Notes under the pieces: generated by a model
Seen by the model: only the letters and a program-made list of their open reading frames with translations
The model's database searches: none
What the model was told of the DNA's origin: nothing
Made by a program: the position numbers and the translations under genes
Part shown: positions 1 through 64,000 of the stretch, in pieces
Position numbering within the stretch: position 1 is the first letter of the stretch
Layout: each line of letters begins with the position of its first letter
Source: Amoebophrya sp. A120
Lineage: Eukaryota; Protista; Dinoflagellata
Direction of reading: 5' to 3'
NCBI GenBank assembly: GCA_905178155.1
Contig: CAJINV010000003.1
Location: 7,611,882-7,675,881, forward strand
DNA length: 64,000 nt

Positions 1-855
1 CGCCGGTTTGCCGGGGCCGCCAGGTTGCTCGCAGTCCGCAGCCGAGTGTGGCGATTTGGGCACACGAGACGCCAACACAGACGCGGCGCGGTTGTGCACA
101 CAAACAGCAGCGGAGTCCATGCGCGCGCCGCGTTTTCGGTTGCATTGCAACACACTTTGGCACGAGCTACGCCGAAGGTTTCCCGGGAAACCTTAAACGA
201 CCCTGCCCGAGCGGAGTCCATTGATTTCTAGGTCTCACAGCGTCACTTTCTCGATTTCAAAGAGGAGGAGCACAGGCTATATGGAGCTCGACCGTCATGG
301 CCAAAAAGCACAGATCGCGAAATGTCGCTCGTACTGGAGGAAATAACGACACCGACAAAATAGCTGCAACTGGCACGAAGCATCGTCGTGCCGTGGATAC
401 CAATGTGCGCGGCACGCACTTTTGAAGAAGAGCAGCTACCACACGCCCGGCCAACATGATGATCATGAATAATCAAACACACTTCGAAAAATGGGAGACA
501 TATCCGGCGGATGTTGCCAGCGCTACGGGTCACCTTATTGATCGCATCACTTCTTATGCTCTTCGCTTCGTGCTTATGGCGTAAGCACGGCGTACTCATT
601 CGACTGTACTTACTTAATCGTAAAAACTGAAAATCGAACTGACCAAGGCGAGTGCGGCCTGGAGCCCATTTTTGCGAATGGGGACATGATAAGAAAGAAA
701 TACGGATGAGCTCGCTGGTAGGTATAGCGAAGAAACTTGTGCCGGGGCATGATCTTTCACAGAGGAACTTGGGCATGATCTTTCACAGAGCACGCCTTTT
801 GTGGCGACAAACTCAAGGACTCAAGTTCGCAGTCTCAAGTTCGGAGTCGCTGCGT

Positions 856-3382
856 CTACTGGGACACAGTAAGCCCGTCGAGAATCAGCGAGATGTTCCG
901 CACGCCGGTTTTTTCCTCGTCCTCCACTTCGTCGTCTCCGTCGTAGAACGGATCGAACTCTAGCACGTAGCCCAACTGGAGAAACTGGCGAATCAGTTCC
1001 GTCGCTTCCTCTACGTAGCGCCTTCCAGACGTCCCTTCGAAGACTATCTGTTTCGGCCTTGCTTCTGGGCCGTATGTTAAACAGTGCCGGCGCACGCTCC
1101 TCATTATGTCGAAGTCCAGGCCCTCACAGTCTAACTGGAGCAACTCCGGGCGCTGAACGTTGTAGACTGCCAGCAACTGCGTGTAGCTAACCGCAGGGAC
1201 CGTTTTAGAACTCTCGGCGTCCACTATCCCGAGTCGCTGCAACCGCCCGTAGAAGTAGCTGTATCCTGTGTAAAAACGTCCCCACCCCAGAGTCGAGATG
1301 GGGATTTTGCAACATAAACCTAGAACTTTTGGGGGTCACGCATCACAAGTTGCAGTCCGTAGTGTAGTGCAGGTTCGCAAGGCCAGCTGCATCAGAAATC
1401 CATCTGCTCATCCTGGTCACAGCATTACAAATGCCGAAACACGATTGGAAATGCCTTTCATGGGGAAGCGCATTACAAGTGTTCCTGTCATTGCAAATCT
1501 GCATGACAACTCTGGGGTGGCTACGTTTTTACACGGGATAAGCTGGGTCGCTGGTTCACGCTGGCGCAAGCGGTTGCGAGCTGTCCCGTGTGGTAGCAGG
1601 TCCAGCATTTCGCTCGCTGATGGAGAGAGCACGCGCAGCCCGTTCGCCACGACTTTTCCAGTTCCACAATCTTGTCCTTTGGTACGAAGTAGACTGGTAT
1701 GCATTGCAAATCCATCCGGGTCTGGATTATCATGCGAAGCGTGGTCATTCCCCCCGCAAGGATCTCTATTGAGAGAGTTACAACAATAAAAGCATTTGAA
1801 GTAAACTACCTAAGAATACCTAAAGCAAAAATTATACTACGCTAGGAAAAATAGATCCTGGTTTGAAAGCATGAATTTTCGTGCTTTGGAACTTGCTATC
1901 GTGAGTGCAATTCTGGAAGTGGATATTTAGGGCTTGAGCGAGAAGAAGGAGAGGGCAGTTGTGTGCAGAGAGGCAAATAAGCATGACAGATTTGCAGAAT
2001 AGAAGAGGAGGTTAGGAGGAAGAAGAAAGAAAAGGTTAGGAGGAAGAAGGAACGAGCAGAGCACTTCATAACTTTTGCGTTCTTGTGGTCTGCTGGTGAT
2101 GAACGTCTTCACCAACGCCTTAAGCGCCGGCCTAAACCTGCCGTTTGCCTACGGGAAGCAGACCGATCATGATCCGCGGCTCCAGCCTCGCGCAACCCTG
2201 CAGGAAAAGACACCGGTGGGCGCAGGCGCAGCTAGCTTTTCTCACTGCGCTCAATCTCTCATCATGAATTTAAATTAATGGTTAGAGCTAGAGCTAGAAC
2301 AGGACACAGCGTATCTTTATGCCTGATCTTCGGCATTTTTCGCACATATTAATTGGGATAGGATGCATTTTACCACGTGGAGCCATGTGCTGCATTTTGA
2401 ATTCGTTAATACATTTTTCTGAGTTTGTCATGCAAAAGATTCATATTGCATAAAGCGTCACTCTATCTGGACCCAGACAGATCCGCAGAGGATAACTGTG
2501 GCGGGCTTGGAATATTTCTCCAACGCCACGACATACGAAGCTTCGTGATCCGTGGCCGAACACTGCGGCGCTTTTTCCGTCTTGCCTGTCGGCAGACTGC
2601 CGGGCTGCTCTCCCCGCCGGTCTTCCTCTGCCGGCGACGCCTCGTGTACGTCCCGCCCCCGCGGAACCCCAACCATCGCCACATTGGCCAGGTTGAGGTT
2701 GCTATGCTGCGGTAGTTCCTGCAGGACCCAAGGGATCACGTCAACCGCCAGCCCATAGATATTCTCAGCCGGCTCCCGCATCCACCTGTGCCACTTTTTG
2801 TAGTAGTGATAGTTTCCAGCTTATCGTGAGAAAAAGTCTTACAGTTACACATTGTGTTGCGGGACAAGCTCAAGCAACAGAGATAAAACCTTTGTCATGT
2901 CGAAAATGCTTGCGATGCTCGTTCTGTGAAAGCTTTTTTTCGTGATTTCCGCATTACGCGTTTTCTTTGTCATGCAGGACAGCACTCACTGTGTTGCTGA
3001 AGCTGCAGCAAGTGTGTCACCGTAAAACTTTTTCCTTATCCTTGCATAAAGTGCTGCACGAAGAAAAGGACCCGTCTGCCAACGGAAACACCGCGTGGCT
3101 GATGGTGTTGTAGTTGCTCGTCCCTATTTCGCAGAAGTGGATCACTCGGCGCGGGCTCCCTGGCGACGGTTGATACTCCGTTGACAAAAAACGAGTCAGC
3201 TCGCACTCCTCCGCAGAACTTAGGGGCTCCATCCATGGTTTTTGCCCTGCGTCCCGTCGCAACCGCTTGGCATCAGGTACCGCTTCAGAACTCCCACCAT
3301 CGCTAAGGACTTTCGAAAGATGATTCTCCGGCGGGCTGCTTCGACGCTTTCCCGTCGGTGATGCTTCCGGCACATCAGTCAT
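856..3382 (-). CDS. FkbM-family SAM-dependent methyltransferase-like protein, multi-exon
   Basis: Motifs are spread over the exons: FCEIGTSNYNT (motif I-like), GLAVDVIP...NVAMV, and PELLQLDCEGLDFDIM...QIVFE (KxDxEG-like). Removing element 1262-1540 plus one TSD joins NQRPS|YFYGRLQRL. The middle intron boundaries (about 1765-2470) are uncertain. Confidence 0.65.
1262..1540. mobile_element. Introner/MITE family A (279 bp), TSD AGCTG
   Basis: TIR tatcctgtgtaaaaacgt...acgtttttacacgggata; agctg at 1257-1261 and 1541-1545; frame restored on removal. Confidence 0.95.
2822..3042. mobile_element. Decayed introner-like intron, compatible with GC-AG splicing
   Basis: Inner inverted repeat gaaaaagtcttacagttacaca vs reverse-complement gaaaaagttttacggtgacaca; left end tatc; TSD decayed; removing the element plus 5 nt keeps frame. 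Confidence 0.55.
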
Positions 3383-3995
3383 GCACTTCTACCGGGCGGC
3401 GAGGTCCGAAGGAAACTGGCTCGGCGGGTAATCAGTAAAAGAAACGGAGCGGCATGCTTTTTTTGAGGGTGTGGCACACTTTCGGCTGTTCTGCAACGAG
3501 AACAATGGATTTGCTCTGACCACAACGATTGGCCCTTCGACTGTGTCTCTCACTCTCAGCAACACACTTCTCGCCCTCACAATAGATACAGTTCGAAACA
3601 GAAACACGTCTGCGCCGCGAGCAGTGCTCGCAGGTTGTAGGAAGGTTGCTACTTCGGCAACACACGCTTGTCGCTCTTTTTCACTACTCCAGACTCAAAA
3701 ACTCCCTCGCCAATGCAGCTTCCAGCAAAATCAACACCACCACGATCTCCCCATTGCCCTACTTACAAGAACAGTTGATCGTCTTGCCGCTGTCGCCGCG
3801 GTCCATTCCGAGTCAGCGTCTTCCGTAAACTCAGTCAGCAGAGCTAGTGGGGAAGTGCCTTGTACGAGCGTCGCGCGTGAAAAATTGTAGTCAGAAATCA
3901 AGGTTGTCGCTATCGTTGGGGGTGTTCCGGGTTTTTGGGAGTAGGAAATGCAGACAACCGCAGTTCGGGTGAAGCAAGTACATCGATCCTGTTGG

Positions 3996-4535
3996 TCACA
4001 TGAACCACCACATGAGGAAAAAGATGAACAACACGAAGAGGAGCATGTGGCACATATGATTTCCTGCGCCGCGCTTCATCATCCCGTTCAGGGAGGCTAT
4101 GGTGCCCTTCAGGCCGCCCCCTGCGCGTTCAAAATCCTCCGAAAGTCCATCCAGAATGCGATTGCCGGCCGCCACGTCCTGTCCAATTCCCTGAGCCACG
4201 TTTTTCAAACTGGACACCTTCCCCAGCAGCGAGGAGATGTATTCGTCGTTTTCCTCCTGGAGTATCTGATTTCCCCCGGCCATGGCACCCTGACCACCCG
4301 GCTGCTGCGAGGACGAGGAAGAGGAGCCATTCATGCCCTCCATCACGTTGAGCGGACCCCGCTTGGACCGGGCCCCGATCAGCATGGCCTTTTGGTCAAC
4401 CTCCATCCGCCGCGTGTAGTCGATTCGGCCGCGGCGCTCCATGTTGAGACCACTGCTGCTCGAGCTTGCAGAGGAGGCACCGCCGCCACCGGGGACGTTC
4501 GGGTTTGCTACCGCAGGAGCGCCCAGGCTAGCCAT
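3996..4535 (-). CDS. BET1: Bet1/Sft1-like Qc-SNARE, single exon
   Basis: EENDEYISSLLGKVSSLKNVAQGIGQDV...NRILDGL SNARE heptad and C-terminal transmembrane anchor (MLLFVLFIFFLMWWFM). Confidence 0.8.
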   Translation of the reverse strand: MASLGAPAVANPNVPGGGGASSASSSSSGLNMERRGRIDYTRRMEVDQKAMLIGARSKRGPLNVMEGMNGSSSSSSQQPGGQGAMAGGNQILQEENDEYISSLLGKVSSLKNVAQGIGQDVAAGNRILDGLSEDFERAGGGLKGTIASLNGMMKRGAGNHMCHMLLFVLFIFFLMWWFM

Positions 4536-5503
4536 CCATGAGATCTATCGCGTAAACATGTACTGTTGAGCGAAGCGGAGCTAAATACAGGTACCCGTAT
4601 AATTTTATGATTTTGTTGAGCAGAGGAAATACAGCAGTCTTTGAGGAACTTTTAATCTTTGACGAGGAGGGGAGAAGAAGATTGCCTCAATTATGTATGC
4701 CCAATGAAACTAACATGCACATGCTCTCTCAAGGTTCGTCTACGCACTTACTATGAATTAACACTTACACTTCTTCTTCCGTAAAAGATATTGCAGAGCT
4801 GGACGCTCACGGGACACAGCCGACGCCCTTCGCGTGCTTGCCTCGTCAACATCGAGGAGCTTAATTGATTCCGACTAAATGGGCCAAAGATCGCTGAGGT
4901 TTGCGTTTGCTTTTCTTTGTCGTGTCAGGAACAGGGAGAGAATCTTTTGACGGGTCGTATTATGCGACCACACGTCCAGCGGGAAACCTGTACAGTCAAG
5001 CGATAGCGATAGTCGCAAGAAATCGCCCTCGCGATTGCCGACAATCAATCCTATTTCGATCATTCGTACGAATTTCGTCTTGAAAACGAAACTCGATCGC
5101 CGTCTCATTCTGTTTTTCATCTTTCAAAAATTTGCATGCTATCCGTGCCATCTGTGCTCAGTGCCAAGTCGTGTCCGTGTGTGCAAGTGGAATAACGAAA
5201 AGATCTCTTTTCAAAAACTATGTACCATGTGACAGCAAGTACCCCAAAAGAAGCATTGTTCCTCTGAGGTCCCATGCATGCACACAACCAGTAGTCACGC
5301 GTGCAGCTGCAGCAAGTCGTCAAGACACTCTGATACCAAAAACTGCGCAAAAAATAGCGTTGCTCCTCTGACGACGGACTTAGAGGTCAAAGGTAAAGTA
5401 CATTCTTATGCGCGGGGACAGAAGTGTTCATCCAAACATCGATCATGTATCAAAGAAAGTTCAGATCCATTAGCTGCTGCAGCAGGTCCTTTTTGCCGGT
5501 TGA

Positions 5504-8500
5504 TCACGCAGCAACCCGCTCAAACTTAAGCTTGGCCCAAAATTCCGGAGTCGCAAGCTCCGACTTTTTCAAATATTCCACGAACCGAGCGTTGACTCTG
5601 GTCCGCTCGCATACTTGTTTCAGCGTGCGCTGGATAGAGGGCTCGTCCCGATCCTTGAAGAAGGCCTCCGTTTGCTCGGCGCGCTCAAATGTGCTACCAC
5701 TGCAGGACACAGACACCACGTGCTGCAGAAGCGAACCTGATGGTTTGCGAATCCTCACTTGTAGCTAGCATAAGGAGCACTTGGCGTGACACCGCAGAAA
5801 AAAAATGAAGAACAAGAACATGTGCGTAACCCTGACATAACAACTGTGGACCTCAAACAAGAGGTCATGCAGCAAAACACAAATAGAGCATAAAAAGTAC
5901 TGTTTGCGCTCGCGATTCTTTTTTTGATCGTGTCGTAATTTTCTCGCATCCAATCAAAGATGAGCACATTTCCAGGCTTGCCCGACCCTGAGACGCCGGT
6001 CATCGGATAGAAGAAGTCCTGGATCTTGATATCATAGGTTTCCTGCAACGTCTTTCTCTTGTACTCCACGTTTTCCACGTAACCGAGGGCGGCGTAGATT
6101 GCGAGCCGATGCGCTTGTTGCGTTTGCGGGTCCTTCATGATCTGCACAAGCTGCTCCCATACCTCGACGCATCGCTCTTTGTTTTGCAGCATGACGGTAA
6201 ACACGCTGCGCTTGTAATCGTCTGGCAGAAGCCCAGTCTTGCGATCCTGAACGAATGCCTCGTACCTTCGTGCCGCCTCCGCTTGCACCGCCGGATCCGA
6301 AGGCGCAAACCTTCATGTAGTTCTACTTCTTTCGGAAGGTGTAATTCCATTTTGCTTTTTTTGTCTACGCGAGGCTTTTTCGCATTGATTTTCTCGTCAT
6401 AAAGTAATAAACTATTCCTCGAAACAAAGAGAAATCCATGTAGCAAAAAAGCCGCACGCCTCGCACAAACCGAAACGACTAAAAAAACGACCAGACTCTA
6501 AAATGAAATAGTATACGTGGACATGAGTCCGATCAAGACCCCTCGGAGTTGCTTTGTCAGATCGTCATCGGCTTCTTTGTGGTCCCAACCAAGCTCAGCG
6601 CAGGGTCTCTGAATGAGGTCGCTGACGAATTCTTGGAACTTGGTGTAAACACTTGATCCCATTTCTGGCAGCACGCGGTCCAAACCGTCGATCGCGGCTT
6701 TCAAAGCACACCACACGTTGCTGTTGTCCTCCTGGGCAAACCCACGCAGCAGAAAAAAAAGCGCGGTTGGATCTTCCAGGTGTCCCGACCGGCAGAGTTC
6801 CATGGTGTCCTGCAGTACTCCGATCCTGAATTAGCAATGTTTGTGGATTCGACCCTCATGACAATGCCGATTGCACTCGTCACAGAATATTAAGTACCGC
6901 ATGACTTTTAAATTAGTGCTGTGTCCATAGATGTACGAGTGTAAAATGCACTCCTCTTATTTTGCTGCTTCTGAGTTTCATGCAATGATGCTCTGTATCG
7001 TCGTTGCTTCAGGAATGAGTAAGCAAAATGGACTGCTAGCAAAAGTACCGGTCCTCGGCGCAAAGTTCCTTTGATGCGACCGCTTTTGCCAAATCCTCCA
7101 ACAGTGCAGTTCCCTCGTAGAGCACACGCACGGGCACAAATTGCCCCGCATTCACCTTTACCCACCGACTGCCCTGCGGGAGCTTGAAAGTCTGCTGCTT
7201 CTCGTATCCTGCGTAAACACAGGGCCCACGACACCCAGTAGTCACGATGGGGAATCTGCTACACAAATCAGCAAGTTTTGGCTGTCGCGCGTGACACACA
7301 CATGAGAAGTAGTACACAGGCTGCCAGGAAAGACACGTCGTGTTTGGCTAGTGCAGCCGGGTCACGAATCGACTTTCGTAATCATGTGATCTCTAGTAGA
7401 GCTCGAGCATGACAAGTTCGAGTTCCAAGATAGCATTAGAAAATGGGCACTCACGTGGCTGCGCAGGGGAAACATTTCAGGCACGCAGATTGGCATGATA
7501 ACTCTGGGCGGGCGGGGACGTTTCTACACAGGATATCTCGTTAAGAAACTGGATCTCCTCCTGGTAGCCGTTGTTCGTTGCGAGAAGTATTGGCACGGTC
7601 CAGATCTTCTCGTCATCTCCTTCCTGGACCGAGTTATCAGCCAAGTACCACCGCTGGCTCAGCTGGAGCGTGGTTGCGTCAGGCCGAGAAACGGTGAGAA
7701 CCGGGAACCTGCAGCACGAGGAATGGATGCATTTTTTTCGTTCTTTAGCGGATTCAAAATTTCTGAAGTAATGAAGGAGGTTTTAGATAGTAACTGCGCC
7801 AGCAAGGGGGCTGCTCCGAAAGCACATACCTACATTCTCGTGCCAGAATGCCCTTGGCACCTGATACCGACCGCTGCGCCACACTAAAATAGAAAATGCA
7901 CTTGTCTACGTACTCTATTGAGGTACTTTTTTTACCCCATTTGCTCGGTCCAGCCCTTCATGATCTCCGCCACCGGCTTGCCGCTGACCTCCTCCCAGGC
8001 CTTCCAGAGGTCAAAGGTTTGCGTGTTGCCATACTTGTGCCGCTCCATGTACAAGCGCAGCCCCTCCTGAAACTTCTCCTTCCCCAGCGTGGCGAAGATC
8101 ATCCGGCACACGCTCCCGCCCTTGCAGTAGCTGATCGCATCGAAGATCTCGTCCACCTGTTCGGCCTTCGGGATGGGCACCTGGATCGGGTGCGACGACC
8201 GCAAAGAGTCCAATCGCAGCGCCGCCGCCTGGTCGTCGCACACGAAACTTTCCCAGATCCGCCACTCGGGGAACAACGCATCCGCGGAGAAGGTCTGCAT
8301 AAAGTTCGCAAAGCCCTCGTTCAGCCACAAATCATTCCACCACTCCATGGTCACCAGGTTTCCGATATCCCACAGAAAAAAGTTGGCAGGGCATATTTTG
8401 TAATGCAAAAATAAATACACAGAAAGATCTGTCATGGGCGGCCTCATAGCATGCTGCTTAGGATACGCAATACAGTTTTTTTTGTGTATTTATTTTTGCA

Positions 8501-10143
8501 TTACAAATGTGACCTGCCAGCTTTTTTCTGTGGAATATCCGAACCACTGGTGCGCCAGCTCGTGGGTCACCACGCTGGCCACTCGCTGCTTTCGCGCGGT
8601 GGAGGTTTTGGAAACGTCCAGTAGCAAATCAATCTCGCGGTAGGTGACGAAGCCCCAGTTCTCCATCGCGCCCGCGGCGAAGTCGGGGATGGCGGCCATG
8701 TCGCATTTGGGGAGCGGGTAGGCGATCTGGAAAAACTCGTTGTAGAATTCCAGACACCGGGTGGCCACCTCCAGCGAGAACGACAGCTGCTCCGCCTTGC
8801 CCGGCACCGACATGCACCGCACCGTCGTCTTGGGCCCGTGCACGCCCGCGGTTTCTTGCGTCAGGTAGTCCAGTTCCCCGACCAGGAACGCCAGCAAGTA
8901 CGTGCTCATCTTGGGTGAGGTGCCGAACTTGAACGTGACAGTGTTGTCCGCCTCGTTACTGATTTTTGACACCTCCGGCATATTGGAGAACGCCTGGAAC
9001 TTCTTGTCCACAACCATGGTCACGTCGAACACGCTATGCAGAGGCAAACGGGTGGGGTGAAAGAGGAGGCGGCGTAGTCCTACAAAGCCTTGTGTCGGGG
9101 GCAACGCCAGTGGCTGCTACTTTCTCTTATACCGGTAGTCTCCTGCTCCTCTGTAGAAGTTCACCGAAAAATGCGCCTCAAAAGATCCAAGGGTGGTCTG
9201 AGGAAAAAAGTACTTGTTCAGTGCTAGTCAAGAAGTGCGAAAGACGAAGACGCGCGAGAAAGACAAATTGATGTTGATAGCAAAAGTATAATGCATGTCC
9301 GCGTCATTAATGACATAATGATAATCTTTATATTCGTTTCTTCGGTCGTGTCTTCACTATCATGATCTGTTTGTTCAGTAGCAGCTGCACATCTCGAGTG
9401 GCAGCCCAGATTTCGCCCCCGTTTGCATCTACACAATTCGCTTTTCGTGCTGGCTCATCCACGCAGGGAAAGCAGCGGCGCGCGTCGATGGCCTCGAACT
9501 GCGTTACCGCCAAACGCCGTTTCTGTCCAAGCGTGTCCACATAATTTGATTGGTAAAACCCGCACATCTGGTCATTCAAAATACCTAGAATAACAAATCA
9601 AATGAAGATTTGTCGCCAACTCACTACGTACGTCACCACGTGCTGGCAACCTGCGTCTAGCCATACCATAGCAAGAACGAACTGTAGTCAGGCAGTCGAA
9701 ATATTACGCGCTCGGATCATCATGTTGATATTTCAAAAGATACGACGCGCTTTCACGCTGCATCTCCCATTACATTCGCATTCCAAGAAAGCAAAAAGTA
9801 GGAACTATAACGTACCATCGAACTTTGGGATGCACAGCTTCCCGACGGCTTCGCCGACCGGAAGAACGTGGTCCCCAAAAGAAATTACGACGGTCGTTTC
9901 TTTTGGCTTGAAGGTGATGCTCTCGGCCGCCAGTTTTTCTCCCGTTGCCGCGGGCGTGAAAAAGGCATCACTGAAGCAGAGCTCCTTAGCATTCAGGTAC
10001 AGCTCTGAGGTCGCAACCTCCACGTCGTAGGTCACTTCCAGCTTGCCGGAGAATACGCAGCGGTCCAAGTCCGGTCGCAGCTCCAGTTCGTACAAAATAG
10101 GCACGGCATCGTCGGGCAGAATTGCCCGATCGATTTCCGCCAT
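5504..10143 (-). CDS. M1 family aminopeptidase (puromycin-sensitive type) with ERAP1-like C-terminal domain, 9 exons
   Basis: [34 protein letters not shown]|[27 protein letters not shown] and WTEQMGFP motifs. Five GT-AG introns plus elements at 7205, 8366 and 9035. Confidence 0.95.
7205..7535. mobile_element. Introner family A, diverged (331 bp), TSD TCTCG
   Basis: tatcctgcgtaaac...tttctacacaggata; tctcg at 7200-7204 and 7536-7540; removal gives EIQFLNE|KQQTFKL. Confidence 0.9.
8366..8537. mobile_element. Introner with long (about 60 bp) TIRs (172 bp), TSD TCCGA
   Basis: tatcccacagaaaaaagttggcagg...ttgtaatgcaaaaataaatacac is mirrored at the right end; tccga at 8361-8365 and 8538-8542; splits HQWFG|NLV. 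Confidence 0.95.
9035..9435. mobile_element. Decayed introner, compatible with a GA-AG intron (9034-9439)
   Basis: tatgcagaggcaaacggg vs reverse-complement tgtgtagatgcaaacggg (15/18); TSD decayed; removing 406 nt gives PARKA|VFDVT. Confidence 0.65.
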
Positions 10144-11041
10144 ACTGAAGAAAGAAGTTTAATTGTGTCTGATCCTGCTCGTCTTCAACATGAAAGTTTA
10201 TTGCCGCCAATTCTATTTCTCCTTTCTATTTATTCCCAAAAAGAACAAAACCTGGAAAAAGTTCGACACAGAAGATGAAGAAGGAAATAGACCTGCTTCT
10301 CACAGAATCAATCTTCACGATTTCTTTACTGCATCTTCTGGCTCGTTCCTATGACTATGACCTAGTATGAAAGTATAAGCATGATATATGTAGTCCGCTG
10401 TCCAGAGCCTTGCTGTGTTTGCGCTTATATTTGAAGCCGAGTTTGCAAGAGACACCCGGCAAAAAAGTCACAAATCAATATCAAGAGGATCAACGACAGG
10501 TGGAGGAAATAGGTAGATCAATATCAGACCGGAAGATGCTGTGGTCCCCATAACGAACACGCAAATTTGTACTGCTCGCAACGCCGCTTCTCAATGCTAG
10601 AGGCTGCGCGATCGACGTCATCTCTTTTGGTGCGCGCTCTTACTGGCGTTCTTTGTTTCAAACAAAGCTCGAAGTACTTGCGTTCATTCTTGCTTGGAGA
10701 AAAAGAGGTCGCACAAGCCACTCGCATGGAGCGTCCAAAGGGAGTCGCCGACGGGGTCACGAAATTTGGGGAGTTGATAACACAGAGATGCGTTGTGTTT
10801 CAGGAATTAGCATTTTGGTTGGGTAGACCGGTCGTCCAGGGCGGAGCAAGTAGCTCTGCGAAGACCCATTTGTGGGGAGAGAAAGGGAAAAAACACGTGC
10901 CCAAAGCCAAAACGCGGCTCAAGAGCCTCAAGCACCGCAAAGGTCGTTCTTCTTCTTGTTGAAAGCGCGACGTAATCACGGGTGTAACAAATTGATTACT
11001 TAGATGCAGCTTGAAGCTATGGCGGTCACAGTACCTTTCCC

Positions 11042-14000
11042 TCAGTTCAACAGTGTGAACTGCTCCGGCCGCAGCTCTCCGAAGTACTGCATGATGTTTT
11101 TGAAAAAGCTTTCAACCACTTTCGTCACGTTGGTCAATTCGGCTTTGAACTTCAGAAAGTCGTCCCGGGAGGCCCCTGAGCTACTAGCGGTAGAAGCGGA
11201 AGCGGCGGCTGCTCCGCTCCCTGCCGAAGAGGAGACGCCAGCCGCTGCCACGGACGCGGATGACCTTCCCGCCCCGCGCGCGGCGGACGCGCTTGTTCCC
11301 GCATTTGCGGCGACGCCTGCAGTGCCGCGCAGGTCGGACTTGATGAACGGATTGCTTTCGAACAGCGACTGCAGCTGGTCTACCTTCTGCTCGAGCTGCC
11401 CCTGCTGGAACTCGAAAAACTGGTTTGAGCCTCCCAGGTAATACGCCACTGCATAGGTCCACTTGAGCATTATGCAAGAAATGGGATTCCTATACTGTAA
11501 CTTCGTGGAACGGCGTAACATGGACGATGGGTGCGTCTGTCATGCTGCTCATGCATTGCACTTGCAGGACCCATTCACACGCATCTTCAAGTAGTACCAT
11601 CGATCTGCGCATGACAGGGTTTTCTTTCATCCTCATGCCAGACATAACTATGCTGCTCCGCCAAAAAAGTATACAGTTACACATTTTTTTTTCTTGGATA
11701 AGCATGCGCCGGCAATCAATTACCTGATGAACGTGTAAAGTGGATAATCGGAAGTAAGTGCCCACACCCCAACATCTTCCTAGCAGCACAACGCACTTAG
11801 TCTTAATTTCCATTTTGCGCTCGTCAAAATCAATCGGTACGCAGCACGGTGGACTCTAGCGCATCCATCACTACATGCGATGTTCTACTACTCGGTGCAT
11901 TCATGATATTTCTTCAGTATTTCTTACCTGTTTTATAGCCTCCTCTAGGAACAAGACATCGTCCCAATTCCCGAACCGCCGCTGTAGATCCTCCATTTTG
12001 CGTCGCACCTCCTCCCGAGTCTTCTTGGAAGCGATAGTCTGTGATTGCGAATGCGCAGCGTATCGTTCGTAGAAGTGTGCATACCTGTAAAGAAGATGCA
12101 AGTTGGAATGGTACGAAAACGGAGTCCGAACGGCAAAAATTATCTGGTCGCAGGCGGTTATCGCTTGCTGAAGCGGGGAGACAAAAATTCTAGCTTGCAA
12201 AGAAGATCCGCATGCTCACTTGACGAGAAGCAAGTTTGTTCCCTACCTGGCAAGATTTTTTTTGCTGATCTCCTTCTCCTCATCTGGCTGCATGAACTTG
12301 TTGCAGGGGCGTCCATCCCGAGTGTGAGAGTAGTTGTAATCATCCGCAAGGCAAAGCCAGCAAAACTGGTGTCCACAGCGACAGACGATGTGCATGCACC
12401 CTGTAAAACATAATCGCGCAGGCAGAAATAATCTTTAACTTTATATGCTTCATTCTATTATTTTAAGTGCTACACTCCTCCGTAAAAGTTAACTTGCATG
12501 CTTCATCTCGTGGTACCCTGCGGAACAACATGAGTCCCAAAAAGATCTTTTTCGTCCAGGTGAACGTCCTTCCTTTATGCTCCAGTTCCGGTTGAAAAGT
12601 GTCACTTCCTATAGGCACGACATGCGCGAAAGAAGACGCTCCTGCTACGTGTGGCCGACATAAAAAAAAACAGATCCATGTGGTTGTACCTTGGTTTTTC
12701 TCGATTGGGTTTTTGCACTTTGGGCAGGATTTGGTGTTCGCCAAGATCCAGGTCACATTCTGTGCTTCATCTTGATTCTTTTCGAGCCATTTAGCGACAA
12801 CGTGGCAGTAAACACCAGCGTGCGCCTCGTGGTTGCAGGTGAAACACCACTTGTACTCGCACGATTCGCACTCCACTTCGCGGCACTGCAGCGGTTGCGC
12901 TGACGCGGGGAACATCGAGTCTCTTCCCGGTGCGGCGGATGATGTGGCACCCGAACTACTGCTGGTCCCGGCGGTGGCGTTGAAATTCGCGAGCAAGGCG
13001 TCTTCCCGGATGTCGGGTGGGGGAGCAGGGGGCTCGGGCTCCGCATTGCGCACCACCTATTAGTTTGGAAGAAGCTGCCAGGTGTCATATCAACTTCTAG
13101 TCCTGTCGGCGAATAGAGTCTGCCCTCATCTCACACACATTCCGCTTCTTCGTGCTCGACAACTAATTTTTCTACTCCTAAGAGACCGGCGCCACCAGGC
13201 GACATTGCGATGGATTTAGGCCGTAGAATCTTAAAGCTGCTTCTTCTATATTTCTTTTCTTGTGTTTCGTCGCTACAAGTTGTAAAAAACATCAATACAG
13301 CAACGATGCCACAGTAAACAATACTCTCATGCGTCGTCGCACTCCTGCAGCTGCCTCGTTGTACCAAGCCTGGGCAGCCGCTAGCCTCTCCGCTACGGGG
13401 CGCGGGCCGGCGCCACCGCCGTCGAGGCCGAACCCTGGTGGTGCTACGGCGGGCAACACTCCGTCACGCTGTGGCGCCATGGCAGCTGGCTGCCCGGTTG
13501 CTCGACCAGCATTGGCGCCGGTCTTCCCGCGTTTCTTCCGCTGGTTTTGGCCCCCATCCTCCTCTCCCGCATCGTCGTCGTTTGTCTTTTGTGCGCTGGT
13601 GGTCTCTGCGGCGGGCCGCTTCGAAGACTTTAACCATGCCATGTCTCGCGCGTTTTCCATCGTGCGGCAGGGTTCGTTTACCAAGATGCAGTTAGCGCAG
13701 TCTGGGCTGGGACACCACTTGCAACGCTGCTGCATGTCCACGAAGCTGCAATATTTTTTTCTTGATACCTTTTCGAACGATGAAAATCTGTGCATCATGA
13801 TCTCAATCACGATCCACGGAACCAACTTCTAGCCGTTTCATTTCTATAGATTCATGACGCGAGAAAGCACTGCTCGGTCTCCTGTGTACTGCAGTTACTT
13901 ATGGCCAATAAGAACAACTTCTACTTTTTGGGGCATTGCATTCAAAAGTCGGCAGAAACGAAACGGTAAAGATCTGGTTGCAGCAGTGCTAAGTACTCTT

Positions 14001-15440
14001 TCGCCTCGAATTCCGCTGCTTTGGTCTCGACACTTGGAGCCAGAGCAGGTATCATGTTCCAGCGGACACGTTCCGGGCACTTGGGCTCCATACAGCGAAC
14101 CGTGAGATAGCTTGCCCCGTCGCCCACCGCGCACTCTAAGTGCTGCCGCCAGCAGGAAGTGCAGAAGTTGTGTCCGCAGGGCAGCGCGAACAGTGAATCT
14201 TGTTCCAGAGACAACGCCGTGGTCCGATTCGCCAAGCTTTGCACCGCCAAGGAACTACTACTCCCCGCGCCGCTGGTCGTCCCGGTGTTTATTCCTCGTA
14301 GTTCCCCGCCAGCCCGGAGGACCGTGTCGGGGTCCTGCTCCACCAGCGGCGGTAAAAGCGTCTCCGTGGGCGCAACCGTAGACGTGTCCGCCGCCCGCGC
14401 GGTTACTGTCTCCGGAAGCATGTTCGCAGGCCGTGGCGTCTTGAGAATCATGTCCGGCAAGTCCTGGAGCCCGTAGATGCGCGACGAGGCCGGGAATGAC
14501 TCATAGCACACCGAACAATGCAGCTCGCCACCCGCGGCGCTGCTGGACGAGGAGGCCGAGGAAGAGGACGACGCGGCTCCACCCCGCGGCAGATCGCTGG
14601 TCCTTGGCAGGGCCGAAATTCCCAGTGCCGGTACTGAAAGACCCACCTTCTGGCAAATTTTTTCCGGGTTCGCGAACCAGGCCTCCGTGAGCTGCTGCAC
14701 GTCCCACTTGTACTCTTTCAACACGAGCTTCGCGTCTGCACCCTCCAGGGCGGTCAGCTCACACACCTAGAAAAGCGAAGACAGTGAGAACGATAGGTCG
14801 ACAACGTGGGGACGATCCACGAATCGAACAAAAATGAAGGGTAATTCAACAAAATCTCGTCCGTGCTGTACTATAGTCAAAAATTCAGCGAAGTCTACGA
14901 CCAGGAGAGGTACTTCTACACCAGACATGAAAATAAGTACTTACAACACGAAGGTTCTTTATGAAAAAATTCGGTCAGTGCTACCTGATCTACCGATGCC
15001 GCCATTTCCTCCTCTACCTCTACTGGAAAAGCGAGGGAGCGAAACGCGGCCCGCCGTTTTTTCGGATGCTGGTAGCTGCTTGCTTCGTCATCGGTATCCT
15101 GTGTCATCTCAACGTCGCTCTCCCCGTCGAGAGACCGCTTGTTCGGCGAAAAAATTACATCGTTGCCCTGCTCTCCGACCACCCGCTTTCCTGTTTTTGA
15201 CGCGCTAGTAATGTTCGCCGAGCTGCTCGTCGGCGCCCCACTTCCCGAAGCCTTGTTGAGCTGCAGCACCGCGGCCGAAGCCTTTCCGGTAGTGCCGCCA
15301 GTGGACGAGGAAGCTGGGGCGACGCCGGACGACCTCGGCGGCTGTCCCATCGCGTCATCGTCTGAATCCCCGGACTCATACACATAGCTGCCACCGTCGC
15401 TGGCACAGTCCGACTCGCTATCCTCCTTGTTCCGCCACAT
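11042..15440 (-). CDS. ARI: Ariadne (ARI)-type RBR E3 ubiquitin ligase, multi-exon
   Basis: Acidic N-terminus; UBA-like LKEYKWD; RING1 CSVC...CGHNFCTSCW...CMEPKC; IBR CKWCPSPDC...CESC...WCFTCNHEAH...C; RING2 [22 protein letters not shown]...CGHQFCWLC; Ariadne domain RYAHFYERY...RRMLKWTYAVAYY. Confidence 0.92.
11471..11700. mobile_element. Introner (230 bp), TSD AGCAT
   Basis: tatgcaagaaa...tttcttggata; agcat at 11466-11470 and 11701-11705; removal gives the conserved RRML|KWTYA. Confidence 0.9.
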
Positions 15441-17685
15441 TTCGACGTGCCAACCTCAGGCAAAGCACGTCTTGTTTTCCTGGTATGAGCTGCCGCGTAC
15501 AGCTGGTTTCGAACAGAGTTGTGCTGTGTCCACCCTGCTTCTGCTGATACAACTGCAAAAAGAGCAGGAACTTATTGTGGTGAAGAACTGCCGCTCGACA
15601 ATATTAGCAAACTTCGGAGTGAATAAACCTTGTTTCCAGTTGTTCTCCGCGATGTCAGCCGATCGCCGTGTCGACGAGCGAAACAGGTGCGTTGACCATG
15701 GGGAGGTCGCAGTAAAGTCAAAATGTGAAGATCAAACGATGACAATGACAAGGATGCCGGAGGGTCTTCTGGAAGCACCTTGAATAGGTCGATGATGAAG
15801 ATGAGCAGGCGGCTCCTGCTTCTTGTTCATAGTCATGTCCTTTACCGTGACCGTGCCAGCACGAGTGCTCGTCTACAAATACAACAAGAAGACTCGTTAT
15901 CTTTACAACATTTTTAAATCTTCCAATTTACTTACAGGGAGTAGCAGGCGGACCCGGGAATATCCCAACGACCAGGTCACGAGTCAAACACGGTCATCAA
16001 AGTGGCAACTGAGAGAAAAAACGCTACATCATTGCTGCTCCCTGTGCCACAATGTATGACTATGTACAGTTTTTCCACAGAAGTAAGCAAAACCCAAAAA
16101 AATCGCTATTCATCGCACTAGCTTCAAACAGAATATAACATCTCCAAGACAAACACTGTGAGGTGGTTGATAACGGCTTGCGCTTTTTTGTTCGTCTTGC
16201 CTATTTGCATACCCATTTTTGCTCCTGAAAGTAGTATAACATCATCCTGAGGAATGGCTGCGAAAACTAAAGGCATAAATAAAAATCATAGCATAATTAC
16301 GAGACCGTTTTTCGAGTTCGGATCGATGTTTTCTGGTTCCACTATCTTTTTGCTTGGCGAGACGAGATCGAGAGTAAAGCCACCCTCTCAGGAAAGCGAA
16401 AGACTGTCGAGAAATTACGAAGTAGTTGTCGCGCAAGTAACGAAGTTTTCGTTTTGCTCCTGCGTCTAGTGCGATATATAAATCACAAATCCTCAACCAT
16501 GTCCGGAGACGCGGCAATCAGGACAAGCCTGTGTTATTTGTACATCACAAAAACGCAACATCTAGGACTGTCCACTATGACGCCAATGTGCGCGAATGCG
16601 AATAGGTGCCGTGTTCGTAAAAGAGATTGATAATAGATAGTAAAGAGTGTATCTTGGGTGCGAAGCCAAAAGGTTGAGAGGAACTGTTGATTTGAAACAC
16701 TGTCAATATCCGTCTTGTTTGCAATCTCAAAACCGTTTTCGCGAAATCAAACGCAACGAGTTGCGGTTTCTCCTCGTGGTGGTGTCGTGCTCTGACTCGC
16801 TTGTATTTCACGACCGTATTGACCGATGTGAAAAGCGGTGCTTTTCTGTGCGTGAAGGTCAAGAAACAGAACATGGCAAATTGATGGAATAAGTAGGTAC
16901 CTCAACATTGAATCACGAGTGATCTTTCTGAAAGAATCTGTATCTGATCTGTTACCGCACTAAAAACATAGAGTAAGAACACGTTGGCGACTCAGTTGAT
17001 AGCCTAAGCACGGGTTGGTGCTTCTGCCCGCAACGAACAAAGTGCGGGCGAGATCTGAGAGTTTCTTTGTGCAGTTGGTAAGTATAGAGCTCCAGTGCGC
17101 AACATGAGATCAAGCGGCTCGATCGTCGCAGGAGGACATGATGACTAAACACTCTCCAGTCTTTTTGGGCAAGCGTAAGCAGGGGGCGCAACAGAGTAAG
17201 CGGAAGCGAGACGCTATTCGAGAGGGCGAAGCAGTCCCTACCACTGCTACCCCTGTTCCTGATGATGCGCTTCGCAAGCGCATCGACGTGCAGCCTCATT
17301 CCGCCGCATCACTTCGAATAGTGTCTGGTAGAAGTGCTGTGAATCATCATCGACATCCTGAATTTTGCGATGGCCACCTGCTATTCATTCTGCCCTCTAT
17401 CTCATGGCCAAAGCCAGCGGTAAAATGTAGCTGCTACAAAAATAGCTACATATCGATAGCGTACCCTTGATACATAAGACTCAAAAGACTCCTAGTGTAC
17501 AGACGTTGTTTGATGGTTTGATAAGTAGACTCCGTGACATGTAACATTTTGAAAGTGAGAGAGAGCTCTTCTTTCCTCGTCGTTTTGGAAATGCTCGACG
17601 AAAGAGGGGTGAGACCACGACGACCTTGATTTTCTATTTTCTGCTGCTCGCGCATTCAAAAAAAACCTTCCGCACATCGCCTGAT

Positions 17686-19072
17686 TTACTTCTTCTTCTT
17701 GTCAGCCGCCACTGGGGCTTTGTTTTTGCGCAACTCCACCGGCACCTGCTTCTTCGCCCGCTTAGCGCAGCACCCGCAGCAGCACACTGTAAAAAAAGCG
17801 GTGAAATGTGTAGTAAAATTTACCGAAGTACGTAGTCGCAACGTAAGTTGCTAGCATAGGAAAAAAAACAATATGGCGCAAGCTTCTTCGGTACTGTAGT
17901 AGGAAAAAAAACAAAAAGGTATAAATCAGAAAACAATATATTAAGATGGAGTACCGAAGCAGAACATCTTGAGCATGTAGCCGAAGACGAAGTAGCAGAG
18001 GAAGAGGGAAACCAGGAGGAGGTCCAAAAACCCGATGCCGGAGAGCTTGCCCGCGTACTGGGGATAATGCTTCTCGAACGCATCGAGAAATTGCTGCACC
18101 AGGCGGAAGGGCTGGGAGGACTCCACGAGGGCGACCACGGGCTTGAGCTTCGCCTGGGTATTGACAGGAAAAATCCCCCCCCCCCATATTGAAAAGGTAT
18201 GCTTCCAAGTATTTGTATTGCGGATTTGAGGTCACAAATCACGTCTGTCTTGCAAGAAGACAAGGGCAGAAGCTTCCGCCCCATTATGGAAGCGGTTTGT
18301 CATGCTGTTGGGCCTAAAGGGGGGCCGTTTGCCATGCTGAACTACTAGACCCATACGCCCCTACCTAGCCCGGGGATCTGGCCGCAGTGCCTCTCTGCAA
18401 TACAAAGCTGATTTGTGGTCACAAATCAGCATCACAAATTTCCGTTTTGATATGGGGAGGGGGGATTTTTCATTTTGATACTGGGTGACGGATACCATCT
18501 CCGACAGGGGGGGAATTCCATTCTTCAATCGGAAGGACTCCGCCTCGCCCTTCACGAGATCCATCTTTTCCACTGCCAAATCATATTTCTCGAGCACCTG
18601 ATCTTTCACGTTCGGCGGGAGCTTGGAGAAAGCCAGCGTGGTGCCCGTTTCCGCCGTGAAAAACAACAAGTCCTTGGTCATCAGTACCTGCCGAAAAAAA
18701 ATTATAACAACATCCCGTGCAAAAATTCTGCGACAAAAGAAGCTCTTTTCTGTAAAAAAATGTTGACTTCGGCTTGACATGTTGACTAAGCAGCTCAGCT
18801 CCTTCGAGGGAGGACTCACAACAAATCTGCTGGATGAAAGGGGACAGCAGCATCTCATGCGCAGGACATGGTAAACGGAGCCGCACTACAAAAAAAAAAT
18901 AATCGTGATCCCCCATGAATGCAGCTTTTTGCTATATTTATACCGAGTTCGAGACGAAGTCGTAAGTGCCGGATGCAGTAAGGAGGGGTTCGGCCTTTGA
19001 TTTCTTCTCGGCTGCAGCGACAGAAGCAGCGGCAGCAGTAAAGGCCGCGGTACGAAGAACAGACTTCATCAT
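17686..19072 (-). CDS. Hypothetical type I membrane protein with signal peptide and C-terminal di-lysine (DKKKK) ER-retrieval motif
   Basis: N-terminal MMKSVLRTAAFTAAAASVAAA; TM segment FLDLLLVSLFLCYFVFGYML; reconstructed tail RAKKQVPVELRKNKAPVAADKKKK*. The 3' introns are tentative. Confidence 0.55.
18159..18480. mobile_element. Introner family D (322 bp), TSD CTGGG
   Basis: tattgacaggaaaaatccccc...catat / atatggggaggggggatttttcattttgata; ctggg at 18154-18158 and 18481-18485; removal gives VSVTQ|AKLKP. The right part is nearly identical to the 54616 copy. Confidence 0.92.
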
Positions 19073-19863
19073 CTTTTTGTCTTTCAAAGAAAGCTCTCAA
19101 AAAGGTTGTGAAACTTGTCGTAGACTAGACGTAGATTCGCAGGACAGTTGTCGTAATACCAAAATAAAATCAGTGCACAAAGAATGACTTCAAGAACTAA
19201 AACCAGTGCCTAATTTTCACAAAAAAATTGGAGCTGACTGGGCATTCGATAATGGAGACGTTGTCGAATGATCGATACGATGGAGACGTCGTCAAGGAAT
19301 CGCTTATGACTATGGCTTCTATGGTGCCACACCAGAGGGATCTCGTACCAAATCAAGAGTTTACCAGGAAAATTGAAGAACTCAATCGTCGCAATTTCAT
19401 TTTGCAGATCTGTAGAATACCTCATCGAAGTAGTGGTGAGAGCTTTTCTAGCGCTTCGCTTGGAACTCGTGCCACCTGACAGCACTGTTGATAAATCATA
19501 ATCACATTCAAGTCTCGATGTGCATGAACACGCTTCCACGGCAGCATCCGCCAGAGAGATTGTTACCGCATGTTACCGAAATCATACAAATTTGCTGACC
19601 GGGTGCGGCCTCGTTTTTGAGCTGTTCATACGCGCAAATAATCCGGATACTAGGTATGCTCATCTCTGTCGCAATTTCTTTTAAGCCATGCCCGCTTGTA
19701 GTTCAGCGCGGATCCTTGCCCTTTGTGTCGTCTATCATTGCCTTCAATCCCGGCCGCGGGTGAGAATTTTGCTTTCTTGACCCAGGCTGCTATAATGCAT
19801 GTCGCTGTGAACAAACAAGGCACTCCACGATCCCTGTCGTGGCTAAAGTGACACGAAAGAGTT

Positions 19864-21914
19864 CTACAGTTCGTCCTTACCTTCTTTTTTATCGCGTGTT
19901 GACTTTTGTTTACTTGTTAAGATGTCCCAGCGGAGGTTTTTTGCCCGATGCTTGTTGGAAACCCGGTACTCGCTCAGGATCTCGTTGGTTGCGCGATCCC
20001 GCGCGACGAACACGTGCGTGCGGTGCGTATTCAGTCCCTGTGTGGCGATGCGTTCATGCTCTTGTTTTCCCGTCGGGATGGTTGGAAAGTCTAGCATGAA
20101 CACCTCCTCCTTGGTCGCTTCGTTTTTCCAGAACACTTTGATCGGCGTATCTGTGTTGACGGTCAGGTGCCGCGTACCGTCGTCGGGCGCGTCGTCCTTC
20201 CCCTCGCCACGACCCAGTGCGGCCATCCGGGGATGCTTCGGATCCCACTTTGCTATCGGTGTGCTCCGTGGCTTATTGTGAATCCACGCATTGATCGCGT
20301 ACTTGGTTCCCTTTAGTACCTGCATATTTACACATAGACCACATCAGTTTTCCACAGAGTGCAAGCGCCCTAACCGCGCATATGCATGTTGCCGACAAAA
20401 GCTCTCGGAGCAGGCGTTCTTTCTTTACGCAAAGACAGCCGCCTTTAAGCAGAGTAGTATTAAAACTCCGTTTTCATCAATATCATCGTGTGGCTGTGCA
20501 ATGCACTGCTGGGATGCTTCAAGATAACAATATTCTTGTTCATATGCAGTAATTATCAAAGGAGTTCATCCGGTCAATGTATTCATCTTTCTACTATCGC
20601 TGCGCTCTTGCAGGAGCTGCTGCGTCAATAAAAAAGATATCAGCAGCAAACCTTGCAACCCGCGTGAAGGGCGTGCTTGGAGACGATCCCCGTCGCGTCC
20701 ATGTTGTACCAAAGTACAGCGGCCCCCTGCTCGGCTTTGACGATCAAGCCCTGACTGCAACTGGCCATGGACTTGGGCCACGGGGCCCCGTCGGCGACCG
20801 GAAAGTTGGTCTCGCCGCCCTCGGGCACGGTGTTCAGGTACCAGAACAGCGTGAGCATCCGATCGAAGTAACCGTAGTGCTTGTCCATCAACAGCCGGTC
20901 GTTTTGCGCGTAGTAAATCAGATTCGAGGCGTCGTCGTGGGCGTGGTAGAATCCCTTCGTGTCGTACTTCAGTATCTGCAGTTCTTCCTGGTGGCTGCTG
21001 GGTAGCTTGGTGAGAGATGCTGCTCTTGCCTGGAACGTCGTGATCAGTGCGGTTTCGTTTGCCTTCGGGCGGTAATCCAGGCTGGTGCGGTACTTCTTCG
21101 TGTCTCCGTCGAGATCGTTGTCCATTTTGATCACGTTGGACTCCTTGAACCGCGGCTTGGCGTACGCGATCAATCCCTCCGCCTCTTCCCCCGTGACCAA
21201 ACCGGATACGAAAAAAACCGAGGGCACCACGGCTTGAGTGACCAGCTTCACGGTCCGGTGCCCTGCGATCGCGATGACGTGCTCGAACCCTTTGCGGACC
21301 GGTGGCCACTGCCACTGGCCGCCCTCGAGCAGGAAAAAAGACTGCGGCAGCGGTGCGCTGGAACTGGTCCCCCCATCCAGTGGCTGACCATCCGGTGTGA
21401 AGAATCGCACCGGCTGCTGATATTCAACCCGGGGTTTCACCGCGAGCTGCTTTTCGATTTCTGCGAAAACGTCGGCCCACGTGCCATACCTAATTTAAAA
21501 GGTCAGAAATATTGAATTGTTCGGGCCGAAAAAACAGAAAGCAGCCGCGACGGCGGACCTTAAAAAAAATAAGCACAAAATTGGCAATGTGGCTGGACTC
21601 AATCGAAAATGAACTTTTCTCAAGTCTGGGATTGAAACTCCAGTTGCACCATCACATGCAACCTTAGATCGGTCAACTTACCCGCTGCATGTGGTGAATT
21701 TCTGCTTGAAATCAATGAGCATCGGCTTGGCAGTTCTTAGGGAATCCTTCCAGACGTAGACACCGCAGTCCGCCTTCTCCATGATGTGATAGCCCACAAC
21801 GGCCATGTCCGCAGTGTAAATGGACGATGGTTCCGGGTCCGTCGCTCCCGTACCGCAGCATTGCAGCGGGAAAAGAGCACACAAGAAAGAGAAACAGAAA
21901 GAACGCCACGTCAT
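19864..21914 (-). CDS. P4H: Prolyl 4-hydroxylase (2OG-Fe(II) dioxygenase), ER-luminal, 3 exons
   Basis: Signal peptide; RTS; EELQILKY...YHAHDD (HxD); RMLTLFWYLNTVPEGGETNFP; HAGCK|VLKGTKYAINAW; C-terminal KDEL; GT-AG introns. Confidence 0.9.
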
Positions 21915-22136
21915 CTTGCACTCTGTTCGGTCCGAATCTTCTCACCGACCCACTTCAGATTTGAGTTGCCCCAAAAAACTTCTGAAGCACACAATTTGTT
22001 TCACGCAGCAATGCGCAGACGACGCTGTGTGCCCGGAAGCAACGTCCTGAAGCGCGCAGTCGTCGCTGGCAGATAAAGAAGAACCTCACACTCTTTCTGG
22101 AAAAGTTATGCACTTTACACACTCACAACACGCTTT

Positions 22137-25100
22137 TTACGCGACAGCTACTCCCGGTAGATGGACGCAAAAACGCAGGCGAACCACGCCACTGCTTTTT
22201 TCACCGGGCAGGAAGCGCCATTTGATGCGTTGTTTATCAAATCGCTTGAGCAGATGCAACGATGCAAAAACAGTAACGGCGCGAATAAAATCCGTTTCTT
22301 TCCTTTTCCTGATGCGGTCCCATTCATCAATGGCTGCACGTCTGAGTACTGCATCTACAACCTTGCCACCCTCAGAAAGATACTCAGTATCCTGCTTGTC
22401 ATCTTCATCCACAGATAGAGTGCTCCGATTATCGGCTGAGACTCAAGAGGACGTCGCCTTGGTGACATCTACAGTTCACACCACGGCTCTGTGGACGCCA
22501 TAGGCAAGGTCAAATTCATCAAAACCTTCGCGTGCTTAGTCTCGATAGCGCGCAGCATCCATCGTCCCTCCTCGGTCTGCGTTGCTACTTTGTCCACCGC
22601 CGCGTGCCTGTGAAATGAAGTTCTGCGAAAATGATCAAGAGCCACATCGTCCTAAAGACAAATGCACTGCACTTTCGCGGTAGACAGTGTAAAAGACGGG
22701 CGCGTTCACTGCACACTTTTCTGCTGCCACGGGCCAATATGGTTGTTCCACCATGAGAATAATTCATGCAGACCAGCTGCATAGAAGGAATACGGCAACA
22801 TGTTTCGTACCAACTATCCCCACCGACGGCGAGTGCCAGGAGCGCAACGAAAGGGTGCTCGACGGGACTTTTGCACAGCACGCGGGCTTTGCTGAGGAGA
22901 TCGCGGGACAGTGGCCCCGTGTGCAGCAGCATTCCACCCTGCTCGTCCACCACAAGCAGCCTCCCCTCCTCCATGTGCTCGTGCGCCTGGATCCGCAAGG
23001 CTGCGCTGTGCACGGGCACGATTGCGGGATCCGCCCAGTAAACATACTTGTGATGCTTCCAGGTGTGGTCCAGGGCCCAGGAGGCAAGCGGCAGCACTGT
23101 CCAAGCGGAATCGAGAGAGCCCGGCGTGTGCTCGGCCACCTCCAGGTTTGGGCAGTCCACGCCTAGAAAGTTATATGGGAGCTGCTCCAACCAAGCGCGG
23201 TGCTCCGCTGACTTAAAATCCAGGTGCGTCACCACGGACAAAATCAGGATCTCGCGCCGGTCGTGCCACCTCTCAGCAAGCTCCGCCTGCAGTTGAATTT
23301 TTATCTTCAACAGCCCTCACCGATTTGGCATCCCGTCACATCCAGAAAGTACATGATCAGTTGTAGTTTGACAACACGATCATAAATCGAGCTGTGTGTC
23401 CACAGCCCCCATGAAGACAATAAAATCAGTGAATAAAGAGATATGAAATTTATCCCGCCATATCGTTTGGAGTAGACGAACCGAAACGAAAAAAAGCAAG
23501 TTGTTGTACAAACATCGGTGATCAGCAGTACCCATTCCCGGTAACAGACGGCGGCCATCATCGGAAGCGCAACCAAAGAGATGTGCAACACTCGTGTCTT
23601 TATCCGGTGCCGCTTCTGATACTTTTCCTTTCCCGCACTCGTCCCGAAGAGCCCGAAAGACCCCACCTCGAAGACCGTCTTCGCCCACCAGCAAACGAGT
23701 AGCCCCGCAAACGCGACGACGCAGCCGATGCCGACAAAAAGCGCATTAAACCAGTACTGGTGCGGAAACTGGTTGGGTGCTCGGTATTTCTGCGCTCGAC
23801 ACCCGGGCCTCATCGAGCCGAACATCACGTTGTGATGGCCCTCGAGAAGCTCGTCGTGTGTGCGCGCATACTCGTCCACCGCTATGCAATACAAATTTCC
23901 CGTACATGTACAAGATGCATCACAAATTCTACCAATTTGAAGCGTGAAACTTGTCATGCTAAACTAGAATCGAAGGCAAGTTTTGTCATGCGGAGACCGC
24001 ATTTGTACGTGTACGGGAAATTTACTGTGGATAACCGCGAACCCGATCGAATGGAACCAGTCGTGCACTATGTGGTGCATATCAAATGCAAAAATGTCTG
24101 GGTCTGGAAGAGTGGATGTTTGTCATGCTTGTCTGGGATGATTCTTAAATCTGTCATGCACGTTACCCAAGAGCCCAATTGTTCTGTCATGCAGAAACAC
24201 AGTTTGTCATGCAGAATAGGCAACACCTAGAAGCTGAGAAAGCTGTCATGCTGAGCCAGCATTTGTAGCCTCATCATGAGACGCCACCCAGCATCACAAG
24301 TTCCCAGACCCAGACATTTTTACATTTGATAGTGCACTTCTTCGTGGCCCTCCCGAGTGCCCTCGAACATCGAGAGCTCTGCACGAAGAGCCTCATGTGA
24401 CGTATATCGTGGTGCCCGCCGACCTCGCTTGTTCTTCTTGCGCTTTGTTGTAACATGGGTCCGCTCCTCCCGGCTTTCTACCGGCTGTACTGCTTCGGTG
24501 CTTTGATTTTGCGCATCTTCGTCCTGCCTCGACGTCACGGAAACCTGATCACCGACTGCGGTCTTCCCTGCAGTATCAGTTGCCACGGGGGGAGGTAGGC
24601 TGTCCGTTATCTCTGCCTCTTCTTCAGCAAGATTTGCATTCCATTCGCCCGCTGAATCTCCGCCGGCCTGTCCTGATGTGCTGTAATCTTCATTATCTAT
24701 GCCAGTAAACACATCGTCACCTTCGTCCTCTTGCCCTGACGTGCTAGCAGGTCCACCTTTGTTGGATGCCTCCAGCTCCGCAACGTTCGAAGCTGCTTCC
24801 GAAGGAAGAAATAGGAGGTGCTGGGACAAGGAAAGTACTGCAACGACGCCTCCTGGTGCTCGGATCCTGCTGCAGAAAAGCGCAAAAAGCGATCGCGATG
24901 GAACCTGGCTGGCCATGACGCGCTCAAAACATGCGCCGGCACCTGCAAGCGCCGCGGCCTGCGAGTGCCTTTGTGTACCAACTTCAAAATAAACTAGACG
25001 TACATACGTGAATGTTCGTTTTGACATTAGCAGTTTTGGGCAGCACTGCAAGCTTGCTCGACAGAAGAGAAAGACCGTAAAATTTTTGATTGCAAAGTTT

Positions 25101-25324
25101 GATAAACATCGCTCGGTACCCTCTTGATTCCAAAACGGACCAAAACTGCGCATTAGCTGTCCAGGTGTCCAACTCTCACGTCGACGACACATCCCACTCC
25201 TCTTGCGGTTGACTTTTGAGATATGTGAGCCGCACTGTGCCACCATGCATGAGACGCACTGAAATGAAGCTTCTGCAGGTAGAGATGTAACATCGCACAC
25301 TCCTTTTTCTGCTGAAAATTGCAC
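22137..25324 (-). CDS. Hypothetical membrane protein with a possible C-terminal glycosyltransferase-like domain, multi-exon, ends uncertain
   Basis: ORF pieces join in frame after removing elements 24080 and 23883 (EEVH|HIVHDWFHSIGFAV|DEYART) and a GT-AG intron at about 23287-23512. Two hydrophobic segments; YVYWADP weakly resembles the GT34-type WxD motif. Confidence 0.45.
23883..24033. mobile_element. Introner (151 bp), TSD ACCGC
   Basis: tatgcaatacaaatttcccgtacatgtacaa vs reverse-complement tatccacagtaaatttcccgtacacgtacaa; accgc at 23878-23882 and 24034-24038. Confidence 0.92.
24080..24331. mobile_element. Introner family B (252 bp), TSD GTGCA
   Basis: tatcaaatgcaaaaatgtctgggtctgg...ccagacccagacatttttacatttgata; gtgca at 24075-24079 and 24332-24336. 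Confidence 0.95.
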
Positions 25325-26165
25325 TTCTAGGAGAAATTCGAAGTTGCGACGTTCCGCAATTTCTGATGCTTCGCTTCTTGCATCGCGCGTGTAATTCAGG
25401 TACAGCCATTTTTCCTACATTCGTTAGTAAACAGTTTCAACAGAGAGCTGCAGGCTTCGTTTCTCATTAGCATGTAGTGTCTGGAAGGTTGATGCCTTCT
25501 TCGAAAAACGCGTGGCAGATACTACCGTTTCTTTATTCTGGGTTTAGTAGTTGCAGAGAAGAGAAGATTCATTTCTAACCGGCAGGCATGGCATTGGTCA
25601 CAGGTTTTGTAACTGCAGACGTGTTGACGCGGAGGTCGCAAGGACGGGTGTACCACCACCTCTATCGTGCGTTCGTGTTACTCAAGTGTGGGTAAGGCTG
25701 TAGTGTGTGGCAGGCATCGACCAAGCGTCCGACCATGAATCGGTGCGTCTGCGTATCTCAATCTTATCAATGCGTAGCAGGGTGGTAGGCGGTATGAAAA
25801 ATAGACTTGCTGACGAAACTGAGCCTCCTGGCGTGCGGAGTGGGAAACAATTACTCAAACGGGAAACTTTAATAACACCGATAAATCAATTACACAGGCA
25901 GTGGAGGCGGTCGCTCGATGGACTGTTAATTTTGACAAAGTTGTTCTGGCTAAATACAACTGATTCAATAAAAATTGGTGGTGAAAGACATGGAGTTCCG
26001 TCGTAGGTAGCAGTGCGGTCGGTCAACGCGGAACGCGTCACACCGCGCCTGCAAAGGCATGATGCTGTAAATCAATTTACAAACCTCGAAGTACATCTTC
26101 ATGCGAGTTCCTTCTGTACAAGGGACGTGTAAACGCCAAATCAGGTCTCAAATGCAGGCTGCAGC

Positions 26166-28802
26166 TCACGTGAGAATTCTTGGATGAAAATGGAGGCGCA
26201 CCGCGAAACACGACTCCGCTACGGCCCGAAATTTCGAGAGACTGAGAAAATTTCTGCGGCGCACGAAGTAGGGCCCGTGCTCCTCAAACACACTGCTGAC
26301 GGGATCCTGGTGCTTTTGCAAGCACAAACGGAAGTCCTGGTCCCATTGCTTACACAGCTTACGAAGCTGAACACTGCTGCTGTCGCTCGCGCCAGGCACT
26401 GTAGTGGTACGCTGCGGCGCCAGATCAGGGAGCAGCTGCACTGAGCTTCTTCTGGACGAAGCGGCGCTGCGGGTCGTGGAGGTGTTAATGCTGCCACTGG
26501 ATGCGGCTTGGAATGTCATCTCCCCACTTGCATTCGTGCCTTCCTCGCATCGCTCTGGTGTGCTGGTGGAAGAAGATTCCTCACTATCGGTTTCCGACTC
26601 ATCGTGGTCCAGAATTTCCAGCAGCCGCTCACTAAGCTCCGACAAATGCTGCACGAAGTTCCCCAAGGGTCGCCCCACCGCCGGCCCGTCGATTTCCCAG
26701 ATCGGACACTTTTTTTCGATCTCCTCCTTCACGTCGCAAACCAATTGCACCATGCGGTCCAGCCGCTGCATCAGCATCAGCGCGCTATCACCTGAAGAAA
26801 AAAAAAACTTTTGCAAAAGCAGACTTCGCACACACAAGAACAATTTCCGCCGAAACAAAACAACTATATATGATGTCACGATAACGAACAAGCAAGCGCC
26901 CGCGCAACAACAAAAACGGCACTCCGGCTAGGTCGGCTCTGCTCAGGCGGGGGCTGTTTCTTTCCAGTCGGGGACGCGGGCTGAAGCTTGCCCTTCTTTG
27001 GAGACTTGGTGTTGGCCGCCTCAAAAACTTCCACCGGGGCCACGGCATCCCAGACATCTCGCCAGTGATCTTCCCGCTCGACCGGGACATGCACCCAGTC
27101 GGGCAGTTTGCGTCGGCTGATGAATTGCAGAATCTGTGCGTGCAGGTCCTCCGCCTTCCTTGCAAAGTGTGCGATCTTCTCTTCAATCTCACGACGAGCC
27201 CGCTCTACCAAGTCCAAGGCCGATCTGGGAGTTGCGGATAGGGAAGTGGAGATTGCTATTAGTGAGTTTCCTCCATGCAAAAGATAAATATGGTTAAGTT
27301 AGGACAGAAACTCGAAGAACATTGCGACATAATTCTTCACTACACTTTCTAGGACGAATGTGGACCCCACAGATGACGATCGCCTCCAAAGGCCACAGCG
27401 AACATTATATACTTATTTTTACGGCATTATCCAAACTAACAAAATACGCGAAGTCCGGAACCGTAACTTCGTAGGGCTGCATCGGCACGCGCTTCTCCAT
27501 TGTCAGCCGCGCATTTGCGTAGCTGGTCTTCGCCCGACGGAGAATCAGCCCGTAGACGCCATTTTCCAGCTCCATTCGGCGCATCAGCTCGTCCCGGAGG
27601 TCCAGCAGGTAGTTTTCGTCGTCCGCGGCAAACACTACCGGGTTTCCGGCGGCGTCCCTGCGATTCAGAAACCGCTCATCCATCATTGTGTACAACGCCT
27701 GCCACTTGTCTTGCTCGATCCGAGCGATTTCGTGATCCCAAGCCTCCAGCTGTTTGCGTAGTGCGTGTTCGAGCAGAAAGCACGCAAGCTTCTTTTTACG
27801 ATTTTCGACGGAGGTGGACAGATCCTTGGCCGCCGCACCCGCTCCTGCTCTTGTACGATCTTCGCTACAAGAACTTTTAGTACCCGCGCCGCCGCTGGGG
27901 GTGCTCATCTGCTGCGCCAGAAGGACCAGTCCTGTCGGATCGGTCGGAACTGCTGCTGCACTCGCACTTGAACTTGAAGCGGTTACAACTTCTGCCATGC
28001 CGCCGAGGTCCTCGCAAGTTTTCTTGACCCGGGCGACAGCCTCGGCAAACATTGCGGGGGTGACCAGTCCGGAGTCGTCGGTCATGAGCAGCTGAAGGCA
28101 GCGCTCCACCTGCCAGCCTGCCTTCACACGCTCCATGCCGCCAAGGCGCCGCTCGATGTCGACACGCATGGAGTAAGGCAGGCTCGGGAAAAAGCTGGGA
28201 AGAACGCGCTGCTGCATGATGTAGACCCGAACCAGGTCGGACCCCTTGGACAAGGACAGAAAAGCCCCGAGCCCTTGCTCGAGTTGCGGGTACTTTTGCA
28301 AAATACTGGCGACGAACCCGATGTGCGTCTGCACCAGGTTTTTCAGCGCTTCCCCTACCTCGCCAATTTCTGCTTCTTGTTCCTTGCGAACCCGATCCGC
28401 TTCTTTCTGCATTTTTCTCAGCCGCTTCTTCTCCTCCTTCTCCTGCTGTTTCACTTGAACTTGCTGGGCACCGAGCTTGGTGGTCGTCGTAGCGGTCGTG
28501 CCACCAACGACCGAGGATCTGTTTGTAGGGACGACGAGAGAAGACGATTGCTGGTGAACGGAATGCCGGCTGCTTCGAGTGCTGGTGGAGGTGCGTGCAC
28601 TGCCATCCGGGGTGCAATTCGCCGTGGACGTCGCCAGAACGGCTGATATCAACCTTGTCTTCCGGGCCACAAGCGGAATCGTAGAGTCGCAGTCCGTTGT
28701 TGTCGTACGTCGCCCCGTCGACATGGGCGTTGGTGTACCAGCAAGGGCGGGAAGTCGTGTTGGGAGAGATCGGCTGCGGTGCCATTGTACTCCAGCTTGC
28801 AT
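26166..28802 (-). CDS. Hypothetical coiled-coil protein, probably multi-exon
   Basis: Three successive minus-strand ORFs (465, 134 and 241 aa) with charged helical segments, separated by AT-rich gaps; family not recognised. Confidence 0.45.
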
Positions 28803-29802
28803 GCCTCTCGACAGCGAACATGCCGCAGTTCTCGCTGCAAGAAGTGAAGATCCACATCAAAATGCTCGCGTACAACCGTCGACGGTGCCCAGAAGGATAT
28901 TAATGAATCGGCTCTACTTGACTCTTCTTACCCCTCACAGAAACAGACGGTTCCTCAGGAGAGCACTCAGTAGGATCATACCAAGACCAAACAGTCGCTC
29001 AAGTACCTCTACAACCTTTCCCTCCGATTCTTCTGTTCTTCGTACACTGTGCACTACTGTTACTTCTGTTCTTCGTACACGTATGTTACGAGAGAGCGGT
29101 GGCGGTGGGTGCTACATGCGCGGGTTGCAAAGACCAAAAAAAGAGACATCTCACACCCGTGCACCACTACGTGCCTCATCTCGCGCTCAAACCAAAGAGC
29201 GCTAACGCCTTTCCTCTGATCCTTCGCATGGATGCGACTACGTGAAACATCATGATCCAGCACGCCTTTCATAGCTATGCGGGCAGTGAGTCTTCACCAA
29301 AGCAATGACACGATCCCTGCCAAAAAAAGCAAAAGCTGAAGCTTTGCTAATAGAAACCCCTATGTGAATCCAACGAGCTACGGGCATGTGATGGTGGTGC
29401 GTCAAAAATTCATTTCCCACGCATTCTGCTTCTGTCGGTAGCTGAGGTGCCACAGCTCATCTATAGGGGGCAAATCAACAAAAGTACAGGTTGTATCGAT
29501 GCAATCAAAACGGTATAATGTCATATTCTATCTAACGCGCAACAGCAGCTACATGATATTTCTTGGTTGTTGCAGAGACGTACCGTTGTCGTTTGGAACA
29601 AAAGATAATCTACTTGTGAAGAGAGCAAGAGCCAGCTCCGTACAGACGACAGGGTAATCTTGCGTGCGTGCATGTGCAGCTAGGTAGAGGACGAGGATCA
29701 AACGAGAAAAACAAGCACGAGGCCGCTACTAAAAGTTTTATTCTTTCAACTACTAGAAGGTTGGAAATTGTTCCGGAGTCAGTTGTACGTTGAAAGTTGC
29801 TC

Positions 29803-30781
29803 CTACAGGTTCGGTTTGATGCGCAGGTAGTTCGGCATGCGCTCTGCCTTTCGCACAGGCACGAAGGATTGGATGTCGTAGCAGGTCACGATCGGCGCCG
29901 GCTGCACTTGCCCCGCAGCGGGCATTTTGCCGAAGTTCACGCTGCGAAATCTCTTCACTTCGGCCTCACGGTAGCTGTGGTTGAAAGGGCTGGGCTTCAG
30001 GTTGTTCACCACATTGAACTCACCCGTGGTGCTGTTAACCTCCGTGATCCAGTGCCCGCTGTTGGGGTTCTGCTCGGGGGGTGGCACGGGCTTGGACGCG
30101 GAAGCGTAGATGAACCCGTTAATGTCGTAATTGTTCAACTTCTGGTGCTTAGTGGGCTCCCATCCACTGCAAATTTGCCTGGGTCTGGAAATATTAAAGT
30201 TGACCTTGTATTGTTGTCTGTTCTTCAATTTTCCAGTTCCAGTAGATTCTAGTGTATGACCCACAGTAGCTGTGTTGTACTAGCTTTGTTATTCTTTGTC
30301 ATTTTTGTAATCATGCGCGCTGCGAATATCATAGATGGGCAACAAGCATTCGGAAAATCCGTCATGCTTGGCTGACGTGACCAGAGTTTCTCGTCCACAG
30401 TTCACCAGCATAACATGTTCATCCCAGACCCAGATCGAGATTTGCAATGCATAGCTCCACATACGGATCGCCTGCTTTGACCTTATCGCGCTGGGAGAGG
30501 TCCCAGGTTAAGCAAGACCGCACACCCGACTGCGCAACGTTCTTTTTGAGCTCTTCCGTTTGTGTCGTCATGCGCACGACCTGCCCATTGCGCTTTTGGA
30601 TCCAGTCGTCACCCACCACCCGGAAATGGTAATTGCCGGTCCCGAAGGCGCTGGCCCAGTAGGACCGTGGCTCGCTGTGCGCACGCACGTCGCCGCGCCC
30701 GTAGGTGGCAGGAGGATTGGAGCCGACCACCGGCGTTGCCGGATTCGGCACTAGCTTCGTGTGCACGGGGTTGCTCGGCAT
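29803..30781 (-). CDS. Hypothetical Pro/Asn-rich protein (about 226 aa), two exons
   Basis: Two ORFs join in frame (DPYVE|PTKHQK) on removing element 30161-30453 plus one TSD. Confidence 0.7.
30161..30453. mobile_element. Introner related to family B, diverged (293 bp), TSD GCTCC
   Basis: catccactgcaaatttgcctgggtctggaa...tcccagacccagatcgagatttgcaatgcata; gctcc at 30156-30160 and 30454-30458. Confidence 0.88.
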
Positions 30782-31498
30782 TTTTTGAGAACTTTCGATG
30801 AAGTATACTCAGGTCCTTCAGCGGACGTCGTGGACTTCGTGTTTCAAAAAATCACCAATCTGTAGTGCGTTGATTCTAGTTCTAAGTACCTCCAAATAGG
30901 GTCGAGAAATTAATACAACGGTCGTTCGGTTACGATTGGACTCGGAAACCAAAATCCTGCATGTTTGTTCCCCCTACAACTACAACGTTTGCTTGCGTAT
31001 CCGTGCTCGCGCACCTATAACGAGCGAAATAGAACCACCAACCAATGACCTGGGAAACATACACAGGAGACCCCGCCATGTGGCGCCCCGTACGCGCAAT
31101 TGGAGATTACACACCCGATACGAAAAGCACTTTTTCTGCGAACGAAAGGCTGACAAATGAATCCACATACGAATTTCAAACGAAAAGAGTCCCAAATGGA
31201 TGCAGAACCGACAAAAAACCTGATAATGATAGAATACCTCCACGACAAGTCTGCACATCATATGAGTCGTAAAGCACAGAGCGACACGTATTTTTGATTC
31301 AACAAAAAACAGTCCGGACTTGCGTCCCCCGAAGGCAATCGCTACCAGTGTTGCGCGAGCCAAGAATGTCCGTGATACTCAAGCCAAACCGAAATAGGTG
31401 ATCAACAACATAAGCAAAGCCGATAAGGCGTCAGAAAGATGTAGCACTTCAACAAGCTCGCATATTGTAGATTTTCTTTTGCTTGCTCCCAGAAAACA

Positions 31499-33004
31499 TT
31501 ACAAATCCTGCTGCTCCTGTAATCTTGGGTGTAGATCATCCTTGTCGAAAACCATTACCGCTCTTTCGTGCGTGAAGGTGTTGAAGCCCCAGTCACCTCG
31601 GTAGTTCCCAAAACCAGAGCTGCCGGTGCCTCCGAAGGGAAGCGTTTCCGCGAGCATGTGGACGATCGCATCATTCACACAGACGCCTCCACTGCGCAAG
31701 CGGTTTTGAATCTCCAGAATCTCTGCCTCCTCGCTCTTCGTATCGCCGAAAATGTACAGTGCCAACGGCTCCCCGTTATTGCTGGATTCGAAACTGAAAA
31801 TATCTTCTAGCTCCTCAAACACGTTTGCCGCGAGGCAGGGCCCAAAAATTTCCTCCTGCCGCAAGCGAGCCTCTTTGGGCAAGTTCAACAGAACCACTGG
31901 CGGAATATACCGGTCCGCTGCATCCGCATTCGAAAGTGGGTCGTACCCCGCTGGCGCTAGGTCCTCCACGAAAGAAAAAGTGGTTGTGCCTTCTTCTAAA
32001 CGACCGGAAAGGTACTCCCAACCGTTCTTAACGATTCCCAGAATGCGGTCAAAGTGTCGCTGATTGACGATGCGGGAGTAGCGGGGAGAGGCCTTGGGAT
32101 TTTCCCCGAGGAACTCCAACAGCGTGGCTTTTACCAGGCGCCGAAACTCCGGCACCAGCGTACGGTGCAGCCACACGTGGTCGGGACTCACGCAAAACTG
32201 TCCGACGTTTTGCAGCTTCGCGTCCAGTAGTTTGCGGACCGCGTACTTCAGATTGCAGCCGGGAAGGAGCACCACGGGGTTCTTTCCGCCGAGCTCCAGT
32301 GTGACCGGCGTCAAATGCTCGGCGGCTTGCCGGTAGATGATCTTGCCAACCGTGGCGTTCCCCGTGTAGAAAATCATTCCAAACGGGTACTGCAGGAGCT
32401 TCGTCGTCTGCGCCACGCCGCCGAAGACCGTCTGCACGTACGTGGATGAAAACCCCGCCAGAAACTTCGCAAGCCCGTTCTGCATCGCCAAACTGGTCTG
32501 CTCGCAAATCTCGTTCAGCTTAAGCACCACGGGACACCCGGCCGCGATGGCGGTGACCAACGGTTTGATGTGCAGCGGCAACGGAAAGTTCCAAGTCCCA
32601 ATCACGAGCACGACGCCCTTTGGCTCCCGGCGTACATACGCGTGGCTCGCTCGCGACCCCGGCGCGGGCGGGTTTGGTGGTGTCGTGTCCACGTCGCAGG
32701 ACAGCCGTTCTAAATTTTCGAGATAGTACCTACACGTCGCCACGCAGTTGCCCCGAATCAAATCGTGATAAGCCGCCGGCCGCCGGAGGTCCTCCCATTC
32801 TGCTTGCCGGAGCGCCGCCGCGTCCTCCTCGAGCCACCTCTGGATGGCTTGGATTACCAGGATCCGCTCAGGCACGGAGATTCCACTTGCAACAGCCAGC
32901 CGCACGCTGCGCACGATGCCCGGAATCTCGTCGACCCCCGTCCAGCTTTGCTTCTGCGACTCTTGCTCTGGCGCAGACGCAGCGTTCATAGCTTCGTCAT
33001 ACAT
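31499..33004 (-). CDS. Aldehyde dehydrogenase, ALDH3-like, intronless (501 aa)
   Basis: REPKGVVLVIGTWNFP, FYTGNATVG, LELGGKNP, GQFCVSPD (catalytic Cys), EEIFGP and PFGGTGSSGFG motifs. Confidence 0.93.
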   Translation of the reverse strand: MYDEAMNAASAPEQESQKQSWTGVDEIPGIVRSVRLAVASGISVPERILVIQAIQRWLEEDAAALRQAEWEDLRRPAAYHDLIRGNCVATCRYYLENLERLSCDVDTTPPNPPAPGSRASHAYVRREPKGVVLVIGTWNFPLPLHIKPLVTAIAAGCPVVLKLNEICEQTSLAMQNGLAKFLAGFSSTYVQTVFGGVAQTTKLLQYPFGMIFYTGNATVGKIIYRQAAEHLTPVTLELGGKNPVVLLPGCNLKYAVRKLLDAKLQNVGQFCVSPDHVWLHRTLVPEFRRLVKATLLEFLGENPKASPRYSRIVNQRHFDRILGIVKNGWEYLSGRLEEGTTTFSFVEDLAPAGYDPLSNADAADRYIPPVVLLNLPKEARLRQEEIFGPCLAANVFEELEDIFSFESSNNGEPLALYIFGDTKSEEAEILEIQNRLRSGGVCVNDAIVHMLAETLPFGGTGSSGFGNYRGDWGFNTFTHERAVMVFDKDDLHPRLQEQQDL

Positions 33005-33495
33005 GATCCTGCTGAACTACCAACGAAGTTTTTCGTGCACGATCGCGCTGTCGCTTTTCAGGCAAAGAGAACTGCCCGACGAGCGTTGTATCGTGAACGA
33101 AAGATCCTCGAAGACAGACACAGACGGCTCGAAAACGACTGCTACTGCATGAGGAAGAAAAGTATAATAAAAGGATCTGCCTCTGCTGCTGCTCGCAAAA
33201 ATTGTCCATATTCCGCAAATTATCTGAACCTTTTCATGAATTGCAGTCACAAGTACACGGACTGAACCTGAAAATTGAACACGAAATTTCCTTGCGCACG
33301 CAACTAATATGTCACTTCGTCGCGGCAGAAAAAAGACACAGTGGAAAGCAGAAATGAAAGCCAGAAGGTAACCATGTTGTCAGCAAGGCTGCAAGATGAA
33401 GAACTTGTACTAGAGTGATGGTGCGGCAACGTGCAGCATGCACATGGGGAGATTGCGGCGCCTGTGCGAGGCGAGTCAGTTTCTGTCCAGTGAGT

Positions 33496-35867
33496 CTAAA
33501 AACCGTCCTCGTCTTCAGACGAGGATATGTCAGTTCTATTCTGGGCACCCGGTGGGGGAGGCCGTTTCGTGTCTGTCTCCGAGGTGGAAGAGTCGGACGA
33601 AAAATCATCGCGCAACACACGACCAGGAGGCGCGTCCTTGAGGACCTTGTCTAAGAGTCCAAGTACTCTGTCGTGGCGCATGTCGCGCTGTGACAGCATC
33701 TCTCCAATCCACACATGGCTGAGACAGTTGCGGTTTTTCTTGTCTACCAGAAAAACCTGCTCCGATACAACTCCCTTCACGGTTCCAGGCACCCAACGGT
33801 TTCGTGAGCCTGACCAGTAATACACAGACTCATTTATCGCGTACCGGTGCCTGGTCCCCGCGGCGCCCGTCGAAGTCGCTCCCACCTGCTTCTCTTCGTC
33901 ATGGTGGTCCACCTGTACGTCGGCACTTGCACTGGCCACCGTCGTGGTTGGAAATAAAAGCTCGTCGCCGGAAGACCCTGCCTCTTCTTCGTCGGCTGCC
34001 CCCTTGCTCCTGTCTTCTTTCTCCCTTGTATTTTTGGTGCTGGAATAAAGAGACGCGCCCGGCCGTGTAGTTCTTGTCGCAGTCGACGGTGCGGTGCTTC
34101 TGTTGGCACTACGACCGCGGTCATCTTCTTTAGGCCTATGATTTACTGAAGCATCGCTTGCACCGCCTCTATGTAAAGCCTCAGCGGCAGTTGTTCTTCC
34201 CTCTTCTGATGTGCCCGAATGTGTCCTCTTCGCAGGTGGAGGTGACGCTGTGAATGATGAAGCTCCGCCCTCTACTATACTATCGGCCAGGACTTTTCCC
34301 GTACCATCACCAGCTTCGGTGGTCCCCGGCGGGAAGGCCACGACCAGCTCCCCCTCGCCGATGAAAAGATCGCTGTCGAGGTCCTCCTCGTCGTCCACCT
34401 CCGCAACCGCATCCAGGCGTTCTGCCGTACCAGCGCCGCCCGGAACTAGAGGTTGCGCAGCAGCTGTAGCGGTCATCAGCGGGCTGAGTATCGGAAGCGG
34501 GGAGGCGGACACCGCCGAGCCGGCCGCACTGACGGACGTGGAATAAGGTCCTCCAAACCCCGGCGTCCCCAACTGGCCAAACCCCGGCGTGTTCACCCCG
34601 AACCCGGGCGTGGAGGTTACGTCGCTGCTCATGCTGGGGGTGTGCGCTACCTGCTGCTCGGGCATGGCCCGGTTCAGTTTCAGCCGCGTTCCCTGGGCGT
34701 CCATAGCCCGTTCGCGGGCCTCCTGCAGGTCCCCGAAAAAGCTGCCGGCCGAGGAGGACCCGCTGCCCAGCGCAGACTTCCGGCCCGCGTGCTCGGGGGA
34801 GCTGCTGGCGCTGCCCGGTAGACTGCGCGACGCGGCACTTTTGGACCGGAGCTCGTCGAGCGCGGACGTCTTGCTCGGCCGTTTGTTCGTCGCCGACCCT
34901 CCTGATGTATTTGCTGCACTCGCTTCCTCCGACGTAATATCCGGGGGAGGATCGACACCGTCGTGAAGACTCCCATCTTCAGTAGAACCTCCTGGTCTAC
35001 AAATCCTCCTCTTCTCTTGCTCCCTAGCAGCCCGAGTCTTTTTAGTCCGCTCTCTGGGCGTGACGGGCGGGCTTGGCTGCGCTACCAGTACTGGGCGACT
35101 GAAACGTGCATCGTTCTGCATGCTCTTGTACTTTTGCTCCAAGGTCATCCTTCGCTGTCGAACGCCCCACTGCACCCAGCTCTTCAGCAATTCACATGAC
35201 CGCCCGGAGATCGCCACTTCGCGCGGGAAGCACTCTGACACGTCCTGTCATGAGACGCGACGAGTTCATTCGCTCAGTTAATTTACTATTTACAACTAGA
35301 AACAACTCAGTCAATCCATGAATTAGATTTTGGCTCGACTCATCACCCATCTTTGAAGAGAGCATAGGTACTCAACACTTATTTCTTACCACCCTTCTGC
35401 AGCAATAGGGGAACTCACTGCTCATGGAGGGGTGTTCGAGGGACAGGCAAAAACTAAATTCAAAACCAACATCAGTGAGGTACATCCGAGGATTCGTCGA
35501 GCGCGCGCTGCCGCATCTCTGCCCCTAGCAGGTGCCGGCTATCGCCGCTGCGCCGAGCGCTGGGCGAAGTTGCTGGCGTGTCCCTGTCTATCGGAGAACT
35601 CGCTCTTTCTGTTGCACCAGCAACAAACTGCAGCGCTACCGGAGCCAGCCCGTTCCCAGTATGCGCAGACCGCGTTACGTTGCGGCTTTTCTGGCGTCCA
35701 CCTTCTCCTGTGTTCGCCAAATCTTGCTGTTCCGCGGGTTTCGTTTTGGTTCCATACGACGCTTCCAGAAATGATGGCTCGAGAGCGTTGCTTTTCACCC
35801 TCGCTCGCGGTTCCTCCCGCGACGAGGGAGGTCCGTGTTGCTGCGCACTGCTGGTGCCACATCCCAT
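33496..35867 (-). CDS. Low-complexity protein with N-terminal MGCGTSS acylation motif and C-terminal Tudor/SH3-like domain, two exons
   Basis: MGCGTSS start at 35867; a phase-0 GT-AG intron joins it to the 581-aa ORF; YAINESVYYWSGSRNRWVPGTVKGV resembles a small beta-barrel domain. Confidence 0.55.
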
Positions 35868-36555
35868 TTCGCAACCGGCCGTCCGCGAGAAAGTGACAAA
35901 GACAATCATAGTAGTGGCTTATCCGCTAAGCGCTTCATCCTGTTCTTGAAAAGCAAATGCGGATTTTGTCTGATAAGTCTAACGGCTAAAAAGAAACCTC
36001 TCAACTTGTGCCGAGTAAATCCAGCCTATGCCTGCACAAGAGAGAACTCGGATATAATCATCTCAATGGCAGCTAGCACTGCCACCGGTGACGTCTCGAA
36101 CTTCACTCTTTTCACTCAGCTTAGATCACAACGCTTCCCTGCAAGGATCATCGGTGGAAGAACAGATTAGCAGATAACAAACCAGCTTTGGCAGAAGAAG
36201 CACTTTTTGTAATCCAAGATTTTTTTCGTACAAGTTCTGTTGGTCGATTGGTTACAAGCGGGACGCTGTCAAGATGAAGTGTACAAACCGTGGTAGTAAT
36301 GCTTTTGAATGTGTACAATGCCTCCAAAATCTAAAGGCGGGCAAGCACGTCTTGCTGCTGAAGATTTTACACTTGCGAATTTGTTCGATGTTTACTTTTA
36401 GTGGTCTCCCGAGAAGAGATGGTGTTGACTGTTCCTATTTAACATACGACGACGACTCCTTGAAACTAACAATCTTACAACAGACTTGAGGCATTCAGTA
36501 CTATTTCGTTTTACTTGTATTCCCCGCGACGAAGTCCGCTGCGTGAACGAACCCC

Positions 36556-38423
36556 CTACATAATGTCGACGAACTTGTCATACGCACAGGGACCCGGCGA
36601 ATCCACAACGACGCCAGGCATGGTGTCAAAGGCAATCTGCGCACCAGTTCCGAACACCCAGGCGGGCTCGTGCGTGATTCGGTTTCGGTCCAGCTTTGCT
36701 TCCCCAGCAATGCTATCGCCAGTTGGCGCCAACGCAACTGGCGTTTTGTAAGTGCCCGCACCTGGATTATATATAATTGAGGACTCGACGCCATTTCGTT
36801 CGACATGCGCACGAAGAGCAAATCAATTGTGTGCTCGCTTCTTCAGGCGAGCGAGTAACTGCTTAACGTACTATCTATGTTCCTGCTTGTAAAAAGTGGC
36901 TGGTGGCCAGTGTCTCAACCGGTCGCCACCGAGATCTGAAGAAACGCCGCCCGTTTTAGTGGTGAACCAACAGACCCGGGGAGTTGCCAGAGGGAAAGCG
37001 GGCCGAAACCCTCATCAATCATCCCTGGCTTCAGAAAAATAATGCGATGCAAAATATTCTTTCTATCCCTGGCATCGAATCGAAGTACAAGATGTAAAAT
37101 CGCACCTGGAGTTTGCTTCCAGTGGCGCCCTTGCTCAGTCAAGCGAGCAATCGCCTTATCATCGCGGATTCGACCGTTTTTCAGGAAGGTTTCTCCGTAA
37201 TTTGCCCTGTGCGTACCGTCCTGAAAGAACGGATTACAGGACGCCAGCCGGTCGGTGTCATTGACGGTCCTGAGAAAGATTGAAAGATATACAGTGGAAT
37301 AGCAAAATCAAAAATCTTCGACAGTCTAAAGCATAGGCATCTTTTGTTGGAGCATAGCTCTCTCTGCACAGGAATGAGTGGCACCGTCCAAGAAGTTGAA
37401 AGATAACAAGTACTTAGAGGAGCACCCTCAAAGAATAACACACAAAGGAGCAACCTGAAAGAAAAAAAACGCACGGGAGCAACCATCAAAAGCAGTACTT
37501 TATTGGTATCGTCACGGACATGCTTCTTGCGAGATTCGGCGAGCACATCTCGTCAGCAGAAACAGACGGGCCGGTATACCGCGGTAGCTGTGTCCCCTCA
37601 GGGGTAAAGTGTGACCACGTGCGATACCTGTAGGTTGATGTTGATGATAAACATATTACAATGAAGTCCAGGAGAGGACCTTTCCCTAGGTTGGCAGAAA
37701 AACCAGATATGGCAGAGTGCACGATGAACCAGATATGCAACTCGTCCAGTTTGTTGTACGTTCTTATAGATAGATCACAAAAATAAAGCTTGAATACGTT
37801 CCCGGGCCTGGAGAGAACCAGGCGCTGCCCGCCTGATCGCGCATGTAGGTGCACATTCCCCCGCTACCAAACCTCCAGGAAGGCTCTTTGTATATACGCG
37901 TTGCCGTAATGCTGGCATTGTCGCCCAGCTGCGTCTCGCCGATTACTCGCTGCGTTTTGTACCTGATATCGCAGCTACCTCTAACCAAAGAACTGCACTT
38001 GGAACTGGAACTGTTGACTCACGCCAATACATGAAGATGCGGGGACAAAATGAATGTATTAGAAGTAATTCTTTTTTTGGTACTAGCAACATGCTCACAT
38101 CTTGGAGTTGAGATCATCTAAAAATACAGCAGCCTATCGAATTAGTACGCTCCTGGTCCCGGAGTCGCTTTCCACTGTCTTCCTTGCGCGCGCAGCTGGT
38201 CTTGCCTTTTACGATCGAAGCAGCGTCCCGGGGTGAGTAGATCCTCTCCGTACTCGGCACGATGCGTCCCCCCAGGGAAAAACGGATTGTTGCTGGCCAA
38301 CTTGTCAACTTCGTTAGGGTATCTTCCTCCCATGGAGAAACTGGAAGACCGACTCAAAGTGGGGTCTCGCCTCTCCACGAATCTCCGGTTCCCCGAGGAA
38401 CTACTGGCGCTCTTGCCCGTCAT
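36556..38423 (-). CDS. ODF3/SHIPPO-like PGPGxY-repeat axonemal protein, multi-exon, N-terminus uncertain
   Basis: Repeats TPGPGAY, SPGPGTY, TPGAGTY and SPGPCAY, with PSWRFG, PAWVFG and SFSMG spacers. Confidence 0.7.
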
Positions 38424-39475
38424 ATTTGGCTTCCTCGTTCTGCTTCCTCCAGCTTCGGCCGGAAAAAGTAAATCAGAACTCCTCGATGTGTCAGACGTTC
38501 AACGAACGGCGCACCCGTGGCCGTCACAGATCCAGGTGATGTTGTTGTACCTCCATGCTTGCAAATTAATTGTGCTCCTCGCTGCGATTTTTTGTTCACT
38601 TCGATGTCGATCTACAAAAAAACATGCTGGTGTAAAAGTAACTATTCTTCTATGCCAATACAACTACACAAAAACACAACTCGCGCTTGCCTAGTATCTC
38701 GAAACAGCAAGGCACCAAAAGAGACTACCAACCTGCATTTTCAGAGGTTCAAGTTCATGATTTGCCGTATAGACTTCGGCCCATCATTATTTCGACGCAG
38801 TGAAAGTGATGCTCAAATCAATCATACAACACGACAGCACGTGAATGTTCTCACGAATGACGAGTCCTTACCTTAGCCTCCTCGACAAGCACTGATCCAA
38901 AAAAGGCTCACCGGATTCGAACGCACGGTTTTGGCAAGAAGAACGAGAAAAATGCACGAAATCGATCTGACTCTGAGGACGAAACGGCTGCGAACTACAA
39001 TTCACTTTAGAGGATAGCTTTTTTTACGACACGGTCCGCGATCTGTGCTACAACTACGGGTGACTGGAGTCATCAACCGGCGAACAATTGGTAACTTCAC
39101 TTCGCTGACTCGTAATAAGCACGCGTCTGGCTCTGGCATGGGCAGCTTTTCATTAAAAGCGACCTCAACTGGTGAAATAACATCCTTCCTCGCCTTGGCA
39201 ACGCCCGACCGTACCACATTACCGTCTACGCGCGATATTTCAGATTGTTTTAGTTTCTTGATTCTAATCATGTTAGAATCTATCGTTAGATTTATTCGAA
39301 AGTAGTTGAGTGTGCAGAAAGTGCATCAGCAGAAAACGTCAAAAGATATTCGCAAAAAATCCGATGTTAAAACGAAGTTGGGCACACTTCTCAGACAAAA
39401 ATGCGACCGCCAAAAGCTGCGACCGCCACCGGCTCGAGTACAACTCTCAAGTCGCGTCATGGACGAGTCTCCGCG

Positions 39476-42400
39476 CTAGAGCATCCATTTGTAGAAGGCG
39501 ACCTGGCGGCGCAGCGCCTCCAACTCATGTTGCTCGGCGATGGACTCGATAGTCCGAAACACCAGCTTCACGTCGCGCGTGGGGACCGCATTGGAGAGGG
39601 TAGAGGAACAGTAGATACAGTATTCGAAGAGGTGGTCGTCCTTGAGCTTGCGGCAGTTGCCGCACGTTAGCGTCTGCGACTGGAAGCTGCTGACCACCTT
39701 GTGCAGGCAGTCGATCAGCCGGAGCTCCATCTGGTCCGTGGAAAACGTCGCCGCGGAACAGGCCACGCACCACCACTTGCCGGGCTCGTCGTAGGGATTC
39801 GTGGCCACATCTACATCGTACACCACGGAGCAGCCGGGGCATTCGCAGTTCGGAATCTTCAGACTCAAGTAGTTCGGCCGCCACTGCTCCCGCAGCACGT
39901 GCGGTTCGTCCAGCTTCAGGGTCTGCAAGACGAGGATGTGAAATAGCTTGTCGCAAGACTCCGCCAACTTTGCGTCCAGCTTCAGAAACGTCATCAGCAG
40001 CTGAGCCCACTCGAGTCCGACCGCGCGCCAAGGTCGTAGCGGAGGCGGCACATTCGCAAACTCCCACTTCTTGCCCAGGGTGTGCAATAAACTCTCCCAG
40101 TCCCGCAGCTGCTTCAGCTCCTGTCCGCGCGCCAGCCCCCGCCCCGGATCATCCGGGTCCCGCAGCTTCTTTCTGCGACGCGCAGCTGCTCCACCTCCCG
40201 TGGTCTTCGCGAGGATTTGGCTCTTTAGTGTGACACCCACGTCCTGGAACACCTGGACCAAGCGCGAATTCTTTTCTTGCATCTCGTGTTGCCGCTCGGC
40301 ATCCAGGTCACCGGCGTCATCACTTCCATGAAAGACTTCGTCCGGGTCGTTACTTCCACCGCCCGCGCCGTCGGCTCGGTCCTCCTCCTCGTCCTCGAAC
40401 TCGGAATCGTCCGAGTCCAAGCGATCTGCGTTCTGTTCCAGTTCTTGAATCTGGTGCCGCAAGTGCTCAGCCTTGGCCTCGTCCTCGCTGCGGTCCAGGG
40501 GTAGCCGGCGCAGGTACACCTGCGCCCGGCGTGCCAGGTCCTGATTCAGGAACTCCTATCCTGTGTAAAAACGTCCCCAACCCAGAGTTGTCATGTAAAT
40601 GTGCAATGACAGGAACATTTGTAATGCGGATCTGCATGAGAGGCACTTCCAATCGTGTCTTGGACTTTGTAATGCTGTAAACAGGATGAGAGGCTGGCTT
40701 TCTCATGCGGCTGCCCTTGCTGGACAGCACGACGCTACAGATGGAAACTTGTCATGCAAAGCTCCCAAAACTTGGAGATTTGCGTTGCAGATTTACCAAC
40801 TTGACTATGGGGTGGGGACGTTTTTACACAGGATAACTCCTCGAGTTTCGCCACCATGTCCTCCTCGATCGTTTCAGTATCACCTGTAAAAATGTCTGGG
40901 TCTGGAAGAATCCAACTTGTCATGCTGATTAATTTTGGATTCTAAAAAAATCTGTATTGCATGAGCAGCAAAGAGAGCCCAAGTTTTGCTGCACGGAAAG
41001 AGCATTTGTCATGCGGCACAGGCATCAGAAAGCCCTCACAAAATCTGTGATGCTAGGGCATGCATCACAGACATCAGGAGTCATGCAAAATGTGCATGAA
41101 AAACCTGGCAATCTTCCAGACGCAGACATTTTTACGTTTGGTATTCAGCGACCAGGTGCATCTTGCGGCCGCCCACGCGGACCGACTCCTGCTTCCGCTC
41201 GTACGCGAACTGCATGGCACACCGGAGGTACTCCTCGAGAAAGAGACCGAGCGACCGCTGGACGCCCTGGGGCAGCTGCTCGCACCCCAGCGCTTTCCAC
41301 TCGGCGCGGTCGAACGCCACTGCGCCCTTTTCCATCTCAACGTAGGTGCCGTCCTCCGAGACCACGTCCGCAAGCGGGATGGAAAAGCCCACGTAGTGCT
41401 GCGGGTCGTACCACATCAGCCCGTAGTACGCCTGGTCAACGCAGTGCTCGTGCAGACAGCACTCGAGAAGCTTCAGTAGCGGGTCCTGCAGGACCGAGTT
41501 CCGTATCTGCAGAAAGCTGTGCATGGCCTCCTCGAAGGAAAGCTTGCCGGTGGCGATCAGCACCCGGTTGGCCGACGCGTGAATCACCTCGCACTGGTTC
41601 AGCCGCAGCTCGCGCAGGAAGAGCTCGAACCCCTTCTGCGAGTACGCGTTCACGCGCTTCAGCAAAGCCGGGTCGTACAGAAAACTCGCCGGGGAACTCA
41701 GCCAACTGCAGAGGTATTCCGTCAACATGGTAACGGTCTCGTTGTCCCGCTGGGCGTTCTGCAATCGCAGCATGAGCCGCACAACGGCAACGGGCAGATT
41801 CGAAACCAGCATGGGGTTCCCAAGCGCTTGCTCCACGTACTGCTCCACGTTATCCAGCGTGATGTCGAACTCCGCAGCAAAAATTGCCATTTCTTCGAAC
41901 AAGGTTCTCTTCGGCTTGTCTTTATTTTCCCCCTCGTCGCCGTCGTTCTCAAGAACCTCATCGTCGTCGTCCTCGGCGATCAACAAATTGAGTCTCTTTC
42001 GTTTTCTCGTCCTATTTGCAGTGGAGCTGGAACTACCCCCTTCCTGGTAGTTTCCGCCCGGGGAAGCGTCGTGGTCACCAGTAGAGTTATTGCCTTCTTC
42101 ATCATCTCCTTCCACATCCATGGGCTGCACCGCGGCATTTTTTCCTTTGGAACCGGACGCGGAACCGATGCTGCTGGGTCCTCTCTTCACGGGATCGACC
42201 CCACCCAACTCGTGCCATGCGTGCAGGTTCTCCTCTCCAAATTCCGTGATCATGTGGTCCTCCAACAGCAGCTCAAGGTACTCGTCCTTGCAAGCAATCA
42301 GGTCCGCCTTCACCTGTCGTGTCAGCTCGCCGACCGCTTCCGCTTTGAAGACCATGCATCGCACGGCGGACACCAGGGCCTCGATTGCTGGGATACCACA

Positions 42401-45400
42401 CTCCTCGAAGTGCTCCAAAAACTCCTGCTTGTTTTGCTCGCGGTTTTTACGGTACAGCGAGATTTCGGAGTTGAACTCGTCCGCGATCTCCACGGCACTG
42501 TAGATCGCGAAGAAGGTCAACGCGTTGTGCAACTTGAGGTTCAGGCAGACGCTGCGGTACACGCCCGGGTGGTTCTCCTCCTCGATCTTGTCTAGGCCGT
42601 GGAACCGCGCATTGTGCTGGTTCGCGGCCGCACCCCCGCCGCCGGTGCTGTCGAGCAGGCTGCCCAGGTTGCGGGGCAGCAACCGTTTCAAGAACGTGGA
42701 CTTCTGCTCTAAGATGTCCTCCCGCGCCAGCGCGTAGTTTCCCAGGTCGGGGTACTGGTGCGGCGACGCCCAGGTTAGCAGCCCCTTCTCGCGCAGAAAC
42801 CGATTGTACACCACGTCCAACGAAAGCCGCTTTGTGGAGGCCACGTCCTTAGTCGCGAGGGAGCTGCTCAGATTGCAAACCGGCAAGTCCGCCGCGCGAG
42901 CATACGACAGCTGGCCCTGCCACCACTCGTGCCGCTGCTTCACGACTCGCGCGAACCGCTGGATCGCCCAAGCCGGAAACGCAGCGTTGTCGGCCGGGAA
43001 AAATCCGTCCTTCGCTCCCCAGTCGCTCATGGCCACCGGTGATTTGCGCAGAATCGGGAGCTGCTTGATCACGCGAGAAACACCCGCACCTGAGGTCTGC
43101 GGTGCACCCCCGTGGGGCAAGAAGTTTGCCGTCGTACTATGATCCCCACCTCCCGCCGCGAACAGCCCGCCGTCGCCCCCACCGGTACTACTGCAGCCAT
43201 CCGCCTGCTGCCCCGCCGCACCCTGGGCGCCGGACACGTAGTTGCCCACCCCCCGCAGCTCCTTCAACCCAACGTTGGAGTTGAGCACGTAAATCAGGTC
43301 GCCTGCCAGATCCCGAATCTGGGACAAAATGGAATCCGCCTCCTGCTGCAGCTCCTCCCAGTCGCGCACCAGCACCACTTTGGACTCGAGTCGCTCGAGG
43401 AGCTCCTCGTGGCACACCCCGTCGTTGACCAGGTACTTCTGATGCAACGGGAGCACCCGGTAGTACAGGTCGCTCTCTAGCTGCTCCACGTCCACGTCGA
43501 TCCCCGGCGAGGGGCCGGCCAAGACCAGGGAGCAGTGGTTCATGCAGGGGACATACAGCCCGAATACGCACCGCTGCTGGCTCGCCGGGCTCGCGACCGA
43601 CGCATTTGCACTTTTCTCCACAGCGATGTGCAAGAAGGCGTGGCGCGCCAGGCTCTTCTCGAACACCGCGCTGCCAGAGTCGACGGCGGAGAGCAGACCC
43701 GACTCAAGAGAAATATCGTCTTCCGCGGTGGTTGTCCCGCCCGAGCCGCCCGCGCTGGTGAAGATGTTTAGGTCGGAAAACTTCAGCCGCAGCGTCTTTT
43801 TCTGCGCCACGGTTAGCCGGTCGCCGCGCACGGACACGCGGCTGCCACACAGCGACAGAAACTTCAGCAGCAGCGGCTCCTCCGCCTCGTACACCTGCGG
43901 GGTGTTCGCGGTCGTTCCCCCAACTGTGCTGACGCCCATCATTCCACCAGATGCGTGCCCGGTGTCCGCCAGGAGGGACAGCACGTTCTGCTCCAGCTTC
44001 TTGGTTTGGTACTCCGACTCGTTTACGAGAGTCTCCACGATCAGGGACTCGCCCGTCTGCTCATCCTTGAAGGGCTGGTTGCGGGGCGGCCGAACCTTCA
44101 CGGTGCGCGTGTTCCGGGTCTTGGACAGCGGCAGCAACTGCGTGTAGCTGTCCGCGTGCAGAATCTCCTCCTCCTTGCGGATCACGTTGCGATGCTGGTC
44201 CAGAAAGTGCCACTTCACTTTAACGTAGGGTCTCCACGTCGACCTTTGCTTGTTCGGCTGCTGGAGGACAGTCTTGTTCTCGTTCAGAACCACCTCCTTG
44301 ATTTTCCCCTCCCGCGTCAGCGCCGTGGCCTTCCCGCCCGCCGCGTCGTCGTCGTCCTCTGGCTCGTCCACGACGGCAGGTCTTATTTGTTGCGCACGAT
44401 CTTGGCGCTGCCGCATCATGTCCAGCACGCTCTGGTTGTTCTCCGGCGCCTGCTTCGCGGCCGCTTTCGCCCGGGGGGCGCCGTGGTTGACCTCCTGCCG
44501 CAGGTAGTCCAGCGGCACCACTGCGTCCCCGACGGCGGCGTCCTGTAGCCGCAGCGGATTCTGCACGTCCTCGTTTTGCTTCTCGGCGACGCCGAACCGC
44601 ATCAGCCGCTTCATCTCCACCTCGGCCCGGAACAAACCGTGCTCGGGGCTGCTGGTCACACACCACACCGAGAGGACGCCGACGTTCGCCACGCCAGCGA
44701 GCCAGGACAGCGGGATCACCTGCACCGCGCCGTCCATTACAAACTTCACACGGATCTGCGGTCGCTGCTGCGGGTTCTGGTTCACGAACGGCAGCACGGA
44801 GGCCTTGTGGGACTCCCAACTGGGCTGCTGCTCGGGTGGTTCGTGGTTCTGGTGCAGCAAACCTCCACTCCCATACTCGCCGGCCGTCGGAGCTTCGTCC
44901 CGCAGACACCAAATCTCGTCGCCGACGCGAAGCTCGTTGCCCTGCCGCTCCTCCGCCGTTTCCACCGCGACGATCCGCCAGTTACCTGCCCGGATGCGCA
45001 TTTTGTTCCAGTACTCCTCGTCCTTCTTGTCGACTTTCACCTGCTTCAGAGCCTCCTTTGGGTCCTCTATGATCCCGAGATTCTTCAGCGTAGCAGCGTG
45101 CGCAAATTTCGAACCTGGGTAGCGGTTTGCGAGAATCGCGCTCTGGTCTGTGGATCATTTAGATTTAGACAAGAAATGAGTATTTTATATTTTTGCAAGT
45201 ACAAAACATGAAGGGTGTAAGTAGTCTCTTTTGTACGCAGTGCCCCCACCGATCCCTGCACTTCCGCCCCGAAGATCTCGTCCACGGTAACGTCCTCGAG
45301 TGACTTCGGGATGAAGCGCTTTTGCACGTTGGTCATCTTCACCCGCTTTTTCGCCAACTCGAAGCCGTCCTCCATATCACCCAGCGCGGTCCGCGTGCCG

Positions 45401-48400
45401 CGTTTCAACGGGGCGGCGGCCCCCGAGATGGGATCTTTGTCGTCCAGCATGAGCTCAAACATGGTTCCCTGCACGTGGGCGTCGTTCCACTTCTTCTGGA
45501 TCTTCTGCAGCCACTGCGGCAACGGAATCCGCGGAACCGGGTTGCCGTACCGCTGCATCACGGCCGGGATGCATATGATTTTCAGGATGGACGCGCCCAG
45601 CCGCTCCTTGTAGTACCCCCAATCGATGATGTCCCGCATGTCGGTAGAAACCAGATTTTTATCGTTCAGCCACTCCTTCAGATACGTGCGCTTCAGCGAG
45701 TCCTCCAAGTTGAACACCTTCATGGGAATCGCGCGCTCCGTCACCTTCGCGCCCACTGGCTTCCGGGCAATTACCAAATGGCACGTAAGCTTCTCGTCAT
45801 CCAGAATCTGCGGACCGAGGATGTACGCCAACCGCTTCGCGCAACAAATCTGAGTTTTTGCGTTCGATTATCCTTCAAGAACTACATCGTGATCATTCGT
45901 GATAGATATTAGAGAAAGCAGCAGTTCCGCGTTTGTTCAGAAAGTGCAAGAAAACGACCACACGTATGAACGTGTTTGTTTACTCATGGAAGAACTACAA
46001 TGCATGATGATGATGATGATGGTGGCCGAGATGAATGTTGATGATGCTATCGAAAAAAATACCTGCACGGATTTCTGGCCGTCCGCTGTGTCGTTGACGG
46101 ACTTCGACATGGATTTGGTTTCGGATACGAGAAAGGTGATATCGTCGTCCGTGAGAGAGGCCCCGCGGCTATCCAGCACGTCCACCCAGCGATCCGCGAT
46201 GCGGCCCAGCTCCTGGTAGACTTCTGGCCGGGAGGAGCCTTTGAGGAAGGCGCCAGATCTGAAGATTTCATCTTGGAACACCTGAATCATTTTTAACTCG
46301 CCGCGGCGCTTCACCTCAAAGCCCTTCAGCTCCGCGATGCTGCCGTCGTCCTCCCAGACACAGCATCAACTGCAAAAATGTCTGGGTCTGGAAGATTGCA
46401 ACTTGTCATGCTGTTTTTGGACTCTAAAAAATTTTGTATTCGATGACCAGCAAGGGGGGCGCCGTTTGTGCTACACGGACAGGGCATTTCTCATGCGGAA
46501 GGTGCATCAGGAAGCCCTCTAAATGTCTGCGATGCTAGGTCATGCATTACAGGCATCATGGTTCATGAGAAATATGCATGACAGATCTTGCATTCTTCCA
46601 GACCCAGACATTTTTGCATTTCATACACAGTACCTTTTTTTCAGCATCTTGTCCTCGTCCGTGGAGGCAGGCAGGATCATGCAGCGATAGGGCCCGTCGA
46701 CCTCGAACAGGATACTGTTTTCCTTGGACACTTTCCACTCCGTGGCCTTCACGATCTGCGATTTGTTCTTCCCATCCGCGTTGTTCGCGGCCAGAATCTC
46801 CTTCTTTTGCTCCTCGGTGAGGTTCTCCTGGGCCTCCCCGGTTTTCTTGTCCACAAACACCTCCGTGCCGTTCTGGTATTGATGGTTGGCGTACTTTTGG
46901 TCCACCCGCAGATTCAGCACCGAGTTCGGGTACGTCATTTTTAGCTCCTTCCCGGCCTTGGTCTTGAACTTGAACGTGTCAGGGAAGCTTTTCGGGATCA
47001 TGCATGTTATAAGAGTGCCAGGATCTTCGAACTTTTCAAGGTTAAAAAAGTGGCTTTGCCTGGTTTAGGTAGTAGTACTCGTATTGTACTATTATTGTGT
47101 AAGTACGCATGTCGTCTGATTTGACGCATCTTCAGCGAGCGCAGTTTTGAACTACTACAGCCAGCTAGCTTAGCAGGTCGAGTGAATACATTTGGTCAAT
47201 TAATTTCGACGCATGTTCTTTTGCCCTGTCTAGCTTTTTCATTCAACTGTGAAAGTTTCGAAGATCCTGGCGGTTGCATACACCAAATCCCGTCCGTGTC
47301 CAACTCGATGGGCAGCCCTACGCGGTCCACAAACTCGCGCGCCTCGCGAATCAGGTTACTGCCCGTGAAAGTGGTGATCCCCGCCATCTCCATGCTGTGC
47401 CACCTCGCGCCCGTGCGCATCACGTACCCGTAGAAACTGTTCAAGATGCACTTGTGCGCCAGCTGCAGCGAATCGTAGAGCAAGCAGCGGTCGTTGGCCT
47501 CCATGATCTTCACCGGGTCGCCGGACTCAATCGCTTTCTCCTTCTTCTTGCCCTATCCTGTGGCAAAACATCCCCAATTCTGCATGCTCAGCGTGTTTCT
47601 CATGCGGAGCCCCATGAGAAGCGTTTTCTACTCGTGCCTTGGAATTTGTAATGGTGCGCCAATCAGAGTAATAGGCTAGTAGATCTGTGACGCTGCTGAA
47701 CAAGCTAAACACGATTGCACTACGAGGCCACGTTTGTCATGCGCAACAACCTAAGCTGGCTGATTTGTCTAGCAAATCTCCCATCTTGACTATGGAGTGG
47801 GGAAGTTTTTACACATGATATGCCCCACTCCTTGTTCTTCCGCTTGTACACGTACCGCCGGTCGCGGAAGTTGCGGACCGTGTCCACATAGAAACTGTTT
47901 TCCCGTTGGCACACAATATCGACCTTGTCCTCGTAAAGCGAGTTCTTCAACCGCTTGTACACTTTCTGACTGTACGCGCGCGCGGCTGCGATGGTTTCCT
48001 TCGCCTGGTGTTGAGCGATGATTTTTATTTTTCCGCGTTGTGGTCACTAACTGAAGAACGACTGGAAACGCGAAAAAAAAATCGACAAATTTATTGGATT
48101 CTCGAAACAAGCGAAAAAAAAAATAAAGTGCTGTTCATTTAGCAAGCACGAAGTTGATCCGTAGTTGCCCTTCATCACAAGAACAGCTGATTGCCGCACA
48201 AAATGGAGCCCCAGTTTTTATTCCAACTAAAGAGTTTTAATACCTGTTCGGCTTCTGTGAGCTCCTTCCATGGCACGCGGGTGAGCTCTCCCTTCTCACG
48301 GTGGTTGTACTTGTTCTGAGGTTCGGCCAACTTGTGCACCAAGTTCCGCACCTCGCCCTTGGAGGTCTGGAAGAGCTCGTACCGACACTTCCACTCCATT

Positions 48401-51400
48401 TTCCGCTGGCAGTTGTTCGCGGGGTCGTTGTAGGAGCACGACTGGCAGAATTCGGGGGACACCATGGCGCTCGGTTGCAAGCGATTCGACAAAATGATGT
48501 TCGGATACATCGTATGAGAGTGCACAACTCGTCCCCCTGCCCCTCATTTGAAGTGCTTGAGCGGCAACACAAGCAACGGCAGAGATGGATCATGGGCCTT
48601 CCGCATGACAAATCTCCTGCACACGGATTCTATAGTGCTGTTGGAGCTCCCGAAATTTGCACTGCGGACAGAGCTTAGAGCAAGTGCGTGGATTTGCCTT
48701 TTTGCATTTTTACAAATGAGGGGGACCAGGTGGGGTTATGCACTCTCATACATCGCCCCGACATCGAGATGGTAGATCAGCGGGTTGTCGTTCAAAACCA
48801 CCCGCTTCGCTCGCTTTTTGATGGTTTTCCCGCCCTGCTTCACCCCCGCCGTGCCCTCGACCTCTTCCCACTCCACGACCTCGAGCTCGTACGGCATCTC
48901 TTGCTGCATGGCCGCGTCCGTCGGCGTCAGCCCCTCGCCCGCCGGCGTGTACGCCGAGCGCAGGACGCCGAACTTCTCCTTTTCGTAGGCGATTTGGCGC
49001 GCCACCTTTTCGGGGTCGCACAGGGACAACAGCTGCTCCTTCAAAAGGGCCACCTGCTCGTCGAAGTTCGCGACATCCTCGATCTTCGTGTTCTCCTCCT
49101 GTTTATGGATTGCAAAAATATCTGGGTCTGGAAGATTGCACCTTGTAATGCTGTCTTTGGATTCCTAAAAAATCTGTATTGCATGACCAGCAACAGGACT
49201 CCAGTTTGTGTTACGCGTATCGTATCGTTTTGACATTTGACTCCTGTCAGGGTGGCGTTAGAACAGATTTAGCCTCTGCCAATACCGTGGCGTTAGAACA
49301 GATTTAGCCTCTGCCAATACCCTAGGTGGACACCCGTTCCACGCGGAGAGAGCGGAAGGGCATTTCTCATGCGGAGTAGGCATTAGGAAGACGTCTAAAA
49401 ATCTGTGTTGCTAGATCATGCATTAGAGGCATCAATCATCATACAAAATATGCATGACGAGTCTGCATTCTTCCAGACCCAGACACTTTTGCATTTGATA
49501 CTGTTCGCAGAAGAACTTGCAGGTGTCGTACGCCTCGTTCAGCAGCACCTGGAAGGCCGCCGGGTCCAGGCGGAACCGCTCCGGGATGTCCTTGCGGAAC
49601 ACCCCCACCCGCATGCACTCCACGCGCGCCCCCTCGTAGGTCTTCTGCTCGATCAACCGCGAAGTCCCCTTGTGATACTCGATTGCCTGGTCCTCGTGCT
49701 TGTTGGGAAACACCACGTTGCACCGGAACGCCTCGCGCATCAGCAACGACTCGCACAGCGTGCCCGACCCCTTGCGCAGCACGTCGTCGGGGGGAAAGGG
49801 GATGATGGAGCACAGCGCGAAGAGAATGTGCCAGCGTCAGCAGTTGGAAATCGACAGAATGGCTTTTTAAGCTAAAGCGAGCGAACCTAAAAACGCACCC
49901 CATAGGGCACCTTTCGATGCAAGCAATGCCACAGCACACGGAGCGTCTATGTTGTTTGCACTGAAGGAGGCAACTGAGGCAGAATGTAAAAAACCTGACG
50001 AATCTCATGGACGGGGCTGCTGAGAAGCCTGACTGACGCCCTCGGCGTTGCTCTAAACAGCTTGACACTCTCGGCGTCTGGAAAATGTGTAGTCGTGCGC
50101 CGCTTTAGAAAATGTGGATCCAAGGACTACAATGGGTAACAAGTAGAAGTACCATCGATTTTATACATCACAAATCATTTTTTCCGCCTTGCGGACTTCC
50201 AGCGTGACGCACTCCCATAGATGAAGTCGTGGATGTACTTCATGAAGAGGTAGTAGGTGGCAAGCGCATCGGACACGGAGTACTCCGCCATTTCCTGGGG
50301 CCGCTCCTGGCAGTAGGGCGTCATCAGCTCCGGGTCCACCTCCACTGGGTCGTACTTGAGTTTGTATTTGGTCACCGCCTTCAGGCCGCGACTCCCCATC
50401 GGCAGGTAGGAGTCTCGCTGCACCCAGGCGTAGCAGTCCAGATGCACGATCCACTTACCGGTGAAGAACCCCTGCCGCTGCAGCGCGATGCCCACCTCCT
50501 TGTACATGATCGTGGACCAGCCCGGCTGCTCCGGGCCGGTGTACTCGCCCAGCAGGATGTCCGCGCGGGTGCGGACAAAGCCGAAATCGAAGAAGTCCCC
50601 GTTGAACGTGGAGATCACGTGGGGCCCGATCTCCCGGATCAGCTCGAAGAACTTTAGTAGGGTCGCCTTCTCGTTGGGTTCGTTGTAGATTTTGAAGTAC
50701 CCCTCGTACTCCGGCTTCGGCGTGTACTCGAAGTCCGTGATGTCCTCCGAGACGATCTCGCGGTTGACGATGAGAAACCCTAACCCGTCGGCCATGATAT
50801 CAAATGCAAATATGTCTGGGTATAAAATTTGTATTGCATGAGCAGCAAAGAAAATGCAACTTTTCCTACGCGGAGAGGGCATTTGTCACGCGGAATAGGC
50901 ATCGAGAAGCCTTCAAAAAATCTGTGATGCTAGGGCATGCATCACAGACATTATGGCTGCTCATGCAAAACGCGCATGACAAGTCTCAGAATCTTCCTGA
51001 CCCAGACATATTTGCAATTCATACATGAGCGAGATCAGCGAAATGCTGTCCTTCTCCGCGTCGGGAAACTTCAACGGCTCCTATCAACTGCAAATATGTC
51101 TGGGTCTGGAAACTTGTAATGCTGTGTTGGGAATAGTGAATGCTCTGTGATGCACAGCCAAGCATGAGAAATATCTGCGCTTCTTTATGTTGCGTTTTTC
51201 GCATGACAAACTGCGTTTTTGCATGACAGGCAAAAGGGTCTCTTCTTGAACACGCATCATAAACTTCTTGGTCGTGCCAGACAAGCATGGCAAATCAAAA
51301 TCTCGCAATCCTCCAAACCCAGACACTTTTGCATTTCATAGCTCCTTGGTACACTCGATGTCGTAGGCCATGATGCGCCACGAGGGCTTGTCGTCGCACT

Positions 51401-53186
51401 CCAGAATGCGGTGCTGGGTGAGCTGGTAGTTCACCTTGTCCTCGTTCTCGTCCTCGTACAGCACCTGCTTCGGGAAGTCGACCTCGTACCACAGGCCGCA
51501 GCGGATGTCCTTGTCGATGGAGATGCGGTTCATGTAACTCACGTCCCACTCGAGCTTGCCGAAGATCCAGTGGTCGATGCGCTCGTCCTGTTTCTTCAGC
51601 AGGTCCAAGCTGTAGATCTTCTCCTCCCGCTATGACAGTGCACAACTCCCCCTCCCCCTCATTTGTGTTGCATGAACAGCAACACAAGCGCTGGCAAAGA
51701 TGCAGCTTTTGCATGACAAATTCCTAGGGGATTGTAGTGCTGTTTCGGATTCCGGAATCTGTCATGCAAACCGTACTAACAGTAACAGGCAGAGGGTGGA
51801 CTTGCAATTCTGCATGACAAATGAGGGGGAGGGGGAATTGTGCACTTTCATACCCGCGTGCCGCGGTTCCGCCGCGTCAGCTTCTCGTACTCCGTGACCG
51901 CCTCCAGGCCCTGCTATCGAAATGAAAAATGTATGCCCCCATGTTAATCCCAGAATTTGCAAGTGTGTGTGTTGCATAAATTCCCAGTGGAAAAAATATT
52001 TTCCGCTTTGCTTGTCGTACACAGCATCACAAGTTTTCGAGCCAGAGTAGCAAAAATTTTCGTTGCAAGCCCAGCACGCTCCTGGTTTGTCATGTCGGAA
52101 CTGCTTCGCGCGCCTACAATCTGCATGAGTGACAGTCTTCGTCCAAGCACGCATAGATAAAGAGTTTTGCGCTTGAAAACCTTATGCAACGCAAATATTT
52201 CAAACTTCCAGGGTGGGGGCGGCATTTTGCAATGTGATACCTGACGCAGGTGGTTCTGGTTGTCGAACGTGACCTTTATCAGCTTGCGTTTGCGCCCGAC
52301 CAGGTGGTCCTCCAGCGACAAGTCCTCCTTCTCGACCACCGTCGCGCGACACACCTGCTTCACTCCGGTTTCGCTCGTGCAGAACTGTTCCTGCAACGTC
52401 CCCCGAATCAGCTCCACGATGCGGTCGGGACAGTTCTTCACCAAGCGAACGAGGAAGTAGGGTCGGTACAAGTGTGTCGCGCGAAACGTGCCCCCATCCC
52501 GCCCGATGCAGTACAACAGAAGACCCGCGAGCTCGCGCCCACTCGCCTCCGACCGGTGGATGGTTTCCCGCATGTTGAAGAGGTATCTGGTGGAGAGAAG
52601 AACATTTTTGGAGGCTTTAGCTTATTTTCAAATGCTACACTTCTGGTATTCTGAGACGAGGAGCGCGTCCTAATCTTTAAAATTTTTTTTGATCGATATT
52701 AAGTATTCTTCGAACAACATGGACACCGAGGCTGTCACACCTCCGCGTATAAGTACTTACTGCAGGAGCTCCTTGCTTATGCAAAAAAGTACTACCATGA
52801 TCGCCTAAGAAGCCAAGTACTTACCCCGTCTTTTTCTCGCCACGCTTCATCACGTGGACTCCAAATTTCTTCTCGAGCTCGACATCCTCGTCGCCAGGCT
52901 GTTTCCTTCGCACTTGCTGTGGTGCATTTTCATCGTCGTCGTCAATGAGCCCGTTATCTCCGTCTGCCTCCCCCCCAACGTTTCTTCTCTTTCCCCCGTC
53001 GGCTTTTCCGCCCTTCTTGCCGGCATCCTTTCCCTTGCCCTTTTTGCCCTTCAGTCCACCGCCAACGCCGCCGATGAAATTGGCCCCACTCGGGTTTTTG
53101 CTGTTTCCCTTCCCTTTTCCCTTTCCACCCTTCGTGACGTATCGGCCATTGACGACCGCGACTTTTTGGTTCGTCGGACCCCCCAT
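39476..53186 (-). CDS. POLE: DNA polymerase epsilon catalytic subunit A (about 3150 aa, 17 exons)
   Basis: Exo[16 protein letters not shown], Exo[10 protein letters not shown], ExoIII YSVSDA; polymerase motifs [36 protein letters not shown] and [13 protein letters not shown]; CysX CQSC...C...CQREN; C-terminal CysA (CPGC...CVAC) and CysB (CGNC...CIYC). Confidence 0.97.
40557..40835. mobile_element. Introner family A (279 bp), TSD ACTCC, opposite orientation to the 1262 copy
   Basis: tatcctgtgtaaaaacgtcccca...tggggacgtttttacacaggata (perfect 23-bp TIR); actcc at 40552-40556 and 40836-40840; removal gives LEE|FLNQD. Confidence 0.96.
40878..41143. mobile_element. Introner family B (266 bp), TSD TTCAG
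   Basis: tatcacctgtaaaaatgtctgggtctggaaga...tcttccagacgcagacatttttacgtttggta; ttcag on both sides; removal gives HLVAE|TIEED. Confidence 0.93.
46364..46625. mobile_element. Introner family B (262 bp), TSD CACAG
   Basis: Family B TIR; cacag at 46359-46363 and 46626-46630; removal gives KKRYC|[15 protein letters not shown]. Confidence 0.95.
47008..47280. mobile_element. Introner with partly decayed ends (273 bp)
   Basis: Inverted pair gccaggatcttcgaa...ttcgaagatcctggc; TAT...ATA termini; TSD catgt/cacca decayed; removing the element plus 5 nt gives DTDGIW|CMIPKSFP. Confidence 0.8.
47554..47820. mobile_element. Introner family A (267 bp), TSD TGCCC
   Basis: tatcctgtggcaaaacatcccca...tggggaagtttttacacatgata; tgccc on both sides; removal gives KEWG|KKKEK. 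Confidence 0.93.
48513..48750. mobile_element. Introner family C (238 bp), TSD CATCG
   Basis: tatgagagtgcacaac...gttatgcactctcata; catcg at 48508-48512 and 48751-48755; splits polymerase motif A DVGAM|YPN. Confidence 0.95.
49104..49500. mobile_element. Introner family B (397 bp) carrying a nested insertion, TSD CTGTT
   Basis: Family B TIR; ctgtt at 49099-49103 and 49501-49505; removal gives FFCEQ|EENTK. Confidence 0.93.
49252..49321. repeat. Perfect 35-bp tandem duplication
   Basis: gtggcgttagaacagatttagcctctgccaatacc occurs twice (49252-49286 and 49287-49321). Confidence 0.97.
49821..50221 (-). other. Non-canonical intron (about 398 nt), probably a decayed introner
   Basis: Required to join KYIHDFI to [20 protein letters not shown]; only a 3-bp aga direct repeat; weak IR (gcgtca...tggaa); no AG at the junction. 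Confidence 0.7.
50798..51023. mobile_element. Introner family B (226 bp, internal deletion), TSD CATGA
   Basis: tatcaaatgcaaatatgtctgggt...acccagacatatttgcaattcata; catga on both sides; removal gives LISLM|ADGLGFL. Confidence 0.95.
51082..51340. mobile_element. Introner family B (259 bp), TSD GCTCC, opposite orientation to the 24080 copy
   Basis: Family B TIR; gctcc at 51077-51081 and 51341-51345; splits ExoI DIECTKE|PLKFPDA. Confidence 0.95.
51631..51852. mobile_element. Introner family C (222 bp), TSD CCCGC
   Basis: tatgacagtgcacaactccccctccccctcatttgt...acaaatgagggggagggggaattgtgcactttcata; cccgc on both sides; removal gives RGTR|EEKIY. Confidence 0.96.
51915..52239. mobile_element. Introner, family D-like (325 bp), TSD CCTGC/CCTGA, spliceable as GT-AG
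   Basis: tatcgaaatgaaaaatg..gccccc / gggggcggcattttgcaatgtgata; the minus strand reads CAG|GTATC...TAGCAG|G; removal gives NHLRQ|GLEAV. Confidence 0.85.
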
Positions 53187-53791
53187 CCTCTGGTAATATC
53201 ACCCAACTCGTGCTCTCCGAGGAAGGCAGGCACGCCGCGGATCTGACCGGGGGGGCGGGGTGCCGCTGCCGGCGCGGGCCGCTTGCTATTGCGACATGCG
53301 ACGTTTGGTCTCTGACCCCTCAGTCGGTGCGTGTCATGGTCAATTCATTTTTTCGACGATTAGTTAGGGTTCTCGAAAGCAAAGAAAATACTTCAAGTTG
53401 TTTAGCACGCCGAGTAGCATAGTGTTGAAAGCTCGAAGGAGATAAGGATATAGTACTTGAGGTACCTATTCAACTATTGCACGCAATTCATCTTGCCACT
53501 TAATCCAAAAACCTACTAGCTGGCTCTTGCTAATTATACACAAGTGACCAGTTGCGCAATTTTGAACGCGCTATAGTTGGAAGCTCGTCAGCTTTCATCA
53601 GCAACATCTTTTCTTGTCCATCTTTTCACGTTCGAATCGCCAACACACTCACAGTTCAGCAATCATTTACTGTGCATCCCATTATTTCCACAGCAACAGC
53701 ACACAGCAAATTCGACACAGCTGCCCAGTACGACCAAACACGTTTTTACTCACCATCTTTACCGATGGCAGCTTTGAAGCAATGCACAAGA

Positions 53792-56446
53792 TCATCGCGT
53801 AAATGATGTAGTGACTACTAGCAGCCGAGAAGTGGCGCGGCGCATTTGATTTACGTTTCTTTTGAAACCTCCAGTTGCAGTCGAGATTGTGTGGGAGGGA
53901 AGGCCCAGGCCCCGCAGCCTCGTAATTCTAACTGCCATGTGCATGGTTCTCTCCACCTGTAACCAGGAGGAGGGGAGTGACAACAATGTAAGTATTCAGA
54001 TTCACTACAACCAGAGGCTCTTTTCAGAAAGCGTGACCCCGAGGCTGCATGACACCATCATAGAAATTTACTGCGTTTTCGTACATGAGTTTCTCTGCCA
54101 GTTCGCGGTACCGTTCGAGCAGCGTCGTGTTGGCCAGTAACCCTTTCTCCTGTATGGAAAAACTCCAGTGAGCCACCACTGCTCGCCCGAGAGCCGCCGC
54201 GTGCTGATTTCGCCGTTTTGGGTGCTGTGTGGAAAACTCGCCCTCATCGTCAGTGGAAATACCATCCCAGCCTGTCAGCCGTTATTTTCATTCATACGAT
54301 CAGCAAGACACTCATTTTCCTCGCATCCCTGTACTACCCAATCTAGGGCTGTGAACATTGGACTTTGGAAAAACCCCAAAAGAGGAAGAAGAAGAAGTAA
54401 CACAGCCACGCTAACATTCGCGCCCCTTCGCGATCAGTTGTGTCTGCTCTCTCGTCGCGCTACATCAACGCCATGACCATATTAACAACGCACATGATCA
54501 ACGAAGCACAGTTGTTGACGTTGATCTTCATAGAACAATTGCAGAAACAATAAAATCGAGGTATACTAATGTCCGAGAAGTCTTCGTATTTGAAGGCGAA
54601 AAAGTTGATGTTCCATATCAAAGGGAAAAAAGCCCCCACCCCGTATCGGAAGCGGAAGATGCGCGAATTTGTGATGCTGTATTTGAGTACACAAATCAAC
54701 TTGTATTGCTAGAAGGTCAAGAGACGAAGCTGCGGCCTAAATTGTAGGCAATCTGTCATGCTGTTTCCCACTTCCAGTTGCCTCCTGTCATCCTGGAGCT
54801 GCAAGGCTTTCCCACGCTAGACAGCACTACAGTCCGCATCTTTTGCCTTCTAGCATCACAAAGCTGATTTGTGACCACAAATCTGCATCACAGATTTCCG
54901 TTTTGATATGGGGGGGGCATTTTTCATTGCAATATTCCAGTCCACGTGGCGGCTGATTCCGTCTGACATGGTTTCGTAGCCGTGTGCGTGGAGGTATGAG
55001 AGTGCACAACTCCCCCTCCTCCTCATTTGTCATGCGAAATACCTAGTTTACGCCTTGGCTCTTGGCACTGTTTGCATGACAAGTTCTGGCAGCCCAAATA
55101 GCACTCCACTCCTGTCCAAATTTGTCATGCAAAACCTGTATTCTTGCTGACGGTTGTATTGCTGTTCATGCAATACAAATGGGGGGGAGGGGGAGTTGTG
55201 CACTGTCATAGGAAGTCAAAGACCCCAAAGTCTAGCGTGCACAAACTGCCCTCCTCAATGCGGTGCAGCAGCGTCTCGTGCGCCCACGCGGCACAGTCCC
55301 ACCGGCGCCAGATGCAGTCGGAGTAGAACGTATGCTCGATCCGAAACTTCTCGTCAAGCATCACATCCTGCCGAAACGGCCACGCGTGCAGTTTACCGTC
55401 TTCCGGATTCGGTGCCGGCTTCTCTAGCCAGGGGTACTGCGCCAGTTCCTACGGAGCAAATTCATATTGTTTCCCGTCTTGCTGAACATCATCATATAAT
55501 TGTCTTGCTCAAGTAGTGGGATTTCTTCACCGTTTTTTTTTTCCTCGTTTGATATTGTTCATGGGTTTCCTACTTTCCGCAAAAAAACCGCCTTAACCAT
55601 GCCAGTATTGCTATTGGTACATCATGCTGTGAAAACTCGAACGAAAAAAAGACTGGAGTGCACCATTTGAATGTTAGGAACCAAGCTCGCATTTTTTTAT
55701 CAATAAGTATTTTTCAATACCTGGTGCACCGCGGACACGATGCCGTGATTGATCACGTTCGCGGAAACAAACAAAAACCGATCGCGCCGCTTCTCCCGAA
55801 TCAGCTCCGGGATCGCGCCGTCATTGATGAAGACGACGTCGTCGTCTATTTTGACGTAGTAGGCGCCGGGCTCGTCCACCACCTTCCAGATCACGTCCCA
55901 ACCGCCCCCCTCGATCGGGGGAATGAAGTAGGACCGCGGGTTTCGACGTTGCAGTTTGATCAGGTACTGCAAGTCGTTCATATCGTACTTCACCAGCGCC
56001 CACAGGACGCCATCGAGCACCCCTCCGTTCTCACGCAGGTTGCGCTCGAGGTAGGCGTTCAGCAGGTCGACGTAGGCCCGGCGACCGTAGTAGATCAGCG
56101 CGTATATCTTGATGTCTTTTAAGTCGTCGAAAGGGTCGTCCTTCCAGACGCATTCCGGATGGAGAGCGTCGTCGGTCTCCACGCGTCGCATTACGGGCAT
56201 TGCGGCAGCAGGGGGGAGCAACGACCAAGTGCTGGCCGACTGTAGGCAGAGCCAAGAGCCGCTTGCGGTGGTCCCCGCTAGGAGTACTCGTCGAACTAAC
56301 GTAGAGGACGCTTTCATCATCCCGCGAGGCCCTCTTGCTTCAGTCGGCCCCCGCTGCCGCCTGCGCCGCCGACACCATGCCGGCATTCTCATCCTTCCGG
56401 TGCCGATAAGAGGTACCGATACCAACGGCGCTCCCGTCTGAACCAC
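53792..56446 (-). CDS. Uncharacterised GT-A-fold glycosyltransferase-like protein, multi-exon, ends uncertain
   Basis: IYALIYYGRRAYVDLLNAYL...YYVKIDDDVVFI (DxD), VSANVINH, DWNINFFAF and AHWSFSIQEKGL...LLERY; two introners removed in frame. Confidence 0.65.
54616..54934. mobile_element. Introner family D (319 bp), TSD TTCCA
   Basis: tatcaaagggaaaaaagccccc...ggggggcatttttcattgcaata; ttcca at 54611-54615 and 54935-54939; removal gives VDW|NINFF. Confidence 0.92.
54995..55210. mobile_element. Introner family C (216 bp), TSD GGAGG/GGAAG, opposite orientation to the 48513 and 51631 copies
   Basis: tatgagagtgcacaactccccctcc...ggagggggagttgtgcactgtcata; removal gives VFDF|HAHGY. Confidence 0.93.
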
Positions 56447-57485
56447 CGCTGATCTATCTGGATCGCGCCGGTAGCATTTTTTTACTGGAGCTCTTCGCTG
56501 TCACAATGAAATGAAACAGCATTACAAGAATACAATGAATGTTACACAAATAAATTGTGGCTCGAGCCTCACGGAAATGAGGCGAGCAGCGAATAATTGG
56601 ATGAGATCACTGCACCTCTGTGTGATTGATCGAAAAAAGGACCGCACGCTCGTGATCGCTTTGGGTGTGTCTGACAAGATGGGGCGAGCACAGGGAACTC
56701 ACGAACGTGGTGATCTCGCGCGCACTTCACTGTGCGACTGACCTATCAAAAGAAACGAAATCATCATCAGCATCATCCAAAAGAACGCGGAGCAAAGCGA
56801 ACGAGTCCGAGACTACTCGAAAAAGAGCAGCACTTTCGGATCTATGCCTCTTTCCCCTTGCAAAAGTGAAGAAGAAGAACAGCTCGCAAAACTACATACA
56901 TTTTGACTGCAGCAGACACACAATACTTTAAATTCAGGCAAGTGAAAAAATTCATCACCGAGATAGGCATGCGCTTTTGCAAGCATGAATGATAGACAAC
57001 ACACGGCATGCGACACGCAGGTCAGTGCGCCGTAGTTGTGCCAAGAGAGACACTAGCGGGCTGCAAAACGGGTGCTCCCTGCGAGGAATGACAAACCATG
57101 TACTGAAATACGACGTGAAAATTACAATGGTCCCCGTTTTTTGCATTTCGTCAAATTGAAATCCAGCTTTTCGCCAATGTTCACTTCACAAAAACTACAT
57201 GATTATCGTGCACACCACTACAGAGAAAGCAACCCAATCGAGCCTCGCAACCTTTTGATCCTCAGTGCAGCTGCAAGGCGATTTGTGTTGATTCCAAGCA
57301 ACGGCCAACAAGCATTCATCATTCAGACTAAAGTAAAAAATGCAAACGGAAGGGCCGCAGCACAAAATTGATTCGTTTCAACAGATTCCAGATTATCAAA
57401 AACGGTACATATAATTTTTCTTTGTACATTCTCGTATATAATTCGATGTCGGGTACCCGAATGTTCCCCCGCAGACATAGACAGT

Positions 57486-59219
57486 CTAGAGAGTGACGAT
57501 GGGAATGTTCATTCCGCGGGCTTGATACTCCTGCTCACGTCTGCGGCGACGGCTTTCCTCGGAGGCGGTAGAGGCGGAGGGGGCCAGGCTGGCCGCCTGC
57601 GACTGCTGCCGGCCGATCTTGATGCCGAATTGGGGCCCGGTCCCGTCCCCGCTGCTGTCGTCTTCGGGGTCATTCTCCTCATCGCGCAAATTGAAGCTGG
57701 GGGACCCCGTGTCCTCCAGCAGGTTGTCTTGGTTGAAAAAGGATCCCCACGACGAAGCCGAAGTGGTTTGCGGTTCCAGGTGAAGCTGCTCCGGCCGGGC
57801 GTGCAGGAGATTCTCCTCCGTAAGTTCCACGCCCCCGCGGCTCCGTCGGCTGTGGGGCGTCGTGGTCGGCACATGTTCCACTTCGTCCCACCGGTGGTCG
57901 CGCGCCGCTGAGTTCTTTCCGGCCTTTGCGCCCGGCGTCGCGGCGTTTACATTCTGAAAGCAGCCGCGAATCATGGAACCCCGTCGGTGCCTGACATTGT
58001 TCTGATTCTTGTTGTTCTCCTCTGCCGCCGCCCTTGCCGGGGCTCCTCGCGAAGAGGACGTGCCGGCCGGCAAATGCGCAGCGAGCAACGAAAGGGTGTT
58101 GCGCACCCTTTTCGACACTACGCCCGGCAACAGAAGCCCGCCTGCTCCGGGATTCCTCTTAGGAAGTGGCTGCGCTCCGTTCTCGTTCATCCCCGGGATG
58201 TTGTCAGCAGGGGGAGATGACGAGTCGGAGAGATGAACCTGGCGCTGATCATCGCCGCGAGGACTCTTCCCGCGGCCTGGATCGCAGCAGCTGCTCTCCT
58301 CGTGCCTACTGCGCAAGGACTGCTCGGTTGTTGGTTGTAATTGGAGGTCCAGCACACCGGTGGAAGACCCACTCTCTGTGGCCCCCAGCCCTTTTCCGAC
58401 GATGCCGGAGCCCGTGCCTGGAACGGGCGAGGTATACGGCGTGGCCATGCGCCGTGTTCCCGCATAGTGCCCTGCAGGAGCGTCGGGGTTGTTCCTAGTA
58501 CCCTTCCTGTCGTGTAGGAGCGACGCAGCTGCCGCCGTCTTGTCGCACAGCAGCTCGCTGAAGGAGTCGACGCTCGTGGGACCGGCCTCCAGCACCACTG
58601 GGTTGGAGTTTCTCGTCCTGGAAGATGTTGAACCTCTCGTATCAACACGACGTACCGAGGCCTCCTGCGGTTCTTGTTCATCCGGGTCGACCTCACTTCC
58701 GCCGCGTACGGTCACATCCGCACACGACGAGGTGGAGGCGCCACGTATCACTAGCTCACCGCGACTCACCGTCCTGCCCTCCGTAACCGGCTGCCCGTCT
58801 GCCCCCGTGTGGCAGCACGTGCAGGCGCTAAAATTCAGGCCAGGCCACGAAATAAACGGCGCCCCAGAGGAGGAAACCGCTCCGGCGCTTCTCGCGCTCG
58901 CAAGACTGACCCACGAGGTGTTGGGGCTGGATAAGAGTAAAACGCAGATCAGGTCCCGCGCCACGCTTCGAATTCGAGTCGCACCGAAGAACCGCCCGGA
59001 GTTTTGATATGACCAGGGGGCGTCGCGGCCCTGTCCACCGTCGTCAATCTTCTTCTCCTGCGATCGACGACACATCATCGTGATACCTCCCATATGTAGC
59101 AGCGGACTACCTTTGACACTTATCTTGTGCTCTGCGGCCCTGCACGCGAACTTGTGAACCGCGCATCTGATGATTTTCGGATACGTTGCCTTACAACTAC
59201 GTCTGTTTGTTTCTCGCAC
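57486..59219 (-). CDS. Hypothetical low-complexity Ser/Gly/Arg-rich protein
   Basis: 577-aa GC-rich ORF on the same strand as all other genes; no family recognised; start uncertain. Confidence 0.5.
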   Translation of the reverse strand: MRETNRRSCKATYPKIIRCAVHKFACRAAEHKISVKGSPLLHMGGITMMCRRSQEKKIDDGGQGRDAPWSYQNSGRFFGATRIRSVARDLICVLLLSSPNTSWVSLASARSAGAVSSSGAPFISWPGLNFSACTCCHTGADGQPVTEGRTVSRGELVIRGASTSSCADVTVRGGSEVDPDEQEPQEASVRRVDTRGSTSSRTRNSNPVVLEAGPTSVDSFSELLCDKTAAAASLLHDRKGTRNNPDAPAGHYAGTRRMATPYTSPVPGTGSGIVGKGLGATESGSSTGVLDLQLQPTTEQSLRSRHEESSCCDPGRGKSPRGDDQRQVHLSDSSSPPADNIPGMNENGAQPLPKRNPGAGGLLLPGVVSKRVRNTLSLLAAHLPAGTSSSRGAPARAAAEENNKNQNNVRHRRGSMIRGCFQNVNAATPGAKAGKNSAARDHRWDEVEHVPTTTPHSRRSRGGVELTEENLLHARPEQLHLEPQTTSASSWGSFFNQDNLLEDTGSPSFNLRDEENDPEDDSSGDGTGPQFGIKIGRQQSQAASLAPSASTASEESRRRRREQEYQARGMNIPIVTL

Positions 59220-59531
59220 TTGGAAAAAGCGCCCATGCCTTTTTTAAATGCAACAGTGTACGAGGGCCATGCACGCGAGTGAACAGCACGCAAAAATGCG
59301 AATTAGTACGTAGTGCATTTGTTTTCGCCCGGAAATCGTTCACTCCCTCTCATGCCTCTCGCTTGTTCATTTTCATTTGCATCGCAACGTGCGTTGTAAC
59401 AACCTTAGAGCTTGGCCTGACGGTTTTTTTCTGAACCGAACAAGAACTTGCAGTTAGCCAGATCATGCGCAGGTGAGACCAAAACATCGCGGTGCACCAC
59501 TTTTCCGCAGGCAACTTTTCTCCTGTGAAAG

Positions 59532-60944
59532 CTAGAGCAGCGCATCAGGCATATAGCCCCAGTCGAGAGGTTCGTCCCCATCATACTGAAAGGATTCAAA
59601 ATTTATCGGTTGGTGCCTGTATACTTCAATCTTTTCATCTTTTTGCCCTACAAGAAGCTCGCAAGCACTCGACTCCGAGGTCACTACGGTGACCGGAAAC
59701 GTGTCTTTCTCTTGCAATGGTCCGAAGCAGGCCTCGCCGCGAAAGAGGTAAGGATACAACCGACCGGCACTGCAGTTTGCGGGCGCGATTCCCACGGCTT
59801 GACACTCAAACAGTTGGTCCACCTCCTCTGCGTTTCGAGGGCGTTCGTGCTCGTCTGTTTTCCGGCCCGGCCACCAGCCGGCCTGCACGTCCAGGACCCC
59901 AATCTTTGCGTCCACGGGCATCTTCTGCACCATGTCCAGAAACGCGGCCAGGCGTGTGCTGCAACTCAGACTGCGCTCGTCCTGGAAGCAGCACCAGCTG
60001 TTCTTGGGAACCAGAGGCGCTACCTCCCGCAACAAATGCCCGAAGTGAAGGTCGTCCGACAAAGGAAGGCGCCGCACCACCGCACGATTTTCTTTTTTTT
60101 TGTGTAGTTGTTTATCTGTACGCTACTAAACTTCATGAAGAAAAAGCGAGGGGTGAAACGAATCCTGGCGAGCTGTCAAAAAATCTTTATTGATTCATCC
60201 AACTACATTGTGTCAACAGAATACGAGCCGTTGCAGATTTAAACCTGGTAGCTGCGTCGGACCACTTGCATTGCTCCCTGCCTCCTCCGCCGCCAAAATT
60301 TCTGCGCTGATAGTCGCCTCCCATCCAGAGAGCCGCTGCACCAGTTCACTACTTTCGAACCGCTCGTCGACGGCGTAGCTCACCAGCAGCAGTGGTCGAT
60401 AGTCCGCATCCACGTCATTCTGAAGCAGTGGATTGACCGACTCGAGCGCGAGCTGTTGTTGTTCTAGTTTTTTTTCACAAGTGCCAGTCAAAAAGGAAAT
60501 CGGACTTGATTTTTGTTCCCAGACCAAAGATATCAGGCTGTCTCAGCATTAGAGACGAGAACCGTGTATCAAACGATAGTACAAAAAGTGACTGGATACT
60601 CTTTTCTTTGCGGCTAATTTTGTATGAAACATATAAACCTCGAATCGCTCCAGCGCTTCTTCAGACCGTATGCAGGCGCAGAGCAACACACACAGCTCAA
60701 TGGCCTCGAGCTGCTTGCCGGGTGCCCGAATGATTTTCAAAGGTTCCTCCATGGTTGTGCAGACACGTACACGAAAAACCTCCTTTGGCTGCCTTTCGAA
60801 AGCGATTCCATACCGGCCAAACAGGTCCCCCGGAACCAGAATACGCACGAGCATGCCCGGGCTCACTGCGGCGGTTCGCATGATCGCGACGGCAGGCGAT
60901 GTCTGACTCTTGACTTGGCCGTCCCAATACTCAGCTGGACGCAC
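59532..60944 (-). CDS. Hypothetical protein, probably at least 3 exons
   Basis: Three consecutive minus-strand ORFs with protein-like composition, separated by short AT-rich gaps. Confidence 0.35.
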
Positions 60945-63406
60945 TGCACGACTACTTCTTCACCACGCAGCAAAAAGACTGTTCCTTAAAGTACGAGGTG
61001 CCAGAACTGTGATTTGCAACAAAAAATGTTGGACATTAACCCACACTGCAATCCAAAATTTCTTCAAAATGCTCGGTAGGATCCAACAGGCCAGTGACTC
61101 GATCCAGATCCAGTCCTAATGGTAATATTCGTACGCAACGATGCAGACCACGACCTGGTTTACCAATGTCCCCAACTACCTCTTCGAGGATAACATCAAC
61201 CACCAAGTATTTGTCCGCTGTCTGTTATTGTTCTAGGTGTCAAGATGAACCACCAGAGAATGTTTGGAAAATAGTCAAGAGATCGTCACACATGAACGAC
61301 ATGAGGAACTGCATACACAACTTTTCCCTGACGAAGCCATGCAGACCGAAAAACAGCGAAAGAGAAAAGAAAAAGAACTGACATGTCGCGACTTTGCAGG
61401 CGCGGCTCGATGTTAAAATAACTTTGGAAAACCTCATCCCCTGGTCCCGGTTGTAGTTAGTTAGTTAAAATTCCCACAAAGAAGGTGAGATAAGGGGATG
61501 TAGTTGTTTGCCATCAATCCATCGTTGCGAAATCCAATGCGGGTTAATCCATTGCTTTCCGCTACACAAGTCTTTGCAGTCAATCTACAGTCTGGAAAAG
61601 GAATTCCATATTTTCAGAGAATTTCAATTTTTTCCGGTTGGTAGTGGGGGATAGTAGAATCCACCGACCCCGGCTTTCATTCGTTGCATGCAAAAAGAGT
61701 TGAAGAAGTCAACAAGTACTGTACGGCAATTTTTTCAAAAATTCGTATAAGAGTCGATAATTGTTTAATTCATACGAGCAGATAATATCTTATAAGCATA
61801 TCGGCACACTTATCTTGTCGCCTGGAAAAGATGTAAGACACAGATGCGCCTTCTCCTTATCGTAGAAATTTGTCCATAGCTGACTCTCGTTTCACCTCAT
61901 GACAATCTGGCTGTGCTTGATCTTTGGCTCTTTTCAACTAGAACTCCGAAAATACAGATCAGGCGTAGAATATTACGCTCCTATCATTCAATATGACACC
62001 TCTGTCTGTCTGTCTGTGATTCTATCTACTTTTGCCTTCAAATTTCTTCTGTACTACCTTCTTCATCGCAGTGTTATAACATCCGGTACCGGTTTTCTGT
62101 AGCTTTATTTACAAAGAAAGCGTAAGTACCAATTGAAATCGTTATGTTATATAGCGCCGCATGAGCCGAATTAATCTTGGAAAATTTCAACATGACTGGA
62201 ATTGTCCGCATCCGTCGGGCGTCAACAGATTTCAGTGTACGGGACTCGCGTGGTGACCCGCGGGATAGTAATATTTCTCCATACTGATGCAGTCTAGTCC
62301 AGCTCGTCCTTGATGAACTTCTCCCTCTACCGCCCGCCGTCGCCACGATCTGGAAAGGAACACTTCCCTGCCCGAGGTGCGCGCGTAACTACGCGAAAAA
62401 AATATCCGATTCGTTCGGTCATTCCGGTATACTCGGCGCAGCCATTGTGTAGGAAAACCCCCCGTGGTACCTGCAGAGACACACTACACCGGACCTCGTC
62501 GGACATCAAGCATAGCTGTCCCGCGAAAATTACTTCTTCGGTTGTCTCCTAGTATTACATGCCGGCTCGTCGCTTGTGAAGGGGATCCAGGCTACAGCAC
62601 ATGGGTTGATGAAAACGCGGCCATCAATCGTGGTCACCAACAACAGCTGCTGTAGTTTTTGATCAGCACGGGTGGTCTACATCCACGCGTCGTTCTGCCT
62701 GTCCGAACGGTTTCAACTGCATCAGCCGGCGAGTCCGCATTAGCTGTTCTCTTTCACAAGTGACTGCATGGCCGCATGGCGTCGTGGTCTTGGAAAAAAC
62801 CGGTGCAGCGCCGCGTCGCCCGAGGGGGCTGTGTCTTTGCGGAAGCAGAACATCGATGTAGCCCGCGTGACGCTGGTTTAGTATCTGTTTCTCCTCTTCG
62901 ACCGCTATTTCCAAACTCGGCATTCATGGGGATGCACAATTAAAACTTCTTTTCACATGGTCCCGATGAACAAAAGGATGCACGCTTACAAAAGCAAGCC
63001 TCCGACGATCGTGGTTCTCGCTGCAAAAACAAACTCCACACTGCGATTCTATTCCTTGAAAGAACGTCTTCTTTGCGTCGATACATAACTGCTGCGACTG
63101 GTAGAACAGAAATTAAAACTGCTACGACGTCGCTTCACCAGGAGAGATGTGTCCTCGCGACGGTCGGAGTTGTGGTGCGATGTATCAGCTAAAAACTTCA
63201 CTGGCATTGCCCGCGGCCAAGCCAGTCGCTGCACTCGGTGCGCCGCCTTGGAGCAGCCGCTGGCTCTGCTGGTTTAAGACGCGGATTGCCAACAAAAACT
63301 CCGCGCGCTCGTGCACCCCTCCGAAAAGCACGCGCGTACCCCGAATGAGCAGCGAGCGGCTGGTGATTTTTAAGTTGTGTTTTTTATGATCATGTTGCTT
63401 GTGCTA

Positions 63407-64000
63407 CTACAACGACGTCATTTGTAATGAATCAATATATCTGTTGAATCCGCGTACCCGGCCACACCCAGAAAAAATAAAATGCGCAGCCGAGCTCCAT
63501 AGTACTGTCATATAACAAATGTTGTATTTATCTCTGTGTATTAAGTATCTGTACTTGGTTTCTTCGTCCTCTGGAGTTTCGATGTCACCGGGCTGCAGCG
63601 GAAAGTGCAGCACCTCCATCGCGGTCATTTCATCCGGACCCATCCCATCCTCGAGACCGGGCATTGTCTGTCCTTGGCCAGCAGGATTATTAGAAGTCGA
63701 CGCTTTGGGGCAGTAGAAATGTAAGCTTTCCTGAAATCCCGCGCCGCCTTTTGTAGTTGTACCAACCGCCTGCTCCGGGGTGGTAGTACCGGCGTCCTGC
63801 GATTTCCGCACGAGCTTCAGCATGGCGGAAGTTTTCAACATTATCCCACCCACTTCAGCGCCCAACGCCATACCGGCACGCAGCTTGTGCCCCATTGCGT
63901 TCACGCGCTGTGCGGTATCCCGCAGCATTACCGCGCGCCCTCCAGCGCTACCAACGGGGCCCCCGACGGATGCTTGCGGCGTGCTCGCAGCGGATGGCGA
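63407..64000 (-). CDS. Partial hypothetical protein running off the window end
   Basis: GC-rich minus-strand ORF (173 aa from 63928) that appears to extend toward the window edge. Confidence 0.35.
   Translation of the reverse strand, partial: SPSAASTPQASVGGPVGSAGGRAVMLRDTAQRVNAMGHKLRAGMALGAEVGGIMLKTSAMLKLVRKSQDAGTTTPEQAVGTTTKGGAGFQESLHFYCPKASTSNNPAGQGQTMPGLEDGMGPDEMTAMEVLHFPLQPGDIETPEDEETKYRYLIHRDKYNICYMTVLWSSAAHFIFSGCGRVRGFNRYIDSLQMTSL

Follow-up and report, generated by a model that had tools for sequence, protein, structure and literature searches.

The introners of Amoebophrya sp. A120 have been described by Farhat et al. (2021; PMC7789003), who report TAT-N7-AAA inverted ends, 3–5-nt direct repeats, 1954 introner families with 29,850 members, non-canonical introns with a mean of ~240 nt, RNA-seq support for A120 introns with non-canonical ends, and no cognate transposase in A120. 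Integrase-like frames have been reported in one A120 TIR introner family (Gozashti, 2025). The elements are thus not news, and the papers found give no settled account of how they are spliced.

Introners of Micromonas, Aureococcus and Polarella and non-canonical introns of Fritillaria share with the A120 elements a MITE-like origin, inverted ends and target duplications, but according to the summaries in PMC7789003 and PMC11282704 their splice dinucleotides, brought along or co-opted, are fixed and their removal is ascribed to the spliceosome, whilst none is favoured here. The nonconventional introns of euglenids (Nomura et al., 2025, PMC12501133; reviewed in PMC11282704) likewise lack GT-AG and have paired ends and flanking direct repeats, each cut lying at a set distance from the paired motif, the longer one at the 3′ side; they too coexist with spliceosomal introns. 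They differ in that the paired triplet is CAG/CTG, the spacers are N3 and N5–6 and the exon begins with a purine, and they belong to an unrelated lineage. In SOS splicing (Zhao et al., 2025; PMC12779559), described from human cells and C. elegans, pairing of inverted repeats triggers removal and RTCB is needed, with AKAP17A and CAAP1 as further factors. It takes DNA transposons out of mRNA, rarely at GU-AG and apparently independently of the spliceosome, and so resembles what is proposed for the A120 elements, whose ends are predicted to pair; but SOS splicing is imprecise and leaves indels whereas removal here is exact. The main text of PMC12779559 contains no mention of Amoebophrya, Euglena or introners.

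Introners of the window

The window analysed here, 64,000 nt of the A120 genome, had been said in a first-pass annotation to hold about 21 elements of 151–397 bp in eight genes. All 21 were confirmed, each at the start assigned to it and all eight genes being on the minus strand, and a 22nd, degenerate element that had been missed was found in POLE at 49827 (Table 1). The ALDH gene is intronless, with an A25 relative at 63%.

Table 1. Introners and two of the genes that carry them, in window coordinates.
Feature	Position	Strand	Remarks
Introner, family A	1262..1540	−	Perfect 5-bp repeat; gene with weak FkbM methyltransferase match (below Pfam cut-off)
Introner, A-like	7205..7535	−	In M1 aminopeptidase gene
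Introner	8366..8537	−	M1 aminopeptidase, directly 3′ of HELAH zinc motif; no AG in any register
Introner, degenerate	11471..11700	−	Probably RBR (IBR/RING) E3 ligase gene; terminal stem not predicted
Introner, family D	18159..18480	−	
Introner	23883..24033	−	Shortest, 151 bp
Introner, family B	24080..24331	−	
Introner, B-like	30161..30453	−	Sense 3′ end ATG
POLE gene (DNA polymerase epsilon catalytic subunit)	39476..53186	−	3143-aa frame; 12 introners and 4 GT-AG introns
POLE introner, family A	40557..40835	−	Contig boundary and length agree
POLE introner, family B	40878..41143	−	Contig boundary and length agree
POLE introner, family B	46364..46625	−	Contig boundary and length agree
POLE introner	47008..47280	−	Repeat 2/5 identical; upstream copy kept (Trp of DTDGIWC); contig piece end 47002
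POLE introner, A-like	47554..47820	−	Terminal stem not predicted
POLE introner, family C	48513..48750	−	Within polymerase motif A (DVGAMYPN)
POLE introner, family B	49104..49500	−	397 bp; 35-bp internal tandem duplication
POLE introner, degenerate 3′ end	49827..50219	−	Repeat 3/5 identical; 398 nt removed; contig piece start 50219
POLE introner, family B	50798..51023	−	Contig boundary and summed length agree
POLE introner, family B	51082..51340	−	Summed length agrees
POLE introner, family C	51631..51852	−	Summed length agrees
POLE introner, D-like	51915..52239	−	Sole GT-AG-readable element (register −1); summed length agrees
Gene of deposited protein P0242 (418 aa)	54024..56392	−	Splice model of 2 introners and 2 GT-AG introns
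Introner, family D, P0242 gene	54616..54934	−	
Introner, family C, P0242 gene	54995..55210	−	Repeat 4/5 identical; upstream copy kept (Phe of DFH)

Fifteen elements of the window unite perfectly matching TAT..ATA termini with an error-free 5-bp direct repeat and terminal complementarity of at least 13/25, against a mean of 0.08 and a maximum of 1 in 50 Markov shuffles. The 5-bp target duplication that the first-pass annotation had ascribed to every element was perfect in 18/21, with one mismatch at 51915 and at 54995 and three at 47008. Families recur within the window and 127 loci were found in another assembly, so the elements are repeated in the genome; among 174 candidates picked without regard to the repeat it was perfect in 124. 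In other copies mismatches at repeat positions 1–5 numbered 2, 1, 4, 4 and 5, and the idea that they avoid positions 4–5 failed, all five positions being hit. Deviations were rarer in TAT than in the repeat (7/567 vs 25/735, p = 0.012), but TAT had been required for detection and the difference is therefore not counted as evidence.

The end logo fitted TAT, seven variable nucleotides and AAA; family C and the element at 47008 have TAT and the stem and lack AAA. The match to the published TAT-N7-AAA motif, together with the identity of P0242 described below, makes it virtually certain that these are the A120 introners, a likeness suggested earlier, and they do not differ in kind from the elements of PMC7789003. 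They are, accordingly, already published (Farhat et al., 2021). Their short length, inverted ends, fixed-length target duplication and high copy number are features of MITEs, that is, TIR DNA transposons that are non-autonomous, and both insertion orientations occur among the copies of the other assembly (query end 5′ in 42 and 3′ in 29). An internal motif common to the elements matched 35 times in the 5972 bp inside them vs four times in the 58,028 bp outside, and was absent from 4/22.

A terminal stem was predicted for 19/21 elements, the exceptions being 11471 and 47554, and that of 49827 sits 2 nt away from where the usual geometry would place it. Folding z-scores were below −3 for 18/21 and −3.0 for one more. 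A test of G-U wobble pairs gave no sense-strand excess (61 G-U vs 86 A-C, p = 0.08, in the wrong direction) and the sense strand folded more stably in only 47/121; the stems may thus be kept by DNA transposition alone.

Probable precise removal and position of the cuts

That deleting each element with one copy of its repeat restores the reading frame was borne out throughout: removal of element plus 5 nt left an open frame in 22/22 cases and retention introduced a stop in 22/22. The splice model of the gene at 54024..56392 equals the deposited protein P0242 (Amoebophrya sp. A120) letter for letter, its window exon being 100% identical. In the homologue-covered part of POLE the same deletion scored best for 8/8 elements; the organism's own POLE protein was absent among the matches of the POLE homologue searches. 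Contigs (not reads) of run X1, which we only guess to be RNA, fitted exact removal for 9/12 POLE elements. Contig gaps of 38, 295 and 742 letters equalled the predicted lengths and element-side piece ends lay as predicted in 6/6, the junction evidence from this one run being piece ends and lengths. Removal of the other elements rests on frame and protein evidence, and, since contigs lose rare variants, minor isoforms may occur. We conclude that the introners are very probably removed precisely at the RNA level.

The cuts do not follow splice dinucleotides. As the first-pass annotation had noted, ten named copies offer no AG in any equivalent register and a GT-AG reading is limited to 51915 (1/22 window copies); among the 100 copies of the other assembly GT-AG was possible in two and GC-AG in one. 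Neither GT nor AG was enriched in any register of these 100 copies, AG occurring at the four repeat positions 9, 7, 6 and 5 times (expected 6.6, 5.8, 8.0 and 6.6) and G preceding TAT in 26 (expected 33.3). The window had seemed to favour register −1 through GT (8/21) and AG (5/21), an idea that failed in the 100 further copies (AG in 6/100).

Imperfect repeats show which copy stays in the message. Among homologues, the residue that the upstream copy encodes is at 47008 Trp in 209/209 of those that have the motif, at 49827 Ile/Val in 207/211 and at 54995 Phe in 23/23, so that in each case the upstream copy is kept. These three informative repeats place the 5′ cut 0–2 nt before TAT, and the keeping of the upstream copy despite imperfect repeats speaks for a stem-set ruler rather than recognition of the repeat. 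Mismatches at positions 4–5, which could separate registers −2, −1 and 0, were found in no recognisable protein among the other loci. The earlier proposal, that the TIR stem and direct repeat are recognised and dinucleotides are not, therefore stands in part: dinucleotides are not used, recognition of the direct repeat is not supported, 47008 and 49827 being removed precisely with 3 and 2 of 5 positions mismatched, and recognition of the stem at the RNA level is what we infer. A stem-set ruler would, with moderate confidence, be the likely means by which the cuts are positioned. The window thus narrows the splicing question: it places the cut 0–2 nt upstream of TAT, shows that removal tolerates a damaged repeat and reveals no selection on the dinucleotides at the ends; POLE, an essential gene, offers clean test substrates. 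The dinucleotide-selection test and the identification of the repeat copy kept are added here; neither appears in the sections of PMC7789003 consulted, which also give no cut position.

Possible routes of removal

The explanation we narrowly favour, to which we give an even chance, is a spliceosome-independent cut-and-ligate system measuring from the predicted end-to-end hairpin. Judging from the anatomy of the elements, a transposase acting in trans would insert the element and duplicate 5 bp; once transcribed, its ends are predicted to pair into a long stem; the 5′ cut would then lie 0–2 nt upstream of TAT, matched by a 3′ cut 5–3 nt downstream of ATA, so that element plus 5 nt leaves whatever the flanking letters, a single general rule that we infer from the three imperfect repeats; and cleavage, by an endonuclease or RNA-based, would be followed by joining of the exons by an RTCB-type ligase. 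Whether the chemistry is non-spliceosomal appears to us evenly balanced. Should the route prove to be exact and independent of the spliceosome, nature would have in it a precise equivalent of the SOS splicing of animals, and it would explain a cheap genome-wide invasion of exons by transposons. The more specific version, in which A120 runs a domesticated, base-exact SOS-type splicing beside its ordinary spliceosome, with an RTCB-type cut-and-ligate system taking any TAT..ATA hairpin as its ruler irrespective of the flanking letters, is doubtful; if true, such a system would handle introns numbering in the tens of thousands, of which POLE by itself contributes 12. The text of the Farhat supplement gave no match for RtcB or AKAP, which is no evidence of absence.

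The euglenid signature (N3-CDG / CH′G-N5-6, then R at the exon start) was absent, the ends being TAT/ATA and repeat position 5 holding a purine in 61/100 copies against ~55 expected. Circular excision products have been reported for euglenid introns. Element-end-to-element-start joints in a DNA-like run were considered as circles and rejected, since each contig had single-copy depth; the joints are read as short exons between two elements elsewhere.

A rewired U2-type spliceosome, with U1's place taken by an adaptor or by the stem, introns beginning at register −1 (N-TAT) and the step-two AG check lost, is possible but somewhat improbable. A120 is published as retaining 83/89 spliceosomal proteins with U2, U4, U5 and U6, U1 snRNA being undetected, and a review reads Amoebophrya as a case of spliceosome adaptation. 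Register −1 lies within the allowed −2..0 range and showed the AG in 5/21 window copies mentioned above, and four of the six GT-AG introns modelled here start with GTAT (cf. N-TAT), which suits a relaxed spliceosome. The commonest A120 non-canonical sites listed in the literature all start with NT, but that list may reflect aligner choice within the repeat, and the 100 further copies retain no residual G at +1 or terminal AG preference.

Self-splicing or self-cleaving of the elements as structured RNAs is very unlikely: strong folding and the common internal motif would suit it, but the families differ in sequence and length, the motif is not universal, and a ribozyme would presumably be strand-specific, whereas both orientations occur.

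Removal in DNA, by programmed or transposase excision, agrees with the DNA transposon anatomy; it is largely refuted and highly improbable, as is the reading of these genes as pseudogenes with uninterrupted copies elsewhere. Contigs of the DNA-like run X5 pass from exon into element at an even depth of ~45, the X1 contigs identical to these exons also lack GT-AG introns, and the deposited P0242 corresponds to the model of this very locus. Use of cryptic nearby GT/GC-AG pairs, adding or losing a few residues, is scarcely credible: in-frame GY-AG pairs lie within 24 nt of 18/22 elements, but 4/22 have none, the net change is zero for 51915 only, conserved motifs would break, and the contigs agree exactly with +5 both in length and in where their pieces end, which refutes such use for the nine contig-supported POLE elements and the two in the P0242 gene.

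Introners in the window and their host genes

All 21 TAT..ATA-ended insertions of the first-pass annotation (introners, named here by start position) were examined, spanning 151-397 bp, and a degenerate 22nd was added. Most were recovered de novo by scanning the window for direct repeats enclosing inverted ends. A more permissive scan yielded 15 that combine exact TAT..ATA ends and an exact 5-bp repeat with 13 or more of 25 terminal positions paired, where 50 Markov shuffles gave a mean of 0.08 and a maximum of 1. The 5-bp repeat, described as common to all, is perfect in 18 of the 21, with one mismatch at 51915 and 54995 and three at 47008. Removal of the element plus one repeat copy (element + 5 nt), as had been claimed to restore the frame, gives an open frame in 22/22 cases; retention of the element gives a stop in 22/22. 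The splice model of POLE, which encodes the DNA polymerase epsilon catalytic subunit, yields 3143 aa after removal of 12 elements and four GT-AG introns; against a profile built from 40 of the long homologues, element + 5 nt was the best-scoring removal for 8/8 elements in the covered part, the other four lying outside it. Most homologues among the matches listed have ~1900-2600 aa, and the C-terminal half of this POLE carries long low-complexity insertions. Pfam matches among the host genes included an M1 aminopeptidase and IBR/RING domains, with 8 of the 21 scanned frames giving no Pfam match. All eight element-bearing genes lie on the minus strand, as does an intronless ALDH gene, an arrangement corresponding to the unidirectional clusters reported for Amoebophrya.

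Positions of features in the window
Feature	Position	Strand	Remark
POLE	39476-53186	-	
Gene of P0242	54024-56392	-	deposited A120 protein, 418 aa
ALDH	31502-33001	-	
22nd element	49827-50219		
Tandem duplication	49252-49321		perfect, 35 bp, inside element 49104
Canonical introns starting GTAT	48243, 46062, 55720, 54566		
Contig comparison region	39400-56000		
X1 contigs entering other flanks	40556, 46625, 49500, 51630		some contigs

Removal from transcripts and position of the cut

Contigs were compared from two sequencing runs, X1 (guessed to be RNA) and X5, which behaves like DNA, its contigs continuing from exon into element; two raw RNA runs placed on this region contributed 0 reads. The expectation that transcripts would lack the elements held in assembled contigs of one run, X1, which omit elements and GT-AG introns alike and support removal of 9 of the 12 POLE elements; such contigs are silent on efficiency and rare isoforms. 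The letters between the listed X1 pieces (38, 295 and 742) match exactly the prediction for removal of seven elements + 5 nt plus two canonical introns, albeit as summed lengths that may mask compensating errors, and 6/6 element-side piece ends fall at the predicted leftmost gap. The ends at 47002 and 50219 are discriminating, fitting retention of the upstream repeat copy, since retention of the downstream copy would place them at 47007 and 50224. The residue of the upstream copy is also that of the homologues: Trp at 47008 in 209/209 having the motif and Ile/Val at 49827 in 207/211 (270 proteins examined), and Phe at 54995 in 23/23 aligned homologues (51 matches). If one register (equivalent cut offsets of -2, -1 or 0 nt relative to TAT) serves all elements, the 5' cut would lie 0-2 nt ahead of TAT and the 3' one 5-3 nt beyond ATA. 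Some X1 contigs run from element ends into other flanks, so X1 also contains unspliced copies (pre-mRNA, UTR copies or DNA).

An exon of the gene carrying 54616 and 54995 matches P0242, named Amoebophrya sp. A120, at 100%, and the splice model translates to it with every letter identical; the P0242 model comes from the published annotation and is thus not independent of the RNA data behind that study (Farhat et al., 2021; PMC7789003). The accessible portions of that paper report more than 60% non-canonical introns and, for A120, 29,850 introners falling into 1954 families. Their inverted ends are given as TAT followed by seven variable nt and then AAA, with direct repeats of 3-5 nt; there the introner border position is left undefined and U1 snRNA was undetected. 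A different Amoebophrya has canonical introns and U1, according to the accessible part of PMC12005148. The present finding is therefore a rediscovery: the observation is real, confirmed and already known, and what is added here is constraints on the mechanism.

End dinucleotides

Independence from splice-site dinucleotides was borne out. The ten copies said to lack an AG have none in any register (0/10), and among the 21 noted elements GT-AG can be read at 51915 only. In-frame GT/GC-AG pairs lie within 24 nt of 18/22 elements, a pair with zero net change occurring only at 51915.

The family-B end pattern was found at at least 127 loci (L001-L127) in one other assembly among the matches listed. 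Repeat-blind detection among these matches gave 178 candidates, 174 after duplicate removal, of which 124 have an exact 5-bp repeat; exclusion of 26 with at least three mismatches (many being internal sub-matches) and one AT-rich case left 147, 145 with sufficient flank and 100 with a coding strand confidently called by a Markov model. At the chosen threshold this model was right for 22/22 elements of the window and for 97% of the coding windows kept aside as a test set. In these 100 copies, identified from DNA sequence alone and biased towards one family, a GT-AG reading exists for 2 and a GC-AG reading for 1, AG is enriched at no repeat position, and G precedes TAT 26 times against 33.3 expected. 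Repeat mismatches in the larger sample are spread over all five positions. Among the listed L001-L127 matches, the first repeat letter falls unequally on the three codon positions (21/31/48, p=0.004), so that insertion phase is biased; the commonest class corresponds to phase 0 at register -1. Sense-strand A occupies repeat position 5 in 35/100 copies against 21.8 expected, with no mirror T excess at position 1, a post hoc excess absent from the window elements.

Candidate routes of removal

We see about an even chance that introners leave by a structure-directed cut-and-ligate route. Complete indifference to end dinucleotides fits such a route and is hard to reconcile with the usual checks of the spliceosome. 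A rewired spliceosome is nonetheless a close rival, possible if not favoured: an introner cut at register -1 begins N-TAT, and four of the six modelled canonical introns begin GTAT. Most spliceosome parts are present in A120 according to the accessible text of PMC7789003, and the review PMC11282704, in its accessible part, interprets Amoebophrya in terms of an adapted spliceosome. Letters +2 to +4 of the GTAT introns are the same as those of an introner cut at register -1.

As to what a removal system might recognise, the first-pass annotation proposed the terminal stem plus the direct repeat. The repeat falls away, since removal occurs with just 2 or 3 of its 5 letters matching. For the stem, end-to-end pairing is predicted in 19 of the 21 elements (exceptions 11471 and 47554). 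In a set of 121 copies, positions 1-3 and 11-13 show pairing of 0.96-0.98, and the stretch between them values down to 0.55. Sense-strand G-U pairs are not favoured (61 G-U vs 86 A-C), and just 47/121 copies fold more stably as the sense strand. The stem is thus available but bears no sign of selection as RNA in these tests.

SOS splicing, the inverted-repeat-triggered removal of transposons from mRNA, is likewise structure-directed cut-and-ligate, but is described in the accessible part of PMC12779559 as imprecise and demonstrated in animals only. Euglena introns, as far as the accessible part of PMC12501133 describes them, have a paired triplet and fixed spacers, the 3' spacer being the longer. 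In the literature searched, with subscription journals mostly outside it, we found among the papers listed none settling the Amoebophrya introner splicing mechanism and none linking SOS splicing with introners.

An internal motif, GCAT[GTC]ACAA, noted in elements of the window and of L001-L127, has 35 occurrences within 5972 bp of element sequence and 4 in the 58028 bp outside; it is common to several families, its orientation is opposite between element halves, and it may serve a transposase as a subterminal site or bind a splicing factor.

Follow-up and report, generated by a model that had tools for sequence, protein, structure and literature searches.

The window analyzed here, a 64,000-nt stretch of Amoebophrya sp. 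A120 DNA, carries the genes of a puromycin-sensitive-type aminopeptidase (P0122; nt. 5507–10143), the DNA polymerase epsilon (Pol epsilon) catalytic subunit (approximately nt. 39476–52824), and a conserved dinoflagellate protein (P0241; nt. 54027–56392), all on the minus strand, with P0122 and P0241 being labelled Amoebophrya sp. A120 in public data. Spread across the window are short elements with TAT...ATA-type ends, referred to below by their start positions, 11 of which lie inside the Pol epsilon gene. Exons in the window were 100% identical to A120-labelled proteins in two cases, and whole A120-labelled proteins map onto the window exon by exon. Given the two identical exons, the elements are therefore those published as A120 introner elements (Farhat 2021, PMC7789003).

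The element family itself is already published, and nothing in the element differs from that description. In the accessible text of PMC7789003, the inverted repeat begins with TAT, followed by seven variable bases and then AAA, and the elements have direct repeats of 3–5 nt, a hairpin, variable boundaries, and an average length of ~240 nt. In a position table of 169 copies, TAT was present in 98–100% and A at positions 11–13 in 86–95%, family C showing CAA where the other inverted repeats show AAA. Of the 19 window elements, 17 had a perfect 5-nt direct repeat, as did 182 of 220 copies from a catalogue built blind to the repeat. The host, the TAT inverted repeat, the direct repeat, the repeated families, and the non-canonical borders all match the A120 introner elements, while the TIR, the fixed-length target duplication, the short and non-coding sequence, and the many copies constitute MITE anatomy. 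Farhat reported no cognate transposase in A120 in the text of that paper (PMC7789003), and A120 TIR elements with integrase-like ORFs are described in the accessible part of PMC12130899. An Rfam search of the window returned no match.

Two further candidates (nt. 1698–2494 and 50926–51173) were dropped, each with one repeat mismatch and a low TIR score, and 7205, which fell under the TIR-scan threshold, was included through alignment evidence. We also suspect a decayed element near nt. 49830–50210, where removal with the boundaries tried leaves a surplus of six residues.

Element families and their orientation

The original prediction named nine elements and held that members of one family face both ways among minus-strand host genes. 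All nine were found with TAT...ATA-type ends, a TIR, and a 5-nt direct repeat. Their interiors were compared by local alignment after 45 nt had been cut off each end to exclude the TIRs, using a null that keeps 10-nt blocks and a pass mark of z > 4, and the inverted copies proved homologous in all three families (A, B, and C).

In family A, 40557 (nt. 40557–40835) and 47554 (nt. 47554–47820) share the same orientation (z 17.2) inside the Pol epsilon gene, where the exon after 40557 bears the Pol epsilon zinc finger (PF22912). Facing the other way is 1262 (nt. 1262–1540), which has a perfect 5-nt direct repeat and a minus-strand host exon (nt. 859–1254) with a weak FkbM-type methyltransferase match (E 3e-4, under the curated cut-off). 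It aligned inverted to 40557 (score 204 in reverse, 28 forward; z 30.9) and to 47554 (z 12.2), and, of the 35 nt of 40557 originally quoted as its mirror image, 32 agree with the 1262 reverse complement. The diverged element 7205 (nt. 7205–7535), in the aminopeptidase gene, is likewise inverted relative to 47554 (z 15.5) and 40557 (z 4.5); the claim that it follows 1262 stands through these two copies, although the direct 1262–7205 pair did not reach z > 4.

Family B comprises two sub-families, B1 (24080, nt. 24080–24331; 51082, nt. 51082–51340) and B2 (40878, nt. 40878–41143; 46364, nt. 46364–46625; 49104, nt. 49104–49500, with an internal insertion; and 50798, nt. 50798–51023). All but 24080 are in the Pol epsilon gene, 51082 being in its exonuclease region. 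This element is inverted relative to 24080 (z 13.8, with the motif quoted earlier present in the alignment), 40878, and 50798, the last of which lies 58 nt away. The third base is changed at the upstream end of 40878, and the last base is changed (ATG) at the transcript-downstream end of both 46364 and the B-like element 30161 (nt. 30161–30453).

In family C, 54995 (nt. 54995–55210) is inverted relative to 51631 (nt. 51631–51852; z 18.2) and 48513 (nt. 48513–48750; z 11.8), two Pol epsilon elements that face the same way (z 10.9). The insertion site of 48513 lies within Pol epsilon's polymerase motif A. Family D is represented by 18159 (nt. 18159–18480) and 54616 (nt. 54616–54934, in the gene of P0241), which share one orientation. 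The remaining TAT...ATA elements are the short 8366 (nt. 8366–8537, directly past the HEXXH zinc motif of the aminopeptidase) and 23883 (nt. 23883–24033), as well as 47008 (nt. 47008–47280, direct repeat decayed) and 51915 (nt. 51915–52239, one repeat mismatch) in the Pol epsilon gene.

Beyond the window, orientation relative to the inferred host strand was split 68:60 among 128 further copies in another assembly (A 9:5, B1 18:20, B2 37:32, C 3:1, D 1:2), with host strands called by a codon model that is right on 91% of 120-nt pieces and 29 more copies without a strand call standing outside the count. Families were assigned by direct comparison with reference copies, replacing a graph clustering in which B1 and B2 merged and 39 of 3336 edges were inconsistent. 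Pairs at the same locus, which require no strand call, faced opposite ways in 11 of 14 cases, and B2 split 5:5 in the nine loci with a Pfam match on the called strand. Orientation is not filtered, and the direction of the interior is irrelevant. The text of the A120 paper (PMC7789003) contains no statement on element orientation, using the word for genes.

Reading frames and homologues at the joined sites

As predicted, the host strand is minus at all 19 joined sites, each of which has an open minus-strand frame reaching at least 153 nt to either side, and the removal of the element together with one 5-nt target duplication restores that frame at every one. Homology backs the minus strand at 46364, 47554, 48513, 49104, 50798, 51082, 7205, 8366, 54616, and 54995. 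At 1262, 18159, 23883, 24080, 30161, 40557, 40878, and 51631, the assignment comes from open frames and a codon model, which puts a minus frame first at all eight, and Pfam matches occur in the flanking minus-strand exons of 1262 (weak), 40557, and 40878.

When exactly the element plus 5 nt was removed, homologues aligned without gaps across 6 of the 10 Pol epsilon junctions, two of which belong to the oppositely facing B elements separated by 58 nt: 46364 (101 of 101 spanning homologues), 47554 (83/99), 48513 (89/100), 49104 (84/90), 50798 (87/87), and 51082 (85/86). With 3 nt more or less removed, ungapped matches fell to 0–1 at five of these six. Fungal homologues were uninformative at the other four (40557, 40878, 51631, and 51915). 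The joined junctions at 7205, 8366, 54616, and 54995 are contained in public A120 protein models, that of 7205 (again with the element plus 5 nt removed) occurring in P0122 and aligning collinearly with the orthologues of other Amoebophrya. The frames, homologues, and protein models indicate that the elements are likely cut out of RNA in both orientations.

The bases at the insertion sites resemble the flanking exon composition, with G at position 5 in 54 of 187 sites, and neither AG nor G+1 was enriched in any register across these sites; the target sequence is not filtered. The AG acceptor of U2-type introns is present at the favoured register (positions 3–4) in only a background-like 15 of 187.

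Homology tests bound the splice register from below: at least two repeat bases must stay in the upstream exon at 54995, where the repeat has one mismatch (F in 28 of 30 homologues), and at least three at 47008. A register of four rests on PMC7789003, on 51915, which reads GT-AG if four repeat bases are kept upstream, and on a small mismatch hint, the upstream copy having G in 5 of 5 position-5 mismatches (2 of 3 in a differently built catalogue). The text of PMC7789003 puts four bases of the repeat upstream from the 5′ end; it also calls the border position unknown. In its Table S4, the nine predominant A120 non-canonical boundaries all have T at +2 (9/9), though these boundaries may be shaped by aligner preferences; the predominant borders of A25 without exception begin with TT. 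Ordinary donors in the mapped GT-AG introns start with GTA in 7 of 7. The codon test determines the frame alone, giving similar scores to +2, +5, and +8, and the direction of repeat mismatches gave no register, the substitution spectrum being balanced. Homologues were lacking at most loci with mismatched repeats, Pfam matching 13 of 109 exon pieces on the strand scanned; for locus L057, PDB alignments ended two residues before the site or gave no match. Separately, we observed an A/T surplus at positions 1–3 of the upstream repeat copy (17 of 22).

The terminal bases themselves decay directionally. The first two bases (TA) of the transcript-upstream end were changed in 0 of 207 copies, compared to 10 changes in the mirror bases downstream (p = 0.002), in a test picked after the cases in the window were known; the same comparison gave 1 versus 10 in all 224 copies, and a separate count on largely the same copies gave 0 versus 8. 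Therefore, the two ends are not treated as equivalent. The upstream TAT was changed at 3 of 621 sites versus 37 of 1035 in the repeat copies (Fisher p = 2e-5), conservation at both ends being higher than in the repeat copies. On one and the same strand, the downstream end shows changes of both T and A, which strand-biased mutation alone does not explain. The upstream TA is invariant, its placement at +2/+3 depending on the register that homology bounds from below. The original prediction inferred recognition through symmetric features, which was not right as stated: orientation independence is no argument against directional signals. Any signal inside the TIR shows identically in both orientations, and the upstream TA does show direction.

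Route of removal and comparison with known introns

On balance, we lean towards the explanation that A120 introners, inserted into exons in either orientation, are removed by a relaxed spliceosome that reads the UA of the upstream arm as a donor. A TIR transposase working in trans would insert the elements, and the spliceosome would then read directionally, as a donor-like N-UA, the UA supplied by the arm that happens to lie upstream. If four repeat bases remain in the upstream exon, the intron would read N-UAU...AUA-NNNN, with the same +2/+3 bases as the GUA donors ordinarily used by the host. The intron ends would be drawn together by the terminal stem, in which ~27–29 of the first 35 bases pair whichever way the family A and B copies face (folding z −3.2 and −8.3 for two copies), and the position of the 3′ cut would follow from distance, at four bases beyond the stem, and not from AG. 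Of 89 spliceosomal proteins, A120 has 83, along with U2, U4, U5, and U6, according to the text of PMC7789003. The least certain step of this explanation is the catalyst: the missing enrichment of G+1 and AG and the failure to find a U1 snRNA in A120, as stated in the same text, are unlike a normal spliceosome, and a site-specific endonuclease could likewise need the upstream UA.

The main alternative, which we regard as unlikely but worth serious attention, keeps the same elements and the directional UA and has them cut non-spliceosomally, by a structure-guided endonuclease and a ligase at the hairpin base. Such a route, which has been postulated for euglenid nonconventional introns (accessible text of PMC3935182), would suit the absence of an AG or G+1 preference, the presence of the stem in family A and B copies facing either way, and the undetected U1. 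However, at the favoured register the constrained bases would fall at +2/+3 and match the host's ordinary donor, the A120 spliceosome is nearly complete, and the sense-strand stem shows no G-U excess that would mark selection at the RNA level (116 G-U versus 140 A-C mismatches, p = 0.15), a result that weighs on the favoured explanation as well.

Less probable still is the version put forward in the original prediction, in which recognition uses symmetric features only and the ends are interchangeable. Part of it stood: both orientations occur without bias, the stems are equal in both orientation classes and on both strands, both ends outlast the repeat copies, and five last-base changes are A to G, which would preserve U-G pairing at the stem's foot. 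The directional decay of the ends contradicts the remainder, as do downstream changes that disrupt the pair (T to C, T to G, and A to T).

We give very little weight to DNA-level excision (somatic, like that of ciliate internal eliminated sequences) or to element-free alleles supplying the transcripts; a TIR with a target duplication is indeed DNA-transposon anatomy, but the elements are present in two assemblies, 66,565 A120 introns are RNA-supported and 65% of them non-canonical (accessible text of PMC7789003), and the constraint follows the transcribed direction, which points to RNA. It is just as improbable that an interior branch point is present separately in each orientation, or that canonical sites nearby are used, given that a YTRAY-like word within the last 70 nt of many copies lies partly in the TIR and is found in 0 of 7 family C copies of either orientation, that GT/GC-AG is possible at no more than 8 of 187 sites, and that removal must be exactly the element plus 5 nt at conserved junctions.

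The unfiltered orientation, the unfiltered target, and the upstream UA as the only part held fixed are three measurements that narrow the question of removal: they rule out the element interior as the carrier of the needed directional signals, placing these inside the terminal repeat, and they predict one splice register. This also explains how tens of thousands of exonic sites could be invaded at low cost, A120 having ~30,000 introner elements. If it is the spliceosome that cuts, as we favour, it does so with neither G+1 nor AG and with no U1 detected. More tentatively, and with less confidence than in the explanation above, we propose that this A120 route needs only U-A at the upstream hairpin foot and places the 3′ cut four bases beyond the stem, dispensing with G+1, AG, and U1; the conserved A that precedes this cut by seven bases may serve as branch point. 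Were this true, any TAT...ATA transposon would make a clean intron at any exonic site and in either direction, and thousands of differing published boundaries would reduce to one rule.

What this analysis adds to the published description is the orientation split of 68:60, target sites that are not filtered, and a directional constraint on the UA. The literature searched contained neither the absence of an orientation bias nor the directional constraint; subscription journals, figures, and bioRxiv supplements outside it may hold a statement on orientation.

Among known systems, the nonconventional introns of euglenids resemble those of A120 in their inverted repeats that pair the ends, direct repeats located at junctions, and non-canonical borders, and a MITE origin has been proposed for them. 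They differ in belonging to another lineage and in having a conserved CAG/CTG at +4 to +6 and −8 to −6, and the euglenid texts searched describe no high-copy families in both orientations (PMC3935182, PMC11282704, accessible parts). Fritillaria borealis also has transposon (MITE)-derived introns outside the GT-AG rule, and these are handled by a U2-type spliceosome, which is a precedent for the relaxed spliceosome favoured here; as described in the accessible parts of PMC11282704 and PMC13326754, it prefers AG-AC/AG-AT boundaries and has a conserved U1, whereas A120 borders vary freely except at the putative +2/+3 and its U1 was not found. Introners in either orientation are already known from Polarella glacialis and Aureococcus anophagefferens, in which, as in A120, TIR elements with target duplications make introns either way (10.1101/2020.10.14.339549, accessible text). 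There, the splice sites (GT/GC/GA and AG) either come with the element or are taken from the duplication, while in A120 neither AG nor G+1 is selected, and the either-orientation classes are biased to one orientation, in contrast to the unbiased split in A120.

Elements of the window and their host genes

Self-comparison of the window was combined with a systematic search for inverted ends flanked by a 5-nt duplication, which returned 20 rows in the window versus none in two shuffled windows. With two weak rows left out, 18 retained, and 7205 added (elements are named by their start position), the final set comprised 19 TAT...ATA elements of 151–397 nt bounded by terminal inverted repeats (TIRs), 17 of them with a perfect duplication. 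At all 19 sites, excising the element together with one 5-nt copy yields a minus-strand frame that stays open for 153 nt or more on each side, and retention of any of the 19 puts stops into all three minus frames. For eight of eight elements outside the homology-supported junctions described below, a codon model likewise placed a minus frame first, in agreement with the original observation that the hosts lie on the minus strand. Cumulative GC skew falls steadily across positions 1–64000, consistent with a single block of minus-strand genes that all face the same way.

In the DNA polymerase epsilon gene, six of ten junctions lie in conserved sequence, where removal of the element plus 5 nt gives gap-free alignment to most fungal homologues; at five of these six, altering the removal by 3 nt either way leaves 0 or 1 ungapped matches. 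Elements 50798 and 51082, in opposite orientations 58 nt apart, are both among these gap-free junctions. The public aminopeptidase protein P0122 contains the 7205 and 8366 junctions and is collinear with two other Amoebophrya orthologues, and the conserved protein P0241 contains those of 54616 and 54995 and is collinear with dinoflagellate-type homologues. Another P0122 intron, 9031–9436 (minus), has a single placement (TT-GT) with no obvious TAT...ATA ends; either the gene model is wrong here or the intron is non-canonical and perhaps old. A polymerase epsilon intron at ~49830–50210 seems to start with TAT on the sense strand, its other end being decayed; the trial boundaries for it were wrong.

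After 45 nt had been removed from each element end, the interiors of compared family members matched in a single direction only (z 4.5–30.9). Elements 40557 and 47554 are inverted relative to 1262 and 7205 (family A), 24080, 40878, and 50798 relative to 51082 (family B), and 48513 and 51631 relative to 54995 (family C). Every pair originally named was correct. Interiors lack self-symmetry, although 8366, 18159, and 54616 score higher than the rest in this respect. Element 49104–49500 (subfamily B2) carries a ~135-nt internal insertion, including a tandem duplication of ~30 nt; its joined junction is exact despite this, from which interior length and content appear free. A possible long B-like element at 1698–2494 has a weak TIR and one repeat mismatch and is perhaps insertion-bearing, and 2830–3034 has an inverted repeat of 22 nt that is similar to the arm of another family, without clear TAT...ATA ends.

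Orientation against the host strand

A metagenome collection scanned with a 21-nt TIR word yielded at least 132 loci, the 80 matches listed having one accession prefix in common. Wide flanks, taken for 80 loci in a sample biased towards young family B copies, held at least 237 distinct elements of the window's families. The host-strand codon model, trained on window exons, called the correct strand for 91% of the 120-nt pieces kept aside for testing (n = 117); across about 230 sites, the frame was kept on removal of the element plus 5 nt (mean score 3.97 versus 0.91–1.01 for frame-shifting removals). Orientation against the called strand was 68:60 in 128 assigned copies, with 29 further copies uncalled (A 9:5, B1 18:20, B2 37:32, C 3:1, D 1:2). 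Same-family pairs inside one locus face opposite ways in 11 of 14 cases, and nine loci with a Pfam match on the called strand gave B2 5:5, B1 0:3, and A 2:0. Given these near-equal orientations, similar junction scores in both classes, and the same terminal stem folded by both, interior direction is not filtered.

The loci also hold at least four further TAT...ATA families absent from the window (median 149, 211, 238, and 308 nt), each in both orientations (10:14, 5:2, 4:2, 4:3); TAT is common to all and an A run at positions 11–13 to most. At L013:906-1398, L024:1806-2436, L075:765-1461, and L078:1492-2058, unusually long copies seem to be nested or to carry insertions.

Cut register and terminal bases

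Because the duplication is 5 nt, the cut could fall in any of six registers (the number of repeat bases left in the upstream exon). Among 187 perfect duplications, register four would allow GT/GC-AG at 5 sites and register one at 3, the remaining registers at no site, which argues against canonical sites serving the orientation classes. Duplication base composition equals that of flanking exons, with 54 of the 187 having G at position 5 and 15 having AG at positions 3–4 (8–22 at neighbouring positions); insertion sites are not filtered for splice signals. The repeat copies of 54995 differ at position 2, where 28 of 30 homologues have the upstream-copy residue, one has the other, and one lacks the region; at 47008–47280, at least three upstream repeat bases are needed to keep a conserved tryptophan. 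In the published description of A120 introners, the intron 5′ end is preceded by four repeat bases, with T at +2 in all nine predominant non-canonical boundaries (Table S4, PMC7789003). Under register four, the invariant TA would occupy +2/+3, as in ordinary host donors (GTA in 7/7 mapped), the homology here bounding the register from below only.

A catalogue built from arm positions 8–21, with at most two changes allowed in termini and duplication combined, contained 239 elements versus 2 in a shuffle. In the 207 copies with a strand call, duplication copies differ at 37/1035 sites, the upstream TAT is changed at 3/621, each time in its third base, and the downstream ATA is changed at 9/621. 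Changes in the first two bases numbered 0 upstream versus 8 downstream (p = 0.008), and 0 versus 10 (p = 0.002) when strands were called anew and only the assembly of the metagenome loci was used (207 copies, strand-call margin ≥3), counts that overlap in most copies and come from a test picked after the window cases were seen. All 224 copies of that assembly gave 1 versus 10, the lone upstream exception having a strand-call margin of 0.6. Such transcription-direction-dependent selection on inserted copies would most simply reflect an RNA-level requirement.

Across L001–L132 and the window, TIR positions 4–7 are 34–82% Watson–Crick paired and positions 1–3 and 11–13 96–99%, a layout of three-pair foot, loose zone, and long stem. 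Where repeat copies mismatch at positions 1–3 in L001–L132, the upstream copy has A/T in 17/22 and the downstream copy G/C in 18/22.

Removal mechanism and known introners

As a whole, we lean modestly towards a reading in which a TIR transposon would insert at random, a relaxed U2-type spliceosome would read N-UA at the upstream arm, the hairpin would join the intron ends, and distance would fix the 3′ cut. The stem shows no sense-strand G-U excess (116 G-U versus 140 A-C mismatches), and its RNA role is therefore only putative. The main rival, removal by a hairpin-guided endonuclease and ligase, a route postulated for euglenids in PMC3935182, would be rather unlikely. Purely symmetric recognition, as first proposed, is improbable: both orientations do occur with the same stem, but the fixed upstream terminal bases and the resulting upstream/downstream decay asymmetry conflict with it. 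The directional donor signal of the preferred spliceosomal reading fits orientation independence, since the upstream end shows the same TIR sequence in both orientations.

Both exons used as queries match proteins labelled Amoebophrya sp. A120 at 100% identity. Farhat et al. 2021 (PMC7789003) describe A120 introner elements (29,850 copies, 1,954 families) with direct repeats of 3–5 nt, non-canonical borders, and inverted repeats in which a TAT start is followed by seven variable bases and then a run of A. The window elements show all of these features, and the element is thus already known; the observation is real, and unreported properties make an open removal mechanism testable. The literature texts searched, a scope outside which figures and subscription journals fall, hold no statement on Amoebophrya element orientation or directional terminal constraint. 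According to 10.1101/2020.10.14.339549, Polarella and Aureococcus introners, like the A120 elements, occur in either orientation but, unlike them, favour one orientation and use canonical-type splice sites that they have recruited.

Follow-up and report, generated by a model that had tools for sequence, protein, structure and literature searches.

The element at 24080..24331 is a 252-bp introner, a MITE-like non-canonical intron with TAT..ATA ends, in a window of 64,000 nucleotides of Amoebophrya sp. A120 DNA (the window being the whole stretch that was analysed). Its terminal inverted repeat (TIR) arms lie at 24080..24107 (+ strand) and 24304..24331 (- strand), with an inverted-repeat score of 26 over 28 bp. 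The arms are flanked by the target-site duplication (TSD) GTGCA at 24075..24079 and 24332..24336, on the + strand in both cases. The initial annotation had described five direct copies of an octamer in this element, with spacings of 31, 33, 20, and 39, and an inverted copy near the right end, and all of these were located. Motif copy 1 (24121..24128, +) stands at position 42 from the left end, copy 2 (24152..24159, +) 31 bp past copy 1, and copy 3 (24185..24192, +) 33 bp past copy 2, followed by copy 4 (24205..24212, +) and copy 5 (24244..24251, +). Copy 6 (24291..24298) is on the - strand at position 34 from the right end and points inward. The element belongs to a family of 24 copies. The host gene segment, 22810..25414 on the - strand, has no Pfam match, and its four exons form one 649-codon stop-free frame when the junctions in probable RNA contigs are used.

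None of the data sets that contain the stretch is recorded as RNA. Probable RNA contigs of runs X3 and X4, both from one sample, skip this element and three others in the window, at 24075-24331, 23878-24033, 18154-18480, and 30156-30453. Each skip is exactly the element plus five bases, which is one duplication. The 151-bp element (23883..24033; TSD ACCGC; skip of 156) has sites at 23917 (-), 23952 (+), and 23984 (+) and a further motif copy within its TIR. The 322-bp element (18159..18480; TSD CTGGG; skip of 327) has six matrix sites, and the 293-bp element (30161..30453; TSD GCTCC; skip of 298) has a CAT left end and two internal matrix sites only. The same contigs also skip CT..AC introns, which places the transcript on the minus strand. 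Six equivalent cuts exist for each skipped element, and none of them yields GT..AG. Among the best-supported joints listed for run X1, none of the four element joins was present. Raw RNA run X9 gave no cover of the window exons, and its only match was to the end repeat, from another locus, where the octamer again stands at position 41. Removal of the element and one duplication leaves an open minus-strand frame over about 150 nt on either side in 21 of the 21 elements tested, and it is this frame restoration that suggests removal from RNA for the elements at 40-57 kb. In addition, the RNA of 24080..24331 folds into a long terminal stem (z -6.7), which would fit removal guided by end pairing.

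When the window was scanned for TAT..ATA ends flanked by a 5-bp repeat, 22 candidates were obtained, compared with 0-2 in three simulated windows. The working set of 23 elements consists of these candidates minus a weak one at 16235, plus the elements at 2822 and 47008, which have no clean duplication. A 279-bp polar element (1262..1540; TSD AGCTG) has five sites, all on the - strand, and is followed by a 797-bp long derivative (1698..2494; one-mismatch TSD) with few sites. A degenerate element without a matching TSD (2822..3048) has three sites, and its right end was set by eye. The 331-bp element at 7205..7535 has the TSD TCTCG, the 172-bp near-palindromic element at 8366..8537 (TSD TCCGA) has sites 34 and 33 bp from its ends, and a 230-bp element with the TSD AGCAT lies at 11471..11700. 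Further to the right are a 279-bp element at 40557..40835 (TSD ACTCC), which is of the family of 1262 in the opposite orientation, and elements of 266 bp (40878..41143; TSD TTCAG), 262 bp (46364..46625; CACAG), 267 bp (47554..47820; TGCCC), 238 bp (48513..48750; CATCG), 397 bp (49104..49500; CTGTT), 226 bp (50798..51023; CATGA), 259 bp (51082..51340; GCTCC), 222 bp (51631..51852; CCCGC), and 319 bp (54616..54934; TTCCA). The 325-bp element at 51915..52239 and the 216-bp element at 54995..55210 have one-mismatch duplications. In the families of about 150 bp, such as 23883-24033, an outward site is followed by an opposite site 35 bp further in, with sub-spacings of 17-18 bp.

About ten elements interrupt the gene for the catalytic subunit of DNA polymerase epsilon (39476-52621, - strand), which matches the Pfam domains zf-DPOE, DUF1744, POL2_thumb, and DNA_pol_B_exo1. 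The 273-bp element at 47008..47280 lies between the polymerase epsilon domains; its ends pair, its TSD has decayed, and it lacks motif sites. Cutting out 278 bp (or 281) at this position gives an open frame, and the frame points to its removal from RNA. Siteless and with well-paired ends, this element offers a natural test of whether splicing requires the motif. Other matched genes of the window are also on the - strand, namely an M1 aminopeptidase (5755-9116), a RING/IBR ligase (12463-14766), a 2OG-Fe(II) oxygenase (20640-21494), and an aldehyde dehydrogenase (31499-33016).

The octamer is concentrated in these elements. TGTNATGC has 59 matches in the window, compared with 8.72 expected (sd 3.07; maximum over 100 shuffles 18). 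Under an order-3 Markov model, TGTCATGC ranks first among the over-represented 8-mers of the window. Fifty-five of the 59 matches are inside the 23 short inverted-repeat elements, which total 6,603 bp or 10% of the window. The k-mer comparison of elements with controls that the initial annotation proposed gave 52 octamer matches in 20 window elements, against a dinucleotide-shuffle mean of 1.8 (maximum 6, 200 shuffles). Six non-element introns defined by the probable RNA contigs had 0 matches per 1,863 bp, and GC-matched non-element tiles of the window had 2 per 16,700 bp. In related loci, the density outside elements was 0.29 octamers per kb overall and 0.50 in GC-matched tiles, compared with 12 per kb inside; the higher outside rate in these loci is probably due to unmasked diverged elements. 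The recurrences reported for other elements were located at 1501, 51711, 55028, 18298, and 54754 (previously given as about 54755), and in the 8366, 23883, and 2822 elements at 8399/8498, 23917/23952/23984, and 2968. The enrichment holds over matched controls and is not explained by simple homology among families, the two points on which the annotation had said it could fail. The observation is confirmed, and it is stronger than first stated. After masking of the motif, no second motif of similar breadth was found, only A-rich words and half-sites. Viral contigs and Rfam gave no match. The ApiAP2-type motif TGCATGC is one base shorter and occurs 83 times in non-element DNA against 87.5 expected, and this candidate was dropped.

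Further copies were obtained by scanning metagenome contigs with one end pattern, which gave 130 stretches from one assembly. Of these, 127 loci were used (671,581 bases, some overlapping), a sample biased to the family type that served as query. They contain 428 distinct elements, compared with 0 in 300 kb of simulated DNA, and the window elements match them at up to 95% identity, as dispersed repeats. Although the duplication was not a search criterion, an exact duplication of 5 bp flanks 290 of 414 strong end pairs, compared with 4 bp in 3 and 6 bp in 1. The target site has no base preference (n=266). The ends begin with TAT, followed by about seven variable bases and a run of at least three A; in the end logo, A stands at 0.76-0.91 in positions 11-14. 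TAT was a search criterion in the main scans, and a TAT-free scan gave many TAT starts among the matches listed. The elements have the properties of MITEs, being short, TIR-bounded, flanked by a target duplication, and without coding capacity, with no Pfam match above cutoff in the long derivatives. After 7 elements longer than 460 bp were dropped, 442 elements fell into 65 families and 22 groups without a BLAST link between their interiors. Eleven end types are found among the 31 families that have at least two copies. Between end types, TIR positions 16-30 have an identity of 0.20-0.42, which is near chance, compared with 0.64-0.88 between left and right ends.

Several features of the ends and of the long derivatives were observed alongside. 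The family-specific part at TIR positions 15-32, for example 24094-24111, is often a doubled 6-mer (GTCTGG GTCTGG, GTTACA GTTACA), and the lag-6 autocorrelation at these positions is 0.47 over all end types, compared with 0.28 in shuffles. Private changes at TIR positions 4-15 occur at 1.15 times the spacer rate (1.65 times among the closest copies), and left-right identity dips at positions 4-8. This variability may be caused by alternative end versions swapped between ends or families. Long derivatives with intact or near-intact duplications are found at L032 2284-3314, L035 11024-11995, L072 765-1461, and L023 3862-4492 in the loci and at 1698-2494 in the window. The L032 derivative contains a nested element, and the others contain several hundred bases foreign to the short families, with no Pfam match above cutoff. 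An 873-bp element at L051 13016-13888 has its own end type (a doubled GTAGAC), an exact 5-bp duplication, and a single motif site, and it is possibly of a different or older lineage.

Expectation-maximisation gave a motif of about AAAYYTGYVWTGC, with roughly 5-6 sites per element. The exact 8-mer is present in 58 of the 65 family medoids and in 19 of the 22 groups without a BLAST link, for which shuffles gave a mean of 1.5. Over all 11 end types, 405 of 408 copies contain it, and 348 copies have a pair spaced by 31-33 bp. Mismatch to the family majority is 0.051 in the strong motif columns and 0.174 in the spacers (15 families). Private changes in the motif occur at 0.40 times the spacer rate (233 elements) and at 0.32 times in the closest band (45 elements). 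Overall, the motif changes 2.5-3.4 times less than the spacers, and this also holds at non-CpG positions. Between groups, the spacers within pairs have an identity of 0.317, compared with 0.270 when shuffled, and contain a weak inverted half-site 15-16 bp in. This faint likeness (32% versus 27% identity) suggests that the families likely share a remote common ancestor.

The sites also have a set geometry. Adjacent same-strand spacings of 31-33 bp account for 62 of 185 among the medoids (null 7.7, maximum 18) and, when only the 22 unlinked groups are counted, for 19 of 59 (null 2.4, maximum 10). The distance from the end to the first inward site has peaks at 33-34 and 41-45 bp. The tentative helical phasing of the initial annotation stands for the 31-33 bp pair and for the two first-site peaks, which are about 10 bp apart, but not in general. 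The spacing of 39 is off-multiple, and general phasing was rejected, since the adjacent spacings that fall outside 30-34 bp (81 and 28 of them) have no 10.5-bp periodicity (p 0.88). Phasing of the distance from the end (R=0.19) gave p 0.052 in the 22 groups and 0.0002 in the 65 medoids, which are non-independent, and it comes mainly from the two peaks. Site orientation depends on the family, with sites inward from both ends in some and in one direction throughout in others. Overall, inward and outward sites are equally common (48.5 vs 46.9), and mirror symmetry with inward-pointing sites was discarded as a rule for all families. A weak outward copy of the motif lies at TIR positions 4-13 (p 0.017, 300 column permutations).

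The orientation of the motif relative to transcription bears on whether it is read in DNA or in RNA. The transcript strand was called with a codon model, which was confident for 314 of 449 junctions, and neighbouring calls agreed in 221 of 224 cases. In the 314 strand-called elements, 855 motif sites are sense and 799 antisense. Most families insert both ways, such as the family of 24080..24331 (8:10) and a polar family (9:9), and two small families are one-sided (5:0 and 0:4). Strongly polar elements are split 57:50 relative to the transcript. A spliceosomal cis signal of the branch-point kind would be expected on a fixed strand, and neither the overall counts nor the polar elements follow this pattern. 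The lack of strand bias speaks against a splice signal in RNA and against an extended hairpin, and it fits a double-stranded DNA site.

The elements are assigned to the introners of the Amoebophrya A120 type, and no transposon superfamily is named for them. As described in the available part of PMC7789003, A120 introners have TIRs with TAT, seven variable bases, and an A run, direct repeats of 3-5 nt, and non-canonical ends, and they lie in co-oriented genes. The window elements share with them the end signature, short direct repeats, a size of about 100-330 bp, and base composition. Compared with that description, one exact duplication length (5) was found here, directly outside TAT..ATA. Among the rows listed (21 of 58) in Gozashti et al. 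2025 (PMC12130899), A120 family lengths such as 252, 260, 148, 279, 305, 320, and 208 bp match, and the families are mostly classed as 'TIR DNA, Unknown'. These matches agree with an origin in Amoebophrya A120 or a close relative, likely a parasitic marine alga. According to the available part of Farhat et al. 2021 (PMC7789003), A120 introners make up about 1,950 families, each treated separately, no U1 snRNA was detected, putative transposases were found in A25 only and not in A120, and general transposase-driven mobilisation was rejected. The shared internal motif, the 31-33 bp pairing, and the distance from the ends are not described in the available parts of PMC7789003 and PMC12130899, and the motif is likewise not described in those of PMC9860276, PMC11453091, and PMC12005148. 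Farhat figures S19-S25, other Gozashti datasets, and Roy et al. 2023 could bear on this point. Thus, the elements are already known, and the shared motif and its geometry were not found in these portions of the published descriptions.

It is probable, judging from the sequence pattern, that the motif is the double-stranded DNA site of a single transposase that mobilises all families in trans. A common transposase binding site had been proposed in the initial annotation, and the proposal is consistent with the presence of the motif in all end types, its conservation relative to the spacers, its set distance from the ends, and the lack of strand bias. Because no transposase was found, we infer the binding enzyme from these properties. 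A multimeric transposase would grip the motif arrays through its DNA-binding domains, as do hAT and pogo-like transposases with subterminal repeats. The pair of 31-33 bp, equal to three turns, would place two subunits on one face of the helix. Cleavage by the enzyme would take place at the invariant TAT ends, and insertion would have a stagger of 5 bp. TIR positions 16-30 differ between families yet match from left to right, and they therefore likely form the paired stem by which the element is removed from RNA. In this view, jumping would depend on recognition and splicing on pairing, as two separate tasks.

A transposase domain was sought in 42 frames of the window, 94 of the 202 longest locus frames, and 21 frames of long derivatives, and none was found; this small sample does not imply absence. 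No cognate autonomous element was present in the window or in the 672 kb of loci. A 6,197-bp autonomous candidate in L034 was a false pairing, as both ends were in ordinary short elements with host genes between them. The candidate at L062 476-2934, which contains a 415-aa frame without a Pfam match, is likely a chance pairing too.

The main rival to the transposase site is a host factor or domesticated transposase that binds the motif on DNA and thereby flags the element for removal during transcription or for handling in chromatin. In this case, the motif would be kept by post-insertion selection on the host gene, alone or beside a role in jumping. This explanation is considered unlikely, and it predicts the lack of strand bias equally well. 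Changes in the motif are depleted even between the closest copies (0.32), and selection after insertion would give the same pattern. A duplication-clock test of such selection gave a point estimate of 0.34 with a CI of -0.86 to 2.06, which does not separate such selection from a role in jumping alone. A DNA host mark is also consistent with the undetected U1 snRNA and the lack of a transposase in A120 reported in the available part of PMC7789003. However, the 30161 element is skipped exactly in spite of its two internal sites and CAT end, and the siteless 47008 element, whose removal is suggested by the frame, persists inside polymerase epsilon. In addition, site density falls slightly as the duplications decay (2.21, 2.28, 1.73, and 1.57 per 100 bp; 453 elements, rho -0.086, p 0.066). 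The initial annotation had also suggested that the motif marks elements for the removal machinery. Such a mark is disfavoured at the level of RNA sequence, given the insertion in both orientations and the persistence of motif-poor elements, one of them inside polymerase epsilon, but a DNA-level mark is still a candidate. A less probable, speculative variant joins both roles in one protein, a transposase turned host factor, which would read the arrays for copying and for chromosomal marking that leads to exact pre-mRNA removal. Such a protein would take the place of recognition by U1, which was not detected, in tens of thousands of non-canonical introns.

A further explanation is that the motif is a passive relic of one ancestor with an internal repeat of 31-33 bp, in which the octamer is kept only by homology or mutation bias. 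The TAT ends and 5-bp duplications common to all families agree with this, as do the slight between-group likeness of the paired-site spacers and the end types of larger families in some singleton groups. Nevertheless, the strong motif columns change far less than the adjacent spacers, with non-CpG positions included, and the motif survives where the interiors have no BLAST similarity. Shared ancestry explains the origin of the motif, not its retention. The contrast between motif and spacer conservation contradicts the relic reading, which is largely refuted and is given very little weight. A splicing signal at the RNA level is given equally little weight; here, a small RNA or an RNA-binding protein would dock at the motif, or the motif would lengthen the terminal hairpin. 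In its favour, elements leave probable RNA without GT-AG ends, the RNA of 24080..24331 folds strongly, and inverted copies at opposite ends could pair. Against it, the sense and antisense counts are equal, polar families insert both ways, 25 strand-called elements with at least 3 sites one way and none opposite have no pairing partner, and the commonest motif form is not its own reverse complement.

A transposase site of the proposed kind has partial parallels in known systems. In the available part of PMC10368747, the hAT element Hermes has 4-bp subterminal sites, AAG[T/C], bound by BED fingers, together with 8-bp duplications and a target preference. The A120 elements are like Hermes in their short repeated sites inside both ends, often in asymmetric orientation, with one copy within the TIR. 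In contrast, the A120 site is 8-13 bp long, is paired at 31-33 bp, and is common to unrelated end types, and the frames searched contained no hAT transposase. The hAT5 group, as far as the available part of PMC12730594 describes it, has a 5-bp duplication, which the window elements match; its repeated subterminal sites are matched by sequence pattern only. Emigrant is a MITE with subterminal repeated motifs bound by the Lemi1 transposase acting in trans (PMC1636448, available part). It resembles the A120 elements as a non-autonomous element with subterminal repeats, and a transposase acting in trans would be their counterpart to Lemi1. Unlike the A120 elements, Emigrant is pogo-like, consists of one family, and has a known partner, and it is not presented as an intron in that part of the paper. 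IS3EU/GingerRoot elements share the TA..TA termini with A120 elements, but their duplications are usually 6 bp according to the available part of PMC10045372, a length found here in only 1 of 414 end pairs against 290 with 5 bp.

How A120 introners move, and how they are removed when neither a splice consensus nor U1 has been detected, are questions raised in the literature. An invariant internal site of fixed geometry would tie the roughly 1,950 families together into a single system. The motif pair beside an end could serve as bait for the missing protein, and the motif as a signature for autonomous copies. Mutation of the motif could separate jumping from splicing cleanly.
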